DNA of 64,000 bases from an uncultured Anaerolineales bacterium (lineage in GTDB: Bacteria; Chloroflexota; Anaerolineae; Anaerolineales; UBA6663), in the NCBI GenBank assembly GCA_964480865.1, contig CAYZRP010000001.1:22096-86095 (forward strand). Reading direction: 5' to 3'. This document shows, one piece after another, positions 1 to 64,000 of this stretch. The translations under genes and the position numbers were made by a program. Positions within the stretch are counted from its first letter, which is position 1; each line of letters starts with the position of its first letter. The notes under the pieces were generated by a model. That model worked only from the letters and a program-made list of their open reading frames with translations. It searched no databases and had not been told where the DNA came from.

Positions 1-330
1 TCGGTCAGCGCCGTGGTCGAGGAAAACACTGCAGCGACCGAAGAGATGGCGACCGGTTCGGTATCGGTGATGCAGGCCATCGAGAACATCGCCTCGGTGA
101 GCGAGGAGAACTCGGCCGCCGTCGAGGAGGTCTCGGCATCGGCGGAGGAGATGAGTGCCCAGGTGGAAGAAGTCACCGCGTCGGCTCAATCGCTCGCCCA
201 GATGGCGCAATCCCTCCAGCAGGTGGTCTCGCAGTTCAAGCTGGCCGACACGGGTCGTAACGTCGGTGTCTCGCCGACGCCCGCCGTGGCGGTGCATGTG
301 AAGAAACGCGCCAATCCAATCGCCGTCTGA
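1..330 (+). CDS. Methyl-accepting chemotaxis protein, C-terminal signalling-domain fragment (5' end lies outside the window)
   Basis: The frame is open from nt 1. The translation EENTAATEEMATGSVSVMQAIENIASVSEENSAAVEEVSASAEEMSAQVEEV matches the conserved MCP signalling and methylation-helix region. Stop at 328-330. Confidence 0.85.
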   Translation, partial: SVSAVVEENTAATEEMATGSVSVMQAIENIASVSEENSAAVEEVSASAEEMSAQVEEVTASAQSLAQMAQSLQQVVSQFKLADTGRNVGVSPTPAVAVHVKKRANPIAV

Positions 331-357
331 CGGTCCCGCACAACGCTCAAACAGCAC

Positions 358-392
358 AAGGGACGGGCCGACTCATCGTCGGCCCGTCCCTT
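358..392. terminator. GC-rich hairpin between convergent genes (candidate bidirectional terminator)
   Basis: Perfect 15-bp stem: aagggacgggccgac (358-372) pairs with gtcggcccgtccctt (378-392), loop 5 nt. It starts 28 nt after the MCP stop. There is no T-tract. Confidence 0.5.
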
Positions 393-494
393 GTCGTTCG
401 AGGGCGGCCCGATCGGGTCCCATCGTCTGTCGATGTCTGCGTTGTGACGCCAGGCTGCGTTGCCGCGACGAACCTGTCTGCCTTGCTTCGCGCG

Positions 495-1463
495 CTATTC
501 TGCAAGGGCTGCGATCTCAGCGGCGCAGATGGACCCCGTTCCGGCCGGTGTGCCCGCCGAGCTGACCAGTCGTCCGATGAGGTCGGGGCTGCTCCAGTGT
601 TCGCGATCGATGAATCCGAGTTGATAAGAGTCAGGGTCGGCCAGGTAGCACCAATCTTGACCGTAGATGATGACGGGCTGCGCCAGGGGGAGTTCATACC
701 AGGGTCGCGCCTCGCGCAGAGTCGCGGGATAGCGGCCCTCACGAGCGCGAAAGGCCTCAATCGCCTGTACTGCCTGTGCTGCTCGCTGATCGGTGAGCAG
801 ACGATAGTCGACGCGTTGGGCCATGAGATACACGGTCATCACAAGAGCCGGTATGCCCACGGCGCAGGCTGTTGCGATCAGACGCTGGTCGGGTAGGGTC
901 GCGATGAGCACAGCCCCTGAGGCCAGCACGGCCAGCATGGGCAGGATGAGCCACAACCAGTTCAGCGGATCATAGGTTCGGTCCCACACCAACAGCCAGT
1001 ACAGGAAGTGCAACGCCCAGATCAACAGGAGCCCGCTCAAGCCGCCACTCAGCCAGGTCAGGTAAGGACGTGCCGCCACCGTGGCGCGCGGCTCAACGCG
1101 CTGACGCAAGCTGATCTGCAGGAGCATGCTTGCCGTCATCAGCGCTGCGGGGACGATCCACCAGGCAAAGCCGGGCAGGGGCCCGGCGGCAGATTGAGCC
1201 TGATGATCGCCAGTGAAGTAACTCGACAGTCCAGGCAACGCCAACACCATCCATAGCCCTGAGCCCAACGCCACCCAGACCCACGGGCTCAGATGCTGCA
1301 CCGCAAACACGAGGGCGGGCGCCAACGCGGCGGCGGCCACGATGGCAACACCGATCAGCACTCCCAATCCGCCGCCGCCCAGGAGTACAACGGCTTGCCA
1401 GCCCAGCAGAGCCATTAACAGGGCCAGCAGTCCCAGCGCCCATCGCGGGAATGGTCGGGTCAT
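495..1463 (-). CDS. Polytopic membrane protein with a soluble C-terminal domain, function unknown
   Basis: 322-aa ORF with multiple hydrophobic segments (LGLLALLMALLGWQAVVLLGGGG, WLWLILPMLAVLASGAVLIATL) followed by a hydrophilic tail of about 100 aa. No family recognised. Confidence 0.6.
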   Translation of the reverse strand: MTRPFPRWALGLLALLMALLGWQAVVLLGGGGLGVLIGVAIVAAAALAPALVFAVQHLSPWVWVALGSGLWMVLALPGLSSYFTGDHQAQSAAGPLPGFAWWIVPAALMTASMLLQISLRQRVEPRATVAARPYLTWLSGGLSGLLLIWALHFLYWLLVWDRTYDPLNWLWLILPMLAVLASGAVLIATLPDQRLIATACAVGIPALVMTVYLMAQRVDYRLLTDQRAAQAVQAIEAFRAREGRYPATLREARPWYELPLAQPVIIYGQDWCYLADPDSYQLGFIDREHWSSPDLIGRLVSSAGTPAGTGSICAAEIAALAE

Positions 1464-2032
1464 GGTGGTCGCCCTCCTCGCGGCACGGTTGCCGGCTTCG
1501 CTGCCTATCGGCGAGGCCCTCGCCTCATGAAGTGATGAATCGCCGGTCTCGGTGGCCTGGCCTCATCCACGGCGTCGTGGATGAGCACTTCAGAATAGGC
1601 ACCGCCGTCACAGGCTGTCAATAGTCCCGGGATCCCGTGCCCAGACAAGTGCCGCTTCACGCTTCACTGTAAGCGCATGATCACCGAAACACGCCGGAGA
1701 CGCGACCGGGCGCTCGCGCCATCGATATCCCGACCTGTCTGCATGATCGATATCCTTGTTGCCGCCTCGAGCGTTGGGCAGGCGACGTGTGACGCACGGC
1801 ACGGAACCCATTGACCGGCGACGATATAGTTACCCTGCTTCATGCGGAGGCGAGCCCGTTTGGGTTCCACCGTTCTTCGTCCTGCCAACCTGTTCCTGCC
1901 AGTCACAACCGAACACTCCGACGCAACCCGCTTGCCCATGCCCGACGGGTGCTCAAGACAGGTGATTGCGTCAACCTCACTTCGCTATCGTGCAGGGCGT
2001 GCTGTCCGCGCGATCGAGATCCGGCAGGAGGT

Positions 2033-2704
2033 ATGGCGATGCAGACGACTCGGTTGTATCAGATCTGCGGCGTGTTCAGCGTGGTGGGGGCCCTCGTCTT
2101 TTCCGTTCACATTGTTCTGAGGTCGGTGCTCACTGCGGGTGTGGATCCCGTCGTCTCAGCTCAAGGCCCCTTCTGGATCACGGTCAACGCGCTCGGCGCC
2201 TCAGGCGCGCTGATGGTGTTGATCGGGCTTCCTGCAGTCTATGCAGGAAGAGTCGCAAGGGCGGGATGGGTCGGTTTGATCGGAACGATCCTGCTCGGCA
2301 TGTCCTGGATCTTCTTTGGTGTCTTCTTGAGCCTGTATGCGATCTTGATCCTGCCGTGGCTGGCCACTGACGCGCCAGATCTCGTTGCCGCAACTGCCCC
2401 TCAGCCGACCCTGTTCGTCGTCGCCTTCGTTCTGGGCCTTGGCGCGTGGCTCGCGGGCGCCGGGCTGCTGGCCGTGCCTTTCTTGCGGAGGCGTCTGAGT
2501 CCACGTTGGATAGGCTATCTGTTGCCGTTCTCGGCTATTTGGATGCTGGTCGAAACTTTCGTCATCGCGCCTGGTGGTCCCGCCAGTAACCTGGCGGTCA
2601 ATCTTCTTTCGAACCTCGGACCGATCCTGTTGGTGGTCGCTATCGGGTACCTGGGCTTTCGCTTGGCGTCCGAACCCTCGGTTTCGCGCATAACCCACGG
2701 GTGA
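2033..2704 (+). CDS. Integral membrane protein, function unknown
   Basis: ATG at 2033 is preceded by ggagg. The product (MAMQTTRLYQICGVFSVVGALVFSV...) has 6-7 hydrophobic helices. The upstream extension of the listed ORF (from 1811) is Arg/Cys-rich and looks non-coding. Confidence 0.6.
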   Translation: MAMQTTRLYQICGVFSVVGALVFSVHIVLRSVLTAGVDPVVSAQGPFWITVNALGASGALMVLIGLPAVYAGRVARAGWVGLIGTILLGMSWIFFGVFLSLYAILILPWLATDAPDLVAATAPQPTLFVVAFVLGLGAWLAGAGLLAVPFLRRRLSPRWIGYLLPFSAIWMLVETFVIAPGGPASNLAVNLLSNLGPILLVVAIGYLGFRLASEPSVSRITHG

Positions 2705-2811
2705 GGCCACCCTGTGTGGTCGGCCACCGCTTTGGCCCAAAGTGCGGCAGGCTGCGATCGGCGCATGTGCTTCCTCAAATGTGGGCGATCCGACGGCCGC
2801 GCCCTCTGGCC

Positions 2812-5238
2812 TCAGAAGGTCAGAGTGAGAGACTCGCCGGTGTAGATCGTGACCTGTTCGAATCGGGCGCGGGTCGCGTCTGATGCCTCATGCAAAACCG
2901 CGCGGATCTCGATCTCCGAACGCATCCCTGTAAAGCGGCCCGATCGTGATCCGATGGTCAGTGATCGCTCGTGGTCGTTCCAGCGCAGCGGCATCCAGGC
3001 TCGCTCGCCGACCTCGTAGTCATACCCATCGCCCGCATCGTCGTACAGGTCAAAGGCGACATCGGAACCGGGATAGACATGCAACTCCAGCGGGGCATCA
3101 GGTCTGTCATTCACGTGCTGTCGCACAGGCCCCATCGGGATGATTGAACCCGCCCGGACATAGAGCGGCAGGACATCCAGCGGTGCGTTGGCCGATATCG
3201 TCTGCCCGCCCGACAAACGCTCACCGGTCCAGAAGTCCACCCAATCGGCGCCTTCGGGCAAATACACAGGGCGCGTCTGGCTACCTGGCTCAGGGGATGT
3301 TGAGCGCGATGTATTCACCCAGGGTTGGGTGACCGGGCAGACGAGCAGCGCGGGCCCAAACATGTATTGATCGCCGACGTGGTGCGTCTCAGGGTCCTGT
3401 CGGAAATCGAATGGCAACGCGCGCATGGGTGTGTAATTGCGGTGTGTTGTCCAACCGGCTATGGAGTAGATGTAAGGCAGCAGCTGGTAACGCAGGTTTA
3501 GGAACCGGACCAGGGCCTCGTACGTCGGCTCGCCCGGTTCGCCGAAGCGCCAGATCTCCCGCGGCGTGTCAGTGCCATGTGCGCGGAACATCGGCAGGAA
3601 GCTGGCGTACTGAAACCACCGGACGTACAGCTCGCGATACCCCGGGTCGGCCACACCAGCGTCGAAATCGCCATTCCAGAACCACAGGTCCGGCTTGCGG
3701 TGCACGAAGAACGCGCCGATGTCCGTGGTCCAGTAGGGCAGGCCCGTCATGCAGAAGTTGAGGCCGTCGGCGACCTGGCGGCGCAACGTCTCCCACGAGG
3801 CAGAGACGTCGCCCGACCAGGTGACTGTGGCGTAGCGCTGCTGGCCCAGATACGCCGAGCGCGTCAGGTTCACCACGCGCTTGGCGTCTGTCGCCTGGCG
3901 CTGACCCGTGTACATCGCTTCAGCGTGGTGGAGCGAGTAGGCATTGATCAGCTCCGGGTCCAGGTAACGCCTGGCCTCGTCGGTGTTGATCCGCATGCGC
4001 TCCTCTGGCTCAGGCTTGACCGAGCCCTTCCAGTCCGATTCGAAGGGCTCGGTGCAATCACACCACCACGCATCGATGCCGTGTGCAAAGAGACCGTCGT
4101 GCGCCTGTTTCCAGTAACAGGCGCGGGCAGCAGGGTTGAACGCGTTGTACGTGGCCTGATTGCCGAGCAGCAGACCTCGTTCTTTGAGCTCACGCCAGTT
4201 GTCTCCGCCCGACTGCAAAATCGGCCAGATCGAGATCATCAGGCTCGCTCCAAGCGCGTGCAGATCGGTCATCATCCGGTCAGGGTCGGGGAAGCGTTCG
4301 GGATCCAGCGACTTCTGGCCCCACAGATCGCCCGGCCACGACTTCCAGTCGAGCACAATGCAATCCAGCGGCAGCGCCCTCGCTCGATATTCGCGGACGA
4401 TCTCGATCAGCTCGGCCTGGCTGGCATAGCGCTCTTTGGACTGGATGTAGCCGTACGCCCACCTGGGCAGCAACGGCACTTCACCGGTGAGATGTCGCAC
4501 CTGCGCCACGATGTCGTCCAACTCCGGTCCGACGACAAAGAAGTAGTCGAGTTCGTCGTCGACATCGCTCCAGATGTATGAACCGTAGGCGTCGTCGTGA
4601 AAGGTCATTAACGAGCAACTGTTGAAGCAGACGCCGTAGCCGCGTGTCGAGACCAGCACCGGGACGACGGCCTTCATGTTCTGTTGGTACAGGTATTGAT
4701 GCTGGCCGCGGAGGTTGAACATGCCTTCTTCGTGCGAGCCCAAACCAAAAAGGGCTTCATCAGGCGCCCAATCGAACGCGAGCTTCGTGTGGAACGCCTG
4801 CCGATCCACGACCGTGCGCACAGCCAGGGCCTCCACGCGCAGCCCGTCAGCATTATCGCGGTGCTCGACTACGGCGGCGTCATCGAAGCGAGAGACAATG
4901 ACGTCGATCGGCTCGAGCACCTTGCCCCCGCGCGCAGGCTCGCGCGTGAGCAAACAACCCTGGTGATCGAAATAGCTGAAGGCTTCTGTTCGAGAATCGA
5001 TGACGATCTTGAGCCGGTCAGTCGTGAAGATGAGATGGCCAGCTGACTCGCGTACGTCAAATCGGGTGGCGGGATCCGGCTCCGCGATGACCAGGGGCCC
5101 GGCGTCGTTGCAGAAATCCGATGTCGGGCGGTAGCGAATGCGGATGGTCTGAGCTGTGTAAGGGCTGAGCTCCAGAAAGCCTCGAGTGGTTTCGATCGTC
5201 AAGGCGCGAGCGGTGAGTACATACGTCACGATAGGCAT
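2812..5238 (-). CDS. Glycoside hydrolase family 31 (alpha-glucosidase/alpha-xylosidase type)
   Basis: 808 aa. GH31-like core with DCIVLDWKSWPGDLWGQKSLDPERFPDPDRMMTDLHALGASLMISIWP and GIDAWWCDCTEPF (catalytic-region signature). Confidence 0.85.
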   Translation of the reverse strand: MPIVTYVLTARALTIETTRGFLELSPYTAQTIRIRYRPTSDFCNDAGPLVIAEPDPATRFDVRESAGHLIFTTDRLKIVIDSRTEAFSYFDHQGCLLTREPARGGKVLEPIDVIVSRFDDAAVVEHRDNADGLRVEALAVRTVVDRQAFHTKLAFDWAPDEALFGLGSHEEGMFNLRGQHQYLYQQNMKAVVPVLVSTRGYGVCFNSCSLMTFHDDAYGSYIWSDVDDELDYFFVVGPELDDIVAQVRHLTGEVPLLPRWAYGYIQSKERYASQAELIEIVREYRARALPLDCIVLDWKSWPGDLWGQKSLDPERFPDPDRMMTDLHALGASLMISIWPILQSGGDNWRELKERGLLLGNQATYNAFNPAARACYWKQAHDGLFAHGIDAWWCDCTEPFESDWKGSVKPEPEERMRINTDEARRYLDPELINAYSLHHAEAMYTGQRQATDAKRVVNLTRSAYLGQQRYATVTWSGDVSASWETLRRQVADGLNFCMTGLPYWTTDIGAFFVHRKPDLWFWNGDFDAGVADPGYRELYVRWFQYASFLPMFRAHGTDTPREIWRFGEPGEPTYEALVRFLNLRYQLLPYIYSIAGWTTHRNYTPMRALPFDFRQDPETHHVGDQYMFGPALLVCPVTQPWVNTSRSTSPEPGSQTRPVYLPEGADWVDFWTGERLSGGQTISANAPLDVLPLYVRAGSIIPMGPVRQHVNDRPDAPLELHVYPGSDVAFDLYDDAGDGYDYEVGERAWMPLRWNDHERSLTIGSRSGRFTGMRSEIEIRAVLHEASDATRARFEQVTIYTGESLTLTF

Positions 5239-5309
5239 AGGGTCTCAAGTAACGGCCTCGCTCGCGCAACCCGGGCGGTGTCGCGGGCGAGGCGTACAGA
5301 TCAAGTCCT

Positions 5310-6644
5310 TCAGCGCGCAAACTGTGGCAGCCAGCGCGCCTGAGCCGCAAACATCTCGTCGACGAGCGCATGGATCTGGTCGAGGCTGCAGGCCGCCGCG
5401 GTCAGCGGGTCCAGCAGCACGGCATGATGTACGGCGTCGCGGTCTCCACGCAGAGCCCCCAGCACCGCCAGTTCCTGGACATGGATGTTGGTGCGGTTGA
5501 GGGCGGCGAGCTGGGGCGGCAGTGCGCCGACCACCACGCCCTGCACGCCGTTTCGATCCACAAGACAGGGCACCTCGACGCAACATCCAGGAGGCAGGTT
5601 CGTGATGTGGCCGCGATTGGGCAGGTTGCCGTTGATCTTGATCGGCACGTTCGTTTCGATGGCTTCTAGGATGGCTGCGCCATACTCGTGCGTGCGCGCG
5701 GCGCCGAGTGTTCGAGTCCCGTCGATCAAGGCCTGGAAGTCACGGTCCGCGTGCGCTTCGCGTTCAAGGCAGTGCCGCAGATAGCCACCGGTGCGCCCGA
5801 AATCGAACCAGCCGTCTTCGGCATTCTTGAAGCGGGGAGCCAGTTCGTCGAGCACCTGACGCCCTGTCTTGCGAAAGTAAGGCAGGTACTCGCTGGCGTG
5901 ACCGCTGGATTCGGTGACGAAGTACCCGAAATGTCGCATCAGCTCGCCGCGCACCGGCTCCTGCCCGAAGATATCCTCGCGTTGGAGGGCCGCGCGGATC
6001 AAGGGATAGAGGTCCTGCTCCCCACGCCTGAACTCGAGAAAGAAGGCCTGGTGGTTGATGCCGGCGCAAACGAATGAGACCTCGTCGATCGGCACGTCGA
6101 TCCAGCGCGCCAGCATTTCGGAGGTTCCCTGCACGCTGTGGCACAGGCCGACGTGTGGTCGACCGGAGCCATCCGCGATCGCCCAACAATTGATGGCCAT
6201 CGGGTTGACGTAGTTGAGGAGCAGCGCGTGCGGCGCGAGGGCGTCAAGCTCGTGACACAGATCCAGAAGCACCGGGATGGTTCGCAGCCCGCGAAAGACC
6301 CCGCCCGGGCCGAGCGTATCGCCGACGCATTGCTCCACGCCATATTTGCGCGGGATCTCGATATCGAGCGCATACGCGTCAAGGCCGCCCTGCTGAAAGG
6401 TCGTGATGACGTAGCGGGCGTCGCGGATGGCTTCGCGACGATCGAGCGTGGCGGAGACGCGAGCCGCGAGGCCGCGCCGCGCCACAAGGGCCTCAACAAG
6501 GCGCCGGCTGCGCTCGAGGCGTTTCGGGTCGACGTCCATCAACGCAAGTTCTGCATCCTGCAGCGCAGGCGTGAGCAGGATGTCGTTGCACAGATTGCGG
6601 GTGAAGACCAGACTGCCGGCGCCGATCAGGGCGATCTTGATCAT
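5310..6644 (-). CDS. Glycoside hydrolase family 4 (NAD/Mn-dependent alpha-galactosidase/alpha-glucosidase type)
   Basis: N-terminal Rossmann motif MIKIALIGAGSLVFTRNL. Also NYVNPMAINCW and the conserved HVGLCHSVQGT Cys-His motif typical of GH4. 444 aa. Confidence 0.85.
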   Translation of the reverse strand: MIKIALIGAGSLVFTRNLCNDILLTPALQDAELALMDVDPKRLERSRRLVEALVARRGLAARVSATLDRREAIRDARYVITTFQQGGLDAYALDIEIPRKYGVEQCVGDTLGPGGVFRGLRTIPVLLDLCHELDALAPHALLLNYVNPMAINCWAIADGSGRPHVGLCHSVQGTSEMLARWIDVPIDEVSFVCAGINHQAFFLEFRRGEQDLYPLIRAALQREDIFGQEPVRGELMRHFGYFVTESSGHASEYLPYFRKTGRQVLDELAPRFKNAEDGWFDFGRTGGYLRHCLEREAHADRDFQALIDGTRTLGAARTHEYGAAILEAIETNVPIKINGNLPNRGHITNLPPGCCVEVPCLVDRNGVQGVVVGALPPQLAALNRTNIHVQELAVLGALRGDRDAVHHAVLLDPLTAAACSLDQIHALVDEMFAAQARWLPQFAR

Positions 6645-6699
6645 GGGCAGATCCTTTCTGGCTCGTCGCGGGTCAGGTCCGAAGACCGCTGGCTATGGC

Positions 6700-7656
6700 C
6701 TAACCCTTGATGGCACCGGAGTAGGCGCCGCCGATGACGTAGCGCTGCGCGACGAGGAACACAATGGCAACCGGCACGACCATGACGAGCCCGAGCAGGG
6801 CAGCTTCAGCCTGCTGATAACCGACGAAAACCCCCGGGCTGGGATTGAAGCCCGGCCGGAGGGCGGATGTGGCCGTGACGAACTGTTGGATCCCGACGGG
6901 CAGGTTGAACAACCTGTCGTTGTTCAGCAACACGTATGGTCCGAAGAAGTTGTTCCAGTTCGTGTTGAAGTTGATGAAGGCCAACAGGCCGAGCAGCGGC
7001 GCCGCCAGCGGCAGGGCCACGTGCCGGAAGAGTTGAAACTCCGAACACCCGTCGACCCGGGCCGCGTCGAGCAACTCAGGCGGCAGGCTGGAAGCATAGT
7101 AGATGTAGGTCAGATAGGTGCCGAACGGAAAGAACGCGGCCGGCAGGATCACGGACCACTCGGTGTTGACCAGCCGGAACAGGTTGAGCTCCAGGAACAG
7201 CGGGAGCACCAGCGCCGACGGCGGCAGCAGCATGGTGATGAGCGTCAACCAGAGCAGCAGCCGACGGCCCGGAAAGCGCGCCGTCGCCAGGATGTACCCG
7301 GCCGGGATGCAGGTCGCCAGGCCAAGCGCCAACGACCAGGCCGCGTACTTGATCGAGTTTCCCAGCCAGAGCAGCACCTCGCCCTTCTGGAAAGCGAAGA
7401 TTCGGTCCCAGGCCAGAGCGATGCGCTCGAGGGAGCCGAAAGCCAGAGGGCTCAGCGTGTTCAGATCTGGTGCGCTCTTGGTGGTGGCCAGGATCAGCCA
7501 GAGCAGTGGCACGCAGAAGTAGACGGCGAACAACAGCAGGACTCCCCAGCGCAGAAAGAACCCGAGGACGCCAGTCTCTCCAGTCGTTCGGGCCCAGGCT
7601 CGCTGCCAGCGCTGGGCAGCGTTCAGCGATCGATGGGCTGGATTCCTGTTGGTCAT
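6700..7656 (-). CDS. Carbohydrate ABC transporter permease (MalG-like)
   Basis: Six hydrophobic segments and an EAA loop: ELLDAARVDGCSEFQLFRHVALPLAAP. Confidence 0.85.
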   Translation of the reverse strand: MTNRNPAHRSLNAAQRWQRAWARTTGETGVLGFFLRWGVLLLFAVYFCVPLLWLILATTKSAPDLNTLSPLAFGSLERIALAWDRIFAFQKGEVLLWLGNSIKYAAWSLALGLATCIPAGYILATARFPGRRLLLWLTLITMLLPPSALVLPLFLELNLFRLVNTEWSVILPAAFFPFGTYLTYIYYASSLPPELLDAARVDGCSEFQLFRHVALPLAAPLLGLLAFINFNTNWNNFFGPYVLLNNDRLFNLPVGIQQFVTATSALRPGFNPSPGVFVGYQQAEAALLGLVMVVPVAIVFLVAQRYVIGGAYSGAIKG

Positions 7657-7671
7657 GTTGCGGTTCCTCTC

Positions 7672-8628
7672 TCAGTTCTCGATCCTGAAGAAGCCCGTCC
7701 AGCGGATGATCAGGTACGCGGCGGCCAATCCAATCGCCAGCATCAAGAGCGAGAGCGCGGAGGCGGCGCCGAAGTTGCCGAGTTCGAACGCGAAGGCGTA
7801 AGCCAGCTGGTTGGGCGACCAGACCGGCGGGACCGTCGCGCCCACGCCGGTGTTGGCGCTGGCCCCCAGGATCTGGGGCTCCACGAACAACTGCACATTG
7901 CCGGCGAAGACGAGAATGAACTGATAGATGATGTACGGGCTGATCAGTGGCAGTTTGATGTGCCACATCTTCTGCCAGCCGCTGCAGCCGTCGATGGTCG
8001 CGGCCTCCAGCATCTCGGTCGGGATGCCTTCGAGCGCGCCGTACTGAATGGCGATCCACATGCCGGCGCCTGAGAAGAAGCCGACAACCGTGAAGACCAC
8101 CGGAAGGCTGCCGGGATAGACGACATCTCTGAGGAAGGTCGCGCCGGATCCCTGCAACAGGAATCGGAAGGGGCTGATGCTCGGATCAAACATGAAGATC
8201 AAGACGAGCACCAGCACCGGCCCTGTGACGGCGCCCGGGATAAAGAAGAGCGTGCGTAAAACTGTGGCCGGCAGTCCGGGCCGCATCTGCAGCAACAGGG
8301 CCAGGAGGATGACGAGGGCGATGCCTAGAGGCACCGAGATCACCAGAAAGATGCCGATGTTCGTGAGGACATCGACAAACCGGAAGTCCGAAAAGGCCAA
8401 CAGGTAGTTCTTGAACCCCGCCGCGAAGTAAAGCGGGACGCCTGTGCTGAAGTCTGAGAAGCTGATCAACAGCGCGTAGAGCCCCGGCCCGAGGCCGAAG
8501 GCCAGCATCGCCACAAGATACGGAAGCACAAACACATACGCGGTCAGATGCCTGCGCCAGCGGCTCCCGCGCGCCGGGCGCGATCCCGCCGTTGCAAGCG
8601 AGGCAAAGGGGGCTGTCGGGTTGGCCAC
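7672..8628 (-). CDS. Carbohydrate ABC transporter permease (MalF-like)
   Basis: EAA loop EMLEAATIDGCSGWQKMWHIKLPLISP. Polytopic. Lies directly upstream of the second permease. Confidence 0.85.
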   Translation of the reverse strand: MANPTAPFASLATAGSRPARGSRWRRHLTAYVFVLPYLVAMLAFGLGPGLYALLISFSDFSTGVPLYFAAGFKNYLLAFSDFRFVDVLTNIGIFLVISVPLGIALVILLALLLQMRPGLPATVLRTLFFIPGAVTGPVLVLVLIFMFDPSISPFRFLLQGSGATFLRDVVYPGSLPVVFTVVGFFSGAGMWIAIQYGALEGIPTEMLEAATIDGCSGWQKMWHIKLPLISPYIIYQFILVFAGNVQLFVEPQILGASANTGVGATVPPVWSPNQLAYAFAFELGNFGAASALSLLMLAIGLAAAYLIIRWTGFFRIEN

Positions 8629-8669
8629 ACGCAGATCCTTTCCGCTGTTCGGGTTGAAACGGACGCCGG

Positions 8670-8711
8670 GCGGGGCGCATGTCGGTGTCGTCCACCGGAC
8701 ATGCGCCCCGC
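8670..8711. promoter_or_regulatory. Intercistronic hairpin between the SBP gene and the first permease gene
   Basis: Perfect 14-bp stem: gcggggcgcatgtc (8670-8683) pairs with gacatgcgccccgc (8698-8711), loop 14 nt. On the mRNA it lies 23 nt after the SBP stop codon. Confidence 0.45.
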
Positions 8712-8733
8712 AGACATCGGCTCCGGCGTGACG

Positions 8734-10131
8734 TTACTTGGTGACGTCCACCTGGTAACCCTGCGCCTGGGCCAGCGGGGAGAGCTGGTCGGCGATGTCG
8801 GGCAACACGGACTCGATCGTCTTCCCGTCTTTGAGCGCCGACTGCACGACCAGGCTGAACGGCGCGATCAGGTCAAAGCGAGGCCACTTGTCAAGCGGCG
8901 TGATCAGACCCGATGCCTCCTGATAGACCGGGAACGGATCGCTGGCGAACAGGGCGTTGCTGGCGACCGCCTGTTGCCACAGGTTCTGGATCGGCTTATA
9001 GGCCGGGTAGTTCGTGGTGCCTTTCCAGAAGTCGGGGGAGGTGGTGACCCACTGGATGAAGTCCACGGCCAGCCGCGGGTTCTTGGTGTGATTGGACACC
9101 ATCCAGGCCGAACCACCCATCGCCGGCGTCTGAGCCTGGGCATCGTCGGCCCACTTCAGCGGCGCGGCGACACCGAGTTGATGCTCAGCGGTCTTGTACC
9201 ACGAGCTGGCTTCGTTGCCGCCGAAGACGCCGAACATCCAGGCCGGGCCGGGCATCGCCAGCAACTTGTTGCTGGAGACGATGTTGGCGAAGTCGGCGCT
9301 GAAGTAGTCGGTGGTGAAGAGCGTCTTGTTGGCGATCATGTGGTCAACGAGTTGAGCCGCGCGGATGCAGCGTGGATCCGTCATGTCGATCTTGAGCTCG
9401 GAGTCGTTGACCAGCTCATGCGACGGGCAGCCGCTGGCGTCGAAGTAGCTGACGAACGTCCAGCCATCGCCAAACGTCCCCAGGTAATAGCCGGGGTGCT
9501 CAGCCGCGACCTTGTCGCTGAGCGCCTGGTATTCCTCGAACGTGGTTGGTACGCTGTAGCCGAACTCGTCCATGAGCGGCTGGTTGTAGTACAGCACGAA
9601 CATGGCCAGGTCGTAGCGCAGGCAGTAGACCTTGTCGCCGAACTGGCAGCCCGCCATCCCATCGTAGCCTGCGAGCACATCCGCCGGCACCCACGGGGTC
9701 AGGTCGAGCGGGAGGTGATGGGCAGCGTCAGACACCCGGGCGACGATGCGGGGCTCAGCGAAGACGACGTCCGGCCACCCCTGATCGGTGTTGTTGAACA
9801 ACAGGGTCTTGGCCGGCAGTTGCTCGCGGTCGACGGTGACCGCAGTGAGCAGGCTCGCCTTGTCGGGATGAGCCGCCACGTAGGCGTCAAAGGCCGGTTG
9901 GCGGTCGGCGTCGATCCAGACCGTCACCGGAGCGTTGTCGTCGTAGGGGTCGGCGGTTGGTTCCGGCGTGACGGTGACGACCACCTGAACGGGCGTGCCT
10001 TCGACGATCTGAGTCACGACTTGAGGTGCGGATGTCACGACGATCGGCGTTTGCGCCGGCGACGCACAGGCTGACAGGATCGCGGAGATCAGGGCCAGCC
10101 CGGCCGCGGACCTCCACTTGTTTTGAGTCAT
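8734..10131 (-). CDS. Extracellular solute-binding lipoprotein, sugar ABC transporter (CUT1 type)
   Basis: Signal peptide with lipobox (LALISAILSAC). 465 aa, the size typical of family 1 SBPs. Sits upstream of two permeases. Confidence 0.85.
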   Translation of the reverse strand: MTQNKWRSAAGLALISAILSACASPAQTPIVVTSAPQVVTQIVEGTPVQVVVTVTPEPTADPYDDNAPVTVWIDADRQPAFDAYVAAHPDKASLLTAVTVDREQLPAKTLLFNNTDQGWPDVVFAEPRIVARVSDAAHHLPLDLTPWVPADVLAGYDGMAGCQFGDKVYCLRYDLAMFVLYYNQPLMDEFGYSVPTTFEEYQALSDKVAAEHPGYYLGTFGDGWTFVSYFDASGCPSHELVNDSELKIDMTDPRCIRAAQLVDHMIANKTLFTTDYFSADFANIVSSNKLLAMPGPAWMFGVFGGNEASSWYKTAEHQLGVAAPLKWADDAQAQTPAMGGSAWMVSNHTKNPRLAVDFIQWVTTSPDFWKGTTNYPAYKPIQNLWQQAVASNALFASDPFPVYQEASGLITPLDKWPRFDLIAPFSLVVQSALKDGKTIESVLPDIADQLSPLAQAQGYQVDVTK

Positions 10132-10277
10132 GCTGCTCTCCTTTCAAAACACCAAAGGGCATAACGAAGCGTTTCGATGAGAACGCGATCCGAACACGCT
10201 TCCTGTGTTCGTGGTCACGGCCAACGCCCCCGGTTGACATCTGCCCCGATCTGTCCGCGCGAAACAAAGCGGGGAGG

Positions 10278-11297
10278 TCAGCCGGACGGCGGCGCCGTGC
10301 TGCCGCGAACTTTCAACTTCGGCGGAACCAGGACCTGTTCGGGCCCTCGACTCTCGCCCTTCAAATGTCGGATCAGCATCTTCCCGGCCTGGAAGCCCAT
10401 GTCGTAGCTGGGCCATTCCATTCCGGTAAGCGGCGGAGTGACGAGGTCGCTCTCGTCGCCGATGGCAATATCCAGAACTGAACAGTCGTCGGGCACCTTG
10501 CGCCCGGCTTCTTGCAAGGCCGTGATGGCGCCGACCGAAAGCGTGTTGTGCACCGTGACGATCGCGGTGAGCCGGGCATCTTCGGCGAGCAGGCTGCGCG
10601 CCGACCAGTAGCCGCGCTTGATCGCCAGGTCGCTTTCGCGATAGAGCGGGCGGATCTGGAATTGCCGGGTCGCGATCTGAAAGCCGAGGAGGGCGCGCCG
10701 CGCGCCACCCAGTTCCTGAGCGCGCCACTCCTGCGGAAAGGTCACGAAGCCGATATGGCGGTGACCCAACCCCACAAGGTAGGCGTAAGCGTCGAGGATG
10801 GCTTTTTCGATGTCGAAATCGATGAACGTCAGGCCGCGATTGTTGGCCGCGCGTCCGATCATCACAAACGGGTAATCCTGCTCGCGCAAGAACTCGACGC
10901 GCCAGTCATGCAGCGCAATCTGCATCAGGACCAGGCCATCTGCGTCCGCGCCACGACACAGTTTCTTCAGCCCTGGAGGCGTCAGGGCGCCAGTGGCCAG
11001 GCTGAAGTAGTACCCCTCATCCGCGGCGCCCTGCGCGATCCCGGTGATGAAGTTCAGTTCGATCAGGTTGGAGACCAGGCGCGGGTTCGACAACGGGTAG
11101 TGCAACACGATCGTCCGTGTCCGACCTGACGCCAGGCGCTGTGCCTGCAGGTGCGGCACGTAACCCAACTCGTCGATCACCTGGAGCACCTTCTGCCGGG
11201 TGTCTTCCGCGACGTTGTTTTTGCCGTTGATGACGCGCGACACGGTCATCTGCGACACGCCGGCTTTTCGGGCGACATCTTCGAGAGTGGTGGGCAC
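10278..11297 (-). CDS. LacI-family transcriptional regulator
   Basis: N-terminal HTH LEDVARKAGVSQMTVSRVINGKNNV, followed by a periplasmic-binding-protein-like sugar-binding fold. GTG start at 11297. Confidence 0.9.
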   Translation of the reverse strand: MPTTLEDVARKAGVSQMTVSRVINGKNNVAEDTRQKVLQVIDELGYVPHLQAQRLASGRTRTIVLHYPLSNPRLVSNLIELNFITGIAQGAADEGYYFSLATGALTPPGLKKLCRGADADGLVLMQIALHDWRVEFLREQDYPFVMIGRAANNRGLTFIDFDIEKAILDAYAYLVGLGHRHIGFVTFPQEWRAQELGGARRALLGFQIATRQFQIRPLYRESDLAIKRGYWSARSLLAEDARLTAIVTVHNTLSVGAITALQEAGRKVPDDCSVLDIAIGDESDLVTPPLTGMEWPSYDMGFQAGKMLIRHLKGESRGPEQVLVPPKLKVRGSTAPPSG

Positions 11298-11312
11298 GTC
11301 TCACCCGCTGTT

Positions 11313-11340
11313 GTGTTAGCGCTAACTGATAACGCTAACA
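11313..11340. promoter_or_regulatory. Candidate LacI-type operator pair upstream of the LacI gene
   Basis: Perfect 12-bp palindrome gttagcgctaac (11315-11326), followed by the related half-repeat ataacgctaaca (11329-11340). Located 18-43 nt upstream of the GTG start. Confidence 0.45.
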
Positions 11341-11488
11341 TATCAGGGACTGATGTTAGGGGCAAGCGAAAAACGAGGTTCGACCAGACAAAATGACCCG
11401 GTGGGGTGGCCCTGAAAGGGGAAGCCGTCTCTGGAGCCAGTTGTCGGGCCCTTCGCGCGACCAGCGCAGGCCCGTACCCACCACGGCC

Positions 11489-11534
11489 GTGGGCACCGAC
11501 AGGCCAGCGATCGCGCCGACGGGTCGATGCCCAC
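11489..11534. terminator. Candidate terminator hairpin downstream of the 11571-12398 gene
   Basis: gtgggcaccgac (11489-11500) pairs with gtcgatgcccac (11523-11534) at 11 of 12 positions. Loop 22 nt. Lies 37 nt after the stop codon on the minus strand. Confidence 0.3.
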
Positions 11535-11570
11535 GCCCTCATTCAAGAGAGGCCGGGATGACTTGGTTTC

Positions 11571-12398
11571 TTAGGGCAGAGCCGACAATCGATCGGCGGC
11601 GGCCTGAGCCGGTGACCAGAAGAACCCCAGGCCGGATGGATCCCCCGCAGGATCCCAGACACGGGCATGCGGGTACTGAAGGACATTCTGGTATTCGTCC
11701 CTGGCGTCGTCCAACCGGTCAAGACGCTCCAGCGCCTGGCCCTTCACGAAATGGCAGGCGGCGACATCGTTCAGGACTCCGCGCTTCAAGATCTCGTTCA
11801 GTTCAGCTTTGTTTCCGGGTTGGCCCGTGAGAGGGGCCGGCTGGCCATCCAGGCTGAGTGACTGTTGATCACGAAGCGCCTGGCCCTCGAACGCGTCAAT
11901 GCACTCCTCGGCCACGGCAATTGCGTCCACGTATCTGGCGTCGTCCAGGAAGACCCAGGCACAGCTGGTCAGTTGGGCATTCCTCGGCAAGGACAACGCA
12001 GTCAGAGGGCAATCTGCCGACGAAATCTCCGCCGGCGTCGATGAAGCCTGGACTTCTGTCGCCGTCATGGCCATGACGGAAGTCGTAGCGATGACTTCCG
12101 TGGGAACGTTCGTCGGACCTGGCGCCTCGGTGCCCGCAAGGGCTGCCGGCAGCGGCCCGTCCGTTGGCTGGGCCATCGGTGTCGTTGCAGACGTCGAGGC
12201 AGCGGGTTGCGCGCCAATCGTCCAGCCCGCGATCGAGATGGGTCTGCCCTGCAGCCCCACCACAAGCAGGAAACACAAGACCGCCGAGATCGTCAGAAAG
12301 CGGAGCAATCCGATAATGGTCGGGTTGCGGGACATGGCCAAAAGGAATTCCCACATGTTGGCCCTGCCTGTGCGGTTTCGCTTCGGTGTGGTAGCCAT
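11571..12398 (-). CDS. Single-pass membrane-anchored protein with an Ala/Thr/Pro-rich linker and a helical (TPR-like?) ectodomain, function unknown
   Basis: ATG at 12398 is preceded by gaagggggg. Product: MATTPKRNRTGRANMWEFLLAMSRNPTIIGLLRFLTISAVLCFLLVVGL (TM), then a low-complexity linker, then a domain of about 130 aa. Start chosen over 12473 on RBS grounds. Confidence 0.55.
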   Translation of the reverse strand: MATTPKRNRTGRANMWEFLLAMSRNPTIIGLLRFLTISAVLCFLLVVGLQGRPISIAGWTIGAQPAASTSATTPMAQPTDGPLPAALAGTEAPGPTNVPTEVIATTSVMAMTATEVQASSTPAEISSADCPLTALSLPRNAQLTSCAWVFLDDARYVDAIAVAEECIDAFEGQALRDQQSLSLDGQPAPLTGQPGNKAELNEILKRGVLNDVAACHFVKGQALERLDRLDDARDEYQNVLQYPHARVWDPAGDPSGLGFFWSPAQAAADRLSALP

Positions 12399-12649
12399 TT
12401 TGTTCCCCCCTTCATGTGTTGGCTGATTCAGTCGATTGCCACGGTCGGTTCGGTGGGGTAACCGGTTTGCCACCGAAATTGGTCCGTTTGACCTGAACCG
12501 TGTTGTCGGGCTTGGCCGAGTCCCAGACTGTCAATGGTGAATGGATCCAATGAAAGGCTCAAGATGATTGACCCGGCCGTTGATGTGCCTACACTGTAAA
12601 GAGTGTTGCCACAGCGGATCAATCAACACTTTGGTGACGGGTCAAGATA

Positions 12650-12667
12650 GTCAATCAATTGATTGAC
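12650..12667. promoter_or_regulatory. Perfect 18-bp palindrome, candidate operator of the adjacent XRE-HTH gene
   Basis: GTCAATCAATTGATTGAC is its own reverse complement. Its centre is 32 bp upstream of the ATG at 12691. More GTCAATC-like half-sites occur at 12530-12535, 12566-12572 and 12618-12624. Confidence 0.5.
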
Positions 12668-12690
12668 AACATCCGACCAGGGGGTGCGGC

Positions 12691-14100
12691 ATGGGTGACG
12701 ATGATCAGGCCTCTTCGACCCTTGGGGATCTCATCCGCATCACCCGCGAAGAAACGCGGATGACCAACGGCAAACGTTGGACCCAGGATGAGCTCGCCAG
12801 CCGGGTCTTCACCAGCAAACAGTGGATCAGCCGCGTTGAGAGCGGGAAGGTGCTGCCTGCGTTCGAGCTGCTAATTCGGCTTCACGCGGTTCTGGCGGAA
12901 AACGCGGCCGGCGAACCGAGACTGCCCCTGGCCGTCTGGCTCCTCAAATGGCTGGAAGCGCAGATACCGGTGAACGAAAACTTTGCCGACCAGACTCGGC
13001 TGGAAATACAGGCCGCCATGGATCAGGCGGCCGGGGCGCTCGGTCGCCCGTTCTTCAATCGGCGGCCGAAGAAGATCCGCACCCTGTCCGACTTTCCACA
13101 TGCTTTTCAGCCGTTGACGATCATTTGTGGCGACAGGCGCGAAGATCCACCCCGAACCCGAGGCGATGTCTTCGCCTATTCGGTCTCGATCGTGGACCTG
13201 ACCTACCTGCTCGAACTCGGCTTGCGCGGCGACTCGGCGACCATCAAGTCTGACAAGCTCTTTGCCTGGATGGATGATGAGCGGCTGGAGCGGGAGTTCG
13301 GGAACACGAACCTCCTTGTCGTGGGTTCGCCTTCTGTGAATCTGGCCGCCCGGCGGATCAACACTCAGGCCGTGTTTCAGTTCGCTTTCGATCAAGAGAT
13401 CAAGGCGTGGGAAAGGCAGTTGCGCAACACAAAGGAGTTGAACGATCGCCAATACCTGCGCAAATTCTGGCAGATCGCGCGGAACAGCGAGTGGGCCCGG
13501 GATCCTGAAGCGCTGGGTCTTGACAACCTGATCGCCGGGGACGAAGAAGACAGTCTCGCTTCACGCGAGCGAGCGAAAAAAGTCGCCAGAATGGCGAAGG
13601 AGTTGCTCAAAGGCAACAAAGCCGCGTACTGGATGAACAGGTTTCGGAAGCCCGGGTTTCTCGACCCCGTCGACGGCGTCGTGCATGGCCTGTACACGCG
13701 GGAGGACAATGACTTCGGTTTGATCTCCCTTGCCAGAAACCCGTTCAGCAAGAACAAGGACTTTGTCTGCATTTTCGTCGCCGGGATCCATGGCCCCGGA
13801 ACCGCTCACGCGTTGCGGCTCCTTGGCGGACAGGAGCACTTCGAGAACCATCCTTTTGGTGGGGTCATCGAAGTGGAGTTGGATCTCTTCAATAAAGATG
13901 TTCCCAATCGTTTCGAGAATGTCCATTGGGAATGGCAAACGGGGAAATACACGCCTGCTTCATTGTCATCCGCTGTCGATCACGCGATGCGCCAGGCTCC
14001 CGCTCACCCGGAGGCCCTGTTCTCGTCATGGAGCGATGAAGAGCGCAGTGGCTACTTGCGATTCGTGCGCGACCTGACGGGGGCGGGCACCATGAGCTAA
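12691..14100 (+). CDS. XRE-family HTH protein with a large uncharacterised C-terminal domain
   Basis: The N-terminus WTQDELASRVFTSKQWISRVESGKVLPAFELLIRLHAVL is a Cro/C1-type HTH. The remaining 380 aa or so match no family I recognise. RBS aggggg lies upstream. Lys-rich with A/T-richer codons than its neighbours. Confidence 0.7.
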   Translation: MGDDDQASSTLGDLIRITREETRMTNGKRWTQDELASRVFTSKQWISRVESGKVLPAFELLIRLHAVLAENAAGEPRLPLAVWLLKWLEAQIPVNENFADQTRLEIQAAMDQAAGALGRPFFNRRPKKIRTLSDFPHAFQPLTIICGDRREDPPRTRGDVFAYSVSIVDLTYLLELGLRGDSATIKSDKLFAWMDDERLEREFGNTNLLVVGSPSVNLAARRINTQAVFQFAFDQEIKAWERQLRNTKELNDRQYLRKFWQIARNSEWARDPEALGLDNLIAGDEEDSLASRERAKKVARMAKELLKGNKAAYWMNRFRKPGFLDPVDGVVHGLYTREDNDFGLISLARNPFSKNKDFVCIFVAGIHGPGTAHALRLLGGQEHFENHPFGGVIEVELDLFNKDVPNRFENVHWEWQTGKYTPASLSSAVDHAMRQAPAHPEALFSSWSDEERSGYLRFVRDLTGAGTMS

Positions 14101-14461
14101 CGAGGTGGGTGCCGACCGCTGCTCCAACACACAGCTAGCGGCACACCCGCTACCGCAATCAATTCTTGACTGCGGGCTTGAACCTCCATCGCCGAGCGAA
14201 ACAGACTGCCTCTGCCCCGCGGTCCTCTGCGCCCGGTTGGTCGTGCCTTTGCACTCGTATGCGCACCGCCAGGCTGCTGATGGACGCTGGCACTGCCCAG
14301 TTGGGTCGAATAGCTGGCGGAGTTGCCGACAATAGCTGCCGTCAATCTGGACGTGATGGCCCCGACCCGCATATTGGCCAGCATGAGCAGAGCCCCTGTC
14401 TTGCGGACCAGCCGGGTGCGCTTCTCGGCAGAGGAGGCGCGGCCCCCAGATCCACGCCGCC

Positions 14462-14569
14462 CGTGTGCGCCACGCTGCCGACCAGGTCCGGATCGCGCAT
14501 CACTTCTCTGACGATGCGCGGAGGCACGCCATTACTCCTATGCCGACCGGTGCGCATCAACGCAACGTG
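14462..14569 (-). pseudogene. Possible C-terminal remnant of a tyrosine recombinase (phage-integrase family)
   Basis: The minus-strand frame reads HVALMRTGRHRSNGVPPRIVREVMRDPDLVGSVAHT. This loosely resembles the HxLRHT...GVPxxxVxExLGHSDL...YxH box, with catalytic positions degraded. No N-terminal part and no intact ORF. Weak. Confidence 0.25.
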
Positions 14570-14801
14570 GTTCTCCCAGGCCTGACTCGCCTGATCGCGA
14601 GTGAGGAGGCCGCCGAGATTCTGGTTCCTCGCAGACGACGGTCTGTGGGTATCAATAGCGGATTGCGGCATTTCGGGCCCGATGCGGGCTCGAGCCACTC
14701 GAATCGTCGATTTTGGTTGCCTGCTGCTGTCGATTCAGCCATCTGCCGTTCGTCTTAATGCTGAAACACGCGCCAATCCGGGCGCAGGAGAGATAGATAC
14801 G

Positions 14802-15383
14802 ATGGCTCGCATCTTTGTGCTCAACCACGTCAGCCTTGATGGCGTCATGCAGGCGCCCTCTAGCCCCGAAGAAGATCCGCGCAACGGTTTCGCCCACGGC
14901 GGCTGGGCGATGCCGCGCGGCGCGATGCTCGGCCTTGACGCACGGCCGCCGGAGACGGTGGGCGGTCTGCTCTTTGGCCGCCACACCTACGAGAGTTTCT
15001 ACGCCTACTGGCCCAAACAGACCGACAACCCGTTCACGGGCCTGCTCAACACGATGCCGAAGTTCGTGGCTTCGCGCACGCTGGCGGACCCGCTCCCCTG
15101 GCAGAACTCGACCCTGCTGCAGGGTGACGCTGGTACGGCAGTCGCGACGCTCAAGGCACGCATCGAACGCGACCTGCTCATCATGGGCAGCGGTGACCTG
15201 ATCCGCTCGCTCACGGCGCGCGGCCTGATCGACGCCTACATTCTGATGATCCACCCGATCGTGCTGGGCTCAGGCCAGACCCTCTTCGGCGTGGGCGGTC
15301 CGCGCGTCGAGCTTACCTTGAAAGAGACACGTCCGGCCGCCGGCGGCGTCATCATAGCGACCTATGAGCGGGCCGGGGACTGA
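14802..15383 (+). CDS. Dihydrofolate-reductase-like protein (RibD C-terminal domain family)
   Basis: ATG at 14802 follows ggagag. MARIFVLNHVSLDGVMQAP...FGRHTYESFYAYWP...LLIMGSGDLIRSL...MIHPIVLGSGQTLF is typical of the YyaP/RibD_C family. Confidence 0.8.
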   Translation: MARIFVLNHVSLDGVMQAPSSPEEDPRNGFAHGGWAMPRGAMLGLDARPPETVGGLLFGRHTYESFYAYWPKQTDNPFTGLLNTMPKFVASRTLADPLPWQNSTLLQGDAGTAVATLKARIERDLLIMGSGDLIRSLTARGLIDAYILMIHPIVLGSGQTLFGVGGPRVELTLKETRPAAGGVIIATYERAGD

Positions 15384-15425
15384 GTTGACTACAATCGATG
15401 TGAGCGATCTTGACAGGAGCCGATC

Positions 15426-15770
15426 ATGACGAACCGATACCTTCTCAGCATCATCCAGCCCGACGGCGATCCACCGCCGCCCGAAGTGTTTGAGCCGATC
15501 ATGGCGGCGGTGAGCGCCTTCAACGCCGAACTGCGCGCCTCAGGCTCCTGGGTCTTCGTCGGCGCGCTGCACCCGGCGAGCACGGCCACGGTTGTGCGCT
15601 CGAAGGACGGCCAGGCGTTGCTCACCGACGGGCCATACGTCGAGGCCAAAGAACACGTCGGCGGCCTGGTCGTCGTCGCGGCCGATGATCTGGATCAAGC
15701 GCTGGTCTGGGCGCGCAAGCTCAGTCAGGCGACCACGCTTCCGATTGAAGTTCGCCCATTTGCGGAGTGA
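15426..15770 (+). CDS. YCII-related (DGPF-domain) protein
   Basis: 114 aa. Contains GSWVFVGALHP...LLTDGPYVEAKEHVGGLVVVAADDLDQALVWA, the YciI/DGPF signature. Confidence 0.8.
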   Translation: MTNRYLLSIIQPDGDPPPPEVFEPIMAAVSAFNAELRASGSWVFVGALHPASTATVVRSKDGQALLTDGPYVEAKEHVGGLVVVAADDLDQALVWARKLSQATTLPIEVRPFAE

Positions 15771-17014
15771 TGGCCTCTTCGCTTCACAGCCCACCTTCAG
15801 TCGCTGAGATCGAACGCATCTTCCGCGAAGAGCGCGGGAGATGCGTCTCGGTGCTCATCCGCTCGTTCGGCGACATCGCTCTGGCCGAAGAGGCCGTGCA
15901 GGATGCGTTCGTGGCGGCGTTGACGCATTGGCCGACGACGGGGGTGCCGCCGAGCCCACCCGGTTGGATCATCACGACCGCGCGGCGCCGCGCCATCGAT
16001 CATCTGCGCCGCGAAGCGTCGCGCGCCGATCGACACGCGCAGGCTGCGCTCGACCCGGCGCTGCTTACGCCTCCCGAGGATGACGACATGGCCGTGCCTG
16101 ACGAGCGCCTGCGACTCATCTTCACCTGCTGCCATCCGGCTCTGGACCCGGCCGTTCAGGTCGCGCTCACACTCCAATTGGTGGGCGGCCTGAACGCGGC
16201 CGAGATCGCGCGCGCCTTCGTCGTTCCCGAAGCGACGCTGGCGCAGCGCCTGGTGCGGGCCAAGCGCAAGATCCAGGCGGCCCGCATTCCATATCGTGTG
16301 CCTGAGGCCGCCGAACTGCCCGCGCGGTTGAGCACGGTGCTGGCCGTGGTCTATTTGATCTTCAATGAAGGCTATGCGGCCAGCGCCGGGGATCGACTGA
16401 TCCGTAGCGAACTCTGTCTGGAGGCGGTCCGCCTGGGCCGCGTTCTCGCCGAACTGCTCCCGGCCGAACCTGAGGTGCTTGGATTGTTGGCTCTGATGCT
16501 CCTGAGCGAATCGCGCAGCGCCGCGCGCACGGCACCGGACGGCGATCTTATTCGACTGGCTGATCAGGATCGAAGCCGTTGGGATCGGAGCCTGATCGTG
16601 GAGGGCCAGACCCTGGTGCGCATGTGCCTGCGGATCAATCGGCCCGGGCCTTACCAGATCCAGGCCGCGATCCAGGCGGTGCACAGCGATGCCGCGACTG
16701 CCGCAGCCACCGACTGGCGCCAGATCGTGCAGCTCTATGACCTGTTGTTCGCGCTGACGCCGGGGCCGATCGTCGCGCTCAATCGAGCGGTCGCCGTGGC
16801 CGAAGTGGATGGGCCGGAGACGGCGCTGGGGTTGCTCGATTCGCTCGCGCTCGATTCCTACTATCTTTATCACGCCGTCCGCGCCGATCTGCTCAACCGA
16901 CTGGGTCGGGCTGCGGAGGCCAGCGATGCGTACGCCGCTGCGGCGGCTCTCACGGCGAACCTTGTCGAACGCGACTTCCTCGAACGGGGCAGGGAAGCTT
17001 TGAGCGAGCCTTGA
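15767..17014 (+). CDS. ECF-type RNA polymerase sigma factor with a long C-terminal helical extension (ECF42-like)
   Basis: Sigma region 2 (DAFVAALTHWPTTGVPPSPPGWIITTARRRAIDHLRRE), region 4 (LTLQLVGGLNAAEIARAFVVPEATLAQRLVRAKRKI) and a C-terminal helical-repeat domain of about 200 aa. The start (GTG 15767 or ATG 15770) overlaps the YCII stop codon. Confidence 0.85.
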   Translation: MMASSLHSPPSVAEIERIFREERGRCVSVLIRSFGDIALAEEAVQDAFVAALTHWPTTGVPPSPPGWIITTARRRAIDHLRREASRADRHAQAALDPALLTPPEDDDMAVPDERLRLIFTCCHPALDPAVQVALTLQLVGGLNAAEIARAFVVPEATLAQRLVRAKRKIQAARIPYRVPEAAELPARLSTVLAVVYLIFNEGYAASAGDRLIRSELCLEAVRLGRVLAELLPAEPEVLGLLALMLLSESRSAARTAPDGDLIRLADQDRSRWDRSLIVEGQTLVRMCLRINRPGPYQIQAAIQAVHSDAATAAATDWRQIVQLYDLLFALTPGPIVALNRAVAVAEVDGPETALGLLDSLALDSYYLYHAVRADLLNRLGRAAEASDAYAAAAALTANLVERDFLERGREALSEP

Positions 17015-17238
17015 CGGCTGGCCCGAGCCCCTGTGAGAACGACAACACGTCCACCCACAGCGAACAACAGCTTCGCGCCCGGTTGTCCCGCATCCTTTCA
17101 CCGCTCATTGCCTCGGTTGCCACTCGTTGTTTGTCTCCCTACTCTCGCGTGACTCCCCTATGACCGCTGGCACTGGAGCATGTGACCGTCCCCCGGCCAT
17201 ACTGGCGCGATAAATCATTCCAAAGGAGACCAACAAAG

Positions 17239-17691
17239 ATGGAACGATGGAGCCTCGCTGCCTTACACCTGCTTGCGCTGGGGATCGGCGTCGCCGGCAT
17301 CTGGTCCCGGCGCACGGCGCTGCGGGGCACCCTGGATGCCGCCGGCATCACCCGCGTCCTGGCGGCCGACAATCTATGGGCCATCGCCGCGATCCTGTGG
17401 TTGGCGACCGGTCTGTTGCGAGCCTTTGGCGGCTACGAGAAAGGCGCGACCTACTATCTGGGCAACGCCCTTTTCATCGCCAAGATGGCGGCTTTCATCC
17501 TGATCTGGATCCTTGAGGTCTGGCCGATGGTGACCTTCATCCGCTGGCGCGTCGCGATCGGCCGCCATGAGACGCCCGACACGCGCCATGCCGCCACGTT
17601 CGCGACGATCTCGCTGGCTCAGACGGTGTTGGTGGTCGCGATGGTGATCGCCGCGACAGGCATGGCGCGCGGCTACGGGTTTGGCTTTTGA
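17239..17691 (+). CDS. Small 4-TM membrane protein (DUF2214-like?), function unknown
   Basis: ATG at 17239 lies 10 nt after aggag. Four hydrophobic helices (LAALHLLALGIGVAGIW, LWAIAAILWLATGLL, AKMAAFILIWILEVWPMV, QTVLVVAMVIAATGMA). Confidence 0.55.
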   Translation: MERWSLAALHLLALGIGVAGIWSRRTALRGTLDAAGITRVLAADNLWAIAAILWLATGLLRAFGGYEKGATYYLGNALFIAKMAAFILIWILEVWPMVTFIRWRVAIGRHETPDTRHAATFATISLAQTVLVVAMVIAATGMARGYGFGF

Positions 17692-17741
17692 TGCTGGTGG
17701 ATCCATCCGATCGATTCGGTCGAGGCAGGGATGTGTGCACC

Positions 17742-18224
17742 ATGATCGTGAGAACAGCTCAACCCGAGGATGTGGCGGCGTTGACGGCTCTCTGGCACGA
17801 CGGCTGGCAGGACGCGCATGGCTCCCTCCTGCCGGCCAAACTGGCACGGCACCGCACACCCGATAGCTTTCGGGATCGACTGGTCAGGGTCCTGGGCGAT
17901 GTGCGAGTCGTCGGTCCTATCGGCGATCCTGCCGGTCTATTCATTGTGCATGATGATGAGCTCAATCAGCTCTACGTGTCGGAACGAGCGCGTGGCAAGG
18001 GCGTGGCCGCGGCGTTGCTCGCGGACGCCGAGGCTCGCATCGCCGCCCGCGCTTATGAAACGGCCTGGTTGGCCTGTGCCATCGGCAACGATCGCGCAGC
18101 ACGCTTCTATGAGAAACACGGCTGGCGGCGGGTGGGGATTACGACGATCCGGCTCGACACGCCCGACGGCACGATCCCGCTGGAGGTGTGGCGGTACGAA
18201 AAACAGGTGCTCTCCGACACCTGA
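17742..18224 (+). CDS. GNAT-family N-acetyltransferase
   Basis: MIVRTAQPEDVAALTALW...LNQLYVSERARGKGVAAALLADAEARIA...NDRAARFYEKHGWRRVG contains the acetyl-CoA-binding Q/RxxGxG/A motif. Confidence 0.8.
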   Translation: MIVRTAQPEDVAALTALWHDGWQDAHGSLLPAKLARHRTPDSFRDRLVRVLGDVRVVGPIGDPAGLFIVHDDELNQLYVSERARGKGVAAALLADAEARIAARAYETAWLACAIGNDRAARFYEKHGWRRVGITTIRLDTPDGTIPLEVWRYEKQVLSDT

Positions 18225-18529
18225 CCGTCCAGGTCTCCGGGGAAGGGCGGGATCGTGGCGCCGTGTAGACGACGCCTGATGAAGGCACGTGGCTCGATTG
18301 GGCCTCAAGCGCCTATGGATTGAACTGTCGCATGGCCCAGCGACACCCGTTGATGTAGCTCTGTTCAGCCAATGCCGCGTTCGATGGGAGCCCGACTGCC
18401 GAACCATTGAGAGTCAAGCCGGCGATCGTCTGTATCCCACTGGTCGGGCAGCCAGGCGCGGTTCTCGAGACAGGTGTTGAGCCGCTCGGTGTGCTGCCGT
18501 TCAAGGTCTTGCGCGATAGTATTGGGCGC

Positions 18530-19174
18530 ATGAGAGCACGCATGAAGCTTGGGCCGGGCGAGCCCGAAGTCGCTGCCTGGAACGTGATCGGGATAACCGA
18601 GCTGATCGCGCGGGTCTTGCCGAGTTCGTCGGATAACGTCGCGCGCGTTCTGGCGGTCGATGGCCGCAGCGGTGGCGGCAAATCCACGTTGGCGCGACGC
18701 ATCGGTCAGGCGATCCCGCGCTCGGTGGTGGTGCATACGGACGACGTCGCCTGGCATCATTCGTTCTTCGATTGGCAGGAACTGATGATCGACGGGATCT
18801 TGAAGCCCATCGCGAGCGGGCAGGGGGTGGCCTACCGGCCGTCGGCCTGGGAGTCGCGCGGTCGACCGGGCGCGATCGAAGTGCAGGCCGATGCGCCCGT
18901 CGTGATTGTCGAAGGCGTCGGTGCGAGCCGGATAGAGTTCACTCCGTGGCTGACCGAGTCGATCTGGATCCAGTCGGATCTGGTGGAAGCTGAACGCCGC
19001 GGTCTGGAACGCGACGGAGGCACGGCTGAGGCGAAGCGCTTCTGGGATGAGTGGATGGCCGCCGAGTTCGAGTTCCTCAAGAGGCAGAAGCCCTGGCGCC
19101 GCGCCCGCGTCATCGTCAACGGAACACCGACGCAGCCGCATGACAGCGAGCGTGAGGTCGTCGTGGCCGCCTGA
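18530..19174 (+). CDS. P-loop NTPase (uridine-kinase-like / AAA-family ATPase)
   Basis: Walker A AVDGRSGGGKSTLARRIG and a Walker-B-like PVVIVEGVGASR. The start is uncertain (ATG at 18530 or 18542). The ORF upstream to 18407 lacks protein-like character. Confidence 0.65.
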   Translation: MRARMKLGPGEPEVAAWNVIGITELIARVLPSSSDNVARVLAVDGRSGGGKSTLARRIGQAIPRSVVVHTDDVAWHHSFFDWQELMIDGILKPIASGQGVAYRPSAWESRGRPGAIEVQADAPVVIVEGVGASRIEFTPWLTESIWIQSDLVEAERRGLERDGGTAEAKRFWDEWMAAEFEFLKRQKPWRRARVIVNGTPTQPHDSEREVVVAA

Positions 19175-20001
19175 GAGTGGGTCAAAGCCGATTCCGGCCA
19201 TTGCGCCGATATCGTGTCAGCAACAGGTGATGGCCCAGGACGTCGTTCAGTTCGAGCGCGACAAAACTGTCGACGCGGAGGCGATCAAAGCCCCACGCAA
19301 AGCGCCTTGATTGCGGCGCGCTGTTTAGCGGTGTCGGCGGCATCAAGGCTGTTTATCTCGACTGAACCACGCGAAGCACGCGCATGCTTCTCTCGCGATC
19401 GGTGACGCACCGGTCTGCCGCTCTTGAGGCACGAGTGTCTGACTTGTCCGTCGCCGGTCCGGGGTGCCGACCCCTCGCAACCCTGTCGCAAGCGACAAAG
19501 GGCCGCGTCAGCGGAGCGTCGTATCAGGAGGCGGGTCGATAGGTTCATCGCGCCAGGTCGATGGTCAGGCAGACCTCATCATGACAACAAAAGCTCACAA
19601 CGAGATAGGACCTGTGTTGACGCAGGGCGTGTTCCTGGCCAACAACGTCGTGTCGTTGGTGTACATCGTTGCGCATCAAGGCCGATCTCCGCTGTCCGGT
19701 TACACACCAGATTGGTAGGGCGCTGGCTGCACCCGATGGGCGAGTCCCTTCAAGCCTATAGGGCGCGCGCGGCCCGGGAACTCTTTCCGATCGACGGCAT
19801 GCTCCTCTCTGACGGCATGTGGCGGGTTGATGAACGGCAGCCTGATTGGCGGCCGACTTTCGCGTTTGCCGTTCATCAGGGCGATGCCTGACGGGTTGGT
19901 GGTGCCAACCCGAACACGGACAAGGGTCACGCCGGCCACAACTTGACCCGACTTCAACGCGCGGATCAGAGACAACCAGCCGCCAGGGCCTTATTCGCAG
20001 G

Positions 20002-21126
20002 TCACTTGCCCGCCGCGACACGCGAGGCAATCCAATCGACGGTGCCTGTCGAATGTAGTGGGAGCAGCAAGGTCAGTTGCTTTCCGTCGGGTCGCATCAC
20101 GTACAGGCCGGTGGTGCTGATGAACGCCACCCACTGTCCGTCAATGGATTGAGCAGCGAATAGCCCTGTCAGGCCGAGATCGGTCACGGGCTGAGCTCGA
20201 TCGGGCTTGTCCAACGCGATGGTCCACCAGGTGGAGGGAACGTTATGGGCTTCAGGCCTGACAGGCGGGACGAGGGCCGGGAGCATACGGGCCGGGCCAC
20301 GATGCGCCCCTGCGGCAGTCGCCGGCGCGCTGAAGAGCATCTGGTTCGGCGCAGCATCGCCGGTCGAAAGAAGCAGCGGCGCATCCACCACGGCGAAGCC
20401 GTCGCCGCCTGACAGGTGTGTTGCCGGTGCGGTTCTGTCTGGCTGATAGTAAAGCCCGGTGTCCCGCGTCGCGTCCGGCGAGACTCCGACGAAGGCAAGT
20501 GCATCGCCGGTGAGCCGCGGCCAGTAGCCGTCAGGCACTCGAACGACCGTTGCGCCGGTAGCTACGTCGAGTTGCTCGATCTGGTATCCATAGACGGGTA
20601 GCGCTCCCTCGGTGCTGATCGAACGAACCAGCCGGCTATAGATCACGGCGCGGCCATCCTCACTCCAATCGGGCGCAAACAGAGACTCCTGGGGGGATTG
20701 CCGCTGAAGCAGCGGGCGCAAGGGTTCACCGGCGACCGTGGTGAGCCAGAGCTCGGTGTAGCCGAACTGCACGTTGCCCGGCTCCGGGCGCGGCGCCAGG
20801 GCCACAACCACGTCGCGGCCGTTTGGGGCAACGGCGGCTGCGTTGACCCATTCCTGCCCGGAATCGGTCGGCGTGTAAATCGTGGCGATGTCCCCGGTCG
20901 TCAGGTCCAGGGCCCACACGCCGGCGTCGAACTGAGCAACGACCAGACTTCCCGAGAGGCCCAGCCCCGCCCACGGGACTTCCGCCACTGGATATGCTTC
21001 CGCCTGAGTGGGCTGAGTGGTTGGCGTCGCAACGAGGACCGGCGCCTCACAGGCCGTCAGCCCCGCAGCCACCGCCGCCAATCCAACAAGCCATCGCATG
21101 GCGTCAGTATAATGTCGTCGTGTCAT
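20002..21126 (-). CDS. Exported lipoprotein, probable beta-propeller (PD40/WD40-like) fold
   Basis: Start at 21126 gives MTRRHYTDAMRWLVGLAAVAAGLTAC (lipobox). The remainder is beta-rich with repeated D/G-x-Y/W-V-A/F motifs. The longer N-terminal extension to 21402 is rejected. Confidence 0.55.
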   Translation of the reverse strand: MTRRHYTDAMRWLVGLAAVAAGLTACEAPVLVATPTTQPTQAEAYPVAEVPWAGLGLSGSLVVAQFDAGVWALDLTTGDIATIYTPTDSGQEWVNAAAVAPNGRDVVVALAPRPEPGNVQFGYTELWLTTVAGEPLRPLLQRQSPQESLFAPDWSEDGRAVIYSRLVRSISTEGALPVYGYQIEQLDVATGATVVRVPDGYWPRLTGDALAFVGVSPDATRDTGLYYQPDRTAPATHLSGGDGFAVVDAPLLLSTGDAAPNQMLFSAPATAAGAHRGPARMLPALVPPVRPEAHNVPSTWWTIALDKPDRAQPVTDLGLTGLFAAQSIDGQWVAFISTTGLYVMRPDGKQLTLLLPLHSTGTVDWIASRVAAGK

Positions 21127-21383
21127 TTGGCTCTCATTGTCTCGGGCCCAAGATCCCTTGCTCTTCGATCGACGCGCAGGCACTGGCTCAGAGTGCCACA
21201 GTGTGCGTGACGCAGACCGCCTTCTATCGGGCCGATCGACGTCGGTCAGCCAGACCCATGCGATCGTCAACAGATTGCACGCACACAACCTATGCCCCAG
21301 ACCATACCTGAAGGATTGGATCGGCGGCGACCTCGGCAGAGAATGGCTGGCCGTCGCCAACCGGCGGAGTGCGTGAGACGCGG

Positions 21384-23552
21384 ATGCCACGCGTGACTCC
21401 ACAACAGTCTACGGGTCGTCACTTCCCCCGCCGCGCGTGGCTTTTGCTGCTGGCGCTGATCGCGGTTGTGGTGTGGCAACTCGCCTCGCAGGCGGGGGCT
21501 TCATCAACATGGCTCGATGCCTATCCGTCGCCAGGCAGCACGCTGCCTCAGCCACCGGCTCAGGTGATTCTGGCCTTCGATGATCCGCTCGACCGGACGC
21601 TCAGTCGCATTGACGTCTCCGACAGCCAGGGCCAGCGACGGGATGCCGCCGATTATGGCCTCGATCCCCTCGACCCGGCCCGACTGACGGTCTCCTTGCG
21701 CGCCCTACCAGCCGGGGACTACACAGTGACCTGGCGGGCCATCTCAGCCCTGAGTGGTGCCGTCAACGCTGGATCGTATCGCTTTCGTGTGGGCGGCAGC
21801 CTCGCCGCGTCGAACGACCCACTGGAAGATAAGCCGGTCTTCACAACCAATCTGCGTCCACTCGTCGACTTCGGACGGCTGTTGAGCCTGCTGGGCGCCG
21901 TCGTCGTGTTCGGCGGCACTGTCGCGGCATGGTGGACCTTGCGCGGTGACGCGATGCTGCGCTGGACCGCCCAACTCGATCGAGCATTCGTGCTCCTGGT
22001 CGTCGGCCAGATCCTGGTGGGCTTCGCATTGGCGATGGCCTCACTCGGCTGCGTCGCGTCAGCTGAATGCGTGATCAGGATCGACACGTGGCTGATGGAC
22101 ACTCCCGCCGGTTTGTTGTGGATGGCGCAGACCGTGCTCGCGCTGGCCTTTCTGGTGGCGGCTCGTTCCCAGGAAAGTCACAGCATCGGCGCCCTTCGCC
22201 TCGGCTTGAGCGCTGCCCTGGCGGCTGTAATGTTTAGTTGGGGCGCTCCCGACGGCGTTGACGTCACCCTCCGAATAGTGCATGGCTGGGCCATGTCGAT
22301 CGGCCTCGGACTCCTGATCCTGTGCGTCGCGCGTCCGGCTCGATCGCCGCAAACCGCTGACAGCGCGGTCACGGATCTGGCTCGACCGCTCAGCCTCGGC
22401 GCCCTGGCCGCACTGGCTTTGACCGGCGGAGGGCTCCTTTGGCGGGCCATCGGGGCTTCTTCCGCAGGATGGGTATCGAGCAACGCCACGCTCCTGATCC
22501 TCGAGCTATGTGTTGTGGTCGGGGCAGGCGTGCTCGCGGTGATTCGACGACGCTCTGTCGAGGATGGCACCGTCACGCGCTGGATCGGGTGGCTGGGCAT
22601 CGTTGCCGTAGGCCTGGGGTTCCTCACCACATGGAGCCTCGGATCGGGCTTTCAAGCCGGCGTCGGGCATCCAGCGCAGCGCGTCGCGCTTGAGTCTCCA
22701 ACCGGGGCCCAGGGTGCCGAATTCGAGGCCGTCGCCTCGTTGCATCCCGCGCGAGCCGGTGCCAATACCTTCCAATTGCGCTTGCTGTCTCCGCTAAATG
22801 CCGCGCCGGACACGTTGACGATGACGCTCGTGGCGCACACTGCCGCCAACACAACATCACAGCGGGTGACCTTAGTCAAGGTGGCCCCGGATCGCTATGA
22901 GCTTCGCCTCAATCTCGTCGCCGGCGATTATCAGTTGCGGGCGACCTCGTTGGCGAATGATGCTGCGATGGCAGGCACCGGCATGTTGACGGTGGATCCG
23001 ATCCGCGTGGCAGCTTTCTCGGGTCCAGTGGCCAGCACGTTGAGTCCCTGGCTCATACTGGTCCTGATCCCGCTCGTCGGGTTCGCCGTACCCTTGAGCG
23101 TCGATCGACTGGCACCCGCACACCGGATCTACAAAGTCGTCGGGCGTGTGCTGGGCCTGGCCTGCGCGGTGAGTCTCTGCATATGGCTCTGGCAGTGGCA
23201 GAACCGACCCCGACCGATTCGGGCGGCCGAACTGGAGAACCCGCTGCCGTACAGTGAGGCTACTGTCGCAGCCGGCCGCGATGTCTACGCGGTGACTTGT
23301 CTGGAGTGCCACGGACCGGATGGGGCGGGTGATGGTCCACTCGCGCGTACGTTGAACCAGCCGCCGATCGATCTCCGCATTCACGCTCAGCCCGGGGTGC
23401 ACAGCGATGGCACGCTGTTCCTGTGGATCACACAGGGGATCCCGGGGACGCCGATGCCGGCGTTCGCGACTGCGCTGAGCGAGAACCAGCGTTGGCAACT
23501 GGTCCATTACCTGCGCCACCTGGCGAGAGCAGGCTCGATGCAACAGCCTTGA
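21384..23552 (+). CDS. CopC-like domain / CopD-like polytopic membrane domain / C-terminal c-type cytochrome fusion protein
   Basis: The N-terminal exported domain WLDAYPSPGSTLPQPPAQVILAFDDPLDRTLSRIDVSDSQG is CopC-like. About 10 TM helices follow. The C-terminus carries CLECHGPDGAG...GTPMPAF (CxxCH plus a Met ligand). Confidence 0.7.
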   Translation: MPRVTPQQSTGRHFPRRAWLLLLALIAVVVWQLASQAGASSTWLDAYPSPGSTLPQPPAQVILAFDDPLDRTLSRIDVSDSQGQRRDAADYGLDPLDPARLTVSLRALPAGDYTVTWRAISALSGAVNAGSYRFRVGGSLAASNDPLEDKPVFTTNLRPLVDFGRLLSLLGAVVVFGGTVAAWWTLRGDAMLRWTAQLDRAFVLLVVGQILVGFALAMASLGCVASAECVIRIDTWLMDTPAGLLWMAQTVLALAFLVAARSQESHSIGALRLGLSAALAAVMFSWGAPDGVDVTLRIVHGWAMSIGLGLLILCVARPARSPQTADSAVTDLARPLSLGALAALALTGGGLLWRAIGASSAGWVSSNATLLILELCVVVGAGVLAVIRRRSVEDGTVTRWIGWLGIVAVGLGFLTTWSLGSGFQAGVGHPAQRVALESPTGAQGAEFEAVASLHPARAGANTFQLRLLSPLNAAPDTLTMTLVAHTAANTTSQRVTLVKVAPDRYELRLNLVAGDYQLRATSLANDAAMAGTGMLTVDPIRVAAFSGPVASTLSPWLILVLIPLVGFAVPLSVDRLAPAHRIYKVVGRVLGLACAVSLCIWLWQWQNRPRPIRAAELENPLPYSEATVAAGRDVYAVTCLECHGPDGAGDGPLARTLNQPPIDLRIHAQPGVHSDGTLFLWITQGIPGTPMPAFATALSENQRWQLVHYLRHLARAGSMQQP

Positions 23553-23713
23553 ATGGTGATCGCGGGCGAGTCGAAGTCCCATCTGGGGCTCACTGGTGAA
23601 ATATCGCTCTAGATTGCCTTCACGTGCACGCACCTTTTCAAAGATGACTGGGATCAGACCGGACACTCGAGATCGCTCTGGAAACAGGGCTATGTCACAG
23701 TCAAGGGGAATCG

Positions 23714-24265
23714 ATGAGCACTCAGATCATGGCGGAACTCGCTAACCGTTATCGTCAGAATCAGGAGAGCCTGTTCGATCTCGTTGGTGATTTGACTGAC
23801 GCCCAGATCGCGTGGACACCAAATGCCACCACGCCGTCTGTGGGCTTTCATGTCTGGCACATGGCACGATGGGCGGACTATCTACAAGAACTATTCAACG
23901 GATCCGGAAGCCAGATTTGGGAAGTTGAGGGACTCGCGGCCCGATGGAATCTGGTTTCGCACAGTCTGGGGTATGCCCAGACGGGTATGGAGATGGATCA
24001 GGCGAGTGCCATGGCTCTTCGGCTGCCAGTGAAAGAAACCCTCCTCGACTATGTAGGTCGCACCTTCACAGCCGCTCAGCAGGCTGTAGCCACGCTCCGA
24101 GATGAAGATTTCTTCGCCGTCTATGAGTTTTACCACGGCGAGAACTGGCATGATGGCTGTATCGGACCCATCGTTGTGACGTGGATGACTCACGATAATC
24201 GGCATCTGGGGATGATTGAGTGTCTGATTGGCCTTCAAGGAAAGGCGGGTAGCGCGGACGCGTAA
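23714..24265 (+). CDS. DinB-superfamily protein
   Basis: 183 aa. LVGDLTDAQIAWTPNATTPSVGFHVWHMARWADYL and the C-terminal HDNRHLGMIE match the DinB_2 four-helix-bundle metal-binding His pattern. Confidence 0.75.
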   Translation: MSTQIMAELANRYRQNQESLFDLVGDLTDAQIAWTPNATTPSVGFHVWHMARWADYLQELFNGSGSQIWEVEGLAARWNLVSHSLGYAQTGMEMDQASAMALRLPVKETLLDYVGRTFTAAQQAVATLRDEDFFAVYEFYHGENWHDGCIGPIVVTWMTHDNRHLGMIECLIGLQGKAGSADA

Positions 24266-25006
24266 CCTCAGTGGCTTTGTGAGCAACAGCCCCCGGATTC
24301 TCCGCCATCGATGAACGATTCGCGTCGGGACCTCGACCAACCCGGCAAGGTCACGGTCAAACGATCAGGTCCGGACCGAGGCAACGCCTGTGACGTGGCA
24401 GGAATAGGCAGGGCGCTGCTCACACATGTGTACCTGGTCTTCTTCGGAAGGCTCGTGCCGTATTCCGAGGGTCATCGGGGCCGAATCCCAGGAGGGCTCC
24501 TCCTGTAACCTGGTCAGTCACGGCTTCCGGTGCCGGTCTGTCGTCGTCTCGGACACTCACCACAAGCCGCTGGCGTGCGATCTCCTTGAAGACGCCGGGA
24601 TCGCCGCTTCTTCTCGAAGAGCCTCACGTCGGTGGAACACGGACGTCGTGAGCCCTGTCCGTCCGCCTACCAGCATGCGCTGTCGATCACGGGCGGCCGG
24701 GCCGACACCGGATTGTTCGTGAGGGATTCGTATGAGCACGATTACGCAGGCCCACGCGCGGTGGGGCTGCACGACCCGCTAATCGATCGAGCCGGCACAC
24801 GACTCATACCGGACGACATCGGCTCAAGGACATTCTCGACTTGCGCGAACGCATCGAGCTCTGATCCGCAACCCCTGGACGTTCAAGCAGGCCTCGCCCG
24901 AGAACGGCCGACCCGCCCGGCCGCCGATTCGACTCTTCGTCTGACCAACCTTCGCCAACCACCTGATGCCTTAGGCTCCTCTACACTGGATCAGAAGGAA
25001 AAGGCC

Positions 25007-25660
25007 ATGCCGGGTCCCCGTCATGGACCTGGTTGGACGATGCCGAAACAGAGGAGCGCGCGGGTCATCATGAAGCAACAGAGCGGTAATCGGTTCGAAC
25101 GGTGGCTCGGCGCTGATGTTGACGGTGGAGTTTCACTGCGGGAGGAGCGGACAGGGCGCTGGATCTATGCCGGAGTCCTGGGCCTGCTGATGCTCAGCCT
25201 CGTCTGGGGTCCCGCCCATCCGATCTCCTCACGCTTTGCACTGGTGTGGTACCTGGGGCTCAGCGTCATGCTCGTGCCATTGAGCTGGATCCTTGCGCAC
25301 GTGGTGGACGACCGCCGGTCGCTGGCGAGCTGGAGTGCATCCATCGGGGCGCTCCTCGCTGGAGTTGTGATCCTGGTTGGCCTGGGGCAGGTCAGGATGG
25401 GCGACGCGTTCGGGGTGACGGGACCGTTGGGTCTCTGGCTCGTCAGCGTGGTGTTGTTTGGCCTGGCCCAGGTCCTGGTCGTCCGGCAGTGGCAGGCCTT
25501 CGGCGCTCACGTGCGCGATCTCCTGGCAACGCCCTTTGGGGCGCGCGAGCCGGCACCCGTCACCCACGTGATGGTCAACGTGACGACACCCCATCCGCCG
25601 ACCGCCGGCCGGCGCCAGCCCAGTCATGACGAGGTACCGGAGAGGCGAGACGTCGCCTGA
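25007..25660 (+). CDS. Membrane protein, function unknown (start uncertain)
   Basis: ATG at 25007 follows gaaggaaaagg. Five hydrophobic segments (WIYAGVLGLLMLSLVW, FALVWYLGLSVMLVPLSWILA, IGALLAGVVILVGLG, LGLWLVSVVLFGLAQVLVV). The upstream part of the listed ORF is not protein-like. Confidence 0.45.
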   Translation: MPGPRHGPGWTMPKQRSARVIMKQQSGNRFERWLGADVDGGVSLREERTGRWIYAGVLGLLMLSLVWGPAHPISSRFALVWYLGLSVMLVPLSWILAHVVDDRRSLASWSASIGALLAGVVILVGLGQVRMGDAFGVTGPLGLWLVSVVLFGLAQVLVVRQWQAFGAHVRDLLATPFGAREPAPVTHVMVNVTTPHPPTAGRRQPSHDEVPERRDVA

Positions 25661-25977
25661 CCTGATCAGACATGCCCCGGAAGGACGACCAGAGACCCTC
25701 CCTATCGTCCGAGCGGGCCTGATGGGTAAGGCTACGAACCAAGTTCCCTTTGAGGGACTCTCCGACCGATACCGGTGCTCACACGCGCTCTGGTCTGCGT
25801 GACCTCAACCTGACCTTGTCAGATAGCCCGTTTCGCACGTGCGACAATTCCTGTCTGGCATTCGCGCGGAGCGTCGAAACGCGAAGCCGGCCAAGAGCGT
25901 CGACCACTCCTTCAGCAGGCGGTGCCTCCTGGCTGCCGTCGAATCTCAGCTTGCGCCGTCCGGGAACCTGCCTGACC

Positions 25978-26526
25978 ATGGCCTCCACGATGATCCTTCA
26001 AACTGACAGGCTTGTCCTCCGTCGTCAGGTCATTGAAGATCTGGACGACCTGTGGTCGCTGTATGGCGATCCTGACATCACCCGGTTCATACCGGATGCG
26101 CCACGTTCACGCGAGGAAGCGCGCGAGGAGCTCGAGTGGCACATGCACGGGCATCCACGGAATCCACAGCTCGGGTTATGGGCGACGATTCACAAGCCGT
26201 CGGGGGCCTTCATCGGGCGCTGCGGGTTGCTTCCCTGGGCGATTGAGGGCCAGCCTGAAGTGGAAGTAGCCTACACCATCGCTCGAGCCTATTGGGGACA
26301 GGGCCTGGCGACGGAGGCGGCGCACGCCATTCTTCGCCATGGATTTGACAGCTTGAGGCTGACACGCCTCATCTGTCTGATCGACCCCGACAACATTGCC
26401 TCGCAGAGAGTCGCCGAGAAAATCGGCATGCACTTTGAGAAACGGGTGGCTGAATACGAAGGCGACGGCACGCCTTTCTTCGTCTATTCCGCCATGAGCC
26501 CTTCGACACGCACAGGCGCTCGATGA
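25978..26526 (+). CDS. GNAT-family N-acetyltransferase (RimJ/RimL-like)
   Basis: ILQTDRLVLRRQVIEDLDDLWSLYGDPDITRF...VEVAYTIARAYWGQGLATEAAHAILRHGFDSLRLTRLICLIDPDNIASQRVAEKIGM is the classic RimJ-type pattern. Confidence 0.8.
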   Translation: MASTMILQTDRLVLRRQVIEDLDDLWSLYGDPDITRFIPDAPRSREEAREELEWHMHGHPRNPQLGLWATIHKPSGAFIGRCGLLPWAIEGQPEVEVAYTIARAYWGQGLATEAAHAILRHGFDSLRLTRLICLIDPDNIASQRVAEKIGMHFEKRVAEYEGDGTPFFVYSAMSPSTRTGAR

Positions 26527-26696
26527 GCCACACCCCACGATCCAGTTGCGTTCTTCAAGGCGAGCCGACTGACGCAAGGTAGCATGCCGTGCAGCGGGGG
26601 CGCCGATGAGCTTCGACGTTACGCGGTATGCTCAGCTTCCCTCGGGTTGCCCAGAACCACCCGGTTTATCGCAGGAGCGCGAACGCCGACCTCTAC

Positions 26697-28766
26697 CTAC
26701 CGGACAGACACGTGCGAAAACGCGCAGTGACCGCCCGGGCCCACCGCGAGCCCGATCGCACCTGTGAGGTAAGCGTCATCCCGGTCCGTCCACTGCAGCT
26801 CGGCTTGATCATCGATGGACACGCGCACGGTCGGGCCGGAGACCTGTATGCGCAAGGAATACGAACGCCCATGGCTCCAGGCGAACGGCCTCTGAGCAAC
26901 CGCGTGATAGCCGCCGGCGTTCTTGAGGATGCCCAGTGTCCCGGCTGCAATGAGGCCCACGGCATATGAGCGGCGTGCCCCCTGGACCCGCACCAGGCCG
27001 ACATGCTGATCGCCCACCTGCGGTTGTAGGACGACCTGAAGCGTCAGGTCGCGCCAGTCGGGGTCGCCCAGATAGGTCTCACTCCAGCCCGGGCCGCTTC
27101 CATGGTAGGCGCCGTCGGCCAGCCGCCAGAAGCCGCGTAAGAACGTCCAACCGCTGATGGCGCCGTACTCGGGTCGTTCGCGCGAGAAGTCTGTCGAGAA
27201 CGACGGCGAGCCAGACCAATCCACGTGATCCAGAAGCAAAGGCCCGCTCCACGCTTCGCCGGTGTTGCGCAGCGTCAGGCCCACCTCGGTCAGCAGGACG
27301 TTGTCGAGCGTCGGGACCTGAAACGACACGGTCTGCCAGAGCCCGGGCGTCAGCCGCTCGCCAGCGACCGGATGGTCGCGGTCGGCAAACGCGTCGTGGA
27401 CGTACAGCGCGGCGTGAAGATCAGGCGGCGCGTTCAGCGGGACCCTGACCCGCGCCGTCACCGTTTGTCCGGGATAGATCTTGGGCGAGAAGCTTGCGCC
27501 GTAGTAATTGGCGCTCAACTCTTTCGGCCGATACAACGTTCGCACAGAGAGGCGGGCCTCGCCCTTTTTCTTCAAGTCGCGGATCGTGGCCTGCAGCGCC
27601 CCGCGGCCTACGGCGTCCTCGGCAGGCACACGGCGCACATCAAGGACCTCGGCCAGACGCGCCTGGGCCTTGAAGCCCTGCAGCGAGCCAGGGTAGTCGA
27701 AGTGATAGCGCGGCAGGGCGGGCGGCTCAGGCGCACCGACGATCCGGGCGCCGACGCGGGCCAGGGCATCGGCACAGGCCGGGATGCTCCAGAGGTTGCG
27801 GCTGCCGGCCAGGCTCGCCGCGACCAGCTCGTCGTTCATCGCCGCGCGCCAGTGAGACCCGATCCCGTCCAGGCCAACAGCCGTGCCCAAAATCGCGCCC
27901 ACGTTTCCAGCATTACAGTCGGTGTCCCAGCCGGCGTTTGTCGCGATCCGAATGCCGCGCGCGAAATCACCGCCGCTGTAGAGCAAGGCCAGCGCCACCA
28001 CGCCCGCGTTGGGGATGACGTGCACGACCCCGCCGTAGCGGTCATAGCCGAACCCGGCGGTCAGCATCGCATATGCCGAACGCCAGTCGTCCGGCGCTCC
28101 ACGATGGTGCGCAACCACAGCGTTGACGACGCGCGCATACGTGCTTGTGGCCGGGATCAGGGCGAGGCCGGCCTCGATCAGGGCGGCCGGATCAGGCGTG
28201 TCGAACGCGCGGCTGACCATGCCCGCGATGAAGCGCGCGCCCAATACGGCCTCACCATCGTGCGTCACGCGACTGGCGCGCTCGGCAAGGTCGGCCGCGA
28301 TCTCCGGACGCCCGGGAGCCACCAGGCCGAAGAGGTCGCTGAAGATCTGGCCGCCGATTTGCTCGGCGAGTGTCTGACCGTTGAGAGCCATCGATCCGCT
28401 CAGCGGCGCGCGGATGCCCGCGGCCAGGTTCGCGTAGGCGGTGTGCTCGGTCGAGACGCCATAGCCGCCCCACCAGAACGTGCCACGCCCATCGGCGATT
28501 TCGTTGAGCAGCGTCTCGCCGAATTGCTCGGACGTGACGGCCGCGCCATGTCGCTCGAGGGCACGCAGGAGCACCAGCGGCACCGAGGTGTCGTCGTCGG
28601 GCTTGAAGATCGTCCCAGGCGGCAGCGGCAGGAAATCCACGACCTCACCGAGGTTGGCCGCGATCTCGGCCGCCGTCCAGTTCTCCACCGGAGCACCGAG
28701 CCGCACGCCGATACACTTGCCGAGCCACCCGGCGTAGACACTGTCGCGATAGTTGAAGGAAAGCAT
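26697..28766 (-). CDS. ADP-ribosylglycohydrolase-family domain fused to a beta-sandwich and a LamG/ConA-like (DUF1080-like) C-terminal domain
   Basis: The N-terminal 330 aa or so carry PDDDTSVPLV and GWDTDCNAGNVGAILGTAVG (ARH dimetal motifs). The C-terminal 340 aa or so are beta-rich and end WTFLRGFWRLADGAYHG...YSLRIQVSGPTVRVSIDD...GAIGLAV, which is jelly-roll lectin-like. Confidence 0.8.
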   Translation of the reverse strand: MLSFNYRDSVYAGWLGKCIGVRLGAPVENWTAAEIAANLGEVVDFLPLPPGTIFKPDDDTSVPLVLLRALERHGAAVTSEQFGETLLNEIADGRGTFWWGGYGVSTEHTAYANLAAGIRAPLSGSMALNGQTLAEQIGGQIFSDLFGLVAPGRPEIAADLAERASRVTHDGEAVLGARFIAGMVSRAFDTPDPAALIEAGLALIPATSTYARVVNAVVAHHRGAPDDWRSAYAMLTAGFGYDRYGGVVHVIPNAGVVALALLYSGGDFARGIRIATNAGWDTDCNAGNVGAILGTAVGLDGIGSHWRAAMNDELVAASLAGSRNLWSIPACADALARVGARIVGAPEPPALPRYHFDYPGSLQGFKAQARLAEVLDVRRVPAEDAVGRGALQATIRDLKKKGEARLSVRTLYRPKELSANYYGASFSPKIYPGQTVTARVRVPLNAPPDLHAALYVHDAFADRDHPVAGERLTPGLWQTVSFQVPTLDNVLLTEVGLTLRNTGEAWSGPLLLDHVDWSGSPSFSTDFSRERPEYGAISGWTFLRGFWRLADGAYHGSGPGWSETYLGDPDWRDLTLQVVLQPQVGDQHVGLVRVQGARRSYAVGLIAAGTLGILKNAGGYHAVAQRPFAWSHGRSYSLRIQVSGPTVRVSIDDQAELQWTDRDDAYLTGAIGLAVGPGGHCAFSHVSVR

Positions 28767-28917
28767 CGTCAGAGGTTGTCCCTATAGGGTCGCTCACGAA
28801 CGGCAGACGGCTGGCCGCGGACCTCGACTGGCAGAGGCGCGAGTTGTGTCAGGCGCCAACGCCCAGGCGTCTTCGGTCCGTGGTTCGAACTCAACAGTCC
28901 CCTCAGCGTAGCGACTG

Positions 28918-29958
28918 TCATGAAGCGCCTGCCAGGGCGGCTGCGATCGCCGACAGCCGCACGTCTTTCACGACGGGCAGGCACAGACCGCGGCAGACGT
29001 CCAATTGCGCGCGCCACGAAGGGCTGAAAGGCGCTGAGCCCTGGGCGGCTCCGCACAGCGCTCCCACAAGCGCGGGCAGCGAGTCGGCGGATTTCGGGAT
29101 CGCCAACGCGGCCAGGATGGACGACTGTACATCGCCGCTGCAGCGTTCGGTTAGGGCAAAGGCCGCCGGAAGGGTCTCGGGCGCTGCATTGCCGTAGGAA
29201 TAGACGGTGTTGATCAGGCGCAGGCGGAGCGCCAGGATCAGGTCGGCCACCCCGGTGGTCTCGGCCAGACACGCCTGCGCGACGTCTTCGCCGCGCGTGA
29301 TCCAGCTGTCGGCGGGGAACTCGGCCCGGCCGAGCGACAACGCCTCACCGATCGGGGATCCGTCGGCCAACGCCGCGATGGCTGCGCCCATGGCCCGCGC
29401 GGCATAGACCCCATCTTCTGCGTTCGTGACGGAAGCATCCGCCGCAGCGACCCGGGCGGCACGGGCCGGTTCACCGGCGAAGCGCAGGCCGATCGACACC
29501 GCCCGGCATGCCGCCGAGTCGTCGTAGTGCTGGGGGTTGTCGTTGCCGGTCGCTGGCGGTTCGAGGCCGCGGGCCAGATTGTCGAGCGCGGCACGCTCCG
29601 AGAAGCCGGTGAGCACTTCGCCGTCGAGTGGCAGGATCCGCTCGCGCCAGGCCTGAGCGAAGTCTGCCGCTGTGGGCTCACCCGCATGTGCGAGCAACGT
29701 CTGGGCCGCGAAGACCGCGTACTCGGTGTCATCTGTCGGGAAGGGCGCCAGCGTCTCGGGCGCGATCCGGTGTGTGAAGGGCAGAGTCAGGCGGATGACC
29801 CGTCGTTGGGCCAACTCCTGGTTGGTGCGCCACAGAAAGTCGCGGCGTTTGGCCGGAAACTGAAACGTTCGGTGGAAGTCCGCCGGAAAACTCAGGGCGT
29901 CGCCGTAAGCCAGGCCCAGCAGCGCACCATAAGCGCGGTCAGCACGGGTGAGAGTCAT
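28918..29958 (-). CDS. ADP-ribosylglycohydrolase-family protein (divergent C-terminal metal motif)
   Basis: ATG at 29958 follows aagga. GALLGLAYGDALSFP and PTDDTEYAVF are present. The usual G-x-D-x-D-T motif reads PKSADSLPALVGALCGA. Confidence 0.75.
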   Translation of the reverse strand: MTLTRADRAYGALLGLAYGDALSFPADFHRTFQFPAKRRDFLWRTNQELAQRRVIRLTLPFTHRIAPETLAPFPTDDTEYAVFAAQTLLAHAGEPTAADFAQAWRERILPLDGEVLTGFSERAALDNLARGLEPPATGNDNPQHYDDSAACRAVSIGLRFAGEPARAARVAAADASVTNAEDGVYAARAMGAAIAALADGSPIGEALSLGRAEFPADSWITRGEDVAQACLAETTGVADLILALRLRLINTVYSYGNAAPETLPAAFALTERCSGDVQSSILAALAIPKSADSLPALVGALCGAAQGSAPFSPSWRAQLDVCRGLCLPVVKDVRLSAIAAALAGAS

Positions 29959-29972
29959 GAGGTCATGATCCT

Positions 29973-30953
29973 TCAATCGGTCAGATGCAACGTCGGGCCC
30001 AGATAGCGCAACGCGGCAACGAAGCCTGGAGTCCACACGTCCCATCCGTGCCCGCCATCGAGCACGCGCAGCTCAGCCCTGACGTTTGGGACGCGAGCGA
30101 GCCGGTTGTACGCCAGGTGCGCCTCCATGTCGATGTCGTGCAGCGCGTCCTCGGGGTTCGGGTTCTTGTACTCGTCGTCGCCGACGGCGATGAAGATGCG
30201 AACCGGTTGTCCACGCGTCGCGAAGTCGGCCAACAGCGCCGGGTAATTGAGGCGCTGGTAGATCGCGTTGACGAAGCGTTGATCAGCTTCGCCAAACGCC
30301 CCGAACTCGCGTGTGCTCGAGTCGGCCGGTGGCAGCGGCGTGTACACTGCCGGGCTGAGGACGATCGCGGCGGAGAACATCTCGGGGTATGCCAGCGCGT
30401 AGCGCAGCGCGCCATAGCCGCCCATCGAGTAGCCCCCGACGACACGGCCGGCCCGATCGGCCTGAACGGCGAAGTTCTCTTCGACGTGCGGGATCAGTTC
30501 GGTCAGCAACGCGGTCTCGACCTGCGCCCCAGGTGACTCGCCGCCGGTGTAGGCCGAGTCGACGTAGTAGCCGGCGCGCTCGCTCGACGGCGCATCGGGC
30601 ATCACGGCCACGACCGGTGGAATGACGCCTTCGGCGATGAGGGCGTCGAGCTCGGGCCTGACGCGCGCCCAGCTGGCCAGGTTGTCGCCGCGGCCGTGGA
30701 GCAGATACAGCACGGGGTATCGCAGGTTTGCCGCGGGATAGCCGACCGGCAGATAGACGGCATAGCGCAACGGCCGACCCAGCGTGGCCGAGTCGAAGGC
30801 GTGCTCTTCGAGCGAGCCTTCAGGGAACGGTGTCGGTGTCGGGGTCATGGTCACGTCGCTGTCATCGATCGGCGCGGGCGGCGCGGCGCAGGCCCCGACC
30901 AGCGTCAGGAGCACCGCAACCCTCAACAGCCCACGCGTGCGCGAAATCCTCAT
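29973..30953 (-). CDS. Exported esterase lipoprotein (PF00756-type 'putative esterase' / CE1-like alpha/beta hydrolase)
   Basis: Signal peptide plus lipobox (LLTLVGAC). YPVLYLLHGRGDN and the nucleophile elbow VGGYSMGGYGAL are present. The start overlaps the citF stop (ATGA at 30950-30953). Confidence 0.8.
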   Translation of the reverse strand: MRISRTRGLLRVAVLLTLVGACAAPPAPIDDSDVTMTPTPTPFPEGSLEEHAFDSATLGRPLRYAVYLPVGYPAANLRYPVLYLLHGRGDNLASWARVRPELDALIAEGVIPPVVAVMPDAPSSERAGYYVDSAYTGGESPGAQVETALLTELIPHVEENFAVQADRAGRVVGGYSMGGYGALRYALAYPEMFSAAIVLSPAVYTPLPPADSSTREFGAFGEADQRFVNAIYQRLNYPALLADFATRGQPVRIFIAVGDDEYKNPNPEDALHDIDMEAHLAYNRLARVPNVRAELRVLDGGHGWDVWTPGFVAALRYLGPTLHLTD

Positions 30954-32506
30954 GGCACCCGCCGAACGCTGTCGATCAAAGATCCATCGACCCAGGTCAC
31001 GGCCGCGATGATCTCGTCATCGAGGCGGGGCAGCGCCGGCGGTCCACCGCAGATCGAGTCCACCTCAGCCTTGATCTCGCCTAACGTTCGCAGCGGCAGA
31101 GCGGTGCCGCGCACAGCCTCGAGCAGATCGGGCCGTCGCGGGTTGATGGCGATGCCGCGCTCGGTGACGACGACGTCGATCAACTCGCCGGGTCCGCACA
31201 ACGTGGTCACGCGATCGCGCAAGACGGGGACGCGATCGCGGAACGACGGCACCGTCAGGATCGTGCACTTCGCGAACAAGGCATCCTGCCAGCCGCCGAT
31301 GCCGTGGAGCAGCCAGCCGTCTGAATGCGTGACGACGTTGCCATTGAAGTCGAGATCGACCTCGGTCGCCCCCAGCACGGCGAAATCGACAAGCGAGGCA
31401 AAGTTGCCTTTGCCGTGATAGTTGTAGCTGGTGAACGGGCTGGTCGCCAGATGTCGGTCCGGGTGCTCACGCATCGAGCGCACGCCGTCGAGATCGAAGG
31501 CCTGGCCGTCGAGCAGGTAATCGGCCAGACCCGCTTCGAGCAACTCGACCAGGATGCGCGTCGTGCCGCCGCGGATGAATCGGGCCGGGATGCGCTCGGT
31601 GCGCATGTGCTCGGCCACGAAGGCCGTGAAGGCCAGGCTTGTGCCGCCGGCGCCGGCCTGGAACGAGAACCCGGGCGTCACCAGCCCGGCCTCGCGCACG
31701 AAACGCGCGGCGTACTCGGCGATGAGCAGCCGATCGGGTGAGCGCGTCAATTGAGTGGTGCCCGAGACGATGCGGGTCGGATCGCCGACCTGCTCGACGA
31801 CGACGACCTGATCGACGCGGTTGCCAGCGATGTGCCACGGCGAACACGGGAACGGCACGAGCGTGTCGGTGACCACGATGACGTGGTCGGCGAACTCCGA
31901 GTCGGCCAGCGCGAAGCCGAGCGGCCCGCACGCGGCCGGCCCATGCACGCCGCTGGCATTGCCAAATGAGTCGGCGGCCGGGGCCGCGATCACGGCGATG
32001 TCGACGTGCACGTCCCCGTCCTGCAGGGCTCGATAGCGGCCGCCGTGTGACCGCAGCACGCCCAGCCCGCGCATGCGACCGCGCGAGGCGTAACGCCCGA
32101 GCGGTCCGTTGAGGCTGCCCTCGATGTGATGGATCAGGCCGCCCTCGAGGTGCTCGATCAACGGCTCATGGCACGCGAACGTCGCCGACGGGAACCAGAC
32201 CAGGTCCTTCACGCCGAGCTCGGCCGCCGCTGCGAAGACCTGGGCCATCACGCGGTCGCCGTCGCGGAAGTGGTGGTGCGAACCGATCGTCATGCCATCG
32301 CGCAGCCCGGCGCGGCGCAGCGCTTCGACAAGATTCGGCGCGCGCTTGTCGCCATCCGGCGGGAATTCGGCGCAGGATCGGATCGGGGGGCCGGCGTGAC
32401 GCCCCCGCGGACGATCGATCCCGAGGCCCTGATACGGGGCGACCGCTTTGCCGTTGACGACCTCGGGCACCAGCCGCCCGGCGGCGTTCTCGATGAGCCG
32501 GGTCAT
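30950..32506 (-). CDS. citF: Citrate lyase alpha subunit-like (citrate CoA-transferase family)
   Basis: Start at 32506 gives MTRLIENAAGRLVPE. IGSHHHFRDGD and the C-terminal LGATEVDLDFNGNVVTHSDGWLLHGIGGWQDA...TLCGPGELIDVVVTERGIAINP are CitF hallmarks. 518 aa. Confidence 0.85.
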   Translation of the reverse strand: MTRLIENAAGRLVPEVVNGKAVAPYQGLGIDRPRGRHAGPPIRSCAEFPPDGDKRAPNLVEALRRAGLRDGMTIGSHHHFRDGDRVMAQVFAAAAELGVKDLVWFPSATFACHEPLIEHLEGGLIHHIEGSLNGPLGRYASRGRMRGLGVLRSHGGRYRALQDGDVHVDIAVIAAPAADSFGNASGVHGPAACGPLGFALADSEFADHVIVVTDTLVPFPCSPWHIAGNRVDQVVVVEQVGDPTRIVSGTTQLTRSPDRLLIAEYAARFVREAGLVTPGFSFQAGAGGTSLAFTAFVAEHMRTERIPARFIRGGTTRILVELLEAGLADYLLDGQAFDLDGVRSMREHPDRHLATSPFTSYNYHGKGNFASLVDFAVLGATEVDLDFNGNVVTHSDGWLLHGIGGWQDALFAKCTILTVPSFRDRVPVLRDRVTTLCGPGELIDVVVTERGIAINPRRPDLLEAVRGTALPLRTLGEIKAEVDSICGGPPALPRLDDEIIAAVTWVDGSLIDSVRRVP

Positions 32507-33660
32507 GGCGCCTCCGCGAGTTTCAGCACGCGCCGTGCGCGTTCGACCACGGGTGGATCGATCATGCGGCCATCCACCACCGCGACCCCTCGGCCGGCCG
32601 CCTGGGCCTCTTCGAGCGCCGAGACGATCCGACGCGCCTGCTCGATCACGGCAGGCGCCGGCCGGAAGCCGGCGTGAGCGGCCCTGATCTGGCGCGGATG
32701 CAGGCAGGCGACACCGTCGAAGCCGAAGTCGCGGGCCTGCGCCGCGAAGCGCTCCATCCCAGCGAGGTCGTCGACCTCGGCAAACACCGACGCCAGCGGC
32801 TGGACGCCCGCGGCGCGGGCCGCGTTGACGATCTGGCTGCGCGCCCACAGGCTCTCGACGCCTTCGGGCGTTCGCACGGCGCCCAGGTCCGCGGTGTAGT
32901 CTTCAAGGCCGAGACCCAGGGCCGCGACCCGATCGGATGCGCTCGCGATCGACAGGGCATTGAAAACCCCGCGCGCGCTTTCGATGATTGGGATCAGGTG
33001 GATCGACGCAAACCCCTCAAGACAGTGGGCGGCTGCCGCGACATCTTCCGCGCCTTCGACCTTGGGCAGGACAAACCCCTGCACGCCGTGTGGCGCGAGC
33101 AGGGCGATGTCGTCGAGCCCGGCGGGCAGGGCGTTCACGCGCACAAGCACCTCGGCGTCGTGAAAGTCCACGGCGCGCAGGGCGTTGCGCACCAGCAAAC
33201 GGGCTGAGTCCTTTTCGTCGGTCGGCACCGAGTCCTCGAGATCCAGGATCACGGCATCCGGTCGATGCAGCCCGGCGTTGACGAAGAACTTGGGCGTGTC
33301 GCCCGGAAGATAGAGCCGCGAACGGCGTAGCCGATTGCGCGCGGAGGGCGTCCGTTCTACAGTTCGCGGCGGTAGGGCCTCGGTGATCGTGTCAGGATGG
33401 AGCCGTTTGACGGCGGCCTCGAGGCGCGCCATCAACACGAAGGGCAGGGCGCCGCTGTCATCGACACGCACGTCCAGATCGTCTGCGCCCAGGCGCTCGA
33501 GGGTCGCGTGCGCCAGCCGCGCGATCTCGGCGCCGTAGAGCGCGGCGACCCGACTCTCGACGGTCAGTTCGGGCAGTTGTTCTGGGCGCTCCCTCACGCT
33601 CACCGCGATGCCGCAATCCGAGCGGACGTCGGGCCCATAGTGTCCGGCGAACGCCTTCAT
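32503..33660 (-). CDS. citE: Fusion of citrate lyase acyl-carrier (gamma, CitD-like) and beta (CitE-like, HpcH/HpaI-CitE family) subunits
   Basis: N-terminus MKAFAGHYGPDVRSDCGIAVSV...VRVDDSGALPFVLMARLEAAVKRL is CitD-like with Ser at position 14. RSRLYLPGDTPKFFVNAGLHRPDAVILDLEDSV and the remainder are CitE-like. ATGA overlaps at both ends. Confidence 0.8.
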   Translation of the reverse strand: MKAFAGHYGPDVRSDCGIAVSVRERPEQLPELTVESRVAALYGAEIARLAHATLERLGADDLDVRVDDSGALPFVLMARLEAAVKRLHPDTITEALPPRTVERTPSARNRLRRSRLYLPGDTPKFFVNAGLHRPDAVILDLEDSVPTDEKDSARLLVRNALRAVDFHDAEVLVRVNALPAGLDDIALLAPHGVQGFVLPKVEGAEDVAAAAHCLEGFASIHLIPIIESARGVFNALSIASASDRVAALGLGLEDYTADLGAVRTPEGVESLWARSQIVNAARAAGVQPLASVFAEVDDLAGMERFAAQARDFGFDGVACLHPRQIRAAHAGFRPAPAVIEQARRIVSALEEAQAAGRGVAVVDGRMIDPPVVERARRVLKLAEAP

Positions 33661-34655
33661 GCCGTCGCTCCCGCCAGGGCACGATCGACGAGGCGCTCGG
33701 CCACGACCTCGATCTGCTGCCCGGCGACGAAGCCGATGCACTTGCCTGCCGACACGGCCGCGCGCCGGGCCCAGTCAACGGGGATCGAGTCAAGACCGCC
33801 GTACGCGCCGGCCAGGCTGCCAACGATGGCGCCGATGGTGTCGGCGTCGCGGCCGAGGCTGATCCCGGCCGGCACCGCGCGTTCGAAAACGCCGTGCGCG
33901 GCCAGGAAGGCGCCGAAGGCGAGCGGCACGGCCTCGGTCACGAGGTCGGCCCACGGCCACCAATCGACCACCAGTTTTTCGGCCAACGTCGCCAGTGCGC
34001 CGTCGAGATCGTCGGGCAGCGCAGCGACGGCGTCCGCTGCGCGCTGAAGCGCCCGCGCGGTCCACGTGTCGGTCGGCACCGCCGCGATCGCGGCCGAAAG
34101 CATCTCGTCCGGCTTCGCGCCGACCATGGCGACAGCGATCGCGGCGGCCACCGCCTGCGCGGCGTGGATGCCGTCGCGGCCGTTTGAGACGGAGCCGAGG
34201 GTGGTTGCCAGCCGTGCGGCCAGCGCCGGATCACCGGCGGCGACGATGCCGGCCGGGCAGATCGCCATGGCCACGCCGTCGCTCCACATCTGGTGGTTGA
34301 ACGCGCCCGATTGCGGGGCTGAGAGCCCGGCCGCGAGGTTGCGGGTCGAGCACACATCACTGAAGCCGCCGGGCCGGTACGCGCGGCCAGGGCCAAGCAG
34401 TTTGTCGCGCCACTCGGCCTCGACCTGTTCGAGCGTGATGGTGTGACCGTGAGCGATCAACAGATGGGCGTTGAACAAAGTGAAGTCGGTGTCGTCGGTG
34501 CCCGACGTAGCATCGGTCAGGAAGCCCGTGATCCGACCGTGCGTCGCGCGGATCTCGGCCGACGTCCGGCCTTCGACGGGTGCGCCCATCGCATCGCCGA
34601 TGGCGACCCCGACCAGCGCGCCGTGCGCGCGGCGGATCAGTTCACTGCGGTTCAT
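33657..34655 (-). CDS. ADP-ribosylglycohydrolase-family protein
   Basis: GALVGVAIGDAMGAPVEG, SGTDDTDFTLF and SLGRDADTIGAIVGSLAGAYGGLDSIPVDW are all present. Start ATG at 34655 (ATGA overlap with the Kelch stop) or 34661. Confidence 0.8.
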   Translation of the reverse strand: MNRSELIRRAHGALVGVAIGDAMGAPVEGRTSAEIRATHGRITGFLTDATSGTDDTDFTLFNAHLLIAHGHTITLEQVEAEWRDKLLGPGRAYRPGGFSDVCSTRNLAAGLSAPQSGAFNHQMWSDGVAMAICPAGIVAAGDPALAARLATTLGSVSNGRDGIHAAQAVAAAIAVAMVGAKPDEMLSAAIAAVPTDTWTARALQRAADAVAALPDDLDGALATLAEKLVVDWWPWADLVTEAVPLAFGAFLAAHGVFERAVPAGISLGRDADTIGAIVGSLAGAYGGLDSIPVDWARRAAVSAGKCIGFVAGQQIEVVAERLVDRALAGATA

Positions 34656-35620
34656 CGACATTGTGTCTCGATCCATTCTGCGGCCCCGCCGATCCCTGTC
34701 GGTTCCTCGCCGCCAAGCGTCAACACGCGTCCATCGAATTTCGCAGCGGCCAGCCAGGCCCGCGGCCGGGCCAGCGGCGGCGGGTGGCAGACCGAGCCCG
34801 TCCGGACATCGACCCTTTCGACGAGGCCGAGGTAGCCGCTCGAGTCGAAACCGCCGACGATCAGGAGGTCGCCCTCCCACTCGAGCGCTGCGGCCCAGGT
34901 GCGCGCCTCGATCGACCACTCGAGCGTCGACCAGGCATGGCCTCCTACCTCGAGCCGCTCGACGACGGCCGAGTAACCGCCCTCGGTCGAGTATCCGCCA
35001 ATGGCGTACAGACTTTCCGCGATCGCCACGAGGGTCAGCCCACGCCGCGGAACGTTCAGCCGCGGCAGCTTCTCCCAGGCGTCCTCCTGCGGATCGTAAG
35101 CCTCGACCACGTCGCTGTAGCCGTCGAGGTCCGCGTCACTGGCGCCGTCGAACCCACCGGCCACCACGATCCGCTGGTCCCATACCGCGACGCCCGGCTC
35201 GCGACGCGGCGTCGGCAAATGCGTGACAGTAGTCCAGACCGCGTCGCCGCTGCCCAGCGCCTCGACCTCCGAGACCAGGCCGACTGTCGCGCTCCATCCT
35301 CCGACGACCCAGAGGCGATCCGCCAGGCTGACCAGGCCGTGCTGGCTGCGTGCCACGTTGAGCATCGGCCCCGAAACCCAGCGGTCGCCGTCGAGCCGTT
35401 CGACCGTGTCGAGTTGCGTCGTCGTGCCGCTCCAGCCGCCGACCGCGTACGGCTGCCCGGCCAGGACGCCGGCCGCCAGAGCCCGTCGTGGCGCGATCTC
35501 GGGCGGCGCCGCGCTGGCCGCGCAGGCGGAGAGGAAGAGCGCGAATGCGCAGACGAAGGACGAATGATGAAAGACGAAGGTTGAACGGCCGTTCAACTTG
35601 CGTCTCTCGTCATTGGTCAT
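34652..35620 (-). CDS. Exported Kelch-repeat beta-propeller lipoprotein
   Basis: Six Kelch-like units (YAVGGW..., LWVVGGW..., IVVAGGF..., LYAIGGY..., LLIVGGF..., VLTLGGE...). Signal peptide with FALFLSAC lipobox. Start ambiguous (ATG 35620, ATG 35638 or TTG 35596) because the 5' end lies inside a hairpin repeat. Confidence 0.75.
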   Translation of the reverse strand: MTNDERRKLNGRSTFVFHHSSFVCAFALFLSACAASAAPPEIAPRRALAAGVLAGQPYAVGGWSGTTTQLDTVERLDGDRWVSGPMLNVARSQHGLVSLADRLWVVGGWSATVGLVSEVEALGSGDAVWTTVTHLPTPRREPGVAVWDQRIVVAGGFDGASDADLDGYSDVVEAYDPQEDAWEKLPRLNVPRRGLTLVAIAESLYAIGGYSTEGGYSAVVERLEVGGHAWSTLEWSIEARTWAAALEWEGDLLIVGGFDSSGYLGLVERVDVRTGSVCHPPPLARPRAWLAAAKFDGRVLTLGGEEPTGIGGAAEWIETQCR

Positions 35621-35626
35621 TCGTCG
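35551..35626. repeat. Heptamer-array hairpin element A (GACGAAN units)
   Basis: Left arm gacgaag/gacgaat/gatgaaa/gacgaag (35552-35579). Central perfect 16-bp palindrome ttgaacggccgttcaa (35581-35596). Right arm ttgcgtc/tctcgtc/attggtc/attcgtc (35598-35625). The arms are imperfectly complementary. Shares the 13-mer tcgtcattggtca with element B. Confidence 0.6.
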
Positions 35627-36410
35627 CTCCCATTCCACCGATGAACTCCAACACGGCCCGTCGAAAGCTCGGATGGCGTGCAGCGCTGTCGTGCGTGGCG
35701 CCCGGTATGACGACCAGCTTGAGCTGAGTCATCCATCCCTGGAGCTTCACGAAATCCTTGTGGTATGGATCCTCCGACCCGACGACGCCGAGGGTCGGCA
35801 CGGCCACGGGGCGCATCTGCACTTCGGACACGACCTGCGCCGGGTTCGAGCGCCGCAGGGCCGCCAGTGCGAGCGGATCCTGGCCGAGCAGCGCGGCTGT
35901 CGAGTTGATGCGCACCTCGTCATCGCTCAGACGGGGATCGATCCGCCGCATCTGTGTCGTCAGCCTCCCGAGTTCGAGCTCCGCCGCCTCGCGGTCCACA
36001 CGCGCTTGATCCTCCGTCGTCCAACCCAGTCGGCCGGCCGCGCCGCCGAGCGTCGCGGACAACAGGCGCTCGGGCCTCACGGTCAGCAGATGGGCCAGGA
36101 TGTGCGCACCCATCGAGTAGCCGACGACGTGCGCGCGTTCAAGGCCGAGATGATCGAGCAGTCGGATGACGTCGAGGCCCATCTCGGCCCCATACTGAGA
36201 CGGGTCATGGGGCCTGTCGCTGCCGCCATGACCACGGCAATCGAAAGCGATCACGTGGTGGCGATCCGCCACTGCCGCGGCCAGGCCGTTGGTGAACCAA
36301 TTCTCGAGCCGTCCGGTGAAACCGTGAACAAGGACCACGGGCCGGCCTTCACCGATCGTGACGAAACGAATGCGGATCCCGTTCGAATTGAAAAAACGCT
36401 CGCCTTCCAC
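35610..36410 (-). CDS. Alpha/beta-fold hydrolase
   Basis: RPVVLVHGFTGRLENW, nucleophile elbow VVGYSMGAHIL, C-terminal His region IPGATHDSAARHP. GTG start at 36410 (agga 8 nt upstream) is preferred over TTG at 36458. Confidence 0.8.
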   Translation of the reverse strand: MEGERFFNSNGIRIRFVTIGEGRPVVLVHGFTGRLENWFTNGLAAAVADRHHVIAFDCRGHGGSDRPHDPSQYGAEMGLDVIRLLDHLGLERAHVVGYSMGAHILAHLLTVRPERLLSATLGGAAGRLGWTTEDQARVDREAAELELGRLTTQMRRIDPRLSDDEVRINSTAALLGQDPLALAALRRSNPAQVVSEVQMRPVAVPTLGVVGSEDPYHKDFVKLQGWMTQLKLVVIPGATHDSAARHPSFRRAVLEFIGGMGATNDQ

Positions 36411-36431
36411 TGTGACGGTCCTGGACGTGGT

Positions 36432-36462
36432 GTGGCCACAAGGGCGGGGTGGCCACAAGGGC
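36432..36462. repeat. Tandem 14-bp direct repeat in the permease/hydrolase intergenic spacer
   Basis: gtggccacaagggc occurs at 36432-36445 and again at 36449-36462, with a 3-nt spacer. Each copy contains the palindrome GTGGCCAC. An 8-bp hairpin is possible: gggtggcc (36447-36454) with ggccaccc (36460-36467). Confidence 0.4.
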
Positions 36463-36467
36463 CACCC

Positions 36468-37343
36468 CTACCCTTTGATGCCGACGCTGGCGATGCCGCC
36501 GATCAGGTACTTCTGGGCGAAGAAGTACAGCACCGCCGGCGGGACGACGCCGATCAGCGAACCGGCCATGATCAGGTTCCACTGGATGTTGTAACGACCC
36601 TTGAGCATGTTGAGCCCCAGTTGGATCGTGTAGTCGTCGTACTTGCTGATGTAGATCAGGGGGTCAAGGAACTCATTCCATGTCCACAGGAAGGTCAGCA
36701 CGCCCGTCACCACCATCGGCGGAACGCACAGCGGCAGGATGATCTTGATGAACACGTCCCAGGTCGAGGCGCCGTCGATCCGGGCCGCCTCGTCGAGGTC
36801 GCGCGGGATCGTCATGATGTACTGGCGCATCAGAAAGATGAAGAACGCGTTGCCGAAAAACGAAGGCACGATCAGGGGCAGGTAACTGCCCACCCAGCCC
36901 AACCACTGGAAGACGACGAAACGCGGCAGGAGCATGATCTGGCCCGGGATCATGAGCGTCGCCAGGAGCAGCATGAACAGCATGTTGCGCCCCGGGAAGC
37001 GCAGACGGGCGAAGGCGAAGGCCACAAGCGTGCACGAGAAGAGATGGCCGATGATGTTCATCACCGCGATGAACAGCGAGTTGAGCCCGAACCGCACAAA
37101 CGGGATCTGGGTCAGGACGTCGGTGAAGTTCTGCCAGCGGATCGGATCTGGCCAGTAGACCGGTGGCCACGCAAAGATCTGACCGGGCTCCTTGAAGGCG
37201 GTCAGCGCCATCCAACCGATGGGGATGCCGACCATGACCAGGGCGAGCCCGGTGAGGGTCAGGAAGACCAGGATGGAGTTCAGGTGCCGCAGGGCGGCCA
37301 GGGCAGGGCGACCAGCCGGCTTCGGGACGTCGAGCACGCTCAT
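36468..37343 (-). CDS. Carbohydrate ABC transporter permease (MalG-like)
   Basis: EAA loop DLDEAARIDGASTWDVFIKIILPLCVP. Start at 37343 forms an ATGA overlap with the upstream permease stop. Confidence 0.85.
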   Translation of the reverse strand: MSVLDVPKPAGRPALAALRHLNSILVFLTLTGLALVMVGIPIGWMALTAFKEPGQIFAWPPVYWPDPIRWQNFTDVLTQIPFVRFGLNSLFIAVMNIIGHLFSCTLVAFAFARLRFPGRNMLFMLLLATLMIPGQIMLLPRFVVFQWLGWVGSYLPLIVPSFFGNAFFIFLMRQYIMTIPRDLDEAARIDGASTWDVFIKIILPLCVPPMVVTGVLTFLWTWNEFLDPLIYISKYDDYTIQLGLNMLKGRYNIQWNLIMAGSLIGVVPPAVLYFFAQKYLIGGIASVGIKG

Positions 37344-38257
37344 GCGTCGTTGCCCTTTCCTTCGGACTCGTAGTAGACCCACAGCGGAGAACTGCGGAAG
37401 ACCAGGGCCGTGAACCCCATGATGATGACGGCCATGATCCAGGCCAGCGCTGAGGCATAGCCCATATCGAAGTCCTCAAAGGCCGTCCGGAACATGTAGA
37501 ACATGTAGAAGAGCGTCGAGCGCGCCGGGCCGCCGCCGGTGATGACGTACACGGCCGTGAACACCTGAAACGCGTCGATGAGCTCCATCACCAGCTGGAA
37601 CAGGATCGTGGGCGAAAGCATCGGCAGCGTGACGTTCCAGAACTTCGCCCACAGCCCGGCGCCGTCGATCTCGGCCGCCTCGTACAGGTGTGGCGGGATG
37701 TTTTGCAGCCCGGCTAGGTAGATGATGGCGCCGCCGCCGACCCGCCACAGGCTCATCAACGCCACGCTCGGCAGGGACCACTCCGGGCTCCAGAACCAGT
37801 TCGGCCCCTGGATCCCGACCATCGCCAGCAGCGTGTTGGCCACGCCATACTCGGGGTTGAGCAGCCACATCCACATCAACGCCACCGAGACGCCCGACAG
37901 CACGACCGGCAGATAGAACAGCGTGCGGAAGATCCGCATGCCCGGCACCGGATTGTTGAGCAGCAGCGACAGCCCCAGCCCGGCCGCCAGGTTGAGCGGC
38001 AGCGAGATCGCCACGTACGTGAACGTGACGCGCATCGATTGCCAGAAGTCCGGATCCTTTGTGAAGATCCGGACGTAGTTGTCGAGGCCGACCCACTTCG
38101 GCGGCACCGTGATCTGCCAGTCGGTGAAACTCAGGCCAAGCGAGGCGATAAACGGCCCGAGCGTGAACACCAGGAATCCGATCAGCCACGGGCTGATGCC
38201 GATGTAGCCTTCGATGGCTTCGCGCGTCGCGGGGCGGAGGTTGAGGCGTTCTGGCAT
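37340..38257 (-). CDS. Carbohydrate ABC transporter permease (MalF-like)
   Basis: EAA loop HLYEAAEIDGAGLWAKFWNVTLPMLSP. Six TM segments. RBS gaggt upstream of ATG 38257. Confidence 0.85.
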   Translation of the reverse strand: MPERLNLRPATREAIEGYIGISPWLIGFLVFTLGPFIASLGLSFTDWQITVPPKWVGLDNYVRIFTKDPDFWQSMRVTFTYVAISLPLNLAAGLGLSLLLNNPVPGMRIFRTLFYLPVVLSGVSVALMWMWLLNPEYGVANTLLAMVGIQGPNWFWSPEWSLPSVALMSLWRVGGGAIIYLAGLQNIPPHLYEAAEIDGAGLWAKFWNVTLPMLSPTILFQLVMELIDAFQVFTAVYVITGGGPARSTLFYMFYMFRTAFEDFDMGYASALAWIMAVIIMGFTALVFRSSPLWVYYESEGKGNDA

Positions 38258-38270
38258 GCTTACCTCAGGG

Positions 38271-38426
38271 CGACGAACGACGAATGACGAACGACGAAGG
38301 TCAGGTGGCCGTGATGACAGGCCTTATGCCGGCCGAGAGTGGCACGCGGCTCGTGCGCTACTCTCGGGCCTGGGCACAACCTTCGTCATTCGTCCTTCGT
38401 CATTCGTCTGCTTTCGTCATTGGTCA
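38271..38426. repeat. Heptamer-array hairpin element B (YGACGAA units) between the SBP and permease genes
   Basis: Left arm cgacgaa/cgacgaa/tgacgaa/cgacgaa/gg (38271-38300). Right arm cc/ttcgtca/ttcgtcc/ttcgtca/ttcgtct (38380-38409), plus ttcgtca/ttggtca extending to 38426. The arms pair at 26 of 29 positions. The 79-nt loop contains an inner hairpin (gccgagagt...actctcgggc). Confidence 0.65.
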
Positions 38427-38435
38427 GCCGACCAG

Positions 38436-39779
38436 CTAGCTCAACCCCAGCGCCTTGCGCTCAGTGTCGACGATCTCCTGAGCGGCGGCCACAGCCGCGT
38501 CGAGCTCGCCCTTGATCTTGTCACGCTCGATGTCGCCCAGATAGATCCTGTCGTACAGGTCCTGGTTCAGGCGCGTGACCTTGCTGAAGTACGGGAAGCG
38601 CCCCGAGAACTCCCAGACCTGCGGGGTCTTGAGGATCTCGAAGAAGAACTTGACGCGCGCGTCATCCTTGGCCGGGTGCTCGGGCCACAACGCCGGGATG
38701 TTGGCCGTGTAGCCCTTGTTCTGGGCCTGCAGGAAGCGCTGGCCGTCCGTGCCTGTCATCCACTTCAGCCACTCCCAGGCCGCGTCCTTCTTCTGGCTGG
38801 CCTTGGGGATGCCCAGCTGGAGCGTCCAGCCGTTTGTGATGACTTCCTGGCCTTCGACCTTCGGATTATGCACAAGGCCGAACTTGACGCCTGAGCCATC
38901 GACGCGCTGGAACTGGCCGTTGTTGAGGCCGGCGAAGCCGAGGCGGCCGGTCATGAACAGATCGATCGGGCCGGTGCCCTCGGTGCTGAGTGCCTGGAAC
39001 TCCGAGAAGGTCGGCACCGCGCCGGAGCGTGCAAGGTCCCACATGAACTCGAAGGCCGCCACGGTCTCGGGCCCGTTCATGTAGCCGTCGACGACCTTGC
39101 CCTCGTTGTCGAAGGGGCGGGCGCCGAACGCGAAGAACTCCGCGCGCCAGACGCGCGTGGGCATCGCGGCGCCGAAGATCTTCTTGTCGCGATCGGTGAG
39201 GGCGACGGCGTCTTCCATCCACTGCTGCATCGTATAGCCCCACTCGGGGGCCTTCAGGCCCTTCTCACCGAACAGGGTCTCGTTGTAGAAGTACATGGTC
39301 GCGCCGACGCCGATCGGCATGCCGATGATCTGCTCGCCGTAGCGGCAGCGCGAGTCGAAGTGCACCTTCGAGTACATGCCGAGGTCGACCTTGTCGCGAT
39401 CGATGTAGGTGCGAAGATCCTCGGCCTGCGGGAACCAGTCCGCGCTCCAGAAAGTGGTGACGTCGGGCACGCCTGAGCCGGTGCCGAGCACCGTCGTCAT
39501 CTTCTCCGAGAAGCCGTCGTCGGGCAGGAAGGTGGCGTTGACCTTGACGGTCTTGCCAGCCTCGCTGGCCTGGAAGGCGTCGAGCCAGGCGCGCTGCGTG
39601 GGTTCGTCGCCGACGTCGGCGCCTCCGACCGTCCACCAATCGATCTCGGTGACCGGGACTGCAGTGGCCGGGACCGCTGTGGGGGTGGCCGCAGGTGTGC
39701 AGGCACCCAGGGCGAGGCCTGCGGTGGTGTAGCCCGCATATTGCAGGAAGGCACGGCGGGACAGGGTGTTGAGTTTCAT
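38436..39779 (-). CDS. Extracellular solute-binding lipoprotein, sugar ABC transporter (CUT1 type)
   Basis: ATG at 39779 follows ggaggaaag. MKLNTLSRRAFLQYAGYTTAGLALGAC gives a Tat-like RR motif plus lipobox. About 447 aa, family 1 SBP size. Confidence 0.85.
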   Translation of the reverse strand: MKLNTLSRRAFLQYAGYTTAGLALGACTPAATPTAVPATAVPVTEIDWWTVGGADVGDEPTQRAWLDAFQASEAGKTVKVNATFLPDDGFSEKMTTVLGTGSGVPDVTTFWSADWFPQAEDLRTYIDRDKVDLGMYSKVHFDSRCRYGEQIIGMPIGVGATMYFYNETLFGEKGLKAPEWGYTMQQWMEDAVALTDRDKKIFGAAMPTRVWRAEFFAFGARPFDNEGKVVDGYMNGPETVAAFEFMWDLARSGAVPTFSEFQALSTEGTGPIDLFMTGRLGFAGLNNGQFQRVDGSGVKFGLVHNPKVEGQEVITNGWTLQLGIPKASQKKDAAWEWLKWMTGTDGQRFLQAQNKGYTANIPALWPEHPAKDDARVKFFFEILKTPQVWEFSGRFPYFSKVTRLNQDLYDRIYLGDIERDKIKGELDAAVAAAQEIVDTERKALGLS

Positions 39780-39878
39780 GGGCAGCTTTCCTCCTCGGAC
39801 TGTCGAACGATGATTGGAGCAGTTGGGCATCAAGGCCAGCGATAGGTCCTGTCGACGGTCACCTCCTCTGAATGACGT

Positions 39879-40862
39879 TCACCGGATCAGGTCGGCCAAC
39901 TGGCTGGCTAACCGGCCCACATCCTCGTGGGCCGCGAAGCGCAAACACACGCCCGCAGGTTGGCGCACACGCGCGATCCATTCCGCAGGGATCACGCCGA
40001 CTCCCTGACGGGCGCCGGCGAGCGCGCCCACGACGGCCCCGATCGTGTCGGCGTCGCGGCCGAAGTTGCAGGCCCAGAACATCCCGCGCCTGAAGTCGCC
40101 GGCGGTGAGCCGGAACACGGCCAGGGCCTGCGGGATCGCTTCCGCGCTGACCGAGTGCACGGGCGTCCACAGGTCGTCGTGCAGGCGTTCCCAGGCGGCT
40201 TCGATCGAACCCGCTGCGGCGCAGATGGCGTCGGCGCGATCGAGCGCGCGACAGAGCCAGCTGTCAGTGGGGATAGGGCGTCGGGCAGCGTCGAGGATTT
40301 CGTCGGGCGTGCCGTCAACCATGGCGATGGACACCGCGGCTGCGACGGCCTGAGCTGCCCAGATCCCGTCGCCGTCATGGCTGACCTGGGCCTCGATGCC
40401 GGCGAGGGCGATCGCGCGCTCGGGGTCGCCGGCGCAAAGAATGCCGATCGGCGCGATGCGCATCGCGGCGCCGTCATCGTCGTTCATCACGTTGTCGCGG
40501 CCCGAGAGCGGCGGGAGGATGCCGCGCTGCAGGTTAGCCACCGCGCCGTACAGGGGCCGGCCACCCCGTTCGAAAAGGCCGCCCTGATCCAGGATCAAGC
40601 GCCGCCAGGTGTCGACCACGGCTTCCAGGGTCAGGTCGCCGCCGCAGTCGATCAGAGTCCGGGCGGTGAGCAGCGCGAACTCGGTGTCGTCGGTGCTGCG
40701 CGCCGCGCCGTTCAGCGACGTTGCCAGGCCGTAGCGCTTACGGTGTTCGTCGTTGCGCCCGAGATCGCCGAGGGCATCGCCCACCGCCAGCCCGAGCAGG
40801 GCGCCCTGCGCCTTTGTGGAGCGCAGCGCGGGATCGTCGATGAGCGCCTGTCGCGAGATCAT
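39879..40862 (-). CDS. ADP-ribosylglycohydrolase-family protein (first gene of the operon)
   Basis: ATG at 40862 follows ggagga. GALLGLAVGDALGDLG, STDDTEFALL and NFGRDADTIGAVVGALAGARQGVGVIPAEW are present. Confidence 0.8.
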   Translation of the reverse strand: MISRQALIDDPALRSTKAQGALLGLAVGDALGDLGRNDEHRKRYGLATSLNGAARSTDDTEFALLTARTLIDCGGDLTLEAVVDTWRRLILDQGGLFERGGRPLYGAVANLQRGILPPLSGRDNVMNDDDGAAMRIAPIGILCAGDPERAIALAGIEAQVSHDGDGIWAAQAVAAAVSIAMVDGTPDEILDAARRPIPTDSWLCRALDRADAICAAAGSIEAAWERLHDDLWTPVHSVSAEAIPQALAVFRLTAGDFRRGMFWACNFGRDADTIGAVVGALAGARQGVGVIPAEWIARVRQPAGVCLRFAAHEDVGRLASQLADLIR

Positions 40863-40890
40863 GGCTATCCTCCAGAGGTACGTCCGGATC

Positions 40891-40908
40891 TGCGGGAACG
40901 TTCCCACA
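40891..40908. promoter_or_regulatory. LacI-family operator (cre/PurR-like AACGTT core) upstream of the ARH/ABC operon
   Basis: tgcgggaacgttcccaca has a perfect 12-bp palindromic core gggaacgttccc. Located 29-46 nt upstream of ATG 40862. It is the exact reverse complement of the site at 41983-42000. Confidence 0.6.
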
Positions 40909-40967
40909 CTTGATCCAAAAAAGACGATCCACCGAACCGGGCTCGGTTCAGGGGATCGGGTACAGCG

Positions 40968-41978
40968 TCAGAAGCGCGGCGGCGCTGTGGTGCCGCGTAC
41001 GGCCAGCTGACAGGGCAGGGCGCGCAGGCGGCCCTGTGGTGGCGCATCGCCGTTCAGGCGTTCAAGCACGAACTGGGCGGCGACGTGGCCGGTTTCGTAT
41101 TTGGCTTTGACCATGGTGGTCAGCGGCGGCGTCGTGATCGCTGCCGGATAGATGTCGTCCATGCCGATGATCGAGAGGTCGCCGGGCACGTCGATGCCGG
41201 CTTCATGCGCCGCCTGCAGGGCGCCGATGGCGAGATTGTCGTTAGACGCGAAGACGGCCGTCGGGCGCTCGTGCAGCGCCAGCAACTGCCGCATGGCCCA
41301 GTGCCCGCCAGCGCGATCAAAGGGAGCCTCAACCACCAGTTGCTCATCGTGGGGCAGATTGTGGTTGCGCAAAAACTCGAGGTAGCCATTGAGGCGGGAT
41401 TGGGCCCAGCCGATGCGGTGCTGGCCCCAGATGAACCCGATGCGCCGATGCCCCAAAACGTAGAGGTAATTGAAGGCCTCGAGCGTGCCATTGTAGCTGT
41501 CGGAACCCACAACGTCGAAATTCTCGAAAGCATTGCCAACCCCCAGCACCACCGTCGGGGTTCGCAACGCGAGAAGGTCTTGATTCGTCACGGCCGTGGG
41601 GTTAATGACCAGGGCGTCGAACCGGTTGCGCCTCAGGGTGCGCAGGAAGCCCTTCTCGCGCTCGACGTCCCAGTCGCTGTTGGCCAGCACCACCGAGTAG
41701 CCGGCCGACTCGACAGTGTCCTGCAAACCGCGCGCCACTTCGGGCCAGAACGGGTTGGTGATGTCCGGGGTGACCAGCATCATCATGAAGGTCCGCTCGG
41801 TGCGCAGGCTGCTGGCGATTGCGTTGCGCTCGTAACCCAGATCTCGAATCGCGCGCAGGACGAGATCTTGCGTTTCAACGCTGACGCGTTGCCGATCGCC
41901 TTGCAGCACGCGCGACACCGTGGATTTGGAGACCCCGGCGCGCGCCGCGACATCGATGATGGTGGGTCGAGAAGGCAT
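40968..41978 (-). CDS. LacI-family transcriptional regulator
   Basis: MPSRPTIIDVAARAGVSKSTVSRVLQG HTH followed by a sugar-binding-fold effector domain. 336 aa. Confidence 0.9.
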   Translation of the reverse strand: MPSRPTIIDVAARAGVSKSTVSRVLQGDRQRVSVETQDLVLRAIRDLGYERNAIASSLRTERTFMMMLVTPDITNPFWPEVARGLQDTVESAGYSVVLANSDWDVEREKGFLRTLRRNRFDALVINPTAVTNQDLLALRTPTVVLGVGNAFENFDVVGSDSYNGTLEAFNYLYVLGHRRIGFIWGQHRIGWAQSRLNGYLEFLRNHNLPHDEQLVVEAPFDRAGGHWAMRQLLALHERPTAVFASNDNLAIGALQAAHEAGIDVPGDLSIIGMDDIYPAAITTPPLTTMVKAKYETGHVAAQFVLERLNGDAPPQGRLRALPCQLAVRGTTAPPRF

Positions 41979-41982
41979 GGAT

Positions 41983-42000
41983 GTGGGAACGTTCCCGCAA
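41983..42000. promoter_or_regulatory. Second copy of the LacI-family operator, at the regulator's own 5' end
   Basis: tgtgggaacgttcccgca ends only 5 nt upstream of the LacI ATG (41978). It faces the divergent FAD-oxidoreductase gene at 42255. Confidence 0.6.
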
Positions 42001-42254
42001 ACAGATTACGCGAAAGCGGCGTTGGGTGTCAAGACTCAATTGCGATCTGAGTGGGAGCCGCGATGGGTCCTGGCCGCAACGACACACGAGGTATAGTCCT
42101 GAGAACCAACCCGAGATCCTGAGTGGTTACGCTGACGATCTGACAAGGGCGACCCGTTCGAGGTCGTCAGCGCCGCCAGCCCTGGTCGCTGCGACTATCG
42201 GGTTGGTCCCTCTCATCCCTGGGTTTCGGTCCGGGGTAATCACGCGAGATCCAG

Positions 42255-43406
42255 ATGAGCAGCACTCGGCATTTTGAAGCGGTGGTTGTGGGTGGCGGCC
42301 TGGTCGGTAGCTCGATCGCCTATCACCTCGCCCGTGCCAGCGTCCCCACCTTGCTGATTGAGCAGGGTGATCTGGCCTCCGGCGCTTCAGGCGCGAACTT
42401 CGGCAACGTTCAGGTGGAGGACTCGGAGTTCGGCTTGAGCCTGGAACTGACTCTGCGCGGCTTCGCGCGTTTCGCTGATCTGCAGGCTGAGCTGGATTAT
42501 GACGTGGGCCTCCGGCGAACGGGCCAGCTCTTGTTGATCGAGAATCGCCGACAGATGGCGCTCATGCAGGAACGGGCGGTCCGCCTGAACGCAGCGGGCT
42601 TGCATACTGCGTTGCTGGACAACGCCACGCTAGGTCATCTGGAACAGCACGTGAACCCCGACGTTGCGCTGGGCGCGCTCTATCATCCCGACGAGGCCAC
42701 GCTGGATCCCTTCAGGCTCGTGCGTGCCTTCGTGTTGCGCGGTCAGGATCGAGGCCTGGAAGTCTGGACCCATACACGCGTGACGGGCATCGACATCCAG
42801 GGTGGGCGGGTGATAGGCGTCTCGACGCCGGTGGCGCGTGTGTCGGCCCGCTGGGTGATACTGGCCGCCGGTGCCTGGGCACACGAATTGGGCCGGCTGG
42901 CAGGCGTCGATCTGCCGATGGGCTGGATCCACGGTGAGGCAGCGATTACGGAACCCCTGGCACCGGTGGCGTCAAACGCGCTGGCCACGGCAGCCTTCTT
43001 TGAGGCGACAGCAGGCGCGGATGAACAGACCGTGGGGTTCTGTCTTCGCCAGCGTCCGCAGGGTCATGTCATGATCGGGGAGGCGGCCACGCTTACACGC
43101 GCCTTAAGCCGTCGGACGAGCGCCTCGGCTCTGCCCGCGATCGCGCGCGAGGCCGGTCGCTGGATACCCGGTTTGCGGCGCGCGCACGTGATCCGATCCT
43201 GGGCAATCCCTGTGGCGTTCACGGCCGACAACCGGCCGCTGTTGGGACCCGTTGACGGGATCGACGGCCTGGTCGCTGCGACAGCGCTCAAGAGCACCAT
43301 CATCTGGACACCGGTTGTCGGCGAGTTGGTGGCCGGCCTGATCGCGGACTCGCGTTGGGATGCGCGGCTCGATGAGTTCTCGCCTACCCGCCGCGACATC
43401 ACCTGA
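42255..43406 (+). CDS. FAD-dependent oxidoreductase (DAO / sarcosine-oxidase-beta-like family)
   Basis: N-terminal dinucleotide fold HFEAVVVGGGLVGSSIAYHLA...LLIEQGDLASGASGANFG. 383 aa. Confidence 0.8.
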   Translation: MSSTRHFEAVVVGGGLVGSSIAYHLARASVPTLLIEQGDLASGASGANFGNVQVEDSEFGLSLELTLRGFARFADLQAELDYDVGLRRTGQLLLIENRRQMALMQERAVRLNAAGLHTALLDNATLGHLEQHVNPDVALGALYHPDEATLDPFRLVRAFVLRGQDRGLEVWTHTRVTGIDIQGGRVIGVSTPVARVSARWVILAAGAWAHELGRLAGVDLPMGWIHGEAAITEPLAPVASNALATAAFFEATAGADEQTVGFCLRQRPQGHVMIGEAATLTRALSRRTSASALPAIAREAGRWIPGLRRAHVIRSWAIPVAFTADNRPLLGPVDGIDGLVAATALKSTIIWTPVVGELVAGLIADSRWDARLDEFSPTRRDIT

Positions 43407-43631
43407 CCGCTGAGCCAGAGATCGCCTGCGCACCATAGTGGTTGTGAGCATCCAGCAGAGACCGCGTTGGGCCGGGCGCCATTCGCTTCAGAAGCGGGGC
43501 CATGGCTGTGGCAGATGCTCCCATGTCCCGCGGGGTGGGAGAACGGCCGATGGTCGACAGATTGGCACAGGGCATGTGGTGGCGTCGCGCCGTTGTCCCA
43601 GGCAGCGACGCTCGTGACAAGACAGGCAGTC

Positions 43632-44207
43632 TCAGAAGACAGGCGGTGTAATCGCCGAAATGTAGGTGGCCTCGCCTTCACCTGACACCGTGAGTGAACT
43701 GAGGGTGCGGCCCTCGAAATAGATGCTGTCGCCAGCTTCGAGCTGGTACATCTGGCCCGAGATGACGACGTTGATCTTGCCGGTCAGCAGCACAAGGCAT
43801 TCCTCGGTCGGCTCGGCCAGCGGCGCCACGACGATGTTTCCATCCTCTGCCGTAACCCGCCCCTGAAATAGAACCATTTTCCGGTTCAGGGTAGGGGTCA
43901 GAATCTCGTATTGGATGTGACCGTTCGAAAGGTTCAGACGGCGGCGCTCATGTCTCCTGACCACCGGACTGCTTTCAGACGTAGCGGTGGCCATGAACAA
44001 CAGCGACGTGCCCAGGGCGGTCGAGACTTTGCGCAGCGAATCCAGAGTGGGGTTGGCTATCCCGCGCTCCAGATTGCTCAAGAATGTCGCGCTCAAACCT
44101 GTGGAGGCCGACAGGTCGCGCAGGCTGAGGTTCAGTTCGGTCCGCCTGGCCTTGATGTGGGAACCGATCCTCACGACTTCTTCATCGGGTGCGTTTTGAT
44201 CTGGCAT
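43632..44207 (-). CDS. XRE-family HTH regulator with a C-terminal cupin domain
   Basis: IGSHIKARRTELNLSLRDLSASTGLSATFLSNLERGIANPTLDSLRKVSTAL (HTH), plus a cupin-like C-terminus (ECLVLLTGKINVVISGQMYQLEAGDSIYFEG). Confidence 0.85.
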   Translation of the reverse strand: MPDQNAPDEEVVRIGSHIKARRTELNLSLRDLSASTGLSATFLSNLERGIANPTLDSLRKVSTALGTSLLFMATATSESSPVVRRHERRRLNLSNGHIQYEILTPTLNRKMVLFQGRVTAEDGNIVVAPLAEPTEECLVLLTGKINVVISGQMYQLEAGDSIYFEGRTLSSLTVSGEGEATYISAITPPVF

Positions 44208-44412
44208 GATAGGTAGCCCTCCCGCGGTGTTGCGGCGTGCACACGGCGAGTGATTTTACCGGTTCATCCTCTTGGCCGCTGAGCGCGCTGACAAAACCTC
44301 AGCGCGGTCTGGCGTGGATCTACCCTGCGCGCGGTTGCGCCCCGGCTGTCTCAAACGCCACTCAATGCGGGCGTCCGACCCGTGTGATACCCGAGCCTAC
44401 GGCCTCGTCGAA

Positions 44413-45408
44413 CTACCAGCGGGCATGGACCTGGCTGCGAATGCGCCGGTCATAGACAGACCTTGCCTGAGCATGCACCTCAGCCGATAGGGGCGGCCAC
44501 TCTGCCGCCCGCGCATTGTCCACTACCTGGGCCGGGTACTTGGCCCCTGGGATCGTGCACGTCACTGCCTCGAAATCCAGGATCCAGCGCAGCGCGAACT
44601 GCGCGAACGTCATCCCGGCGGCGACGAGCGGGCGAAGTTCCTCGACTGCGGCCAGCCCGGTCTGATAATCCACGCCACTGAACGTCTCGCCTTTGTCGAA
44701 GATCTCGCCGTTGCGGTTAACGACCCGATGATCGTCCGGCTCGAAGACGGTGTCGGGCTTCATCTTTCCGGTCAGCATGCCCGACGCCAGCGGCACGCGT
44801 GCGATGACGGCGACGCCGCGCCGAAGCGCTTCGCTGAAGAACAATTCGGCCGGACGCTGCCGGAACAGGTTGAACACGATCTGGATCGATTGGACGTTCG
44901 GGAACTCGATCGCCTTCAGACCCTCTTCCACCTTCTGGACACTGACGCCGTAGTGCTGGAGTTTGCCGGTCTGAACGATCTCGTCGAGCGCTCCGAAAGT
45001 CTCGGGCCTGTAATACACCTCGGGCGGCGGGCAGTGCAGTTGGAGCAGGTCGATCCGCTCGACGCCCAGGTTCTTCAGGCTCTGGTCGACGAACGCCTCG
45101 AGATTGACCCGGTTGTAGCCTTCGGCCACGTGCGGGTGCAACCTCCGGCCGGCCTTGGTCGCGATCAGGATCGGCTCCTGACGTTCGCGCTTCAACTGCC
45201 CGAGTAGCTTCTCGCTGTGCCCATCGCCGTTCGCGCCGTACACGTCCGACGTGTCGAAGAAGTTGATGCCCAGGTCGACCGCTTTGTGAAGCGCCGCGAG
45301 CGAGTCTCGGTCGTCGACATGCCCGAACTCGCCGCCGATCTCCCAGGCTCCGAAGCCGATCGGCGACACCTCCCAACCCGTCCTGCCAAAGCTGCGATTG
45401 CGCATCAA
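44413..45408 (-). CDS. Aldo/keto reductase
   Basis: RSFGRTGWEVSPIGFGAWEIGG...ALHKAVDLGINFFDTSDVYG...IDLLQLHCP is the canonical AKR pattern. 331 aa. Confidence 0.9.
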   Translation of the reverse strand: MMRNRSFGRTGWEVSPIGFGAWEIGGEFGHVDDRDSLAALHKAVDLGINFFDTSDVYGANGDGHSEKLLGQLKRERQEPILIATKAGRRLHPHVAEGYNRVNLEAFVDQSLKNLGVERIDLLQLHCPPPEVYYRPETFGALDEIVQTGKLQHYGVSVQKVEEGLKAIEFPNVQSIQIVFNLFRQRPAELFFSEALRRGVAVIARVPLASGMLTGKMKPDTVFEPDDHRVVNRNGEIFDKGETFSGVDYQTGLAAVEELRPLVAAGMTFAQFALRWILDFEAVTCTIPGAKYPAQVVDNARAAEWPPLSAEVHAQARSVYDRRIRSQVHARW

Positions 45409-45429
45409 GGTCTCCAGCGATGTCGTGCG

Positions 45430-46398
45430 TCAGAGCTCGTAGCCGAAATACGAACGCGCCAGCACGCCCAGGTTGATCTGTCCGCCCACGAACGAGTGGC
45501 CGGTCTTCAGGCTGTTGATGATGACCTTCGCCGGCGAGTCGACAAGATCCGGCACCTCGAACCAGTTGCGGTTGTACTTCTCGAAGATGCGCGCGAACGG
45601 CATCCCCCAGAGCTCGCCCGAGTTCACGTCGAACGTGAAGGTCGGCAGGATCGACATGATGGCTTCATCGGGCACGTCGGCGTAGAGCACGGTGGTGGCG
45701 CCGTAGAAGAGGGCGTCGTTGGCGCGGCCCATCATCTCGCCCTCGTCGCCCACGAGCGGCGCGACCGGCGCGGTGCCGAAGCCGAACTTGACGGCATGGA
45801 TGTCGAAGCCGCGCAGGAAGAGCTTGATCATCACCTGCTCGACCGTGCGCGACGCGACCTGGATCGCGCCCACCAGGCAGGCCGTCGGCGCAAACACCAC
45901 GTAGACCTGCTCGGGCTGTACGCCGCACGCGGTCGCCACGAACTTGCAAAGATCATCGGACGGCACGCGCGTGGTTTGCAACTGCACGACCACTGCGCTC
46001 GGGTCCGGGTCGCGATAGCCGTGGCCGGACCAGCGATCGGCCAGCGCCACAGCCCGCGCCGGGCCGGAACCGATTTGGGCGAACTCGCCCTTGCCGAGCT
46101 CCCAGCAACCGGCCTGCGAGGCCACGACCGCGAGCACCGGGTTGTCGACCCAGACGTCGATCGACGGCACCGTAAACGGGCCGACCTCGAACCGGCCGTA
46201 GCCGGCACGGCCCTGGCCGCCGAACCCGGCCTCGACGAAGACCTGGCCGGCCTTCCAGCTTCCCGGGCAGCTGATGCCCATGTCGACGAGCGTGGCGCCG
46301 CAGTCGGCCTTCCACGACTTGATCTGAAGCTCTTCGGCATGCTCGATCGCGTCCTGCACGAGCTTCACGGCGTTTCGATTGAGGCTGATCGTCGTCAT
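45430..46398 (-). CDS. Methenyltetrahydromethanopterin-cyclohydrolase (Mch)-family protein, paralogue 1
   Basis: Start at 46398 (ggaga RBS) gives MTTISLNRNAVKLVQDAIEHAEEL. VDMGISCPGSWKAGQVFVEAGFGG, LAVVASQAGCW, QIGSGPARA, MGRANDALFYG and SPAKVIINSLKTGHSFVGG follow the Mch family pattern along the whole length. Confidence 0.8.
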   Translation of the reverse strand: MTTISLNRNAVKLVQDAIEHAEELQIKSWKADCGATLVDMGISCPGSWKAGQVFVEAGFGGQGRAGYGRFEVGPFTVPSIDVWVDNPVLAVVASQAGCWELGKGEFAQIGSGPARAVALADRWSGHGYRDPDPSAVVVQLQTTRVPSDDLCKFVATACGVQPEQVYVVFAPTACLVGAIQVASRTVEQVMIKLFLRGFDIHAVKFGFGTAPVAPLVGDEGEMMGRANDALFYGATTVLYADVPDEAIMSILPTFTFDVNSGELWGMPFARIFEKYNRNWFEVPDLVDSPAKVIINSLKTGHSFVGGQINLGVLARSYFGYEL

Positions 46399-46438
46399 CG
46401 ATGTCTCCGGGTGGCGGTGTGATCCGCCGTCGTCAGGT

Positions 46439-47938
46439 CTAGGCCCGGGCTGCGTTGATCGCTCGGGCAAGTTTTTGATACAGGCCAAGGCGTTCGGCAT
46501 ACAGGCCGGCGCGCTCGGGATCCGGTTCAAGGGAGTGATGGGCCGGCTGAAGCGCCGCGATCGCCTGATCGAGCGTCGAGTAGGCGCCGACGCCCCAACC
46601 AGCCAATGCAGCCGCTCCGACGGCGGCCCAGTCGGTGTCGGCCGCGACCTGGATCGGGATCCCGCAGGCGTCGGCCAGGATCTGCGACCAGACCGGGCTG
46701 CGATTGGCGCCGCCGGCCAGCCACAGTTCGTTGACAGGGACGTTCACCGAGCGCAGTTCCTCGAGCGCCCAACGCACTTCGAAGGCGCATCCCTCGAGCA
46801 CGGCCCGGCTCATGTCCGCACGCGTGTGTGCCAGCTCGAGGCCTACGAAGCCGCCGCCGGGTTTGGCCGCCGGGATCTGTGACGGCCCGCTCATCGACAT
46901 GAAGAACAGTCCGCGACTGCCGGCCGGGCTGACCGCCGCCGCCGCATTGAGCGCCGGGTAATACTTGCCAAGGTCCTCGCCTTCGGGCGTATCGACGGCG
47001 AAGCTCTGCCGCACCCACCAGTCGAGCGTGGCGCCGAAGCCTCCGACGAGCTGGCCGCCGAGGCGTTGCCCAGGCACGGCGTGGAAGTACAGGTTGACCC
47101 ACTCCGGCACCGCGTCGGTGGTGTCGGCCTCGACCACGCTCATCAACACCCAGGCGGTGCCGGTCGAAAGCATCACCTTGCCGGGCGCCGTCATCCCCAT
47201 GCCGAGGCCGGCGCAGGGCTGATCGTTGCCGCCGGCGATGACGGGCGTGCCCGCCGGCAGGTCCGTCAGCTGCGCGATCTCGGCCGTGATCTCGCCGACG
47301 CGCCGGCCGGCCCAACCGATGTCGGACTGCAACGACGCGTCGACGCCGCCGATTTCACACAGCTCGGTGTTCCATTCGCCCGTGCGGATGTCGACAAGCA
47401 GCATCTCGGACGAGGCCGACAGGTCTGTGGCGAAGCGGCCGGTCAGGCGATGGATGATGAAGTCCGCCGGGCCTAGATAGCGCTTCGCGGCGGCGTGCAC
47501 GTCCGGTCGATGCCGGCGCAGCCACCCGATAGACGGCAAGGGCAGCCCGGCGAAGGGGTGCCAGCCGCTCAGGCGTCTGATTGTCGCGGCCGTGCCGTCG
47601 GCATTCCATTCGTTGCTCTGTTCCTGGCTGCGGTTGTCGAGCCACGTGATCATGGGGTAGACCGGATCGCCCGCCAGATCTGTGGCGATGATCGAGCCGG
47701 CCTGAGCCGCGATCGCCAGCGATAGGATTCGGTAGCCCTCCATGCGCGCGACGATGTCTTTGAGGCTCTCGAGCAACGTCTGCCACACGGCTTCGGAGTC
47801 CTGTTCGACCCAACCCGGCTGCGGGGTCAGCAGCGGATAGGGCTGACCGGCACTGGCGACTTCTTTGCCGTCGAGGTCGAAGCCCATGATCTTCACCGAC
47901 GAGGTGCCGATGTCGATCCCCAGGATCGCGTCCTTCAT
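46439..47938 (-). CDS. FGGY-family carbohydrate kinase
   Basis: Start at 47938 (ATGA overlap with the aldolase stop) gives [21 protein letters not shown]...[12 protein letters not shown]. The C-terminal [25 protein letters not shown] is typical FGGY. Confidence 0.85.
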
Positions 47939-48720
47939 GCTCGACCTCGCTCGAAGATCTGTCTGGCGGAATCGCTGTCGGCTCCGCCGTGCACGATGGC
48001 CGACAGCGCGGCCACCATGGCCTGCGGGTCGCTGGCCTGGAAGACGTTGCGGCCAATGGCGACGCCTGCCGCGCCAGCCAGGATCGCTGCATGAACGGCC
48101 TTGAAGAGAGGATCCGGCGAATCGGCTCTCGCGCCTCCCAACATGACGACGGGAACGTACGTGTTCTGCACGACTCGCTCGAAGCCCTCGGCGTAAGGCA
48201 CCTTGGTCCAATCGGCGCCGAGTTCGGCCGCGACGCGCGCCGACAACGTGACAGCCTCGAGCGAGCGTCGCTCGGCCGGGGCATCGAATCCGCCCGGCTG
48301 CATCTCGGCCATCACGGGCAGGCCCCAGGCATGGGCGCTCGTGATGGTGTGCGCCAGAAGCTGAAGCGTCGCGGTCTCCTCCGGCGTGCCGGGGAAGGCC
48401 GAGACGGCCACGGCGTCAGCGCCGATCCGGAGTGCGTCTTCGACGGTGTAGAACGAGATGCCCGGCCCCATCTTGCCGAGCTTGGTCGCGCCGACGTCAA
48501 GGCGCAGGATCAAACCGAGCGGCGCGATCTCGGCCTCGAAGTTGCGGGCCATGCCGTAGCTGGTCAGGATGGCATCCGCGCCGCCCGCCACAAGTTGCGC
48601 GAGCAGGTCGGCCGGTGACTCGAGGCCGCGGACGGCGCCTTCGGTCAGGCCGTGATCGAGAGCCACGATCAGGGCGCGGCCATCCGAATGGAAGATGCGA
48701 TTGAGACGTCGACGCAGCAT
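47935..48720 (-). CDS. Class I aldolase of the DhnA/FbaB/LsrF (DeoC/LacD-like) family
   Basis: [20 protein letters not shown], then a Schiff-base lysine context GADWTKVPY, then VVMLGGAR. 261 aa. Confidence 0.8.
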
Positions 48721-48740
48721 GATGAGCTATTCCTCACGCC

Positions 48741-49538
48741 TCAGACCGGCAGAAGCCGCTTGACTCGTTCGAGCGCTTCTACTTCCGTGGTCGACGGCGT
48801 GAACTCGAGACCGATGTAGCCGGTGTAGTTCAGTTCCACAAGCTTGCGATGGATGTTGACGAAGTTGATCTCGCCGGTGCCCGGCTCCTGGCGGGTGGGG
48901 ACGTCGCCGACGTGCACGGCGTCGTAGAGGCCTTTGTATTCCTCGAGGCCCCAGATCAGGTTTCCGGCCTGACGCTGCTGGTGATAGCAATCGAAGACCA
49001 TGCGCAATTTCGGGTGGTTGAAGCTCCGCACCCAGTCGGCCGCGAGACCGTGCTCGTTGACCAGGATGCCGCCCTTGATGTGGAACTCGTTGAGGGCCTC
49101 GACCCAGACGACGATGTTGGTCTGCTCGACGAGCTTCAGGATCCGCTCGGTCTGGCGCAGCGTGTTGGCGTACTGCTCGGCCGGCGTGAAGTTCGACGAC
49201 AGCCGCCGGGTCCACGTGCGCCCGTTGACGAAGTCGACCTGGTTTGAGAACAGGAACAGGTGCTCGACGCCGTGCTGGGCGGCCATCTCGAGGCTTTCGG
49301 CCCAGGTGCGCAGCGTGAGTTCGTTGTCGTTCGGGTCGGCCAGGCTGCCCATGTCGTCGTCGAAAGCCGAGTTCAACACCGCGCCGCAGCGCCGACACTC
49401 GGCCGCGATCTCGGCCATCGGCTGCATGCGCCACGACCACACGTCGAGCCGGCGCAGCCCAAGCGCCACCATCGGCTCGACGCGCTCGACGATCGGACGA
49501 TCCTTGAACCAGAAGTCCAGATACCCGGTGTATTCCAT
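48741..49538 (-). CDS. Xylose-isomerase-like TIM-barrel protein (hydroxypyruvate isomerase / OtnI-like)
   Basis: VWVEALNEF...MVFDCYHQQRQAGNL...HVGDVPTRQEPGTGEINFVNIHRKLVELNYTGYIGLEFTP is the Hyi/OtnI family signature. Confidence 0.8.
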   Translation of the reverse strand: MEYTGYLDFWFKDRPIVERVEPMVALGLRRLDVWSWRMQPMAEIAAECRRCGAVLNSAFDDDMGSLADPNDNELTLRTWAESLEMAAQHGVEHLFLFSNQVDFVNGRTWTRRLSSNFTPAEQYANTLRQTERILKLVEQTNIVVWVEALNEFHIKGGILVNEHGLAADWVRSFNHPKLRMVFDCYHQQRQAGNLIWGLEEYKGLYDAVHVGDVPTRQEPGTGEINFVNIHRKLVELNYTGYIGLEFTPSTTEVEALERVKRLLPV

Positions 49539-49604
49539 GTTCGCTTGCCTCCTTGACGGGTTTGCGTCACGGCCTTCAGACCGCGCTCGCCCGTGTGCTG
49601 TCGG

Positions 49605-51026
49605 TTAATCTTCGCGCCCGGCGCGGATCAAGAAATCGATGGTCAACGGGATCAGCGGCGGACGGATGGTGTACATGCCGATCGCGTCGAGATGCACGGC
49701 GCTGTTCGATGCGGCCTGGATGGCGTCGGCGATCGCGCGCTCGCACATCCGACCCTGGCAGTTGCCCATGCCCGCGCGCGTGATCATCTTGACCTCGCCG
49801 ATCGTGCGCGCGCCATCCGCCACGGCCGCGCGCACCCGGCCCAGCGTGACTTCCTCGCAGCGGCACAGCGGCGTCTCGTCGTGCAGGGCGGCGCGCAGCC
49901 CGGCAGGCGGAGTGAAGTACGCGTTCAAGAACGCGCTGAAGCGCCGTTGTTGCTCCAGCGCGGGTTGCAGATCCTGTCGCAGCGCCGTCACGCGCGTGGT
50001 GTCGATCTTGCCGGCATCGAGCGCGGCCGTCCATCCGGCGAGCCGACCCTCGAGCCGCCCGAGCCCTGCGCCGCCGACCCGAGCGCCATCGCCGGCCACG
50101 TAAACGCCAGGGGCGTCTGTGCGCAGGTCAGCGTCGCGGGTGGGGAGCCACTGCCGGGTCTGCGCGTCGAAGTCGAAGCCGCAGCCGATCATGCGCGCCA
50201 GGCTCGTGTTGGGCGTGAAGCCGTAGCCGCTGATGACGGCGTCGACCTCGACCGCGACCTCGCTGCCCGCGATCGGCGCGCCCGTCGCATCGAGCCGAGC
50301 CAGGGTCGCGCCGGTCACCTTGCCTTCGCCGTGCGCGGCCACGACCGACCAGCCCTGCCGGTAGGGTGTCTTTCCGCGCACGAGCGCCGCCATGTACTGC
50401 CAGCCTTCGCCGAGCCGGCGGCCTTCGCGCAGCAGCGTTGGCGCATGGGCCACCACGCCGAGCGGCAGCCGGTTGGCCTCGCATACGCCGACGACGGTCA
50501 CGCCCGCATCGATCAGGTGCGCGGCGATGGAGAGCAGCAGCGGCCCGGTGCCAGTCACGACCACGCGCTTGAAGGGCGCAACCCGCTGCGACTTGACGAA
50601 GTTCAGGGCGGCGCCGCAGGTGATCACGCCTGGCAGCGTCCAGCCCGGGAAGGGCAGCGGCGTGTCGTAAGCGCCGGTCGCTAACACAAGGCGTTGGGCG
50701 TGGATCTTGCGCGGATCGCCGGAGCAGTTCAGGTCGATCTCCCAGCCGTCGCCGCTCTCTTCTTTGAAGATCCCCCAGACCTGCGCCTCGAAGATCCTGC
50801 GCACACCGGCCGGCTCGAGCCGATCGGCAAGCTGTTGCCCTTCACGTTCGACGACGGTCGGGCGGAGCGATCGGAAGGTTTCGGGCGAGCGGTGGTAATA
50901 CTGCCCGCCGGCAGCTGGAGCCTGGTCGATCAGGATCGTCTTCAATCCGGCGCCGGCCGCCGCCAGCGCGGCTTCGATGCCGGCTGGGCCGGCGCCCACG
51001 ACGGCGAGTTCGCATCGGTCGCTCAC
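49605..51026 (-). CDS. FAD/NAD(P)-binding oxidoreductase subunit with a BFD-like [2Fe-2S] motif (HcnB / opine-oxidase-A-like)
   Basis: GTG start at 51026 (GTGA overlap with the upstream stop) gives VSDRCELAVVGAGPAGIEAALAAAGAG. A second dinucleotide fold (VVVTGTGPLLLSIAAHL) is present, as is CRCEEVTLGRV...TRAGMGNCQGRMC. Confidence 0.75.
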   Translation of the reverse strand: MSDRCELAVVGAGPAGIEAALAAAGAGLKTILIDQAPAAGGQYYHRSPETFRSLRPTVVEREGQQLADRLEPAGVRRIFEAQVWGIFKEESGDGWEIDLNCSGDPRKIHAQRLVLATGAYDTPLPFPGWTLPGVITCGAALNFVKSQRVAPFKRVVVTGTGPLLLSIAAHLIDAGVTVVGVCEANRLPLGVVAHAPTLLREGRRLGEGWQYMAALVRGKTPYRQGWSVVAAHGEGKVTGATLARLDATGAPIAGSEVAVEVDAVISGYGFTPNTSLARMIGCGFDFDAQTRQWLPTRDADLRTDAPGVYVAGDGARVGGAGLGRLEGRLAGWTAALDAGKIDTTRVTALRQDLQPALEQQRRFSAFLNAYFTPPAGLRAALHDETPLCRCEEVTLGRVRAAVADGARTIGEVKMITRAGMGNCQGRMCERAIADAIQAASNSAVHLDAIGMYTIRPPLIPLTIDFLIRAGRED

Positions 51027-51328
51027 AGCTTCATCTCCTGGTTGGTCTCGATGGCCATGCCGGCTTTCACCGGCGTCAGGCAGGCACGCACCGCGTGAGC
51101 GCCGTCGATCGTCACAAGGCACTCGAAGCACACGCCCATGCCGCAGTAGACACCGCGCGGCTCGCTCGAGCGCGCCGATCGGCGCAATGCCACGAGGCCC
51201 GCCGCGTACAGCACCGTCGCCACGGTCTCGCCTTCGAAGGCCTCGACGGCCGAGCCGTTCACGGTAACGGGCACAGGTTTGCCGCGTGCCACTTCAGGCA
51301 GAAGCGTGCTCGACGTCTTGATCCGCAT
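51023..51328 (-). CDS. Small (2Fe-2S)-binding subunit (HcnA / sarcosine-oxidase-alpha N-terminal-like)
   Basis: ATG at 51328 follows ggagggga. VTVNGSAVEAFEGETVATVLYAAGL...GVYCGMGVCFECLVTIDG..AVRACLTPV. 101 aa. Confidence 0.75.
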   Translation of the reverse strand: MRIKTSSTLLPEVARGKPVPVTVNGSAVEAFEGETVATVLYAAGLVALRRSARSSEPRGVYCGMGVCFECLVTIDGAHAVRACLTPVKAGMAIETNQEMKL

Positions 51329-51366
51329 CCTGAAATCCCCTCCGGTCATTGACACAACGCGCCGGC

Positions 51367-52536
51367 TCAACTCGCGTGAGCTTCCCAATACGACTCGGTT
51401 GGCCCCGAGAAACGTGTCGGGGCATATTGCTCCAATGAGAGCGGCGGCTTTTCGCCGCGGAACATCAGGGCCACCCACTGCGCCAGTAGCGGCACCGCCG
51501 TGATCGTCTCCATCAGGCTCGTCGCCACGAACAGGTTGTCGAGCCCGGGCGCCCAGCCGACCAGCGGCTCCTCGTCGGGCGTGAACGACGTCGGCCGACC
51601 CCAGCTGCGCACGATCCGTACCTTTGTCAGGAACGGATAGAGCTTGACCAGATCGGTGGCCAGGGCCGACGGGCCCCACGAACTGACGCGATGATGCAGC
51701 TCGGGCGTGCGCGTGACCGATTCGGCGATCGCGAGCGTGCCGTTGAGCTCGGGATGGATCCCGATGGTCACGGCCTTGGGCTTGCCGTGGATGGTCTCGT
51801 AGCTGTCCGAAAGGCCGATGTTGTGGAAGATCCGTGGCGGGATCGCCTCGGTGATGAATGACTCGGCGTGAGCGTGGTGGATGGGCAGTTCGACACCCGC
51901 CAGCCGTATCACGGGGTTCTCCCAGGCGCCGGCCATGACGGCCACGATGCCCGCTGAATATGTCGCGACCGCGGTCTTCACCGACACGATGCGCCGGCCC
52001 TCGACCTGCAGGGCGATCACAGGCTCATGGCGGTGGAGCTCGGCGCCGAGGCGCCTGGCCGCGCGCGCGTAAGCGTGGATGAACCTCAGCGGATCAACGC
52101 GACCTTCGACCGAATGGACGGCGCCGAACAGGCCGTCGAGGACGAGGTTGGGCTCGGCCTCGCGCAGCGCGTCCACGTCGATCACTTCGGTCGGGATGCC
52201 GACCGAGGTCAGGAAGGTCGAGCGCTCGAGCCAGCTGGCCCGGTGGGGTTCACGGCGCAGCAACAACAGCAGCGACGCCCGGCGCCAGTCGTAGTCGTAG
52301 CCCAGTTCCTCGGCCAGATGCTCGTGTCGCTCGACGCCGCCGCGCACCAGGGCGATGTTGAGCGGGTCGAGGTGGCCCTCGCAGACCTGGGCGCGGCCCG
52401 AGCACGAGCCCGAGGTGCCGCTCCCCAGGTCGCCGGCCTCGAGCAACAACACCCGCAGGCCGGCCTTGGCGGCTTCGTAGGCGGCTGACACTCCCAGGAA
52501 TCCGCCGCCGATGATGATCACGTCGTGAGTCGTCAT
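51367..52536 (-). CDS. FAD-dependent oxidoreductase subunit (HcnC / opine-oxidase-B / sarcosine-oxidase-beta-like)
   Basis: MTTHDVIIIGGGFLGVSAAYEAAKAGLRVLLLEAGDLGSGTSGSCSG. 389 aa. The start overlaps the Mch-2 stop (ATGA at 52533-52536). Confidence 0.8.
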   Translation of the reverse strand: MTTHDVIIIGGGFLGVSAAYEAAKAGLRVLLLEAGDLGSGTSGSCSGRAQVCEGHLDPLNIALVRGGVERHEHLAEELGYDYDWRRASLLLLLRREPHRASWLERSTFLTSVGIPTEVIDVDALREAEPNLVLDGLFGAVHSVEGRVDPLRFIHAYARAARRLGAELHRHEPVIALQVEGRRIVSVKTAVATYSAGIVAVMAGAWENPVIRLAGVELPIHHAHAESFITEAIPPRIFHNIGLSDSYETIHGKPKAVTIGIHPELNGTLAIAESVTRTPELHHRVSSWGPSALATDLVKLYPFLTKVRIVRSWGRPTSFTPDEEPLVGWAPGLDNLFVATSLMETITAVPLLAQWVALMFRGEKPPLSLEQYAPTRFSGPTESYWEAHAS

Positions 52537-53501
52537 GGTATGTCGATGTCGAACAGGCTCTTCAGGATCAGATCGTCGCGCATCCGCCCGGCCTTGAACA
52601 TCCGCCCGGTCTTCATATTCACGATCTGCACCGCCGCCGGCGAATGGATGTCCAGGTCCATCTGGTAAAAGTCGCGGTTGGCTTCGACGAACAGGTCGCG
52701 GAACAGCCGGCCGTAGTCGCGCGACGACTCGGTCACGAGCTTCGGCAGGACGGCCGCGATCGTGTCGTCGTCGCCATGCACCCAGAACTCGGACCGGCCG
52801 CCGTAGAGCAGGCAGTCGTTGATCTTGCCCATCGCGGCCTCGGCATCTTCATCCACCGGGGCGACGATACACAGCCCGCGCGCGTGGGCGAGCGTGTTCA
52901 GATCGTAGCCCTTCTTCATCATCTTGTTGATGGTCTGCTCGAGGATGCGTGCGGAGACCTGGATCGCGGCCACGATCGAGCTGGTCTTGTGGGCCAGGAA
53001 GTACACGTGATCGGGCGCGACGCGACAATCGGCAACGACCTGGGCCGTCATGCGATCGTCGGGCAGGTGGTTGGCCTGCACGCCAAAGATCACGGTGTCG
53101 GCAGTGTCGCGGTAGGTCGTGAACTCGAAGCTGTGGTCGATCGCCAGCGCGGCTTTGGCGCGGCCAGGTCCAGAACCAATGGCCGCGAAGTCGCCGCTGC
53201 CGAGCGGGTAGCCGCCGATCTGGCTGCACAGGCAGGCCAGCAGCGGCTCAGATGTTGTCACCTCGACGGCCATCACCGAGACGTCACCGGGCAGGGTGTA
53301 GTGGGTAAGCTGGCAGGCGCCGAGGTCGGCCATGCTGATCTCGGCGAAGAGCCGGCCGGCTTCGAAACTGCCCTTCGCGTTTACGCCCATGTCGATCACG
53401 TGGGCGCCGGAGGGGAGACGCAGATACTGACAGCCCAACGCCTCGGCGTTTGCGATCAGGTGCTGGACCTTTGGGAGGGCGTGCTCATTCAGGCTGATCA
53501 T
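52533..53501 (-). CDS. Methenyltetrahydromethanopterin-cyclohydrolase (Mch)-family protein, paralogue 2
   Basis: MISLNEHALPKVQHLIANAEAL, IDMGVNAKGSFEAGRLFAEISMADLG, EPLLACLCSQIGGY, AIGSGPGRA, MGKINDCLLYGGRS, ESSRDYGRLFRDLFVEANRDFYQMDLDIHSPAAVQIVNMKTGRMFKAGR: Mch family pattern end to end. Confidence 0.8.
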   Translation of the reverse strand: MISLNEHALPKVQHLIANAEALGCQYLRLPSGAHVIDMGVNAKGSFEAGRLFAEISMADLGACQLTHYTLPGDVSVMAVEVTTSEPLLACLCSQIGGYPLGSGDFAAIGSGPGRAKAALAIDHSFEFTTYRDTADTVIFGVQANHLPDDRMTAQVVADCRVAPDHVYFLAHKTSSIVAAIQVSARILEQTINKMMKKGYDLNTLAHARGLCIVAPVDEDAEAAMGKINDCLLYGGRSEFWVHGDDDTIAAVLPKLVTESSRDYGRLFRDLFVEANRDFYQMDLDIHSPAAVQIVNMKTGRMFKAGRMRDDLILKSLFDIDIP

Positions 53502-53530
53502 CGACGATGGATCTCCCGGGTTGATCGGTG

Positions 53531-54949
53531 TTAGCCGTGGCGCGTGAACGGGCCGACGTCGACGGGTCGGCCGTTGATCGTGTTGCCGAGCCCGACGCGC
53601 TGGCGCAAGTTGTAAGCCGACTCCTGCAATGCATAGACGGCTTCCGTCTCATCCGTCGAACAGATCACGCCATCCTGCATCACGATGCGCCCGTGGATGA
53701 CGACCGTCTGGATCGAGGTCGGGTTGGACGAGTACACCAGGCACGTGATTGGATCGGTGACCGGCACGCAGGCGACGTTCCTCGGGTCGAACAAGAAGAA
53801 GTCCGCCAGTTTGCCGACTTCGAGCGAGCCGATCTCGCTCTCGCGGCCGACGACGCGTGCACCCTCGATCGTCGCCATCTTGACGACGTCCAGGGCGTTC
53901 AGGATCGTGGGGTCCTGGTGGAAGCCCTTATGGACGATGGCCGCCAGCTTGATGACCTCGAGCATGTTCTGCGTATCGTTGCTGGCCGCACCGTCCGTCC
54001 CGAGGCCGACGTCGAGGCCCAGGCGCTTCAACGTCGGGACTGGCGCGACCCCTGAGGCGAGGAGCAGGTTCGAGACCGGGTTGTGCGAGCACTTGATCTT
54101 GCGCCTGCCGAAGATCTCGAGCGTGGTCGAGTCGAGGTGGACGAGGTGAGCGCCGATGAAGTCCTCGCCCAGGATGCCGGTCTGGTCGAGCAGCTCGGCC
54201 GTGTTCATGTCGTAGTGCGCTCGAGTGAAGGCGTCGTCCTCGGGGGTCTCGTCGAGGTGCATGGTGATGCGCAGGCCGTGCTGGTCCGCGTACTGCCGCA
54301 GTCGACGATAGCCGTCGGGGTCCATGTCCCAGACGATCCCGGGCGCGAGGGCGAGCGAGACCGTCTCATGTCCTGCGAGTGTTTCGCGCAGCCGATCGAC
54401 ATCGGCGTAGAACATGTCCTCTGTCTCGTTGATCGGGCAGCGAATGGCGTCAGGGAAGCCGTCGGTCTTCGTGTGCGCGCGCCCGAGGATGCCGCGGATG
54501 CCCGTCCGCTCGAAGGCTCGCACCACAGCGTCGTCCAGGCCGCTCTCGCTGGCGTGGGCGTACATGTAGTCGAGCACCGTGGTCACTCCGCTGCGGATGT
54601 TCTCCAGGCAGCCGGCAACCGCGGCATTGTAGATATCGACAGAGCGGATCTCATGCAGGGCCTTGCGGACGGAGTTGTCGAGCCAGTCGAACAGACGCAG
54701 GTCGCGGCCCAGGCCCTTGAGAGCATTCTGGAACAGGTGAGTGTGCGTGTTGATGAAGCCCGGGAAGACGAATCGGTCGCGGCCATCGATGACGACTGGG
54801 CTCGCGTAGGCTGCCAGGATCTCGGCGCTTGGGCCCATGGCGACGATGCGGCTGTCGCGTATCGCCATCGCGTGGTCTTCCAGGATGCTGATGCTCTGGT
54901 CCATCGTCACCAGCGTGGTGTCTCTGACGATCAGCGTCACGTTTTCCAT
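53531..54949 (-). CDS. Metal-dependent amidohydrolase (chlorohydrolase / nucleobase-nucleoside deaminase-like subgroup)
   Basis: Start at 54949 gives MENVTLIVRDTTLVTMD. FVFPGFINTHTHLFQNALKG (HxH motif) is present, along with later TMHLDE, GAHLVH and LGTDGAASN motifs. Confidence 0.85.
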   Translation of the reverse strand: MENVTLIVRDTTLVTMDQSISILEDHAMAIRDSRIVAMGPSAEILAAYASPVVIDGRDRFVFPGFINTHTHLFQNALKGLGRDLRLFDWLDNSVRKALHEIRSVDIYNAAVAGCLENIRSGVTTVLDYMYAHASESGLDDAVVRAFERTGIRGILGRAHTKTDGFPDAIRCPINETEDMFYADVDRLRETLAGHETVSLALAPGIVWDMDPDGYRRLRQYADQHGLRITMHLDETPEDDAFTRAHYDMNTAELLDQTGILGEDFIGAHLVHLDSTTLEIFGRRKIKCSHNPVSNLLLASGVAPVPTLKRLGLDVGLGTDGAASNDTQNMLEVIKLAAIVHKGFHQDPTILNALDVVKMATIEGARVVGRESEIGSLEVGKLADFFLFDPRNVACVPVTDPITCLVYSSNPTSIQTVVIHGRIVMQDGVICSTDETEAVYALQESAYNLRQRVGLGNTINGRPVDVGPFTRHG

Positions 54950-54974
54950 GACCAGGATCCCCCCAGGTCGTCGA

Positions 54975-55940
54975 TCAGGCGCGCGGCTCCGACTCGTACA
55001 CGAGTTGTTGGCGCGTATATAGGAAGCCCGGTGGATGCAGGCCGACGAACAGAAGTCGGGCATGCGGGTGCGCCACCGACTTGAATGGGCTCTGCCCACC
55101 CGGCGTCGTCTGGCCGCCGATATAAACCGACGAGTAATTCACGAAGAGCTCGTCGAGCGCCTGCTCGCCCAACAGATGCCACCAGTAAGTCGGCGACTCG
55201 ACGAGCAGGTGTTCGATGCCGATTCGGCGCAGGGCATACAGCAGCACCCCGGTATGTGGGGCATCCTCGCCCGCCATCAAGACGATCGGATGACCCGCCT
55301 GCCGGGCTGCCTGAAAGTGTGCAGAGAGGTCCGACGTATCCACTTCTGCCTGCGTGTTGAACGGCCCAAGCCATACCGTGTCCGCTGCGATGAGCGGCTT
55401 CAAGTGTGCTCCGCCCCTGGCGCATGTCGCGATCATGGGGCGCCCGTCGGCACGTCGAAAGGCAGGGTGGTCGAGAGGCACATCGCTGCCGTCAAGCGAA
55501 ACCACGATGGGCACCAGGGGCAGGGTCTTTCCGAGGATGACCGGCCGCTCGGCGATCAGGTCGACGTCCTGGCAGCCGAACTCGGCGTCGGGCTCAGCCG
55601 CCAGGGTGCGCGCTCCGATCAGGCTGGCGTCGGCGTAGGCGCGCAGCACGTTGAGGATCCAGTAGTCTGCGGCGCCCCCGTCGGGGTCGAGCGAGTTGTT
55701 CGAGGCCACCAACGGCCCGCGCGTGTCGTCAGGGTAGGCCATCTTGCCATCGAACGACAGCACGATCGACGCGAAGATGTACGGCCGGTCCGAGCCCGGC
55801 TTTGGAAAGAAGAGCTCGTGGAAGTTGGATTGAGCCTTCGAGAGAGACGCCGCCGCCTGCGATCGAAACCGCAAAGATTGCAGCGCCATCTCGTCGCTGT
55901 ACAGAGCTGAAATGCGCGGTGGGTTGGGGTTGATAGACAT
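54975..55940 (-). CDS. RibD C-terminal-domain-like reductase (pyrimidine-reductase / DHFR-like fold), with an N-terminal extension of about 50 aa
   Basis: RPYIFASIVLSFDGKMAYPD...DYWILNVLRAYADASLIGARTLAAEPD...IVVSLDGS resembles the RibD_C pattern (P-x-V-x-x-x-A-x-SLDGK...LRA..DA...G..T). Family assignment is moderate. Confidence 0.55.
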   Translation of the reverse strand: MSINPNPPRISALYSDEMALQSLRFRSQAAASLSKAQSNFHELFFPKPGSDRPYIFASIVLSFDGKMAYPDDTRGPLVASNNSLDPDGGAADYWILNVLRAYADASLIGARTLAAEPDAEFGCQDVDLIAERPVILGKTLPLVPIVVSLDGSDVPLDHPAFRRADGRPMIATCARGGAHLKPLIAADTVWLGPFNTQAEVDTSDLSAHFQAARQAGHPIVLMAGEDAPHTGVLLYALRRIGIEHLLVESPTYWWHLLGEQALDELFVNYSSVYIGGQTTPGGQSPFKSVAHPHARLLFVGLHPPGFLYTRQQLVYESEPRA

Positions 55941-56012
55941 CTGGGTCTCGAAGCGGTTCGTGGCGCTTCACCAAACGTCACTGGTCGCAGTGTACTGTAG
56001 GCATTACAACAC

Positions 56013-56031
56013 TGTCAACTGACAGTTGACA
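56013..56031. promoter_or_regulatory. 19-bp palindrome in the divergent control region (candidate shared operator)
   Basis: tgtcaactgacagttgaca is palindromic around its central A. It contains TTGACA on the + strand (56026-56031) and on the - strand (56018-56013). A related imperfect copy, tgtcaagtatagttgcaca, lies at 56098-56116. Confidence 0.5.
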
Positions 56032-56054
56032 CGCAAACCTGATCGGCATAGGAT
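56026..56054 (+). promoter_or_regulatory. Candidate sigma-70-type promoter for the BMP-ABC operon
   Basis: TTGACA (56026-56031), 17-nt spacer, TAGGAT (56049-56054). This would give a leader of about 270 nt before ATG 56334. Identified by eye only. Confidence 0.3.
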
Positions 56055-56333
56055 GCACATGTAAAACCACGAGGGCGGGAAGAAACTACACCAAATCTGT
56101 CAAGTATAGTTGCACACGGGCGCACCGTTCGTTCTGACGGATGATGCCTGTGTGGGTCAACGAAGTGGATGAGTGAGCTGTGCACAGGTTCGGGCAAACC
56201 GGTCTCTCCCACTACACAGGTGCCTCCTGCTCTCTCGCGAAGGCGTTCGATCCTTTCACGTGCGCACCCGGTCATGCACCGGTCTCGGCGGACTCCAGAC
56301 GGATGATCACATCCACAAAAGGGAGAAGGAGCG

Positions 56334-57338
56334 ATGAATCTTATTAACGCCTGTCGAATGATTGCGATTGCGTCACTGACGGTTGCTGCCGTTGGCTGCA
56401 CCCCGGCAGCGACCCCGGCACCCGCCGCGCCCACAGAAGGCGCCAAGACCATCCGGGTCGCCATGATCACGTCTGGCCCCACCAATGATCATGGGTGGCA
56501 CCAGAACGCCCTGGAGGGCCTCCAGTCCATCAACAAGGAACTGGGCTACGAGATCGCCTACTCCGAAAGCGTCGAATCGGCGCAACAGCAGAACACCCTG
56601 CGCCAGTATGCCCAGCAGGGCTACAACCTGATCTACTGCCACGGCTATGAGTGGGGCGAGGCCCTCAAGGCGGTTGCACCCGATTTCCCGGATACGATGT
56701 TCGTCCAGATCAACGCCACGACCGAAGGCGCTAACATCGTGGGCACGAACTTCAAGTTCGGCGAACTTGGCTACTTTGCGGGCATGGCCGCCGGCATGAT
56801 GACCAAGAACGGCAAGATCGGCATCGTGGCCGCGCAGGACGCCCCGCAGGTGACCGCGGACTCCGACACGATCCAGCTCGGCGCCAAGGCCGTCAATGCG
56901 GACGCCGACGTCAACGTCTCGTTCGTGGGTTCGTGGGACGACGTGGTCAAGGGCCAGCAGGTGACGCAGGCCCAGATCGATCGCGGTGTCGACGTCCTCA
57001 TCATCATCGGCGACTCCTTCGCGCCACCGGCGATTGAGCTGGCCAAGTCGAAGGGCATCATGGTCATCGGCGGCTGGAGTGGCGATGCGCACGACCTCGC
57101 CCCCGACACCGTGATCACGAGCGCCGTTCAGGACGTCCCGGGCGTGTACCTGTCAGTCGCCAGGCAGTACGGGGCCGGCACCCTCAAGGGCGGCACCTCC
57201 TTCGTCAGCGGGTTCGCCGAGAAGACGCAGAAGATGGGCGTCTGGGGCGACTTCGTCCCCGCCGAGGTCAAGGACAAGGTGAATGCCGCCATCGCCGACT
57301 ATCTCGACGGCAAGCTCGATTTCCCGGTGCTCAAGTAG
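56334..57338 (+). CDS. BMP-family (PnrA/Med-like) ABC transporter substrate-binding lipoprotein
   Basis: RBS ggagaaggag. Signal peptide plus lipobox (LTVAAVGC). IRVAMITSGPTNDHGWHQNALEGL...GYNLIYCHGYEWGEA is typical of the basic-membrane-protein (nucleoside/purine-binding) family. Confidence 0.85.
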   Translation: MNLINACRMIAIASLTVAAVGCTPAATPAPAAPTEGAKTIRVAMITSGPTNDHGWHQNALEGLQSINKELGYEIAYSESVESAQQQNTLRQYAQQGYNLIYCHGYEWGEALKAVAPDFPDTMFVQINATTEGANIVGTNFKFGELGYFAGMAAGMMTKNGKIGIVAAQDAPQVTADSDTIQLGAKAVNADADVNVSFVGSWDDVVKGQQVTQAQIDRGVDVLIIIGDSFAPPAIELAKSKGIMVIGGWSGDAHDLAPDTVITSAVQDVPGVYLSVARQYGAGTLKGGTSFVSGFAEKTQKMGVWGDFVPAEVKDKVNAAIADYLDGKLDFPVLK

Positions 57339-57383
57339 GCGGTGGAACCTGTTTGATGACCATCGAGAATAAGGTCTGAATAG

Positions 57384-57529
57384 AGACGGGTGCCCCGCCG
57401 GAACGTCGAGCGGGGGTGGGGAGCGTAGAGCGTAAAGCGTGGAGCGACCACGCTGCCGCGATCCGGCGCGTTCGCGTGAACGCTCCACGCTCTACGCTCC
57501 ACGCCCTACGCTCCGAGGGGCGCCCGTCT
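57384..57529. repeat. Heptamer-array hairpin element C (GAGCGTN units), nested inside an outer stem
   Basis: Outer stem: agacgggtgcccc (57384-57396) pairs with ggggcgcccgtct (57517-57529) at 12 of 13 positions. Inner left arm g/gagcgta/gagcgta/aagcgtg/gagcg (57420-57446). Inner right arm cgctc/cacgctc/tacgctc/cacgccc/tacgctc/c (57481-57514). Confidence 0.65.
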
Positions 57530-57557
57530 TCGTGTCCGCGCAATCGGAGTGCGATTC

Positions 57558-58661
57558 ATGGCCGAAGACGTCAGCCAGAACCTTGCGCCGCTCAAGCCCA
57601 AAGCACGCCTCAATTTGCCTATCGCGAATATCGCGATGCCACTGCTGTCGATCGTGATTGCGGCGCTGGCGGGCGCCGTCATCATCCTGCTCATGGGCTA
57701 TGACCCGATCAAGGCCTATGCGGCCCTGGCGCAGGGCTCTTTCGGAAACCTGATGCAGACGTCGGAGACCGTCAAGACGGCGGTCCCGCTGCTGCTGTGC
57801 GGCCTGGGGATCGCCTTCGCCTTCCAATCGGGGGCGTTCAACATCGGCGCCGTCGGCCAGATGTATATGGGCGCACTGGCGGCCATCCTGGTCGCCGGGC
57901 AGCCCATGGGCCTACCCGGATGGCTGCACATGCTGGTCGCCACGCTCGCGGCCTTCGCCGCCGGCGGGCTATGGGCCTTGCTCCCGGCCGTCCTGAAAGT
58001 CCGCTACGCCTCCAACGAAATCATCTCGACCATCCTGCTGAATTACGTGGCGATCTACCTGGTCGATTACATGGTCGCCGGGCCGATCAAGTCAGGCGGG
58101 TTCGGCGGCGCGCCGACATCGTGGCCCGTGCTACAGGGCGTGATGTACCCGAAGCTGGTGCCGCAGACACAGCTCCATCTGGGGTTGATCTTCGCGCTCA
58201 GCGCCATGATCATCCTGTTCTTCATCATGCGCTATACGACCCTGGGTCAGCGCGTGCGCATCGTCGGCCAGAACCGCGTGGCCGCAGCGCATGCCGGCAT
58301 CCGGGCCGATCGCGTTTACCTGTTGGCCTTCTTCTTCAGCGGAAGCCTGGCCGGTCTGGCCGGAGCGGCCGAGATCCTGGGGTATCAGGCTCGACTGATC
58401 TCAGGGTTCGCCCCCAGCACTGGCTATGACGCCATCGCCGTCGCGCTCCTGGGCGGCCACGCACCCTTCATGGTCGGTCTGTCGGCGCTGTTCTTTGCCG
58501 GGCTGCAGACCGGGGCTGTTGCGATGGAGGCGATCGCCAAACTACCGGCCCAGCTGGTCGACCTCATCCGCGTGCTGGCCATCCTTTCGGTGCTGGCGGC
58601 CTCGTCGCCTCGGATCGTCGAGATCGCGCGCAAGCTGCAGGGGGAGGATCACAAATGGTAA
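57558..58661 (+). CDS. ABC transporter permease (BPD_transp_2 type, partner of the BMP SBP)
   Basis: ATG at 57558 lies 8 nt after ggag. About 9 TM segments. Typical nucleoside/simple-sugar ABC permease. Confidence 0.85.
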   Translation: MAEDVSQNLAPLKPKARLNLPIANIAMPLLSIVIAALAGAVIILLMGYDPIKAYAALAQGSFGNLMQTSETVKTAVPLLLCGLGIAFAFQSGAFNIGAVGQMYMGALAAILVAGQPMGLPGWLHMLVATLAAFAAGGLWALLPAVLKVRYASNEIISTILLNYVAIYLVDYMVAGPIKSGGFGGAPTSWPVLQGVMYPKLVPQTQLHLGLIFALSAMIILFFIMRYTTLGQRVRIVGQNRVAAAHAGIRADRVYLLAFFFSGSLAGLAGAAEILGYQARLISGFAPSTGYDAIAVALLGGHAPFMVGLSALFFAGLQTGAVAMEAIAKLPAQLVDLIRVLAILSVLAASSPRIVEIARKLQGEDHKW

Positions 58662-59713
58662 CGGCGTGGTGGTCGCGCGGCTGGGTTCGGACGACGGCGA
58701 TCGTGCTGGCCGCGCTGGTTGTGTTCTGGATCGTGCTCGAGCTGGCTGGCGAAGAGACGCGCAACATCGCAAATGGCTTCTTCACCATCCTGGCCGCGCC
58801 CGAGTTCGTCAAGGCCGCTCTGATCGCGGCCATTCCCCTGTTGCTGGCGGCTTTGGGCGGATTGATCAGCGAGCTTTCGGGCGTGTTGAACATGGCGCTC
58901 GAAGCCATGATGCTGGTCGGCGCTTTCGTCGCTTACACGGTTGCCGATCACAGCGGCAGTCCGTGGATCGGTCTGCTGGCGGCCGGCCTGTCGGGCCTTG
59001 TCCTGGGCCTCGCTCATGCGCTGTTCACTGTGACGCTACGCGCCAATCAGGTGGTCAGCGCCGTGGCCCTCAATCTGTTCGCGGTGGCGGCCACAGCCCT
59101 GGCTTTCCGCGTCCTGTACATCCATAAGGCTTTCCAGGCGGCGCCCGGGTTTGAGGCCCTTCATTTCCCGGTGCTCAGCGACCTGCCGTACGTCGGCGTC
59201 GCGCTCTTCCAGCACAACATCCTCATCTACCTGTCTCTGCTGTTGATCCCGGTGATGTGGTTCATCCTGTACAAAACCTCCTGGGGCCTGACGCTGCGAT
59301 CGGTCGGCGAACACCCGATGGCGGCCAACACGGTCGGCATCAAGGTCAACCGGGTGCGCTACATCGCGATCCTGCTCAGCGGCACGCTCGTTGGGATGAG
59401 TGGCTCGGCGCTGGTTTCCGCCTCGGGCATCAATGCCTTCCAGGAGAACCTGTCGGCGGGGCGCGGCTTCATCGCTTTTGCGGCCGTGATCTTCGGGCGC
59501 TACGACCCGATCGGCGCCTTCCTCGGCACGATCCTCTTCGGCCTGGGCGACGCCCTGCAGATCCGGCTTCAAGCATACGGCGTCGAGGTGCCATACCAGT
59601 TACTGCTGATGCTGCCCTACGTGATCACGTTGCTGGCGCTTGTCGTGTTCATGCGCAATGCCCGTGGGCCGGCGGCCAGCGGCACGCCATTCGTGGAGGA
59701 GGGGGCAGGATGA
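58655..59713 (+). CDS. ABC transporter permease (BPD_transp_2 type)
   Basis: RBS ggggagga. Overlaps the upstream stop by 7 nt. Polytopic. Paired with the preceding permease. Confidence 0.85.
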   Translation: MVTAWWSRGWVRTTAIVLAALVVFWIVLELAGEETRNIANGFFTILAAPEFVKAALIAAIPLLLAALGGLISELSGVLNMALEAMMLVGAFVAYTVADHSGSPWIGLLAAGLSGLVLGLAHALFTVTLRANQVVSAVALNLFAVAATALAFRVLYIHKAFQAAPGFEALHFPVLSDLPYVGVALFQHNILIYLSLLLIPVMWFILYKTSWGLTLRSVGEHPMAANTVGIKVNRVRYIAILLSGTLVGMSGSALVSASGINAFQENLSAGRGFIAFAAVIFGRYDPIGAFLGTILFGLGDALQIRLQAYGVEVPYQLLLMLPYVITLLALVVFMRNARGPAASGTPFVEEGAG

Positions 59714-61311
59714 GCACGCAAACCGTCTCCCCAAGCCCGGCCGAAACGCCCGCGAACGGCGACACCGTCCTGGAGCTGCGCCATATCGTCAAGCGTTTCC
59801 CCGGGATCGTGGCCAACGATCACGTCAGCCTGAAGATCCGCGCCGGTGAAGTGCACGCGTTGCTCGGCGAGAACGGCGCGGGCAAGTCCACGCTGATGAA
59901 GGTGGTCTACGGCCTGTATCAGAAGGACGAGGGCGAGATCCTGGTCCGCAACCAGCCCGCGCAGATCCGCGTCCCACAGGATGCGATGGCGCTGGGCATT
60001 GGCATGGTGCACCAGCACTTCATGCTGGTTCCTACCTTTACGGTGCTCGAGAACATCATCCTCGGGCTGCGGACGGGTCGGTACCCGCTGCTTGACCTGG
60101 GGGAAAGCCTCGCACAGATCAAGACCCTGGCCGACGACTTCGGCCTGAACGCTCCGCTCTCGGCCAAGGTCGGCGCCCTCACCGTCGGTCAGCAGCAGAA
60201 AGTCGAGATCATCAAGGCGCTCTACCGGGGCGCGCGCATCCTGATCCTCGACGAGCCGACGGCCGTGCTGATCCCGCAGGAGGCCGAGGAGCTCTTCAAG
60301 CTCATCGAGCATCTGCGCGCCGACGGCGTGACCCTGATCTTCATCAGCCACAAACTGAAGGAAGTGCTGCGCGTGAGCGACAGGATCACGGTCATGCGTC
60401 GCGGGCAGCTGATCGACACTCGTGACACCGCCGCCACGACGATCACCGAACTCGCCGAACTCATGGTCGGCAAGGCGGTGGATCTGACCATCGCCAAGCG
60501 ACCCACGACGCCCGGCGAGAACCATCTAGAGCTTCGGAAGGTCACGACGCGCGTTGACCAGGAGACCCGGCCGCTGCAGGAACTCGATCTCGCGTTGCGC
60601 TCCGGCGAGATCCATGGGCTGGCGGGCGTCGACGGCAACGGGCAGCAGGCATTGGTGCAGGCCATCATGGGGCTCTGCCCGCTGGCCGGCGGCCAGGTGC
60701 TCTACCACGGCCGGGATATCGCGGCCATGGAGACGTCCGAACGAATCAGCCGCGGGATCGAGCACATCCCCGAGAACCGGCACACCGAGGGCCTGGTGCT
60801 CGGCCTGAACGTCACCGACAACCTGCTCCTCGAGCGTTTCGAGCGGCCGCCTTTCGCGAGCCGGGGGATGCGCCAGTTTAAGACGATGCACGAGCACGCC
60901 GCGACGCTGATGCGGAAGTTCGACATCCGCGCGCCCAACCCGGACGTGCAGACGCTGAAACTTTCAGGCGGCAACCAGCAGAAGGTCATCCTGGCGCGAT
61001 CGCTCTGGCCGGACCCGACCGTGCTGATCGCGATGCAACCGACGCGCGGACTTGACGTCGGCGCTGCCTCCTTCATCCACAAGCAGATGGTCGAGGCCCG
61101 CGACCGCGGCTGTGCCGTCCTGATCATCTCCTCCGAACTGGACGAGATCATGGCCGTCAGCGACGTCATCAGCGTGATCTACGAAGGCAAAATCGTCGAG
61201 ACACGCGCGACCAAAGACACGAACCTGAACCGCATCGGCTTCCTGATGGCCGGCGGCCGGCCCGAAGAAGCGCCGGTCGGGCCGGCAGAGGAAGTGACGT
61301 ACTTGACGTGA
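59710..61311 (+). CDS. ABC transporter ATP-binding protein with two fused ABC domains
   Basis: ATGA overlap at 59710-59713. First Walker A GENGAGKSTLMK, signature LTVGQQQKVEIIKAL, Walker B ILILDEPT. Second domain: GVDGNGQQAL, LSGGNQQKVILARSL. Confidence 0.9.
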   Translation: MSTQTVSPSPAETPANGDTVLELRHIVKRFPGIVANDHVSLKIRAGEVHALLGENGAGKSTLMKVVYGLYQKDEGEILVRNQPAQIRVPQDAMALGIGMVHQHFMLVPTFTVLENIILGLRTGRYPLLDLGESLAQIKTLADDFGLNAPLSAKVGALTVGQQQKVEIIKALYRGARILILDEPTAVLIPQEAEELFKLIEHLRADGVTLIFISHKLKEVLRVSDRITVMRRGQLIDTRDTAATTITELAELMVGKAVDLTIAKRPTTPGENHLELRKVTTRVDQETRPLQELDLALRSGEIHGLAGVDGNGQQALVQAIMGLCPLAGGQVLYHGRDIAAMETSERISRGIEHIPENRHTEGLVLGLNVTDNLLLERFERPPFASRGMRQFKTMHEHAATLMRKFDIRAPNPDVQTLKLSGGNQQKVILARSLWPDPTVLIAMQPTRGLDVGAASFIHKQMVEARDRGCAVLIISSELDEIMAVSDVISVIYEGKIVETRATKDTNLNRIGFLMAGGRPEEAPVGPAEEVTYLT

Positions 61312-61331
61312 AGGCGACCTGACCCCGACCT

Positions 61332-61427
61332 GACCGCAGACGGCGGACCGCGGACCGCAGACGTTCAGGCCGAGGTGCCTTTGGTGTTTCCGCAACTGCT
61401 GCGGTCCGCGGTCCGCCGTCTGCGGTC
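61332..61427. terminator. Heptamer-array hairpin element D (GACCGCN units): perfect 29-bp inverted repeat between convergent genes
   Basis: gaccgca/gacggcg/gaccgcg/gaccgca/g (61332-61360) is exactly complementary to 61399-61427. Loop 38 nt. It starts 20 nt after the ATPase stop and touches the stop codon of the convergent dehydrogenase. Confidence 0.7.
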
Positions 61428-62452
61428 TATGCCAACCTGTACACCAACTCCGCGCCGGCCAGTACGTTGACGACGTTCTGGTAGTCGTCGAGGCGCAGGT
61501 CGCGCTGGGCGGTGGGCACGGTGCCGGCGGCGGTGTGCGGCGTCAGGACCACGTTGACCGTGGGCGGGCGCGACGGCGCCAGCAGCGGGCAATCCGGTCG
61601 GATCGGCTCGTAAGTGAAGTTGTCGACGGCGACGCCGTACAGGCGACCGGAGGCGATGGCCTCCGCCAGGGCGGCTTCATCGATGGTGCCGCTGCCGCCC
61701 GCGCTGACGAAGCAGGCGCCCGGCTTGAGTTTGGCGAAGAACTCGGCGTTCAGGCTCTGATCGGTTTCGGGCAGGAGCGGGAGCAGGGCGCAGACGAAGT
61801 CGCTGGCGGCCAGCAGATCATCGAGGGGTGCGTAGCGGGCGGCGAGTTCGCGCTCGGCATGATTCGGGAGGCGATTGCGCTTGTTGTAGAGCACCTGACA
61901 ACCGAAGGGCTTGAGCCGACGCGCCAGTTCGAAACCGATCTCGCCCATTCCGACGATGCCGATCGTCGAGCCCCACAGGCCACGCAGGTCGGTTCGCGCG
62001 GACCAGTTGTAGGCGAAGTAGTCCTCGGTACAACGGGTCGGCTCAAGTCCGAACGGATCCGCGCTCAAGACGACCTCGGTCAGCTCACGGGCGCGCTTGG
62101 CGAGGCTGAGCATCTGCATGAAGAGATGCTCGGCCACCATGATGCAGGTGCGGATCGGCAGGTAGCAGACGGGGACGCCGGCGGCGCGGGCCGCTTCGAG
62201 GTCGATGTCGTGGGTCTGGGATCCCCAGCGCTGGATCAGGCGCAGCGACGTCCCGGCCTTGATGACGTCGGCGTCGATCACGCCCGAGCGCTCGGTGATC
62301 AGGAACTCTTTGCCCGGGACCGCGGCGATGACGTCTGCCAGGGTTGGGGTGCGCAGCACCGTGATGTCCAGTTCCGGCGGCGCGGCTTCCAGAGCCGCCT
62401 GTTGGTGGTACAGGCCGCGGTGCGTGATGAACAGAGTCGGATGTTTGATCAT
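61427..62452 (-). CDS. D-isomer-specific 2-hydroxyacid dehydrogenase family protein
   Basis: ATG at 62452 follows gaagggga. NAD-binding GSTIGIVGMGEIGFELARRL. The catalytic-domain pattern ends NVVLTPHTAAGT. Confidence 0.85.
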   Translation of the reverse strand: MIKHPTLFITHRGLYHQQAALEAAPPELDITVLRTPTLADVIAAVPGKEFLITERSGVIDADVIKAGTSLRLIQRWGSQTHDIDLEAARAAGVPVCYLPIRTCIMVAEHLFMQMLSLAKRARELTEVVLSADPFGLEPTRCTEDYFAYNWSARTDLRGLWGSTIGIVGMGEIGFELARRLKPFGCQVLYNKRNRLPNHAERELAARYAPLDDLLAASDFVCALLPLLPETDQSLNAEFFAKLKPGACFVSAGGSGTIDEAALAEAIASGRLYGVAVDNFTYEPIRPDCPLLAPSRPPTVNVVLTPHTAAGTVPTAQRDLRLDDYQNVVNVLAGAELVYRLA

Positions 62453-62701
62453 GGAGTCCCCTTCTGAAAGCGGCACGCGAGCAACGACTCGCGTTCAAGT
62501 GGTGCTCAAAGAAGATGAGCGGAGCTTTAAGCCGGTGACTCTATGCTATGAGGTCGCGTGCTCGTTTGTCAAGCCGGGGTGCCCGGGTCTTTTCAACAAA
62601 CCCGCCGTGCCAATCCTGAATCGGGCCTGGATGACGTCGTCAGTCGTCTGGCCCCACTGCCCGGGGCTGAGGGTGCCGGGCTTTGACTCACAGGTATATC
62701 C

Positions 62702-63205
62702 ATGAAGATCCGATTCACGCTGAATGAACGCCCGACGGAGGTGGAGACGGAATCCGACCGCTCCGCGCTGACGGTGTTGCGCGACGACCTTCGCCTGACG
62801 GGCACCAAGGTCGGTTGCGATACGCTCGATTGCGGCGTGTGCGCGGTGCTCTATGACGATCGGCTTGTCAAAGCCTGTAGCCTGACGGCCGCGGATCTTG
62901 AGGGGCATCGGGTGGTCACGATTGAAGGCATCCAGGGCCCTGGCGGCGGGTTGAGCGACCTGCAAGAAGCCTTTTTGGATCATGGCGCTGTGCAATGCGG
63001 TTTTTGCATCCCGGCCATGATCCTGGCCGGCGAGGCCTTGCTGCGGCGGAACCCCAACCCCAGTCGAGACGACATTCGACGCGGGCTCGCGATCGTCCTC
63101 TGCCGGTGCACGGGCTATCAACAGATCGTGGATGCCGTCGCCGACACTGCGCGGCGACGACAGGTCGGGGCTCGCGCCGCTGGCGAGTTGGAGAGTGCGC
63201 CATGA
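62702..63205 (+). CDS. (2Fe-2S)-binding small subunit of a xanthine-dehydrogenase / CO-dehydrogenase-family molybdoenzyme
   Basis: GTKVGCDTLDCGVCAVL (plant-type cluster) and GAVQCGFCIPAMIL...CRCTGYQQIVDAV (second cluster). 167 aa. Confidence 0.9.
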   Translation: MKIRFTLNERPTEVETESDRSALTVLRDDLRLTGTKVGCDTLDCGVCAVLYDDRLVKACSLTAADLEGHRVVTIEGIQGPGGGLSDLQEAFLDHGAVQCGFCIPAMILAGEALLRRNPNPSRDDIRRGLAIVLCRCTGYQQIVDAVADTARRRQVGARAAGELESAP

Positions 63206-64000
63206 CCGAGTACAGGTATGTCGGAAAACGCTCGCGGTCGGAGGATGGCCTCGAGAAGGTGACGGGGCGCGCGCGCTACGTCGGCGACTACACGGTGCCG
63301 AACATGTTGGTCGCCAAAGTGCTGCGCAGCCCGCTGCCGCACGCCCACATTGTGTCGATCGACGTCAGCCCGGCGTTGCAGGTGCCCGGCGTCGTGGCCG
63401 TCGTCACCGCCGAGGACTTCGTCGACCACGGCCTCTGGGGCTGGCCGATCAAGGACGCCTACGTGCTGGCCTGGAAGAAGGTGCGCTACGTCGGTGACGG
63501 CGTCGCCGCCGTGGCCGCCGAGACCGAGGCGGCTGCCCTGGCCGGCATCCGCGCGATCAAGGTCACGTATGAGCGGCTGCCCGTCGTCGGCGACATCCAC
63601 CACGCGCTCGATCCGGATGCCGCCATCATCCCGGACACCGCCGAGCCGGGCAAGGGCAACCTCACCGGCACGCATCTGGTTCGCTTCGGCGACCCGGATC
63701 CGATCCTGGCTGAGTGCGAGGTCTTCGTCGAAGAGTCGTACGCGTTCAAGCATCAGGAGCACGCCTACACCGAGACCGAAGGGGCGCTGGCCATCCCCGA
63801 GCCGGATGGCGGAGTGACGGTGTACGCGAACGACCAGTCGCCGTTCATCAACCGCAGCAACGTGTCGATGACTCTGGGCGTGCCGGAAGCGCGGGTGCGC
63901 ATCATCCAGGCGCATGTCGGCGGTTCGTTCGGCGGCAAGGACGACATCGGCTATCAGACCTGCGCCCAGGCTGGCAAGCTGGCCCTCAAGGCCGGCCGCC
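63202..64000 (+). CDS. Molybdopterin-binding large subunit of a xanthine-dehydrogenase-family enzyme (3' end lies outside the window)
   Basis: Not in the ORF track because it has no stop in the window. My own translation from ATG 63202 (ATGA overlap) reads MTEYRYVGKRSRSEDGLEKVTGRARYVGDY...VRYVGDGVAAVAAET...AHVGGSFGGKDD, typical of the a/b-hammerhead and Mo-binding domains. Confidence 0.85.
   Translation, partial: MTEYRYVGKRSRSEDGLEKVTGRARYVGDYTVPNMLVAKVLRSPLPHAHIVSIDVSPALQVPGVVAVVTAEDFVDHGLWGWPIKDAYVLAWKKVRYVGDGVAAVAAETEAAALAGIRAIKVTYERLPVVGDIHHALDPDAAIIPDTAEPGKGNLTGTHLVRFGDPDPILAECEVFVEESYAFKHQEHAYTETEGALAIPEPDGGVTVYANDQSPFINRSNVSMTLGVPEARVRIIQAHVGGSFGGKDDIGYQTCAQAGKLALKAGR

Follow-up and report, generated by a model that had tools for sequence, protein, structure and literature searches.

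What would bring ADP-ribosylglycohydrolase-family (ARH) genes together with citrate-lyase-type genes and a sugar importer under a single repressor? The question is raised by a locus in a 64,000 nt stretch of DNA from an uncultured Anaerolineales bacterium (contig CAYZRP010000001.1, positions 22,096 to 86,095; hereafter the window). Twelve genes, all on the minus strand, run from 40862 to 26697 according to ORF calls and Pfam, as the original prediction had described, and the family assignments it had made by eye, including ARH and CitDEF, are all confirmed by Pfam. The first gene is ARH1 (39879–40862; PF03747, 171 bits), followed by a CUT1-type substrate-binding protein (SBP) that is a putative lipoprotein (38436–39833; SBP_bac_1, 79 bits), two ABC permeases (37340–38257 and 36468–37343; both BPD_transp_1), an alpha/beta hydrolase (35610–36458; Abhydrolase_1, 84 bits), a Kelch lipoprotein, predicted to be exported (34652–35638; Kelch_1, 118 bits), and ARH2 (33657–34655; PF03747, 170 bits). 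Then come a CitD-CitE fusion (32503–33660; ACP domain PF06857, 52 bits, and HpcH_HpaI, 165 bits), a CitF-type alpha subunit, or acyl-ACP:acid transferase (30950–32506; CitF, 421 bits), a CE1-type (PF00756) esterase lipoprotein, also predicted to be exported (29973–30953; Esterase, 107 bits), ARH3 (about 28918–29958; PF03747, 137 bits) and ARH4 (26697–28766; PF03747, 189 bits), which carries about 380 extra residues at its C-terminus. Five junctions had been read as 4 nt overlaps (37340–37343, between the permeases; 34652–34655; 33657–33660; 32503–32506; 30950–30953), and each is an ATGA on the minus strand. ARH2, CitD-CitE, CitF and the esterase form an unbroken chain of such overlaps, and the remaining gaps range from −29 to +178 nt.

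A LacI-family gene (40968–41978, minus strand; LacI HTH 57 bits, Peripla_BP_3 138 bits) lies directly upstream, and an 18 bp operator (O1, TGTGGGAACGTTCCCGCA; 40891–40908) precedes the operon at a distance of 29 nt from the ARH1 start codon; both had been predicted. A second, identical copy (O2, 41982–41999), absent from that account, precedes the start of lacI by 4 nt, and this position implies autoregulation of lacI. Chance would give 0.08 matches to the 18-mer per window, and the observed count was reached in none of 100 shuffles. The two-operator arrangement is also seen in related loci, in which lacI orthologues (49–62% identity) are the first gene of the cluster, and the GGGAACGTTCCC core of the operator is conserved in loci from Chloroflexi, sludge, Agrobacterium, Sinorhizobium and Nitratireductor. 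Between lacI and the operon, 3′ of lacI, stands a terminator-like hairpin on the minus strand (40958–40925; inverted repeat with 15 nt arms) followed by TCTTTTTT. Judged from its sequence and that of its relatives, the predicted repressor-controlled operon of 12 genes is real, and it is conserved from Chloroflexi to rhizobia.

ARH1 has both metal motifs intact (TDDTE, DADT), with orthologues of 61–80% identity in related loci, and ARH2 carries GAPVE, TDDTD and DADT and has plentiful orthologues in Anaerolineae and Caldilineae. In ARH3 the C-terminal DxDT motif is replaced by SADS, a conservative change kept in 12 orthologues; given this altered metal motif, ARH3 may be non-catalytic. The predicted structure of ARH4 (pLDDT 91.8) shows an ARH domain (residues 1–345) followed by two beta-sandwich domains. 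These are CBM22/CBM66-like, the last one resembling CBM66/DUF1080 (TM 0.82 to CBM66), so the C-terminus, described as lectin-like in the original prediction, does appear carbohydrate-binding-like. The CBM66 type is known to bind fructofuranose, as the PDB title of the structural match also indicates. ARH4 has 4388 homologues, some with PF06439, and full-length homologues are present in Rhizobiaceae and Deinococcus. The nearest named and solved relatives of the ARHs (DraG, Tri1 and ARH3) are related only distantly in sequence (E 1e-5 to 1e-11). The ARH4 N-domain has the same all-alpha fold (TM 0.7–0.8 to MJ1187, ARH3 and DraG structures), and ARH1 and ARH2 have the same binuclear-metal motifs. 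In contrast to these relatives, the ARHs of this locus have a catabolic gene context, CBM-like domains on ARH4 and a predicted substrate that is a small imported riboside rather than a modified protein. To our knowledge, ARH-fold enzymes (ARH1, ARH3, DraG, Tri1) have been shown experimentally to act on ADP-ribose derivatives only, and a literature search for ribofuranosidase activity gave no paper.

The CitD, CitE and CitF families, and the ACP serine for ribosyl-dephospho-CoA, are shared with the citCDEFXG system of the Klebsiella/E. coli type. This residue (Ser14) is kept in the ACP part of the CitD-CitE protein and conserved in 99% of 67 such fusions. The locus differs from citCDEFXG in the fusion of gamma and beta subunits, in that all three subunits score below the NCBIfam equivalog cutoffs (CitF, 462 bits against TIGR01584, cutoff 501), and in setting, since the pair lies in a LacI-controlled setting of ARH and sugar-type importer genes, whereas citCDEFXG belongs to a citrate-responsive system. 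It also differs in lacking citC, citX, citG and a citrate carrier: as had been claimed, neither these nor an ABC ATPase occur among the 12 operon genes (Pfam). Pfam scans of 26 other ORFs of the window showed no ABC ATPase, ribokinase, citC/citX/citG or citrate-carrier families, and a tblastn search of the whole window for a MalK/UgpC-type ATPase or a ribokinase found only a generic 30% ABC match at 59770–60411. As the ACP retains its prosthetic-group serine, the lyase would depend on functions beyond those seen in these scans. Homologues of CitF (63–88% identical) occur across many phyla. In most genomes the fused CitD-CitE and CitF pair lies among Iso_dh, HD, aconitase and PrpD genes with no ARH; among 84 CitDE-CitF loci, about 75 lack a neighbouring ARH. 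The pair is thus a general module, and does not fix the acid specificity at this locus.

Chloroflexi, Rhizobiaceae and Deinococcus, as well as metagenomes from activated sludge and marine samples, share the unit of LacI, CUT1 importer and ARH paralogues, which adjoins five non-orthologous modules for citrate activation or cleavage. The window type, with fused CitD-CitE plus CitF, is found in Caldilinea CFX5 (L001), in Anaerolineales MAGs (L005/L093, L088, L090, L094) and in L085 and L087. Unfused CitD, CitE and CitF replace it in L119, a CoA-transferase III with a CitE-like lyase in L151, L155 and Sinorhizobium sp. B11 (L170), and a CoA-transferase III with a citryl-CoA lyase in L096. The fifth type (L086, L173, L175) is a citryl-CoA synthetase/lyase resembling ATP-citrate lyase (ACL), with succinyl-CoA-ligase-like subunits and a citryl-CoA-lyase domain; in L173 and L175 its genes overlap the ARH4 stop. 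Enzymes of the two-step citrate cleavage (citryl-CoA synthetase and citryl-CoA lyase) and ATP-citrate lyase types, familiar from the reductive TCA cycle, occupy the CitDEF position in L086, L096, L173 and L175, but they lie in a LacI/ABC/ARH catabolic cluster and not in an autotrophic pathway, and the window itself uses an ACP-dependent lyase. In two Bacteroidota loci (L065, L079) an ARH gene stands immediately before CitDE-CitF, which also agrees with a link between the families. A lack of conserved co-occurrence in related genomes would have refuted the original prediction; instead, the module is joined to citrate-cleaving genes at many loci and in several phyla, and the gene combination is not accidental.

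In place of a citrate-cleaving module, or together with one, the ARH module can be accompanied by a ribokinase. Such a gene lies directly downstream of ARH4 in L005, the closest long relative; in Agrobacterium (L168) and Deinococcus (L169) a putative ribokinase is inside the cluster, and in L165 one shares a cluster with a CoA-transferase. ARHs also occur beside ribokinase among the variable enzymes of the ribose-utilisation (rus) loci of Bacteroidetes, nutrient-scavenging systems proposed to release ribose from unidentified ribose-containing nutrients (Glowacki et al., bioRxiv 10.1101/574913). However, the rus systems are PULs of the SusC/D type that have RusR regulators, whereas the present operon has a CUT1 ABC importer and LacI; no acid-cleaving module is reported for rus, and the window has no ribokinase.

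From these genes we infer a substrate-inducible catabolic operon whose imported substrate is probably, at moderate confidence, a citrate-type hydroxy-tricarboxylic acid conjugated to ribose. This narrows the catabolic system for a glycosylated or ribosylated organic acid originally envisaged. LacI would bind both operators and be released by the conjugate or a breakdown intermediate. Outside the cell, the lipoprotein esterase and Kelch propeller would trim or bind an esterified precursor, although these roles are guesses. Import would be by the SBP and two permeases, with an ATPase supplied in trans. By eye, the SBP has both a Tat motif (SRRAFL) and a lipobox-type motif (LALGAC) at its N-terminus; its start is likely the ATG at 39779, and it has only distant matches among solved sugar-binding SBPs. 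In the four ARHs and the alpha/beta hydrolase the catalytic domain begins at the N-terminus with nothing ahead of it, and these proteins are predicted to be cytoplasmic. There the ARH-fold paralogues would act as ribosyl (ribofuranoside) hydrolases that free ribose stepwise, the two CBM-like domains of ARH4 holding the glycan part. The alpha/beta hydrolase, which L088 and L089 also have, may act on the acid moiety by opening an ester or lactone, because its best named matches are of the 3-oxoadipate enol-lactonase type (PcaD/PcaDC, 65–71 bits, far below cutoffs). CitF and CitD-CitE would split the freed acid, citrate giving acetate and oxaloacetate, or homocitrate giving acetate and 2-oxoglutarate, and ribose would pass to a ribokinase, which in relatives is a cluster gene and here would lie elsewhere in the genome.

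A candidate substrate is ribocitrin, a Streptomyces natural product that fits this class and is a tririboside of (S)-homocitric acid. We know of no other natural product of the ribose-citrate type, nor of any account of how ribocitrin is metabolised. The citryl-CoA-lyase and ACL-type replacements favour citrate as the acid, whereas ribocitrin contains homocitrate. The proposed logic is like that of glucosylglycerate and mannosylglycerate operons, in which a glycoside of an organic acid is imported and hydrolysed in the cytoplasm and both halves enter central metabolism; those use classical GH hydrolases and yield glycerate, while here an ARH fold and a C–C lyase would be used. No publication on this pathway was found in the literature, and a ribose-(homo)citrate catabolic pathway of this kind has most likely not been described before. 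If this is correct, ARH enzymes, whose one known role to date is to reverse ADP-ribosylation, also remove ribose from an imported nutrient.

The operon could be catabolic and yet serve another furanoside or acyl-glycoside, or another acid such as citramalate, malate or a different 2-hydroxy acid. The sub-cutoff scores of CitD, CitE and CitF leave room for this, as do the rhizobial lyase, which is CitE-like only (148 bits), the fructofuranose-type CBM66 domain and the kinases of Agrobacterium (279 bits) and L165 (236 bits), below the ribokinase cutoff of 300. It is nevertheless unlikely, as the L005 kinase exceeds that cutoff (TIGR02152, 336 bits), the L119 CitF passes TIGR01584 (520 bits, cutoff 501), the lyase domains of L086, L096 (NF004869, 259 bits, cutoff 212) and L173 are above citryl-CoA-lyase cutoffs, and the ACL-like beta subunit of L175 has weak Citrate_bind and Citrate_synth_N matches.

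Chance adjacency, in which a housekeeping citrate-lyase pair was inserted into a riboside or sugar unit with no common substrate, is decidedly unlikely. CitDE-CitF is indeed a mobile two-gene module of many phyla and TCA-like contexts, accessory genes differ from cluster to cluster (alpha/beta hydrolase, esterase, GMC oxidoreductase, DUF885, AtuA), and some ARH clusters (L172, L109) have no acid-cleaving gene. Against this, five non-homologous citrate-cleaving routes joined to one module in separate lineages are unexpected by chance, 4 nt overlaps run throughout ARH2/CitDE/CitF/esterase, and the operator is common to several phyla.

The ARHs might instead service the citrate-lyase ACP, removing or editing its prosthetic group in place of the citC/citX/citG logic. 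That group, 2′-(5″-phosphoribosyl)-3′-dephospho-CoA, has an alpha-1″→2′ ribosyl-ribose bond, as in poly(ADP-ribose). The retained serine, the missing citC/citX/citG, the ARH genes on either side of CitDE-CitF with 4 nt overlaps, and two Bacteroidota loci (L065, L079) with an ARH directly upstream of CitDE-CitF and no other module gene visible all agree with such a role. It is very improbable, however, because elsewhere the module is paired with CoA-transferase and lyase, CoA-transferase and citryl-CoA lyase, or ACL-like enzymes, none with an ACP or prosthetic group, or with ribokinase alone (Agrobacterium, Deinococcus), and most CitDE-CitF loci do without an ARH. Equally improbable are DraG-like regulatory de-ADP-ribosylases switching the citrate lyase or transporter on and off, since, although all four proteins match PF03747 and have DraG, Tri1 and ARH3 as closest named relatives, they fall well short of the DraG and Tri1 equivalog cutoffs (55 bits against 337, and 42 against 490), and no ADP-ribosyltransferase partner is present among the operon genes (Pfam). 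A regulatory role is also at odds with clusters that hold three to four paralogues, with the CBM-like domains of ARH4, with LacI control and with an importer of the sugar type, and the ribokinase linkage indicates release of free ribose.

The two exported proteins also carry, by eye, lipobox-type cysteine motifs at their N-termini (Kelch, FLSAC; esterase, LVGAC). The Kelch protein scores 31 bits against a NanM-type model, below its cutoff, and is conserved in Chloroflexi clusters. In L173 and L175 the esterase is fused to another type of propeller (SBBP), and the window esterase shares 60% identity with the corresponding half of the L175 fusion.

The minus strand of the window (about 65% G+C) carries twelve genes of high third-position G+C between 40862 and 26697, and each of the families named by eye in the original prediction was confirmed by Pfam. 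Four are ADP-ribosylglycohydrolase (ARH) paralogues (PF03747): ARH1 (40862–39879), ARH2 (34655–33657), ARH3 (about 29958–28918) and ARH4 (28766–26697). The others, on the same strand, encode a solute-binding protein (SBP; SBP_bac_1), two permeases (BPD_transp_1), an alpha/beta hydrolase (Abhydrolase_1) whose best named matches are weak ones to enol-lactonases, a Kelch-repeat protein, a CitD-CitE fusion (CitDE; PF06857, the ACP, plus HpcH_HpaI), CitF and an esterase (PF00756). All five of the ATGA start/stop overlaps quoted for these genes are real. The SBP and permease genes are separated by 178 nt, ARH3 and ARH4 by 151 nt. Lipoprotein-type N-termini can be read on the SBP, Kelch protein and esterase, with a twin-arginine motif also on the SBP, and no signal sequence could be read on the ARHs or the alpha/beta hydrolase.

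The SBP and the two permeases are those of a CUT1-type importer by Pfam, and the cognate MalK/MsiK-type ATPase is missing from the locus and from the window; in proteobacterial versions of the cluster, such an ATPase lies inside it. The predicted absence from the operon of an ABC ATPase, citC, citX, citG and a citrate carrier holds for the twelve genes by Pfam, none of these was found in the scanned parts of the window, and the same is true of a ribokinase. A separate LacI and CUT1 sugar cluster (2812–11297, minus strand), with GH31 and GH4 glycosidases, an SBP and at least one permease, is likewise without an ABC ATPase of its own, which fits a shared ATPase encoded elsewhere.

A LacI-family gene (41978–40968, minus strand), with a LacI HTH and a periplasmic-binding-fold effector domain, lies directly upstream of the operon and is followed on its 3′ side by a hairpin and T-run. 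The 18-mer TGTGGGAACGTTCCCGCA, the 12 bp core of which is a perfect palindrome, occurs as operator O1 (40891–40908), 29 nt before the start of ARH1, and as an identical copy, O2 (41982–41999), 4 nt before the start of lacI; 0.08 chance matches are expected per window. With both the family domains and a palindrome at the regulated promoter present, this is a predicted LacI repressor/operator unit at the sequence level. The exact 18-mer had no match in related loci. A relaxed palindrome scan of the same loci located a GGGAACGTTCCC-type palindrome before lacI and another before the first structural gene, and this two-site layout is found in Chloroflexi loci, in L119 (a contig from activated sludge), and in Agrobacterium, Sinorhizobium and Nitratireductor. 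The Sinorhizobium operator core is the GTGGGAACGTTCCCGC core of the window itself, while two further related loci (L173 and L175) carry a GAGAACGTTCTC variant. A common operator motif and layout across phyla supports orthology of the predicted repressors, which probably respond to a shared class of effector. Divergent from lacI is a DAO-family FAD oxidoreductase gene (42255–43406, plus strand), and the 276 nt spacer between the two holds O2. It might be a member of the LacI regulon; it is not conserved in the related loci inspected.

The presence of CitDE and CitF by itself says little about this operon. CitF homologues (63–88% identity) occur in at least 555 genomes of Chloroflexota, Bacteroidota, Ignavibacteriota, Acidobacteriota, Gemmatimonadota, KSB1, WOR-3 and other phyla, and the fused CitD-CitE gene adjoins CitF almost everywhere among the homologous loci. 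In most genomes the usual neighbours of the pair are Iso_dh, an HD-domain protein, aconitase and PrpD/MmgE, with no ARH. The string Iso_dh, HD-domain protein, aconitase, PrpD/MmgE or a second aconitase, CitDE, CitF is conserved in most phyla (loci L003/L004, L007, L010, L016 and about 30 others). CitF scores 421 bits with Pfam CitF and 462 bits with TIGR01584 against a cutoff of 501; CitE has a clear HpcH_HpaI domain (165 bits) and is below equivalog level (TIGR01588, 247 bits against 443); CitD scores 52 bits with PF06857 and 43 bits with TIGR01608 against 63.5. As all three parts fall under the NCBIfam equivalog cutoffs, the pair is citrate-lyase-like but divergent. In classical CitD, a serine carries the ribosyl-dephospho-CoA prosthetic group, and the corresponding Ser14 (R-S-D-C) is kept in 99% of 67 fused homologues. 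The stand-alone CitD of L119 (13292–13576) aligns Arg (ERGD) where this serine (ESGD/RSDC) is expected. This may reflect a shifted alignment, an error in sequencing or genuine loss of the residue. Neither citC (ligase) nor citX or citG (prosthetic-group synthesis) was detected in the twelve operon genes and 26 other window ORFs scanned, and none was noticed beside CitDE-CitF in loci with classified neighbours.

If ARH and citrate-cleaving genes belong to one system, then they might be expected to stay together in related genomes, and their co-occurrence is indeed conserved, even under non-orthologous replacement. The order LacI-ARH1-SBP-two permeases-Kelch-ARH2-CitDE-CitF-ARH3, with or without the esterase and ARH4, is found in Caldilinea sp. 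CFX5 (L001), in Anaerolineales MAGs and metagenome contigs (L005/L093, L088, L090 and L094), and in two other loci (L085 and L087). The activated-sludge locus L119 (51% G+C), with proteins only 27–35% identical, has two ARHs (one of the long ARH4 type), separate CitD, CitE and CitF, then permeases; its CitF, at 520 bits, exceeds the citF equivalog cutoff of 501. The arrangement LacI-two permeases-SBP-ARH (about 400 aa)-ARH4 type-MalK/UgpC-CoA-transferase III-CitE-like lyase is seen in L151, in a TARA ocean contig (L155) and on a megaplasmid of Sinorhizobium sp. B11. In locus L096, ARH2, ARH3 and a CoA-transferase III precede a 261 aa protein scoring above the cutoff of the citryl-CoA-lyase model (259 bits against 212). 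Loci L086, L173 and L175 encode an ATP-citrate-lyase-like unit: its subunits resemble the beta and alpha subunits of succinyl-CoA ligase, and the alpha one has a citryl-CoA-lyase domain fused to it (225 bits, cutoff 212). In L173 and L175 the unit overlaps the end of the ARH4-type gene at its stop codon. The central result is that the ARH/importer/LacI module is joined to five unrelated solutions of one chemical step. It is difficult to see why five unrelated citrate-cleaving devices should be attached to one module if no citrate-type acid were a product of the compound that it imports and hydrolyses. Judged from the citryl-CoA-lyase and ACL-type replacements, and from a weak Citrate_bind match in L175, the acid leans towards citrate.

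The second product of the module looks like ribose, from the genes that accompany it. Modules of the LacI-two permeases-SBP-ARH-ARH4 type include an annotated ribokinase in A. tumefaciens HAMBI 105, where it follows the UgpC ATPase at the module end, and in Deinococcus aetherius, where it lies between two ARH genes and no ATPase is annotated. In the related locus L165, a ribokinase and a CoA-transferase are consecutive in one cluster. In L005, the closest long relative of the window (CitF 82% identical), a gene scoring above the equivalog cutoff for ribokinase (336 bits, cutoff 300) lies two positions downstream of ARH4. ARHs are also among the variable enzymes of Bacteroidetes ribose-utilisation loci, where their substrates are likewise unknown (bioRxiv 10.1101/574913). 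The rus system of those loci consists of a SusC/SusD pair, one or more ribokinases and a RusR/LacI regulator, whereas the window has neither SusC/D nor a ribokinase; the two are alike only in the idea of ARHs freeing ribose. With the ribokinases and the citrate-cleaving replacements as found, it is unlikely that a different sugar or a different acid is involved.

That the operon is a chance mosaic of unrelated units is quite unlikely, being contradicted both by the repeated, independent recruitment of citrate-cleaving modules and by the unbroken translational coupling. Two Bacteroidota loci (L065 and L079), in which an ARH lies immediately upstream of CitDE-CitF, prompted the idea that the ARHs edit the ribosyl prosthetic group of the ACP. 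This very improbable reading was rejected as the main one, as there are clusters of the same type in which the place of CitDEF is taken by citrate-cleaving modules that have no ACP.

All four ARHs score well above the PF03747 cutoff of 26.2 bits (ARH1 171, ARH2 170, ARH3 137, ARH4 189), each covering about positions 1–285 of the 287 in the profile. The motifs T-D-D... and D-x-D-T are taken here to be the binuclear-metal ligands, as in ARH3/DraG structures. Both are kept in ARH1 and ARH2 (TDDT and DADT), and ARH4 has DDDT and DTDC, conserved in 23 homologues out to the rhizobial ones. The operon's ARH3 keeps TDDT and has SADS in place of DxDT, a feature conserved in 12 orthologues, so this paralogue may be catalytically altered or a non-catalytic partner. 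A further orthologous group of about 400 aa is found in L096, L119, L173 and the proteobacterial clusters; the window has no member of it. Scores fall far short of the DraG and Tri1 equivalog models, similarity to DraG, Tri1, ARH3 and MJ1187 is only remote, and the matches found by sequence among solved structures, to ARHs and sugar SBPs, are likewise only remote and uninformative on substrate. A DraG-like regulatory role for the ARHs is highly doubtful and was rejected, since the locus has no transferase and a catabolic frame, and such a role would leave the importer, the CBM domains and the linked ribokinase unexplained.

ARH4, the only paralogue modelled (AF2, pLDDT 91.8, pTM 0.92), has the all-alpha ARH fold by Foldseek comparison with MJ1187, DraG, ARH3 and a Thermus ARH (TM(target) 0.66–0.79). 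In the predicted model, the ARH domain (residues 1–345) is followed by two beta-sandwiches, the first with CBM22- and lectin-domain-like folds, the last superposing on CBM66 (TM 0.82, rmsd 2.1 Å); some homologues match PF06439/DUF1080 at the position of the last domain. CBM-type modules without a signal peptide fit a cytoplasmic glycosidase acting on an imported, oligosaccharide-like molecule. The ARH4 type has 4388 homologues.

From gene content, operators, conservation and the ARH4 fold, we infer a pathway for a ribose-(homo)citrate conjugate. Outside the cell, the CE1-type esterase and the Kelch propeller would prepare or bind an esterified precursor. The esterases of L173 and L175, 60–68% identical to that of the window, are fused to a different propeller (SBBP), indicating that the esterase-propeller pairing is itself conserved. 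The compound would be imported by the SBP and permeases with an ATPase acting in trans, and the substrate or an intermediate would release LacI from both operators. The ARH paralogues would take off the ribosyl units, the alpha/beta hydrolase may open an ester or lactone, and CitF with CitD-CitE would cleave the acid.

One natural product of exactly this composition emerged from a literature search: ribocitrin, 'a tririboside of (S)-homocitric acid' from Streptomyces, named in two metabolomics papers, the biosynthesis of which is reported as not yet established (PMC12381216, PMC13136089). No report of ribocitrin degradation was found in the same search. The match between its three ribosyl bonds and the three core ARH paralogues is suggestive, nothing more. 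With homocitrate as the aglycone, the lyase would yield 2-oxoglutarate together with acetate (or acetyl-CoA). Since ribocitrin contains homocitrate while the replacements lean towards citrate, the acid is left as (homo)citrate. It is possible, and is proposed here tentatively, that the ARHs are the first alpha-D-ribofuranosidases, and that the operon and its counterparts in Rhizobiaceae, Deinococcus, and marine and sludge bacteria are a widespread pathway dedicated to ribocitrin-type oligoribosyl-(homo)citrates secreted by actinomycetes, with about one ARH for each ribosyl bond and a (homo)citrate lyase last.

The frame is ordinary, that of a LacI-controlled ABC-importer catabolic operon; the implied chemistry and the role given to ARH-fold enzymes are without a described counterpart. 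ARH-fold enzymes are the textbook erasers of ADP-ribosylation, and to our knowledge thousands of bacterial homologues have no known role. Literature searches found no paper linking ARH-family genes with citrate lyase and none describing a ribofuranosidase, and nothing on this pathway under ARH/PF03747 in catabolism with an ABC transporter, ribosyl-citrate, or the fused citrate lyase of Bacteroidetes. The proposal gives a large part of the ARH homologues a testable function, as ribosyl hydrolases of the cytoplasm that serve nutrient catabolism, with a defined product pair, ribose and a citrate-type acid. If true, it would add a new carbon entry into central metabolism via citrate or homocitrate cleavage, explain citrate lyase in aerobic or facultative Chloroflexi that have no citrate-fermentation accessory genes, and for the first time place natural products like ribocitrin in a metabolic context. 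The proposal is directly testable in cultured carriers: Ensifer adhaerens, Sinorhizobium sp. B11 (p1 LVY75_08025–08065), Agrobacterium tumefaciens HAMBI 105 (U0027_RS24300–24335) and Deinococcus aetherius (DAETH_RS18115–18150).

Several related loci show other arrangements. A low-GC (46%) variant (L109, 39–10536, and L108) has LacI-two permeases-SBP, then four consecutive ARH paralogues together with an AtuA-family protein, with no citrate-cleaving gene seen on its contig. In Caldilinea-type loci (L001, 12985–14544; L087, 15069–16628), a GMC oxidoreductase just under the cutoff for mycofactocin dehydrogenase MftG (383 bits against 387) follows ARH3, in the place of the window's ARH4. In a proteobacterial MAG (L174, 7599–22091), an ARH4-type gene 57% identical to that of the window has as neighbours an SSF transporter, two sulfatases, a TonB-dependent receptor, a PfkB kinase and an FGE-sulfatase domain protein, so the ARH4 type has also been recruited to a locus that looks directed at a sulfated substrate. 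A minimal LacI-ARH4 type-SBP trio (L171, 7960–12419; Enterobacter hormaechei pMB8072_1) is flanked by chiP and glnS on a clinical Enterobacter replicon, in a part of it that resembles a chromosome.

Elsewhere in the window, a second catabolic-looking gene string (44413–55940, minus strand) encodes an aldo/keto reductase, a homologue of MCH (methenyl-H4MPT cyclohydrolase family, PF02289), an FGGY kinase, a xylose-isomerase-like TIM barrel, a Pyr_redox_2+BFD+SO_alpha_A3 flavoprotein, a DAO oxidoreductase, a second MCH homologue, an amidohydrolase and a RibD_C protein. Two MCH paralogues adjoining opine-oxidase-like flavoproteins are unusual for a Chloroflexi-type genome. On the plus strand, 21369–23552 encodes a 727 aa protein with a CopC domain and a C-terminal cytochrome c domain.

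Follow-up and report, generated by a model that had tools for sequence, protein, structure and literature searches.

The 64-kb stretch of chloroflexotal DNA analyzed here (the window), which probably comes from a member of the Anaerolineales, contains four long hairpins whose arms are themselves built of short tandem repeats. The locus raises the question of what these structures are, how they arose, and what they might do at the gene junctions of two sugar/nucleoside transporter operons, where they sit. An initial annotation had proposed a common grammar, with tandem heptamers in one arm, their reverse complements in the other, and a unit that differs from element to element. Both TRF and an inverted-repeat search support this description, and all four elements, A to D, were confirmed at their coordinates (Table 1).

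Table 1. Positions of elements A to D, their parts, a comparator hairpin, and neighboring genes in the window.
Feature	Position	Strand	Context or units
Element A	35551-35626	-	abhydrolase/Kelch-lipoprotein gene junction, within minus-strand operon
A, first array	35552-35579	read on +	4 GACGAAN-type units: GACGAAG GACGAAT GATGAAA GACGAAG
A, center	35580-35597	read on +	perfect 18-nt palindrome GTTGAACGGCCGTTCAAC
A, second array	35598-35625	read on +	4 NTTCGTC-type units including ATTGGTC: TTGCGTC TCTCGTC ATTGGTC ATTCGTC
Element B	38271-38426	-	fills spacer from solute-binding-protein gene to first permease gene
Solute-binding-protein gene by B	38436-39779	-	
First permease gene by B	37340-38257	-	
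B, first array	38272-38299	read on +	GACGAAC GACGAAT GACGAAC GACGAAG
B, central region	38300-38380		79 nt between arrays (77 nt between inverted-repeat arms); own sub-hairpins
B, second array	38381-38408	read on +	4 units: CTTCGTC ATTCGTC CTTCGTC ATTCGTC, then TGC
B, extra unpaired units	38412-38425		two: TTTCGTC ATTGGTC
Element C	57384-57529	+	spacer from Bmp/PnrA-type binding-protein gene to permease gene
Bmp/PnrA-type binding-protein gene by C	56334-57338	+	
Permease gene by C	start near 57559		
C, outer stem	57384-57396 with 57517-57529		13 bp; encloses heptamer arrays
C, 5' inner array	57421-57448	read on +	GAGCGTA type: GAGCGTA GAGCGTA AAGCGTG GAGCGAC
C, 3' inner array	57480-57514	read on +	ACGCTCC type, 5 units: ACGCTCC ACGCTCT ACGCTCC ACGCCCT ACGCTCC
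Element D	61332-61427	.	spacer of convergent genes (convergent operon end)
ABC ATPase gene by D	stop 61309-61311	+	
2-Hydroxyacid dehydrogenase gene by D	stop 61427-61429	-	
D, first array	61332-61363		GACCGCA GACGGCG GACCGCG GACCGCA GACG
D, second array	61400-61427		TGCGGTC CGCGGTC CGCCGTC TGCGGTC
Comparator hairpin	8671-8710	-	plain, not heptamer-built; spacer of paralogous binding-protein gene and its permease gene
Binding-protein gene by comparator	8734-10131	-	
Permease gene by comparator	7672-8628	-	

Each arm consists of about four tandem 7-base units, and the number of units is unequal between the two arms of an element. TRF reported super-periods of 14 nt, or two units, on both arms of B and one arm of C. 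The fold of B is a series of 6-bp blocks with a mismatch at each seventh position, and its central region is unique, with its sole matches in the window and 150 fetched loci being the same site in strain variants. The arrays of D are separated by 36 nt and its inverted-repeat arms, which are 94% complementary, by 28 nt. The unit of D had been given as GACCGCN, which is correct in part, as the arrays mix GACCGCN with GACGGCG. The generalization that every unit begins with GA(C/G) depends on the register in which the unit is read and breaks down elsewhere, among unselected units such as TGGTAGT and AGTCGTT. A and B do share a 13-mer, tcgtcattggtca.

Period-7 arrays were detected by TRF on both arms of all four elements, in agreement with an autocorrelation scan, and A to D are the four longest inverted repeats of the window. 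A strict period-7 scan of the window returned six arrays, all six with an inverted partner and all belonging to B, C, and D; the more degenerate A was detected only at a looser threshold of the scan. By comparison, 100 dinucleotide-preserving shuffles yielded a mean of 0.37 period-7 arrays and no inverted pairs. Scans of the window at periods 8 and 9 found no arrays, and those at periods 5 and 6 found five and two, respectively, none with a partner. Folding energies of A to D ranged from -44 to -108 kcal/mol (z = -4.5 to -11.6) and were equaled by no shuffle (A, -43.7 kcal/mol on the minus strand and -49.4 kcal/mol on the plus strand; B, -90.1 kcal/mol on the transcribed strand, z = -11.6; C, -103.2 kcal/mol; D, -82.6 and -83.1 kcal/mol). 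The elements are real and far beyond chance.

The position of the elements relative to genes is less uniform than first described. B, C, and D are intergenic, as annotated, but A is not, since on the minus strand it contains both the stop codon of the abhydrolase gene (35612-35610) and the called start codon of the Kelch gene (35620-35618). The other arm of A codes for part of a signal peptide, which is shorter in homologues. The TNDERR and SFV peptides encoded by the repeats had been regarded as spurious, which holds for B; in A, one frame is very probably really translated. A stem-loop is also present in the third binding-protein operon of the window, at the junction of a paralogous binding-protein gene and its permease gene (the comparator in Table 1), where the fold of the spacer reached -64.7 kcal/mol (z = -4.7). 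This shows that a stem-loop after a binding-protein gene recurs at such junctions irrespective of repeat type.

A to D fall into a repeat class that has been described before, in which heptameric simple-sequence repeats form inverted pairs. As in Xanthomonas, the 7-nt units are arranged head to tail (TRF, both arms of all four elements), the arrays are convergent, lie on opposite strands, and are able to form a stem-loop, and an intergenic position (B, C, and D; A overlaps coding sequence) is retained between relatives despite variation in length and sequence. The G-rich, quadruplex-capable unit of the Xanthomonas repeats was not found in A to D, whose units GACGAAN, GAGCGTN, and GACCGCN have no G-tracts; thus, the elements share the Xanthomonas architecture and not its sequence family. 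When compared with the GACCAAT/TTGGTCA family, A and B each contained one ATTGGTC among ATTCGTC units, and the units of C and D were unrelated. The impression that heptamer periodicity within hairpin arms was undescribed has to be withdrawn, as it had already been reported for Xanthomonas GGGAATC pairs (PMC4692102); heptamer arrays of the GAC(C/T)AAT type are known in Nostoc.

Several other identities were considered. The initial annotation was right not to assign the elements to REP, BIME, or MITE families. A REP/BIME palindrome was rejected because A to D are 76 to 156 nt long, no full-length consensus is common to the four, and the center of B is unique in the 64 kb examined. The REP tag motifs GTAG and CGTC listed in a published survey (PMC3733652) are present (CGTC in A, B, and D; GTAG in C), but they lie within paired units, whereas the REP tag is single, unpaired, and terminal. 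A MITE was rejected because there are no flanking direct repeats at A to D, no second copy of any central region, and same-site precursors for A and C. A search for copies of the B central region in the window and 150 loci, which returned only the same site in strain variants, likewise led to rejection of a mobile element, and no transposase genes were found among the annotated neighbors of A to D. An intrinsic-terminator consensus scan flagged none of B, C, and D, which are not canonical intrinsic terminators because no U-tract follows the stem; it flagged only A, where the inner palindrome is followed on the transcribed strand by a T-rich 3' arm. Rfam 15 gave no match in the whole window at gathering thresholds, and at permissive thresholds it gave only sub-threshold eukaryotic microRNA-precursor models, which resemble any long hairpin. 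The idea that 7-nt units serve to place stops in all three frames was also rejected, because GACGAAT and GAGCGTA have stops and the units of D have none on either strand.

Comparison with related strains and species indicates how the elements originated and how rapidly they change. In the spacer corresponding to B, all seven orthologues (73 to 86% protein identity) carried an inverted-repeat sequence just past the stop codon, and these sequences were unrelated; the four that were folded formed hairpins with z scores of -3.9 to -6.3. TRF identified period-8 units, not heptamers, at the orthologous site of relative L141 and no array in relatives L139 and L154, and relative L140 had only about two copies of a 7-nt unit. 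A plain hairpin occupies the C-spacer orthologues at 68 to 79% protein identity; its core, GGGTGCGGGG...CCCCGCACCC, matches the outer stem of C, so that the heptamer arms of C lie inside an older stem. A homologous, rearranged C element with another unit count and a 36-nt central indel was found in L146 (89% protein identity), and the C sequence was identical in strain L129. The hairpin is kept at orthologous sites and its sequence is not. In relative L154, the genes at the site of A overlap tightly (GTGA), and the last codons of the upstream gene read GACGAAC GACGAGC GACCGGC, with a weak partner downstream; this arrangement is a precursor of A at the same site and points to a local origin.

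D is a hypervariable spot in comparison with strain L129, and when the window was aligned with a 98.8%-identical strain, D alone accounted for 56 of the 172 differences and for every one of the 20 gaps. An inversion of the D loop between strains is weakly suggested by a reverse-complement alignment score of 5.0 (shuffle mean, -3.8; standard deviation, 2.7; maximum, 6.0) and is not claimed here. In one strain, an arm of B is shortened by a 17-nt deletion, and units resembling those of C and D were found at other sites in relatives. With precursors of A and C at the same sites and D the most variable element between strains, growth in place by slippage, rather than insertion, is indicated. Among the origins that the initial annotation had listed, slippage-driven growth is therefore favored, and the 14-nt super-periods, the unequal arms, and the B deletion are further points in its support.

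The elements are not confined to the window. The initial annotation had asked whether there were further copies and an excess over shuffled sequence, and in addition to the excess described above, the GACGAAN array pattern was matched in more than 118 genome stretches from several phyla. Across 833 kb of sequence drawn from more than 100 other genomes, arrays of period 7 were about four times as frequent as those of periods 6 and 8, also when the searched unit was excluded. The hairpins in those genomes were mostly located between co-directional (16) or convergent (4) genes, and binding-protein genes were not preferred as upstream neighbors outside the window, where upstream genes included those for EF-Tu, GARS, a glucanotransferase, and MoxR. 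GAC(G/C)AAT units recur in Chloroflexota, Planctomycetota, Verrucomicrobiota, Cyanobacteria, Acidobacteriota, and Bacteroidota. The cyanobacterial loci that were fetched mix ATTCGTC with ATTGGTC, as does the 13-mer shared by A and B. In a viral collection, GACGAAN and GACCAAN arrays were 2 to 2.7 times commoner than composition-matched permutations, and on the viral contigs the arrays were solitary, with no close inverted pairs. The purine-rich arm was the 5' arm in 20 of 20 GACGAA-type hairpins and in 10 of the 12 others, and this polarity was independent of which DNA strand was read.

Taken as a whole, the most probable reading, by a narrow balance of the evidence, is that A to D are inverted heptamer repeat pairs that grew in place by slippage and serve as intercistronic or 3' stem-loops with a stabilizing or attenuating role. 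Replication slippage would have lengthened the arms 7 or 14 nt at a time, at sites where a hairpin or a short proto-repeat already stood. Tandem-repeat arms would tolerate indels because they can still pair in another register, so that unequal unit numbers and fast turnover are tolerated. The elements would be transcribed within two ABC-transporter operons as long intercistronic or 3' RNA stem-loops. It is proposed that the hairpin blocks 3'-to-5' exonucleases and in this way stabilizes the upstream binding-protein message; it may also lower read-through or downstream expression, analogous to the role of REP sequences in Escherichia coli operons. We infer this RNA role, and transcription itself, from the position of the elements: B and C each directly follow a binding-protein gene and precede the first permease gene. 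Some observations do not favor such a role. The location of A within coding sequence means that it cannot be a simple 3' element. Nor is the role favored by the lack of a U-tract after the stems of B, C, and D or by the diversity of genes that precede such hairpins in other phyla. Furthermore, the sense strand folded more stably in eight cases and the antisense strand in eight, and thus G-U pairs provide no indication of RNA-level selection. Three things are also left unexplained by slippage acting on arbitrary local sequence, namely, the recurrence of units across phyla, the C- and D-like units elsewhere, and the purine-first arms.

That D varies to such an extreme degree would likewise be compatible with a structure that is weakly constrained and largely neutral. 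It is conceivable, although we consider it rather unlikely, that the hairpins are largely neutral by-products of heptamer slippage and palindrome-correcting template switching, with no function beyond that of the older hairpin. Stability without a sense-strand bias, the diverse flanking genes in other phyla, the spread of one element, A, into coding sequence, and the plain hairpins with which relatives manage at the same sites are all consistent with this possibility, as is the slippage explanation offered for heptamer over-representation in many bacteria (PMC4692102). However, neutral growth should yield both arm orders, and the purine-rich arm was 5' in 30 of 32 hairpins. In addition, C is identical between strains that differ by 1.2% elsewhere. 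Bacterial DNA does not normally maintain long near-perfect palindromes stably, and their persistence as A to D therefore suggests some benefit.

Alternatively, the arrays might be bound by a trans-acting factor (an OB-fold/cold-shock-type protein or a small RNA, for example) with a 7-nt reading register on RNA or single-stranded DNA, in which case the hairpin form and the conserved unit would reflect recognition rather than stability alone. The presence of GAC(G/C)AAT units in six phyla, the excess of GACGAAN and GACCAAN over permuted controls in the viral collection, and the strict polarity of the GACGAA-type hairpins would agree with such a factor. So would the approximately four units per arm that are also modal in Xanthomonas, the altered reporter output upon deletion of a Nostoc array, and the precedent of CspB, with one protein per heptamer (PMC4679880). 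Nevertheless, it seems improbable, given three unrelated units within 26 kb of one genome and many more elsewhere, an orthologous site with period-8 units in one relative and plain stems in others, and no candidate protein gene linked to the elements in the window. Moreover, a reader of single strands cannot reach the units once the arms are paired.

RNase III needs roughly 20 to 22 bp of stem. The stems of A to D, at about 26 to 34 pairs, exceed this length, REP stems are much shorter, and the elements are at intercistronic junctions; these features would suit putative RNase III processing sites that split binding-protein from permease cistrons and give them different half-lives. The orthologous stems of relatives are only 12 to 20 bp, however, and thus the site can do without long double-stranded RNA. 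Cleavage may also be disfavored in B by its mismatch at every seventh position, and we regard such processing as quite doubtful. It is about as doubtful, on present indications, that behind the hairpins stands a process or factor, conserved but as yet undescribed, by which 7-nt registers are written or read. This could be a dedicated RNA- or single-stranded-DNA-binding protein or a specialized repair or template-switching pathway that builds these structures at gene ends, and it would account for unit recurrence across phyla, purine-first arms, and about four units per arm better than slippage with generic stem selection.

Small nonautonomous mobile elements of the REP/REPIN or MITE kind, which would target hairpins or gene ends with a transposase encoded elsewhere, are very unlikely: although A and B have units and a 13-mer in common, D- and C-like units occur at other sites in a related species, the C arms lie within an older stem as a nested insertion would, and REP tag motifs are found inside the units, no central or flanking sequence is common to any two elements (the B center being unique in the window and fetched loci), no target-site duplications are visible at the ends of A to D, A is traceable to codons already at the site in a relative, unit numbers are unequal between arms, there is no transposase gene near any of the four elements, and we found no evidence for the mobility that had initially been suggested.

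What is new here is the occurrence of hairpin-forming heptamer arrays in Chloroflexota, Planctomycetota, and Verrucomicrobiota, the presence of several unit types within one genome, and the arm polarity, with the purine-rich arm on the 5' side. Over-representation of heptamers in bacterial genomes has been noted since 2007, and in cyanobacteria since 1990. To our knowledge, there is no accepted function or origin for bacterial heptamer repeats. The preferred reading, local growth into stem-loops, gains from a natural series at the same junction, from a plain hairpin in distant relatives through a short proto-repeat in closer ones to the four-unit heptamer hairpin described here, in which local growth is visible. 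The polarity rule is not predicted by a neutral slippage model. Heptamer hairpins also systematically break short-read assemblies just past the upstream gene, and thus their abundance in metagenome-assembled genomes is probably underestimated.

The closest known counterparts are the 70 to 75 convergent inverted pairs of GGGAATC arrays per genome in Xanthomonas campestris and Xanthomonas axonopodis (Rehm et al. 2015; PMC4692102). Those arrays are mostly intergenic, with a modal four units, lie on opposite strands, and are able to form stem-loops; they are transcribed, and from one related species to the next they vary in length and sequence but stay in place. The same study noted that heptamers are over-represented in many bacteria and proposed polymerase slippage as the explanation; it neither proposed a role at operon junctions nor analyzed arm polarity. 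A to D are similar in their tandem 7-nt units, about four per array, and their convergent stem-loop pairs, and the G-rich, purine-rich array appears first in Xanthomonas, as the purine-rich arm does here. They differ in that Xanthomonas, a gammaproteobacterial rather than a chloroflexotal host, has one G-rich unit family that has been studied as a quadruplex former, whereas three unrelated units are found here.

Short tandemly repeated repetitive (STRR) heptamers of cyanobacteria were reportedly described by Mazel et al. in 1990 and by Vioque in 1997. In Nostoc, GAC(C/T)AAT arrays are located upstream of at least 13 genes, and deletion of an array changes reporter output (bioRxiv 10.1101/2022.06.06.494920). 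These arrays resemble A to D in being intergenic heptamers, and the GACCAAT/ATTGGTC of A and B is the Nostoc unit. However, the cyanobacterial arrays are mostly solitary and direct and often upstream of start codons, with few inverted heptamer pairs reported in Nostoc (PMC4692102), whereas those of the window are all hairpin pairs. TAACTGA heptamer repeats of Beggiatoaceae, Cyanobacteria, and Bacteroidetes (MacGregor 2015; PMC4679880) also form intergenic arrays, of two to six units, with a patchy distribution across phyla and a suggested post-transcriptional role, and contigs end inside them, too, through assembly problems; CspB has been reported to bind heptamer direct repeats. Unlike A to D, they are almost exclusively direct (1 inverted case among 170 sets) and are found just upstream of start codons, in forward orientation, with a single AT-rich unit.

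In likely mode of action, A to D come closest to REP/BIME sequences, as stem-loops that follow a gene, with a co-directional or convergent neighbor on the other side, and would stabilize the upstream message and limit downstream expression. The junction of a binding-protein gene and a permease gene is the classic REP/BIME site, at malE-malF, and it is the position of B and C as well. REP325 acts as both terminator and stabilizer, and tandem gene pairs that carry REPs show upstream-biased expression (bioRxiv 10.64898/2026.03.23.713779). In structure the two differ: REPs are conserved palindromes of 20 to 40 bp in hundreds of near-identical copies, with an unpaired GTAG/CGTC tag and RAYT transposases, whereas A to D measure 76 to 156 nt, share no full-length consensus, and are made up of arms with tandem repeats inside them. 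If the stabilizer or attenuator role is true, elements of the A-to-D type would be the functional counterpart of REP in phyla without described REPs.

The four hairpins A to D are inverted pairs of heptamer repeats at cistron junctions. All were present where the initial annotation had placed them, are the top four inverted repeats by length in the 64-kb window, and carry period-7 arrays on both arms according to Tandem Repeats Finder (TRF). Under a strict autocorrelation scan, the window yielded six period-7 arrays with three or more units, all from B, C and D, and each of the six had an inverted partner no more than 200 nt away. Element A, which is more degenerate, was detected only under a looser threshold. 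In 100 dinucleotide-preserving shuffles of the window the mean was 0.37 arrays and inverted pairs never occurred, and in the same scan of the window periods 8 and 9 gave no arrays and periods 5 and 6 gave a few, none partnered. The proposed grammar, in which tandem heptamers form one arm and their complements the other, is supported. The predicted folds are exceptionally stable, at -44 to -108 kcal/mol with z scores of -4.5 to -11.6. All arms have about four units, with two additional unpaired units on one side of B and unequal arms in C (four versus five). The B stem is built of 6-bp blocks, every seventh position being a mismatch or wobble, and TRF called a 14-nt super-period in both arms of B (100% matches) and in the 3' arm of C (95%).

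Heptamer-armed hairpins and neighboring features of the window
Feature	Position	Units or sequence	Location
A	35551-35626	GACGAAN/NTTCGTC	abhydrolase gene/Kelch-repeat lipoprotein gene
Apparent N-terminal extension encoded by A	35525-35620 (minus strand)	MTNDERRKLNGRSTFVFHHSSFV	Kelch-repeat lipoprotein
B	38271-38426	GACGAAN/NTTCGTC	fills spacer between solute-binding-protein gene (38436-39779, minus strand) and first permease gene
C	57384-57529	GAGCGTN/NACGCTC	fills spacer between Bmp/PnrA-type binding-protein gene and its first permease gene
D	61332-61427	GACCGCN mixed with GACGGCG	between convergent ends of ATPase gene of C's operon and dehydrogenase gene
Direct repeat, 11 nt, 1.9 copies	61315-61335	CGACCTGACCC	between ATPase stop and first unit of D
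Perfect 17-bp hairpin, 5-nt loop	356-394	ACAAGGGACGGGCCGAC / GTCGGCCCGTCCCTTGT	between convergent genes
Stretch of ~1 kb with no confident gene call (GC3-based gene map)	25651-26706		

The elements are distributed over two ABC-transporter operons, and the flanking proteins have their closest named relatives in Anaerolineales and Chloroflexota MAGs. The description of the elements as intergenic holds for B, C and D but not for A, which overlaps coding sequence. One arm of A contains the abhydrolase stop codon and the publicly called start codon of the Kelch-repeat (NanM-like) lipoprotein gene, and the other codes for TFVFHHSSFV immediately before a normal lipobox (LSAC). Homologues of this lipoprotein begin M(R/K)x...AAC and have a signal peptide ∼16 residues shorter, and the extension appears to have been gained. 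It is retained in frame in strain locus L001 and is still hydrophobic there (C to S, A to V, F to I). The third binding-protein operon of the window has a strong non-repetitive hairpin at the equivalent junction. The perfect 17-bp hairpin resembles a common terminator stem, has no T-tract, and likewise carries a purine-rich 5' arm. The 11-nt direct repeat beside D is absent from strain locus L129, in which the ATPase stop is TAA, not TGA.

Orthologous spacers were compared in strains and related species. At the B site, each of seven loci (73 to 86% protein identity) had inverted-repeat sequence a few bases past the stop codon, and these repeats were mutually unrelated in sequence; the four spacers that were folded formed hairpins (z = -3.9 to -6.3). 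Three of the seven had plain stems, one carried a 7-nt unit roughly twice per side, one had a REP-like doublet, and one had inverted GGACCGC-type motifs in which TRF calls no array. In the seventh, from the lower-GC relative L141 (3843-3958), the arms are period-8 tandem repeats (GACAGGGA, AGAGATTG / TCTCCCTG), one purine-rich and the other pyrimidine-rich, so repeat-armed hairpins are not strictly tied to 7 nt. In the same spacer of L144 (735-840), two REP-like hairpins (CTGCAGGTGCGGCTC..AGCCGCAC) lie ∼70 nt apart rather than forming one stem. Short GGAGCGC doublets and inverted GGACCGC-type motifs are found in a related species, in L154 (4108-4206) and in the spacer after the binding-protein gene of L139 and L154, at junctions different from those of the GAGCGTN and GACCGCN elements of the window. 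The clade may have a limited repertoire of units.

At the C site, relatives at 68 to 79% identity have a plain hairpin whose core, GGGTGCGGGG...CCCCGCACCC, is the outer stem of C; therefore, the heptamer arms lie within an older stem. A clear homologue at 89% identity differs in how its units are arranged and by a central indel of 36 nt, and in the strain that is 98.8% identical overall (L129), C has no differences. Of the 172 differences and 20 gaps between the window and this strain, 56 differences and all of the gaps fall in D. The D loop (61360-61400 versus L129:13053-13098) is completely different and fits the reverse complement of the window loop somewhat better (score 5.0; shuffle mean, -3.8; maximum, 6.0), a hint of inversion by arm-arm recombination that is not significant enough to claim. 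In B, 17 nt of one arm is missing from one contig. At the A site, the two genes of relative L154 have the usual tight GTGA overlap. The last codons of its upstream gene (T-N-D-E) contain three decaying heptamers, GACGAAC GACGAGC GACCGGC, and the signal-peptide codons of its downstream gene include a weak stretch complementary to them. Since the window abhydrolase ends ...A-T-N-D-Q, the unit of A was already coding sequence in the ancestor and was then amplified in situ. These comparisons favor local growth and rapid turnover of A to D at sites that retain a hairpin. At the convergent gene end corresponding to D, a complete-genome relative (68% protein identity; L151:11928-12327) has a 400-nt spacer with three long, nearly perfect AT-rich palindromes (arms of 20 to 30 bp) that have no heptamer periodicity. 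Thus, long gene-end hairpins seem to be general in the clade, with heptamers as only one form of them.

Independent short-read contigs of the species (L003-L006, L008-L010, L130-L138) end within the elements, at window equivalents of about 38380-38440 (B) and 57509 (C), indicating that the hairpins break de Bruijn assemblies. Of 10 contigs with the Bmp gene, 8 terminate exactly 171 nt past its stop codon, in the 3' arm of C, and 7 of 10 with the other binding-protein gene end 20 to 57 nt past the stop, at B. Heptamer hairpins are therefore likely to be undercounted in MAGs.

Further copies were found when three tandem GACGAAN units were searched against 185,579 species genomes: at least 118 stretches matched, and the matches listed included Chloroflexota, Planctomycetota, Verrucomicrobiota, Cyanobacteria, Acidobacteriota, and Bacteroidota. 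Cyanobacterial matches mix ATTCGTC and ATTGGTC, the pair of units that also occurs in the 13-mer common to A and B. Among viral sequences, arrays of GACGAAN and GACCAAN were 2 to 2.7 times commoner than composition-matched permutations. The 833 kb of fetched sequence contained 295 period-7 arrays (130 not of the searched type), compared to 33, 29, and 12 arrays of periods 6, 8, and 9. About one-fifth of the period-7 arrays were paired, forming 29 hairpins, and the unselected units included GGTCCAA, AGTAGTC, ACCGTGA, GGTAGAC, GGTGGAC, TGGTAGT, and AGTCGTT. With a crude gene caller, 16 hairpins were between co-directional, 4 between convergent, and 3 between divergent genes; they often start a few bases past the stop codon of upstream genes, which are diverse. 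One Pirellulales MAG contig (DASSFG010000023.1; L097:1-2800) has four or five hairpins of GACGAAT and GGTAGAC units within 3 kb, so that almost all spacers between its small genes have one, a density much above that of the window.

The arms have a consistent order, an intrinsic property because a hairpin reads alike on both DNA strands. The purine-rich GACGAA array was the 5' arm in all 20 GACGAA-type hairpins (p = 2e-6), and among 12 hairpins built of other units the purine-rich arm was 5' in 10 (p = 0.04). Possible reasons are that a transcript from either direction would show first a purine-rich, C-poor arm that would be a poor Rho substrate, and that the pyrimidine-rich second arm would leave a weak RNA:DNA hybrid when the hairpin closes.

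The elements are probably transcribed together with the operon, and the stem-loop would keep 3' exonucleases off the upstream message and lower downstream expression, which would yield more binding protein than permease. Repeated arms would let the stem outlast indels by pairing in another register, and each arm would grow separately by slippage in 7- or 14-nt steps. Slippage-driven growth, already proposed in the initial annotation, is supported by the local precursors, the turnover between strains, and the super-periods in B and C. Against an RNA role are stability without sense-strand bias (8 versus 8), the lack of a U-tract after the stems of B, C and D, and the position of A within coding sequence; nor does the mechanism explain why particular units recur across phyla. 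The polarity rule and this cross-phylum conservation leave room for a factor or other dedicated process that reads or writes 7-nt registers, which we consider unlikely but which would be much more interesting if true. The arrays might instead be a neutral by-product; however, neutral slippage does not predict purine-first polarity. RNase III processing sites are a further rival to message protection. Mobile elements, also suggested initially, are disfavored by the signs of local growth in relatives, by the absence of a second copy of any central region in the window or fetched loci, and by the lack of visible target-site duplications at A to D.

Heptamer arrays have precedents, and the view that such hairpins are undescribed does not stand. 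Xanthomonas genomes have 183 to 186 GGGAATC arrays each, mostly of four units, including 70 to 75 convergent inverted pairs per genome that are potential stem-loops; 83% of positions are common to two species while lengths vary, and the repeats are transcribed (Rehm et al. 2015; PMC4692102). That study cites work from 2007 in which heptamers were over-represented among the simple repeats of bacteria, with polymerase slippage as the explanation. GAC(C/T)AAT-type arrays precede at least 13 Nostoc genes and influence reporter output (bioRxiv 10.1101/2022.06.06.494920), and TAACTGA direct repeats are found in Beggiatoaceae and other groups (PMC4679880). REPs are defined differently (PMC3733652). 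We found no analysis of arm polarity in these papers, and the G-rich convergent pairs of Xanthomonas appear to have the same purine-first order. The additions made here are the units, the phyla, several units in one genome, a local origin that can be traced, and the rule of arm polarity. A to D are real and striking, and they share their architecture with the Xanthomonas inverted pairs; they represent a new version of that known repeat type, not a class of their own.

Follow-up and report, generated by a model that had tools for sequence, protein, structure and literature searches.

Organization of the operon and its surroundings

The window, a stretch of 64,000 nucleotides from an uncultured Anaerolineales bacterium, carries eleven co-directional genes (G1 to G11, from open reading frame calls) on its minus strand at positions 44413-55940. 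Gene families were assigned with Pfam and NCBIfam models. The operon and its surroundings comprise the following features.

54975-55940, minus strand: G1, first gene of the operon, RibD_C/Rib7-type NADPH-reductase-like protein, 321 aa (Pfam and predicted fold)
53531-54949, minus strand: G2, amidohydrolase of the cog0402 deaminase/chlorohydrolase group (Amidohydro_1, E 2e-60)
52533-53501, minus strand: G3, Mch-family cyclohydrolase, 'Mch2' subfamily (PF02289, 329.7 bits)
51367-52536, minus strand: G4, DAO-family FAD oxidoreductase, SoxB/HcnC-like beta subunit (Pfam DAO, E 8e-51)
51023-51349, minus strand: G5, small 2Fe-2S subunit, HcnA-like (Pfam Fer2_4, E 1.6e-27)
49605-51026, minus strand: G6, HcnB-like subunit with Pyr_redox_2, Fer2_BFD (BFD-like 2Fe-2S) and SO_alpha_A3 (Pfam)
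48741-49538, minus strand: G7, xylose-isomerase-like TIM barrel, Hyi/OtnI-like (AP_endonuc_2, E 1.7e-20)
47935-48720, minus strand: G8, class I aldolase/thiolase of the DhnA/LsrF/ADH-synthase group (DeoC, E 1.5e-28)
46439-47938, minus strand: G9, FGGY carbohydrate kinase, XylB/LsrK-like (FGGY_N, E 1.9e-53; FGGY_C, E 2e-23)
45430-46398, minus strand: G10, second Mch-family cyclohydrolase, 'Mch3' subfamily (PF02289, 294 bits)
44413-45408, minus strand: G11, last gene of the operon, aldo-keto reductase (NCBIfam AKR models)
43632-44207, minus strand: XRE-cupin transcription regulator (HTH_3, E 1e-12; Cupin_2, E 6.5e-7)
42255-43406, plus strand: second DAO-family oxidoreductase, a paralogue of G4 (33% identity)
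55941-56333, no strand: divergent control region between G1 and the BMP gene, with sigma-70-like sites (consensus matches only)
56334-61311, plus strand: BMP-family ABC importer (translations; PDB matches of the SBP)
61427-62476, minus strand: D-2-hydroxyacid dehydrogenase (NCBIfam 2-hydroxyacid dehydrogenase models, E 2e-40, below cut-off)
62702-64000, plus strand: xanthine-dehydrogenase (XDH)-family genes (Fer2_2; translation)

The operon is tightly packed. The intergenic gaps from G1 to G11 are 25, 29, -4, 17, -4, 66, 20, -4, 40 and 21 nt; none exceeds 66 nt, and each of the three gaps of -4 is a start-stop overlap of the ATGA or GTGA type. G3 and G4 share 4 nt, the start of G6 overlaps the stop codon of G5 in GTGA, and G8 and G9 overlap in ATGA. 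The eleven-gene operon proposed in the first-pass annotation is thus real by ORF calls and gap measurements. Its calls of an XRE-cupin regulator (HTH_3 and Cupin_2) and of a neighbouring BMP importer and XDH-family genes (PDB matches, Fer2_2, translations) were upheld, and every family assignment survived HMM, sequence-motif or fold tests.

The control region contains two back-to-back sigma-70-like sites, both identified by consensus match only: candidate promoters TTGACA-18-TACACT at 56018-55989 on the minus strand and TTGACA-17-TAGGAT at 56026-56054 on the plus strand. The palindrome CAACTGACAGTTG sits between them. Neither the window nor seven Firmicute loci gave a match in Rfam, and hence no riboswitch points to the substrate. 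The XRE-cupin gene starts 205 nt downstream of G11 and has homologues in 22 related loci.

The importer consists of the SBP (56334-57338), two permeases (57549-58661 and 58655-59713) and a double ATPase (about 59701-61311). The best PDB matches of the SBP are Med (2HQB), 7X0R, 3S99 and AtzT (6PI5); RfuA (4IIL) is also matched, with E 1.6e-9, and the protein is nearer to the base binders of the Med, 3S99 and AtzT type than to RfuA. The XDH-family genes encode a 2Fe-2S subunit (62702-63205) and a Mo-binding subunit, which begins at 63202 and runs past the window end.

The encoded proteins

G1 matches the Pfam RibD_C model weakly (32.9 bits, cut-off 24.1) and reaches none of the NCBIfam equivalog cut-offs. 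The top Foldseek match of its AlphaFold model (pLDDT 92) is M. mazei Rib7 (5XUX; E 1e-13, TMt 0.76-0.83), further matches being other pyrimidine reductases and Rv2671 with bound dihydropteridine. The invariant D92 is aligned to the Asp mutated in 5XV0 (D33N). Despite the weak Pfam score, the predicted structure confirms a RibD_C-type fold. The top NCBIfam models for G2 are TRZ/ATZ hydrolase, 8-oxoguanine deaminase and 5'-deoxyadenosine deaminase, with scores of 268-276 bits, all below the cut-offs of 522-609. Its closest PDB matches are AtzA, MTA/SAH deaminase and 8-oxoguanine deaminase, and it has the HxH metal motif in 'NTHTHLF'. The adjacency of G1 and G2 is conserved in 14 related loci from two phyla (Chloroflexi and Spirochaetes), and such a pair mimics the two activities of RibD.

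The flavoenzyme subunit G4 has ThiO and SoxB as its best NCBIfam matches, both far below cut-off. G6 resembles the N-terminal part of SoxA, and a GcvT-like folate domain is absent from it; its top PDB matches are PH1363, the alpha subunit of L-proline dehydrogenase, and that of sarcosine oxidase.

G7 scores far below the NCBIfam cut-offs for 2-oxo-tetronate isomerase (88 bits) and hydroxypyruvate isomerase (85 bits). G8, which belongs to the DeoC/LacD class I aldolase group of Pfam, scores 217 bits against NF005556 (cut-off 241), with MJ0400 and LsrF as its closest PDB entries. The Lys of its 'GADWTKVPY' is aligned to the Lys replaced in the LsrF variant 4P2V, and by this alignment G8 keeps the putative Schiff-base Lys. 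G9 scores 281 bits against XylB (cut-off 380). The NCBIfam matches of G11, L-glyceraldehyde-3-P reductase (E 7e-28) and methylglyoxal reductase YdjG (E 9e-24), are both below cut-off.

Related clusters in other genomes

A total of 78 related genome loci were compared; linkage counts are given over 75 loci. The gene order of the operon, for which the first-pass annotation had suggested a cross-genome check, is retained in two other Anaerolineales MAGs (L004 and L007) with amino-acid identities of 59-98%, a conservation far beyond chance. The second DAO-family gene is kept in L004 with 85% identity.

Beyond this lineage, Mch-family genes anchor a widespread modular cluster, the core of which is SDR-Mch-E1alpha-E1beta-E2-Mch. 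It is found in Chloroflexota, Bacillota, Spirochaetota, Actinomycetota and others. The core genes are the usual partners of the Mch paralogues (SDR in 49/75 loci, E1alpha and E1beta in 47/75 each, E2 in 43/75). The E1/E2 complex resembles pyruvate and acetoin dehydrogenases, and its components score best against pyruvate-dehydrogenase models, not acetoin models. Frequent partners of the core are cog0402 amidohydrolases (30/75), BMP-type ABC importers, whose orthologues adjoin the Mch clusters in about 20 of the 75 loci, RibD_C-like reductases (14/75) and XDH-family enzymes (12/75, counted by the Mo subunit). The HcnABC-like flavoenzyme and the Hyi-aldolase-FGGY sugar module recur as well, with DAO, FGGY, Hyi and aldolase genes in 8-13 loci each. 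The D-2-hydroxyacid dehydrogenase is a recurrent neighbour, its family being present in 14 related loci. An ECF RibU-like component lies near the Clostridia clusters, with unrelated genes in between.

OY969772.1 holds all the modules together in one unbroken supercluster spanning about 38.6 kb, and superset operons are present in loci L082 and L083. The window operon itself contains no SDR/E1/E2 block and is, from these comparisons, a reduced mosaic of the larger Chloroflexia supercluster. Close homologues of G11 were found only in L004 and L007, a lineage without SDR-E1-E2, and none above 30% identity outside the lineage of the window. The eleven-gene set is a lineage-specific mosaic of separable modules rather than a fixed unit.

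The wide variation of module combinations and orders among the loci suits the view that the operon serves no single substrate, an amine, opine or Amadori oxidase with its kinase-aldolase set, a deaminase-reductase pair and orphan Mch genes being merely co-located, or that the substrate is of another class, a cyclic amidine or iminium such as the thiamine thiazolium, an alkylpyrazine or an ectoine-like compound. A DAO/HcnB-like set with a kinase and an aldolase resembles Amadori or opine catabolic logic, and the minimal Clostridial unit lacks transporter, deaminase and sugar genes. The eleven window genes are, however, translationally coupled or at most 66 nt apart behind a single upstream promoter-like site, and the recurrence of these modules together with Mch genes in phyla far apart points to a functional link. 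To our knowledge, BMP importers are not the usual binding proteins for opines or Amadori compounds. This explanation is rather unlikely.

The Mch paralogues

Both Mch-family proteins, copies of a ring-opening enzyme of the methanogen type, exceed the TIGR03120 cut-off of 228.8 bits (G3, 301.8; G10, 264.6). G3 matches PDB 1QLM with E 1e-70 and 39% identity; G10 is 36% identical to 1QLM and 32% to G3. At least four Mch subfamilies exist across the related loci. G3 clusters with 28 orthologues located downstream of E2 in other genomes. The Mch3 subfamily of G10 is confined to Chloroflexi and always stands beside the Hyi-aldolase-FGGY module (6/6 contexts: the window, L004, L074, L083, L084 and L086). 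The catalytic Arg/Glu pair is kept in every paralogue group, and the catalytic Glu of G10 is aligned to the E-to-Q site of 4GVR.

These intact residues and curated-model scores would suit ordinary methenyl-H4MPT cyclohydrolases, serving a genuine H4MPT-dependent C1 metabolism to oxidize formaldehyde from the sarcosine-oxidase-like enzyme; some Firmicutes, Actinomycetes and Chloroflexi are reported to carry H4MPT-linked genes (PMC5020050). Against this, the H4MPT C1 genes showed no linkage to the Mch-family genes: fae, mtd, ftr/fhc, fwd and H4MPT-biosynthesis families were found neither in the eight Pfam-annotated loci nor among the commonest and Pfam-checked gene clusters of the 75 loci. The paralogues number two to four per cluster and are divergent, with about 32-40% identity among them. 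All paralogue groups show systematic replacements at positions with at least 85% conservation among reference Mch, those in common being E140Q, T225I/A, Y270R and F280H/D (A. fulgidus numbering), and the carriers of the cluster include Clostridia, Spirochaetes, Halanaerobiales and Fusobacteria. An H4MPT C1 role is very improbable.

With M. kandleri Mch the paralogues nevertheless share 36-39% identity, and 47-50 of 70 conserved positions are retained, so that a pterin with a true N5,N10-methenyl bridge could still be the substrate. In another reading, the cluster would scavenge or catabolize 6-substituted pterin cofactors (methanopterin/H4MPT, biopterin, neopterin or their glycosides). C1-loaded or ring forms would be processed by the Mch paralogues, joined in some genomes by a Mer-like LLM enzyme, the HcnABC-like enzyme would oxidize the C9-N10 amine, SDR, AKR and E1/E2 would remove an acetyl- or hydroxyketone-type side chain, and kinase and aldolase would cleave a trihydroxypropyl or ribityl chain. 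The retained Mch fold, Pterin_bind and GH31 genes in Halanaerobiales, Cloacimonadota and Spirochaete clusters, and the dihydropteridine bound by the G1-like Rv2671 are consistent with this. The group of G2 includes pterin and isoxanthopterin deaminases. Many source MAGs take their names from samples of anaerobic reactors, sludge or sediment, where methanogens usually live. The LLM protein, present in 14 loci, has Mer as its best NCBIfam match, but at 156 against a cut-off of 276 bits it may be a generic F420-dependent LLM enzyme. Moreover, methanopterin, being large and anionic, is an ill fit for an importer of the BMP type, the cluster is also found in aerobic or marine Acidimicrobiales and Caldilinea, and a full-text literature search found no report of methanopterin catabolism. 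Cofactor catabolism of this kind is quite improbable.

The proposed pathway

The first-pass annotation had proposed the breakdown of an N-glycosyl or N-alkyl heterocycle, with the ring opened, deaminated and reduced, the C-N bond oxidized and the sugar cleaved. Conservation of the RibD-mimicking pair lends this some support, and it stands as the best available reading; its scheme did not account for the SDR and E1/E2 genes. Its main version was a purine-nucleoside route. On such a route, a Mch paralogue would open the imidazole(ium) ring of a guanosine-, inosine- or 7-methylguanosine-type compound to a formamidopyrimidine. After deformylation, the RibD_C-like reductase and deaminase would act as in early riboflavin synthesis, the HcnABC-like enzyme would remove an N-alkyl or ribityl group, and the sugar would be cleaved. 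The 2-amino-4-oxopyrimidine and formamidinium layout of 7-methylguanine resembles methenyl-H4MPT. The BMP SBPs near that of the window bind purine bases or nucleosides, G2 falls among guanine, 8-oxoguanine and adenosine-type deaminases, G1 has the Rib7 fold, and XDH-family genes adjoin the operon region. In the OY969772.1 supercluster, OTCase-like, M20 and amidohydrolase genes resemble those of ureido-compound or purine fermentation, and a GcvT-like gene beside the HcnABC-like genes suggests N-demethylation. The route leaves unexplained, however, the strongest association, that with SDR and PDH-like E1/E2, which in Clostridia form a self-contained unit with two Mch genes. Ribose would be freed more simply by a nucleosidase, and no deformylase is evident in the window. 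The purine route is unlikely.

The best explanation, with a probability of roughly 0.4, is that the operon is catabolic, induced by its substrate and directed at an imported nitrogen heterocycle with a sugar or polyol substituent, most likely an N-ribityl or N-glycosyl compound of the pteridine or flavin type. Candidates are 8-ribityl-lumazines, such as 6,7-dimethyl-8-ribityllumazine, and riboflavin- or deazaflavin-derived compounds. RfuA (4IIL), a riboflavin receptor, belongs to the BMP family, as do base-binding members, and this speaks in favor. On the other hand, reduction of a ribosyl group followed by re-oxidation of the ribityl would be uneconomical catabolic logic, and ribityl-lumazines are not known as abundant substrates in the environment.

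The gene families are observed, and we infer every step of the following mechanism. The compound would be taken up by the BMP-type ABC system, the XRE-cupin protein being the likely regulator. G3 and G10 would open the ring of the heterocycle by hydrolysis at cyclic C=N or amidinium bonds, applying the chemistry of Mch on methenyl-H4MPT to a different substrate. G1 and G2, standing in for the RibD activities, would act on the resulting ribosyl- or ribityl-amino-pyrimidine. The HcnABC-like G4-G6 may then oxidize the secondary-amine C-N bond joining side chain and ring, and G7, G9 and G8 would break down the C5 side chain, either in place or once released, as a ketose phosphate. G11 would reduce a released aldehyde or dicarbonyl. 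In most other genomes, SDR and the PDH/acetoin-dehydrogenase-like E1/E2 would cleave a carbonyl fragment to acyl-CoA; the lineage of the window has lost this block, with the aldo-keto reductase G11 apparently in its place. From a 6,7-dimethyl pteridine the fragment would be diacetyl or acetoin, only one option given the best scores of E1/E2 against pyruvate-dehydrogenase models. The remaining ring may be handled by the XDH-family enzymes.

Parts of this scheme have precedents. A kinase, a class I aldolase and a C-N-cleaving enzyme have been proposed for ribityl side-chain removal in anaerobes (PMC13492142), and a thiamin-dependent step acts on a flavin-derived heterocycle (PMC12746152). UbiD/UbiX share loci with XDH-family genes in L053, where they directly follow the XDH Mo subunit, L062 and L021, and this combination echoes the characterised lumazine pathway (PMC12391406, where work on pterin deaminase is also cited). 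The operon matches none of four described systems: the lumazine cluster of Cupriavidus (PMC12391406), the lumichrome operon of Nocardioides (PMC12746152), the fin neighbourhood of C. scindens (PMC13492142) and the C1 pathway with H4MPT. The widespread Mch cluster, too, did not turn up in the literature searched. This agrees with the earlier statement that no described pathway has this composition.

The operon represents a single version of a gene cluster that is widespread in bacteria and probably degrades a sugar-bearing nitrogen heterocycle, for example a pteridine, a flavin or a purine. With modules that recombine freely, the cluster could serve several related substrates.

Organization of the operon and its flanks

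Eleven co-directional genes, designated G1 to G11 in the order of transcription, occupy positions 44413-55940 of the minus strand. The successive gaps between them are 25, 29, -4, 17, -4, 66, 20, -4, 40 and 21 nt, and the three gaps of -4 are ATGA/GTGA start-stop overlaps. Judged from the sequence, this pattern of gaps and overlaps is typical of one transcription unit, and together with the ORF calls it bears out the eleven-gene minus-strand operon described in the first-pass annotation. The longest-ORF rule over-extends G2, G5, G6, G9 and G10 by 35-110 codons (for example at 46439-48211, and in other high-GC stretches), and alignments with homologues, together with the start-stop overlaps, served to reset the gene starts. 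The high-GC stretches also contain many long antisense shadow ORFs; in high-GC related loci such ORFs make up clusters c16, c28, c33 and c34, which were left out of the comparison. The GC content of the operon resembles that of its flanks. A search of the operon found no terminator-like site in the operon orientation between genes; the sole minus-strand match lies inside G4.

The neighbours claimed in the annotation, namely an XRE-cupin regulator, a BMP-type ABC importer and genes of the xanthine dehydrogenase (XDH) family, are all present. The control region and flanks contain the following features.

56018-55989, minus strand: sigma-70-like site TTGACA-18-TACACT upstream of the first gene, G1 (a consensus match only)
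55989-56054, both strands: span of this site and of a plus-strand sigma-70-like site, back-to-back with it, that faces the BMP transporter gene (also a consensus match only)
56334-61311: BMP ABC importer, divergent from the operon
from 62702: XDH-family Fe-S and Mo subunits
downstream of the operon: regulator with HTH_3 and Cupin_2 domains

The 13-bp palindrome CAACTGACAGTTG is situated between the two promoter-like sites and may be an operator shared by the operon and the BMP transporter.

A second DAO-family oxidoreductase (42255-43406), 33% identical to G4, is encoded on the opposite strand past the XRE-cupin regulator and has a counterpart of 85% identity in the related locus L004. GH31 and GH4 glycosidase genes are found beside a sugar-binding-protein ABC system at 2812-6644. 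GH31 genes are also repeated neighbours of Mch clusters from other phyla, though the copy in the window is 40 kb from the operon. Interspersed among four paralogous genes of the ADP-ribosylglycohydrolase family (26697-28766, 28918-30045, 33657-34919 and 39879-40907) are genes for a sugar ABC transporter and a LacI regulator, as well as two ORFs that by eye resemble citrate lyase alpha and beta subunits. The region 26697-41978 looks like a separate, unusual cluster.

Gene products of the operon

All of the family assignments on which the first-pass annotation had staked its reading were recovered under HMM, motif or fold checks.

Gene products in the order of transcription
G1: RibD_C-like, weak match (Pfam 32.9 bits against a cut-off of 24.1)
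G2: amidohydrolase (Amidohydro_1, E 2e-60) with the HxH metal motif; TRZ/ATZ, 8-oxoguanine and 5'-deoxyadenosine deaminase group
G3: methenyl-H4MPT cyclohydrolase (Mch) family
G4, G5, G6: three adjacent genes with DAO, Fer2_4, and Pyr_redox_2 + Fer2_BFD + SO_alpha_A3 domains, respectively
G7: Hyi/OtnI-like TIM barrel; AP_endonuc_2 fold family matched
G8: DeoC/LacD class I aldolase (DeoC E 1.5e-28)
G9: FGGY kinase, both FGGY domains matched
G10: Mch family
G11: aldo-keto reductase (AKR)

Only the two Mch copies reach a curated equivalog cut-off in NCBIfam. G2 fits the superfamily and the cog0402 deaminase subgroup, and its best equivalog score is 276 bits against a cut-off of 540. The equivalog level is likewise not reached by G7 (OtnI, 88 bits against 325; Hyi, 85 against 353) or by G9 (XylB, 281 against 380). 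G8 scores 217 bits with the subfamily model NF005556, just under the cut-off of 241, and retains the Schiff-base Lys, the site of which was located by alignment with the K-to-A LsrF variant 4P2V. The DAO/Fer2_4/Pyr_redox_2-type trio of G4-G6 recurs in related loci.

The weakest assignment, that of G1, was checked by structure. G1 falls into a small separate subfamily of 72 proteins, and its best NCBIfam match, at 29 bits against cut-offs of 150-274, does not reach the level of the riboflavin-biosynthesis reductase equivalogs. In Foldseek, an AlphaFold model built from 29 homologues (pLDDT 92) matches archaeal Rib7 (5XUX) and the reductase domains of bacterial RibD, with E 1e-13 and TMt up to 0.83, as well as Rv2671 bound to dihydropteridine. 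The counterpart in G1 of the Asp replaced in the D33N structure of Rib7 is D92, which is invariant in the G1 family.

The Mch paralogues

G3 and G10 score 301.8 and 264.6 bits, over the full length, with TIGR03120 (curated cut-off 228.8) and 329.7 and 294.2 bits with Pfam PF02289. They are 32% identical to each other, and each is 36-39% identical to Mch of M. kandleri. The bacterial proteins thus belong to the same Pfam and TIGRFAM family as Mch of methanogens and methylotrophs (1QLM, 4GVQ), with 31-39% identity. The catalytic Glu was located from the difference between 4GVQ and 4GVR in the motif GRIV(E/Q)T, the E-to-Q site of 4GVR/4GVS. G3 and G10 both retain this residue, Glu186, and the neighbouring Arg183, and the two positions are invariant (100%) across the four bacterial paralogue groups. 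Sequence clustering separates at least four bacterial subfamilies.

Bacterial Mch subfamilies
Mch1: follows the SDR gene
Mch2: follows the E2 gene; includes G3
Third type: single copy in Chloroflexi and Acidimicrobiales
Mch3: Chloroflexi only; includes G10; adjoins the Hyi-aldolase-FGGY module in 6/6 contexts seen

Ordinary H4MPT-dependent C1 metabolism is a less likely role for these genes, though one kept in play by reports of H4MPT-linked genes in some Firmicutes and Chloroflexi (PMC5020050). Four lines of evidence argue against this explanation: the lack of C1 genes nearby, the multiplicity of Mch, its common substitutions and its host range. No fae, mtd, ftr/fhc, fwd or H4MPT-biosynthesis families were found in eight Pfam-annotated loci, nor among the Pfam-checked members of the 45 commonest gene clusters of 75 loci (+-10 kb windows). 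Each bacterial cluster contains two to four divergent paralogues, unlike the systems of methanogens and methylotrophs. The comparison set consisted of 70 positions with a conservation of at least 85% among 17 reference Mch sequences (A. fulgidus numbering), including unverified archaeal and methylotroph matches; G3 keeps 47/70 and G10 50/70 of these positions, which were picked by conservation and not by ligand contact. Replacements common to all four bacterial groups at such conservation-based positions are E140 to Q, T225 to I/A, Y270 to R and F280 to H/D, together with changes at P250 and K259. The host range consists mainly of fermenters that are not methylotrophic and of Chloroflexi. A "Mer-like" LLM neighbour was rejected as evidence for H4MPT, as it scores 156 bits against a cut-off of 276, and was treated as a generic F420/FMN LLM protein.

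The operon is a reduced variant of a widespread cluster

The operon is real and conserved. Homologues of G3 with 70-94% identity occur in Anaerolineales and Chloroflexia MAGs, and more distant ones in Clostridia, Spirochaetes and others. A check of gene order across genomes showed that the full order of the window is kept in two related loci, L004 (JBGAGY010000007.1) and L007, whose proteins share 59-98% amino-acid identity with those of the window; L005 and L006 carry it in truncated form.

The wider cluster was examined by tblastn with the window proteins, ORF clustering and subsequent Pfam and NCBIfam labelling. The scan, with one genome per species, gave 78 loci, of which the 75 non-redundant ones were used for ORF clustering. 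A locus spans +-10 kb around one Mch gene, so that a family missing from a locus is not necessarily missing from the genome. By co-occurrence counts, which rest on a crude ORF caller and single-linkage clustering, the Mch genes of the 75 loci are linked above all to SDR (49 loci) and to components of a pyruvate/acetoin-dehydrogenase-like complex, E1alpha (47), E1beta (47) and lipoyl E2 (43). E3, LplA or LipA often accompany this block. The typical core order is GntR-SDR-Mch-E1alpha-E1beta-E2-Mch, and L002:3422-10969 is a compact example. The core unit, which appears to be uncharacterised so far, is found in Clostridia, Spirochaetes, Fusobacteria, Halanaerobiales, Cloacimonadota, Chloroflexi and Acidimicrobiales (L001-L003, L008-L031 and others). 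Some Clostridia have up to four Mch genes.

Other partners of Mch in the 75 loci, counted in the same way
cog0402 amidohydrolases: 30
XRE-cupin regulators: 22
BMP-ABC importers: ~20
RibD_C-like proteins: 14, every one adjoining an amidohydrolase
D-2-hydroxyacid dehydrogenases: 14
LLM oxidoreductases: 14
FGGY kinases: 13
DAO/HcnB-like proteins: 12
XDH Mo subunits: 12
Hyi and aldolase: 8-9
M20 peptidases: 8
FMN reductases: 7
UbiD/UbiX: 3

A larger cluster, or superset, is present in the Chloroflexia MAG loci L082 and L083. Its order is RibD_C, amidohydrolase, GntR, SDR, Mch1, E1alpha, E1beta, E2, Mch2, LplA, second amidohydrolase, XRE-cupin, DAO, Fer2_4, HcnB-like, Hyi, aldolase, FGGY and Mch3. 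In OY969772.1, the modules are contained in one stretch of ~38.6 kb with additional XDH, LLM, OTCase-like, M20 and GcvT-like genes. If the block that starts with GntR and ends with the second amidohydrolase is taken out of the superset and the AKR gene is added, the window operon results; close homologues of the AKR, G11, are found only in the lineage that lacks this block. No E1, E2 or SDR homologues were detected by tblastn in the whole 64-kb window. The window contains a reduced variant of the widespread Mch cluster, enriched in sugar-cleavage genes. The association of Mch paralogues with a 2-oxoacid/acetoin-dehydrogenase-like complex in this cluster is the more important finding, and it lies outside the window's own genes.

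Several loci have further neighbours. In L084:1-10981 (OY969772.1), genes for an OTCase-like carbamoyltransferase, an M20 peptidase, an amidohydrolase, an XDH Mo subunit and an LLM protein are directly upstream of Hyi-aldolase-FGGY-Mch3; in the same locus a GcvT-like gene is beside the HcnABC-like genes, and the FGGY gene is split into two ORFs. The Mch/E1/E2 core of L034-L037 (Halanaerobiales, Cloacimonadota) is beside a corrinoid methyltransferase set (B12-binding, URO-D/MtaA-like and Pterin_bind proteins), a GH31 glycosidase and an FGGY kinase, with a xylose-isomerase-like protein in the Halanaerobiales loci. Of these methyltransferase and glycosidase neighbours, L028 (Sediminispirochaeta) has only URO-D, Pterin_bind and GH31. 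The corrinoid methyltransferase and GH31 neighbours hint that the substrate may occur methylated or glycosylated.

Comparison with known pathways

The first-pass annotation knew of no described pathway with this composition and had regarded a match to a pathway characterised for a different class of substrate as fatal to its interpretation; the operon matches none of the known pathways compared. Literature searches on PF02289, on Mch in Chloroflexi and on methanopterin catabolism found nothing relevant.

G1 has the Rib7/RibD_C fold and its key Asp, and the constant deaminase-type partner mirrors the two activities of RibD. However, this partner belongs to the amidohydrolase superfamily instead of the CDA-fold RibD_N, G1 is ~80-100 residues longer than Rib7 and far under every equivalog cut-off, and the operon contains no other rib genes and has a catabolic context.

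Cluster I for pterin and lumazine degradation in Cupriavidus sp. LA-1 comprises a Mo-containing XDH-family dehydrogenase (LuDH), an isomerase, a UbiD decarboxylase and a pterin deaminase (PMC12391406). XDH-family genes also flank the window operon, and UbiD adjoins XDH-family genes inside the Mch loci L053, L062 and L021, with UbiX in L053 and L062, a combination that resembles the Cupriavidus lumazine-to-xanthine pathway. No UbiD was seen in the window, and Mch, E1/E2, HcnABC-like and sugar-cleavage genes are not reported for cluster I (PMC12391406). The lum operon of Nocardioides, which degrades lumichrome, encodes hydrolases, a thiamin-dependent heterocycle decarboxylase, an XDH-type enzyme, a P450, a Rieske dioxygenase and the small TPP subunits LumK/L (PMC12746152). 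It is similar in logic, with hydrolytic opening of the pyrimidine ring, a thiamin-dependent step on a heterocyclic acid and XDH-type hydroxylation. In the fin neighbourhood of C. scindens, removal of the ribityl group has been proposed to proceed via a kinase, a class I aldolase and a C-N-cleaving enzyme, again a similar logic, and RibF and glycine-reductase-like proteins are used (PMC13492142). The lum and fin systems, however, employ different enzyme families, and neither is reported with Mch or an HcnABC-like enzyme (PMC12746152, PMC13492142). Among the signature enzymes of the three clusters that were compared (LuDH, UbiD, P450, Rieske dioxygenase, LumK/L, RibF and glycine-reductase-like proteins), only the XDH-family subunits were matched in the operon and its annotated neighbours (Pfam/NCBIfam). 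On gene composition, a match to any of the three was rejected.

G4-G6 form a three-gene set with the same domains as HcnABC, heterotetrameric sarcosine oxidase and the opine, proline and D-hydroxyproline dehydrogenases, but the window set lacks the GcvT-like folate domain and is under all curated cut-offs; OY969772.1 has a separate GcvT gene. The sugar module is comparable to LsrK/LsrF (AI-2) and to the fucose and rhamnose isomerase-kinase-aldolase sets: G9 best matches XylB and LsrK, G8 best matches MJ0400, ADH synthase and LsrF with the Schiff-base Lys kept, and an isomerase is encoded alongside. The differences are that the scores are under the equivalog cut-offs, that the isomerase is Hyi/OtnI-like and not LsrG, FucI or RhaA, and that the module carries its own G10-type Mch in 6/6 contexts examined.

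Probable substrate

What can be said of the operon beyond family membership and synteny, we infer. The proposal in the first-pass annotation that it degrades an N-glycosyl or N-alkyl heterocycle stands insofar as the recurring partners point to an N-heterocycle with a sugar or polyol, and is revised insofar as the operon is a reduced variant of an E1/E2-coupled cluster. Catabolism of an imported N-heterocycle is suggested by the importer family, which includes nucleoside, base and riboflavin binders, by the deaminase-type hydrolases, the Rib7-like reductase and the Mo hydroxylases, and by UbiD/UbiX. The kinase-isomerase-aldolase set and the secondary-amine dehydrogenase suggest a sugar or polyol substituent, and the E1/E2 and SDR block implies conversion of a carbonyl fragment to an acyl-CoA. 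With modest confidence, the operon may be assigned to the catabolism of an N-ribityl or N-glycosyl heterocycle of the pteridine or flavin type, in which Mch-family proteins would open the ring. A purine-nucleoside or 7-methylguanine route and a route for 6-substituted pterin cofactors are both live alternatives.

More broadly, it is possible, with a probability of about 0.3, that in bacteria the Mch fold, otherwise described only in H4MPT-dependent C1 metabolism, has diversified into ring-opening hydrolases of at least four subfamilies. These would anchor a widespread, undescribed pathway that degrades cofactors of the pteridine, flavin or deazaflavin type, or their ribityl precursors, and is coupled to lipoyl-dependent E1/E2 acting on a carbonyl fragment derived from the heterocycle; in the window, the AKR and the sugar-cleavage module would replace E1/E2. 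On chemical reasoning, two hydrolytic C=N cleavages of a 6,7-dimethyl-pteridine would yield diacetyl, a natural feed for E1/E2 and SDR.

An Rfam search at the gathering threshold, covering the window and seven Firmicute loci, detected neither a riboswitch nor any other element that would report the ligand. An ECF RibU-like S component is encoded near Clostridial clusters; it is separated from them by sigma/anti-sigma genes in L022 and by pseudouridine genes in L002 and L016, and because of these unrelated genes it was downgraded to a weak clue to the ligand.

Significance

Automatic annotation labels these genes "methenyltetrahydromethanopterin cyclohydrolase", so that metagenome surveys probably count them as markers of methanogenesis or methylotrophy, a reading that is probably wrong in Anaerolineae, Clostridia and Spirochaetes. 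The modular cluster, with a transporter, two types of regulator and separable blocks of enzymes, is an unusually good target for enzyme discovery. Hydrolysis of another cyclic amidine or imine by the paralogues, if it occurs, would give the Mch fold its first function outside H4MPT chemistry. It would also represent a new route by which N-heterocycles (cofactors, nucleobase derivatives or MAIT-relevant ribityl-lumazines) are recycled in anaerobic reactors, in sediments and in soils.
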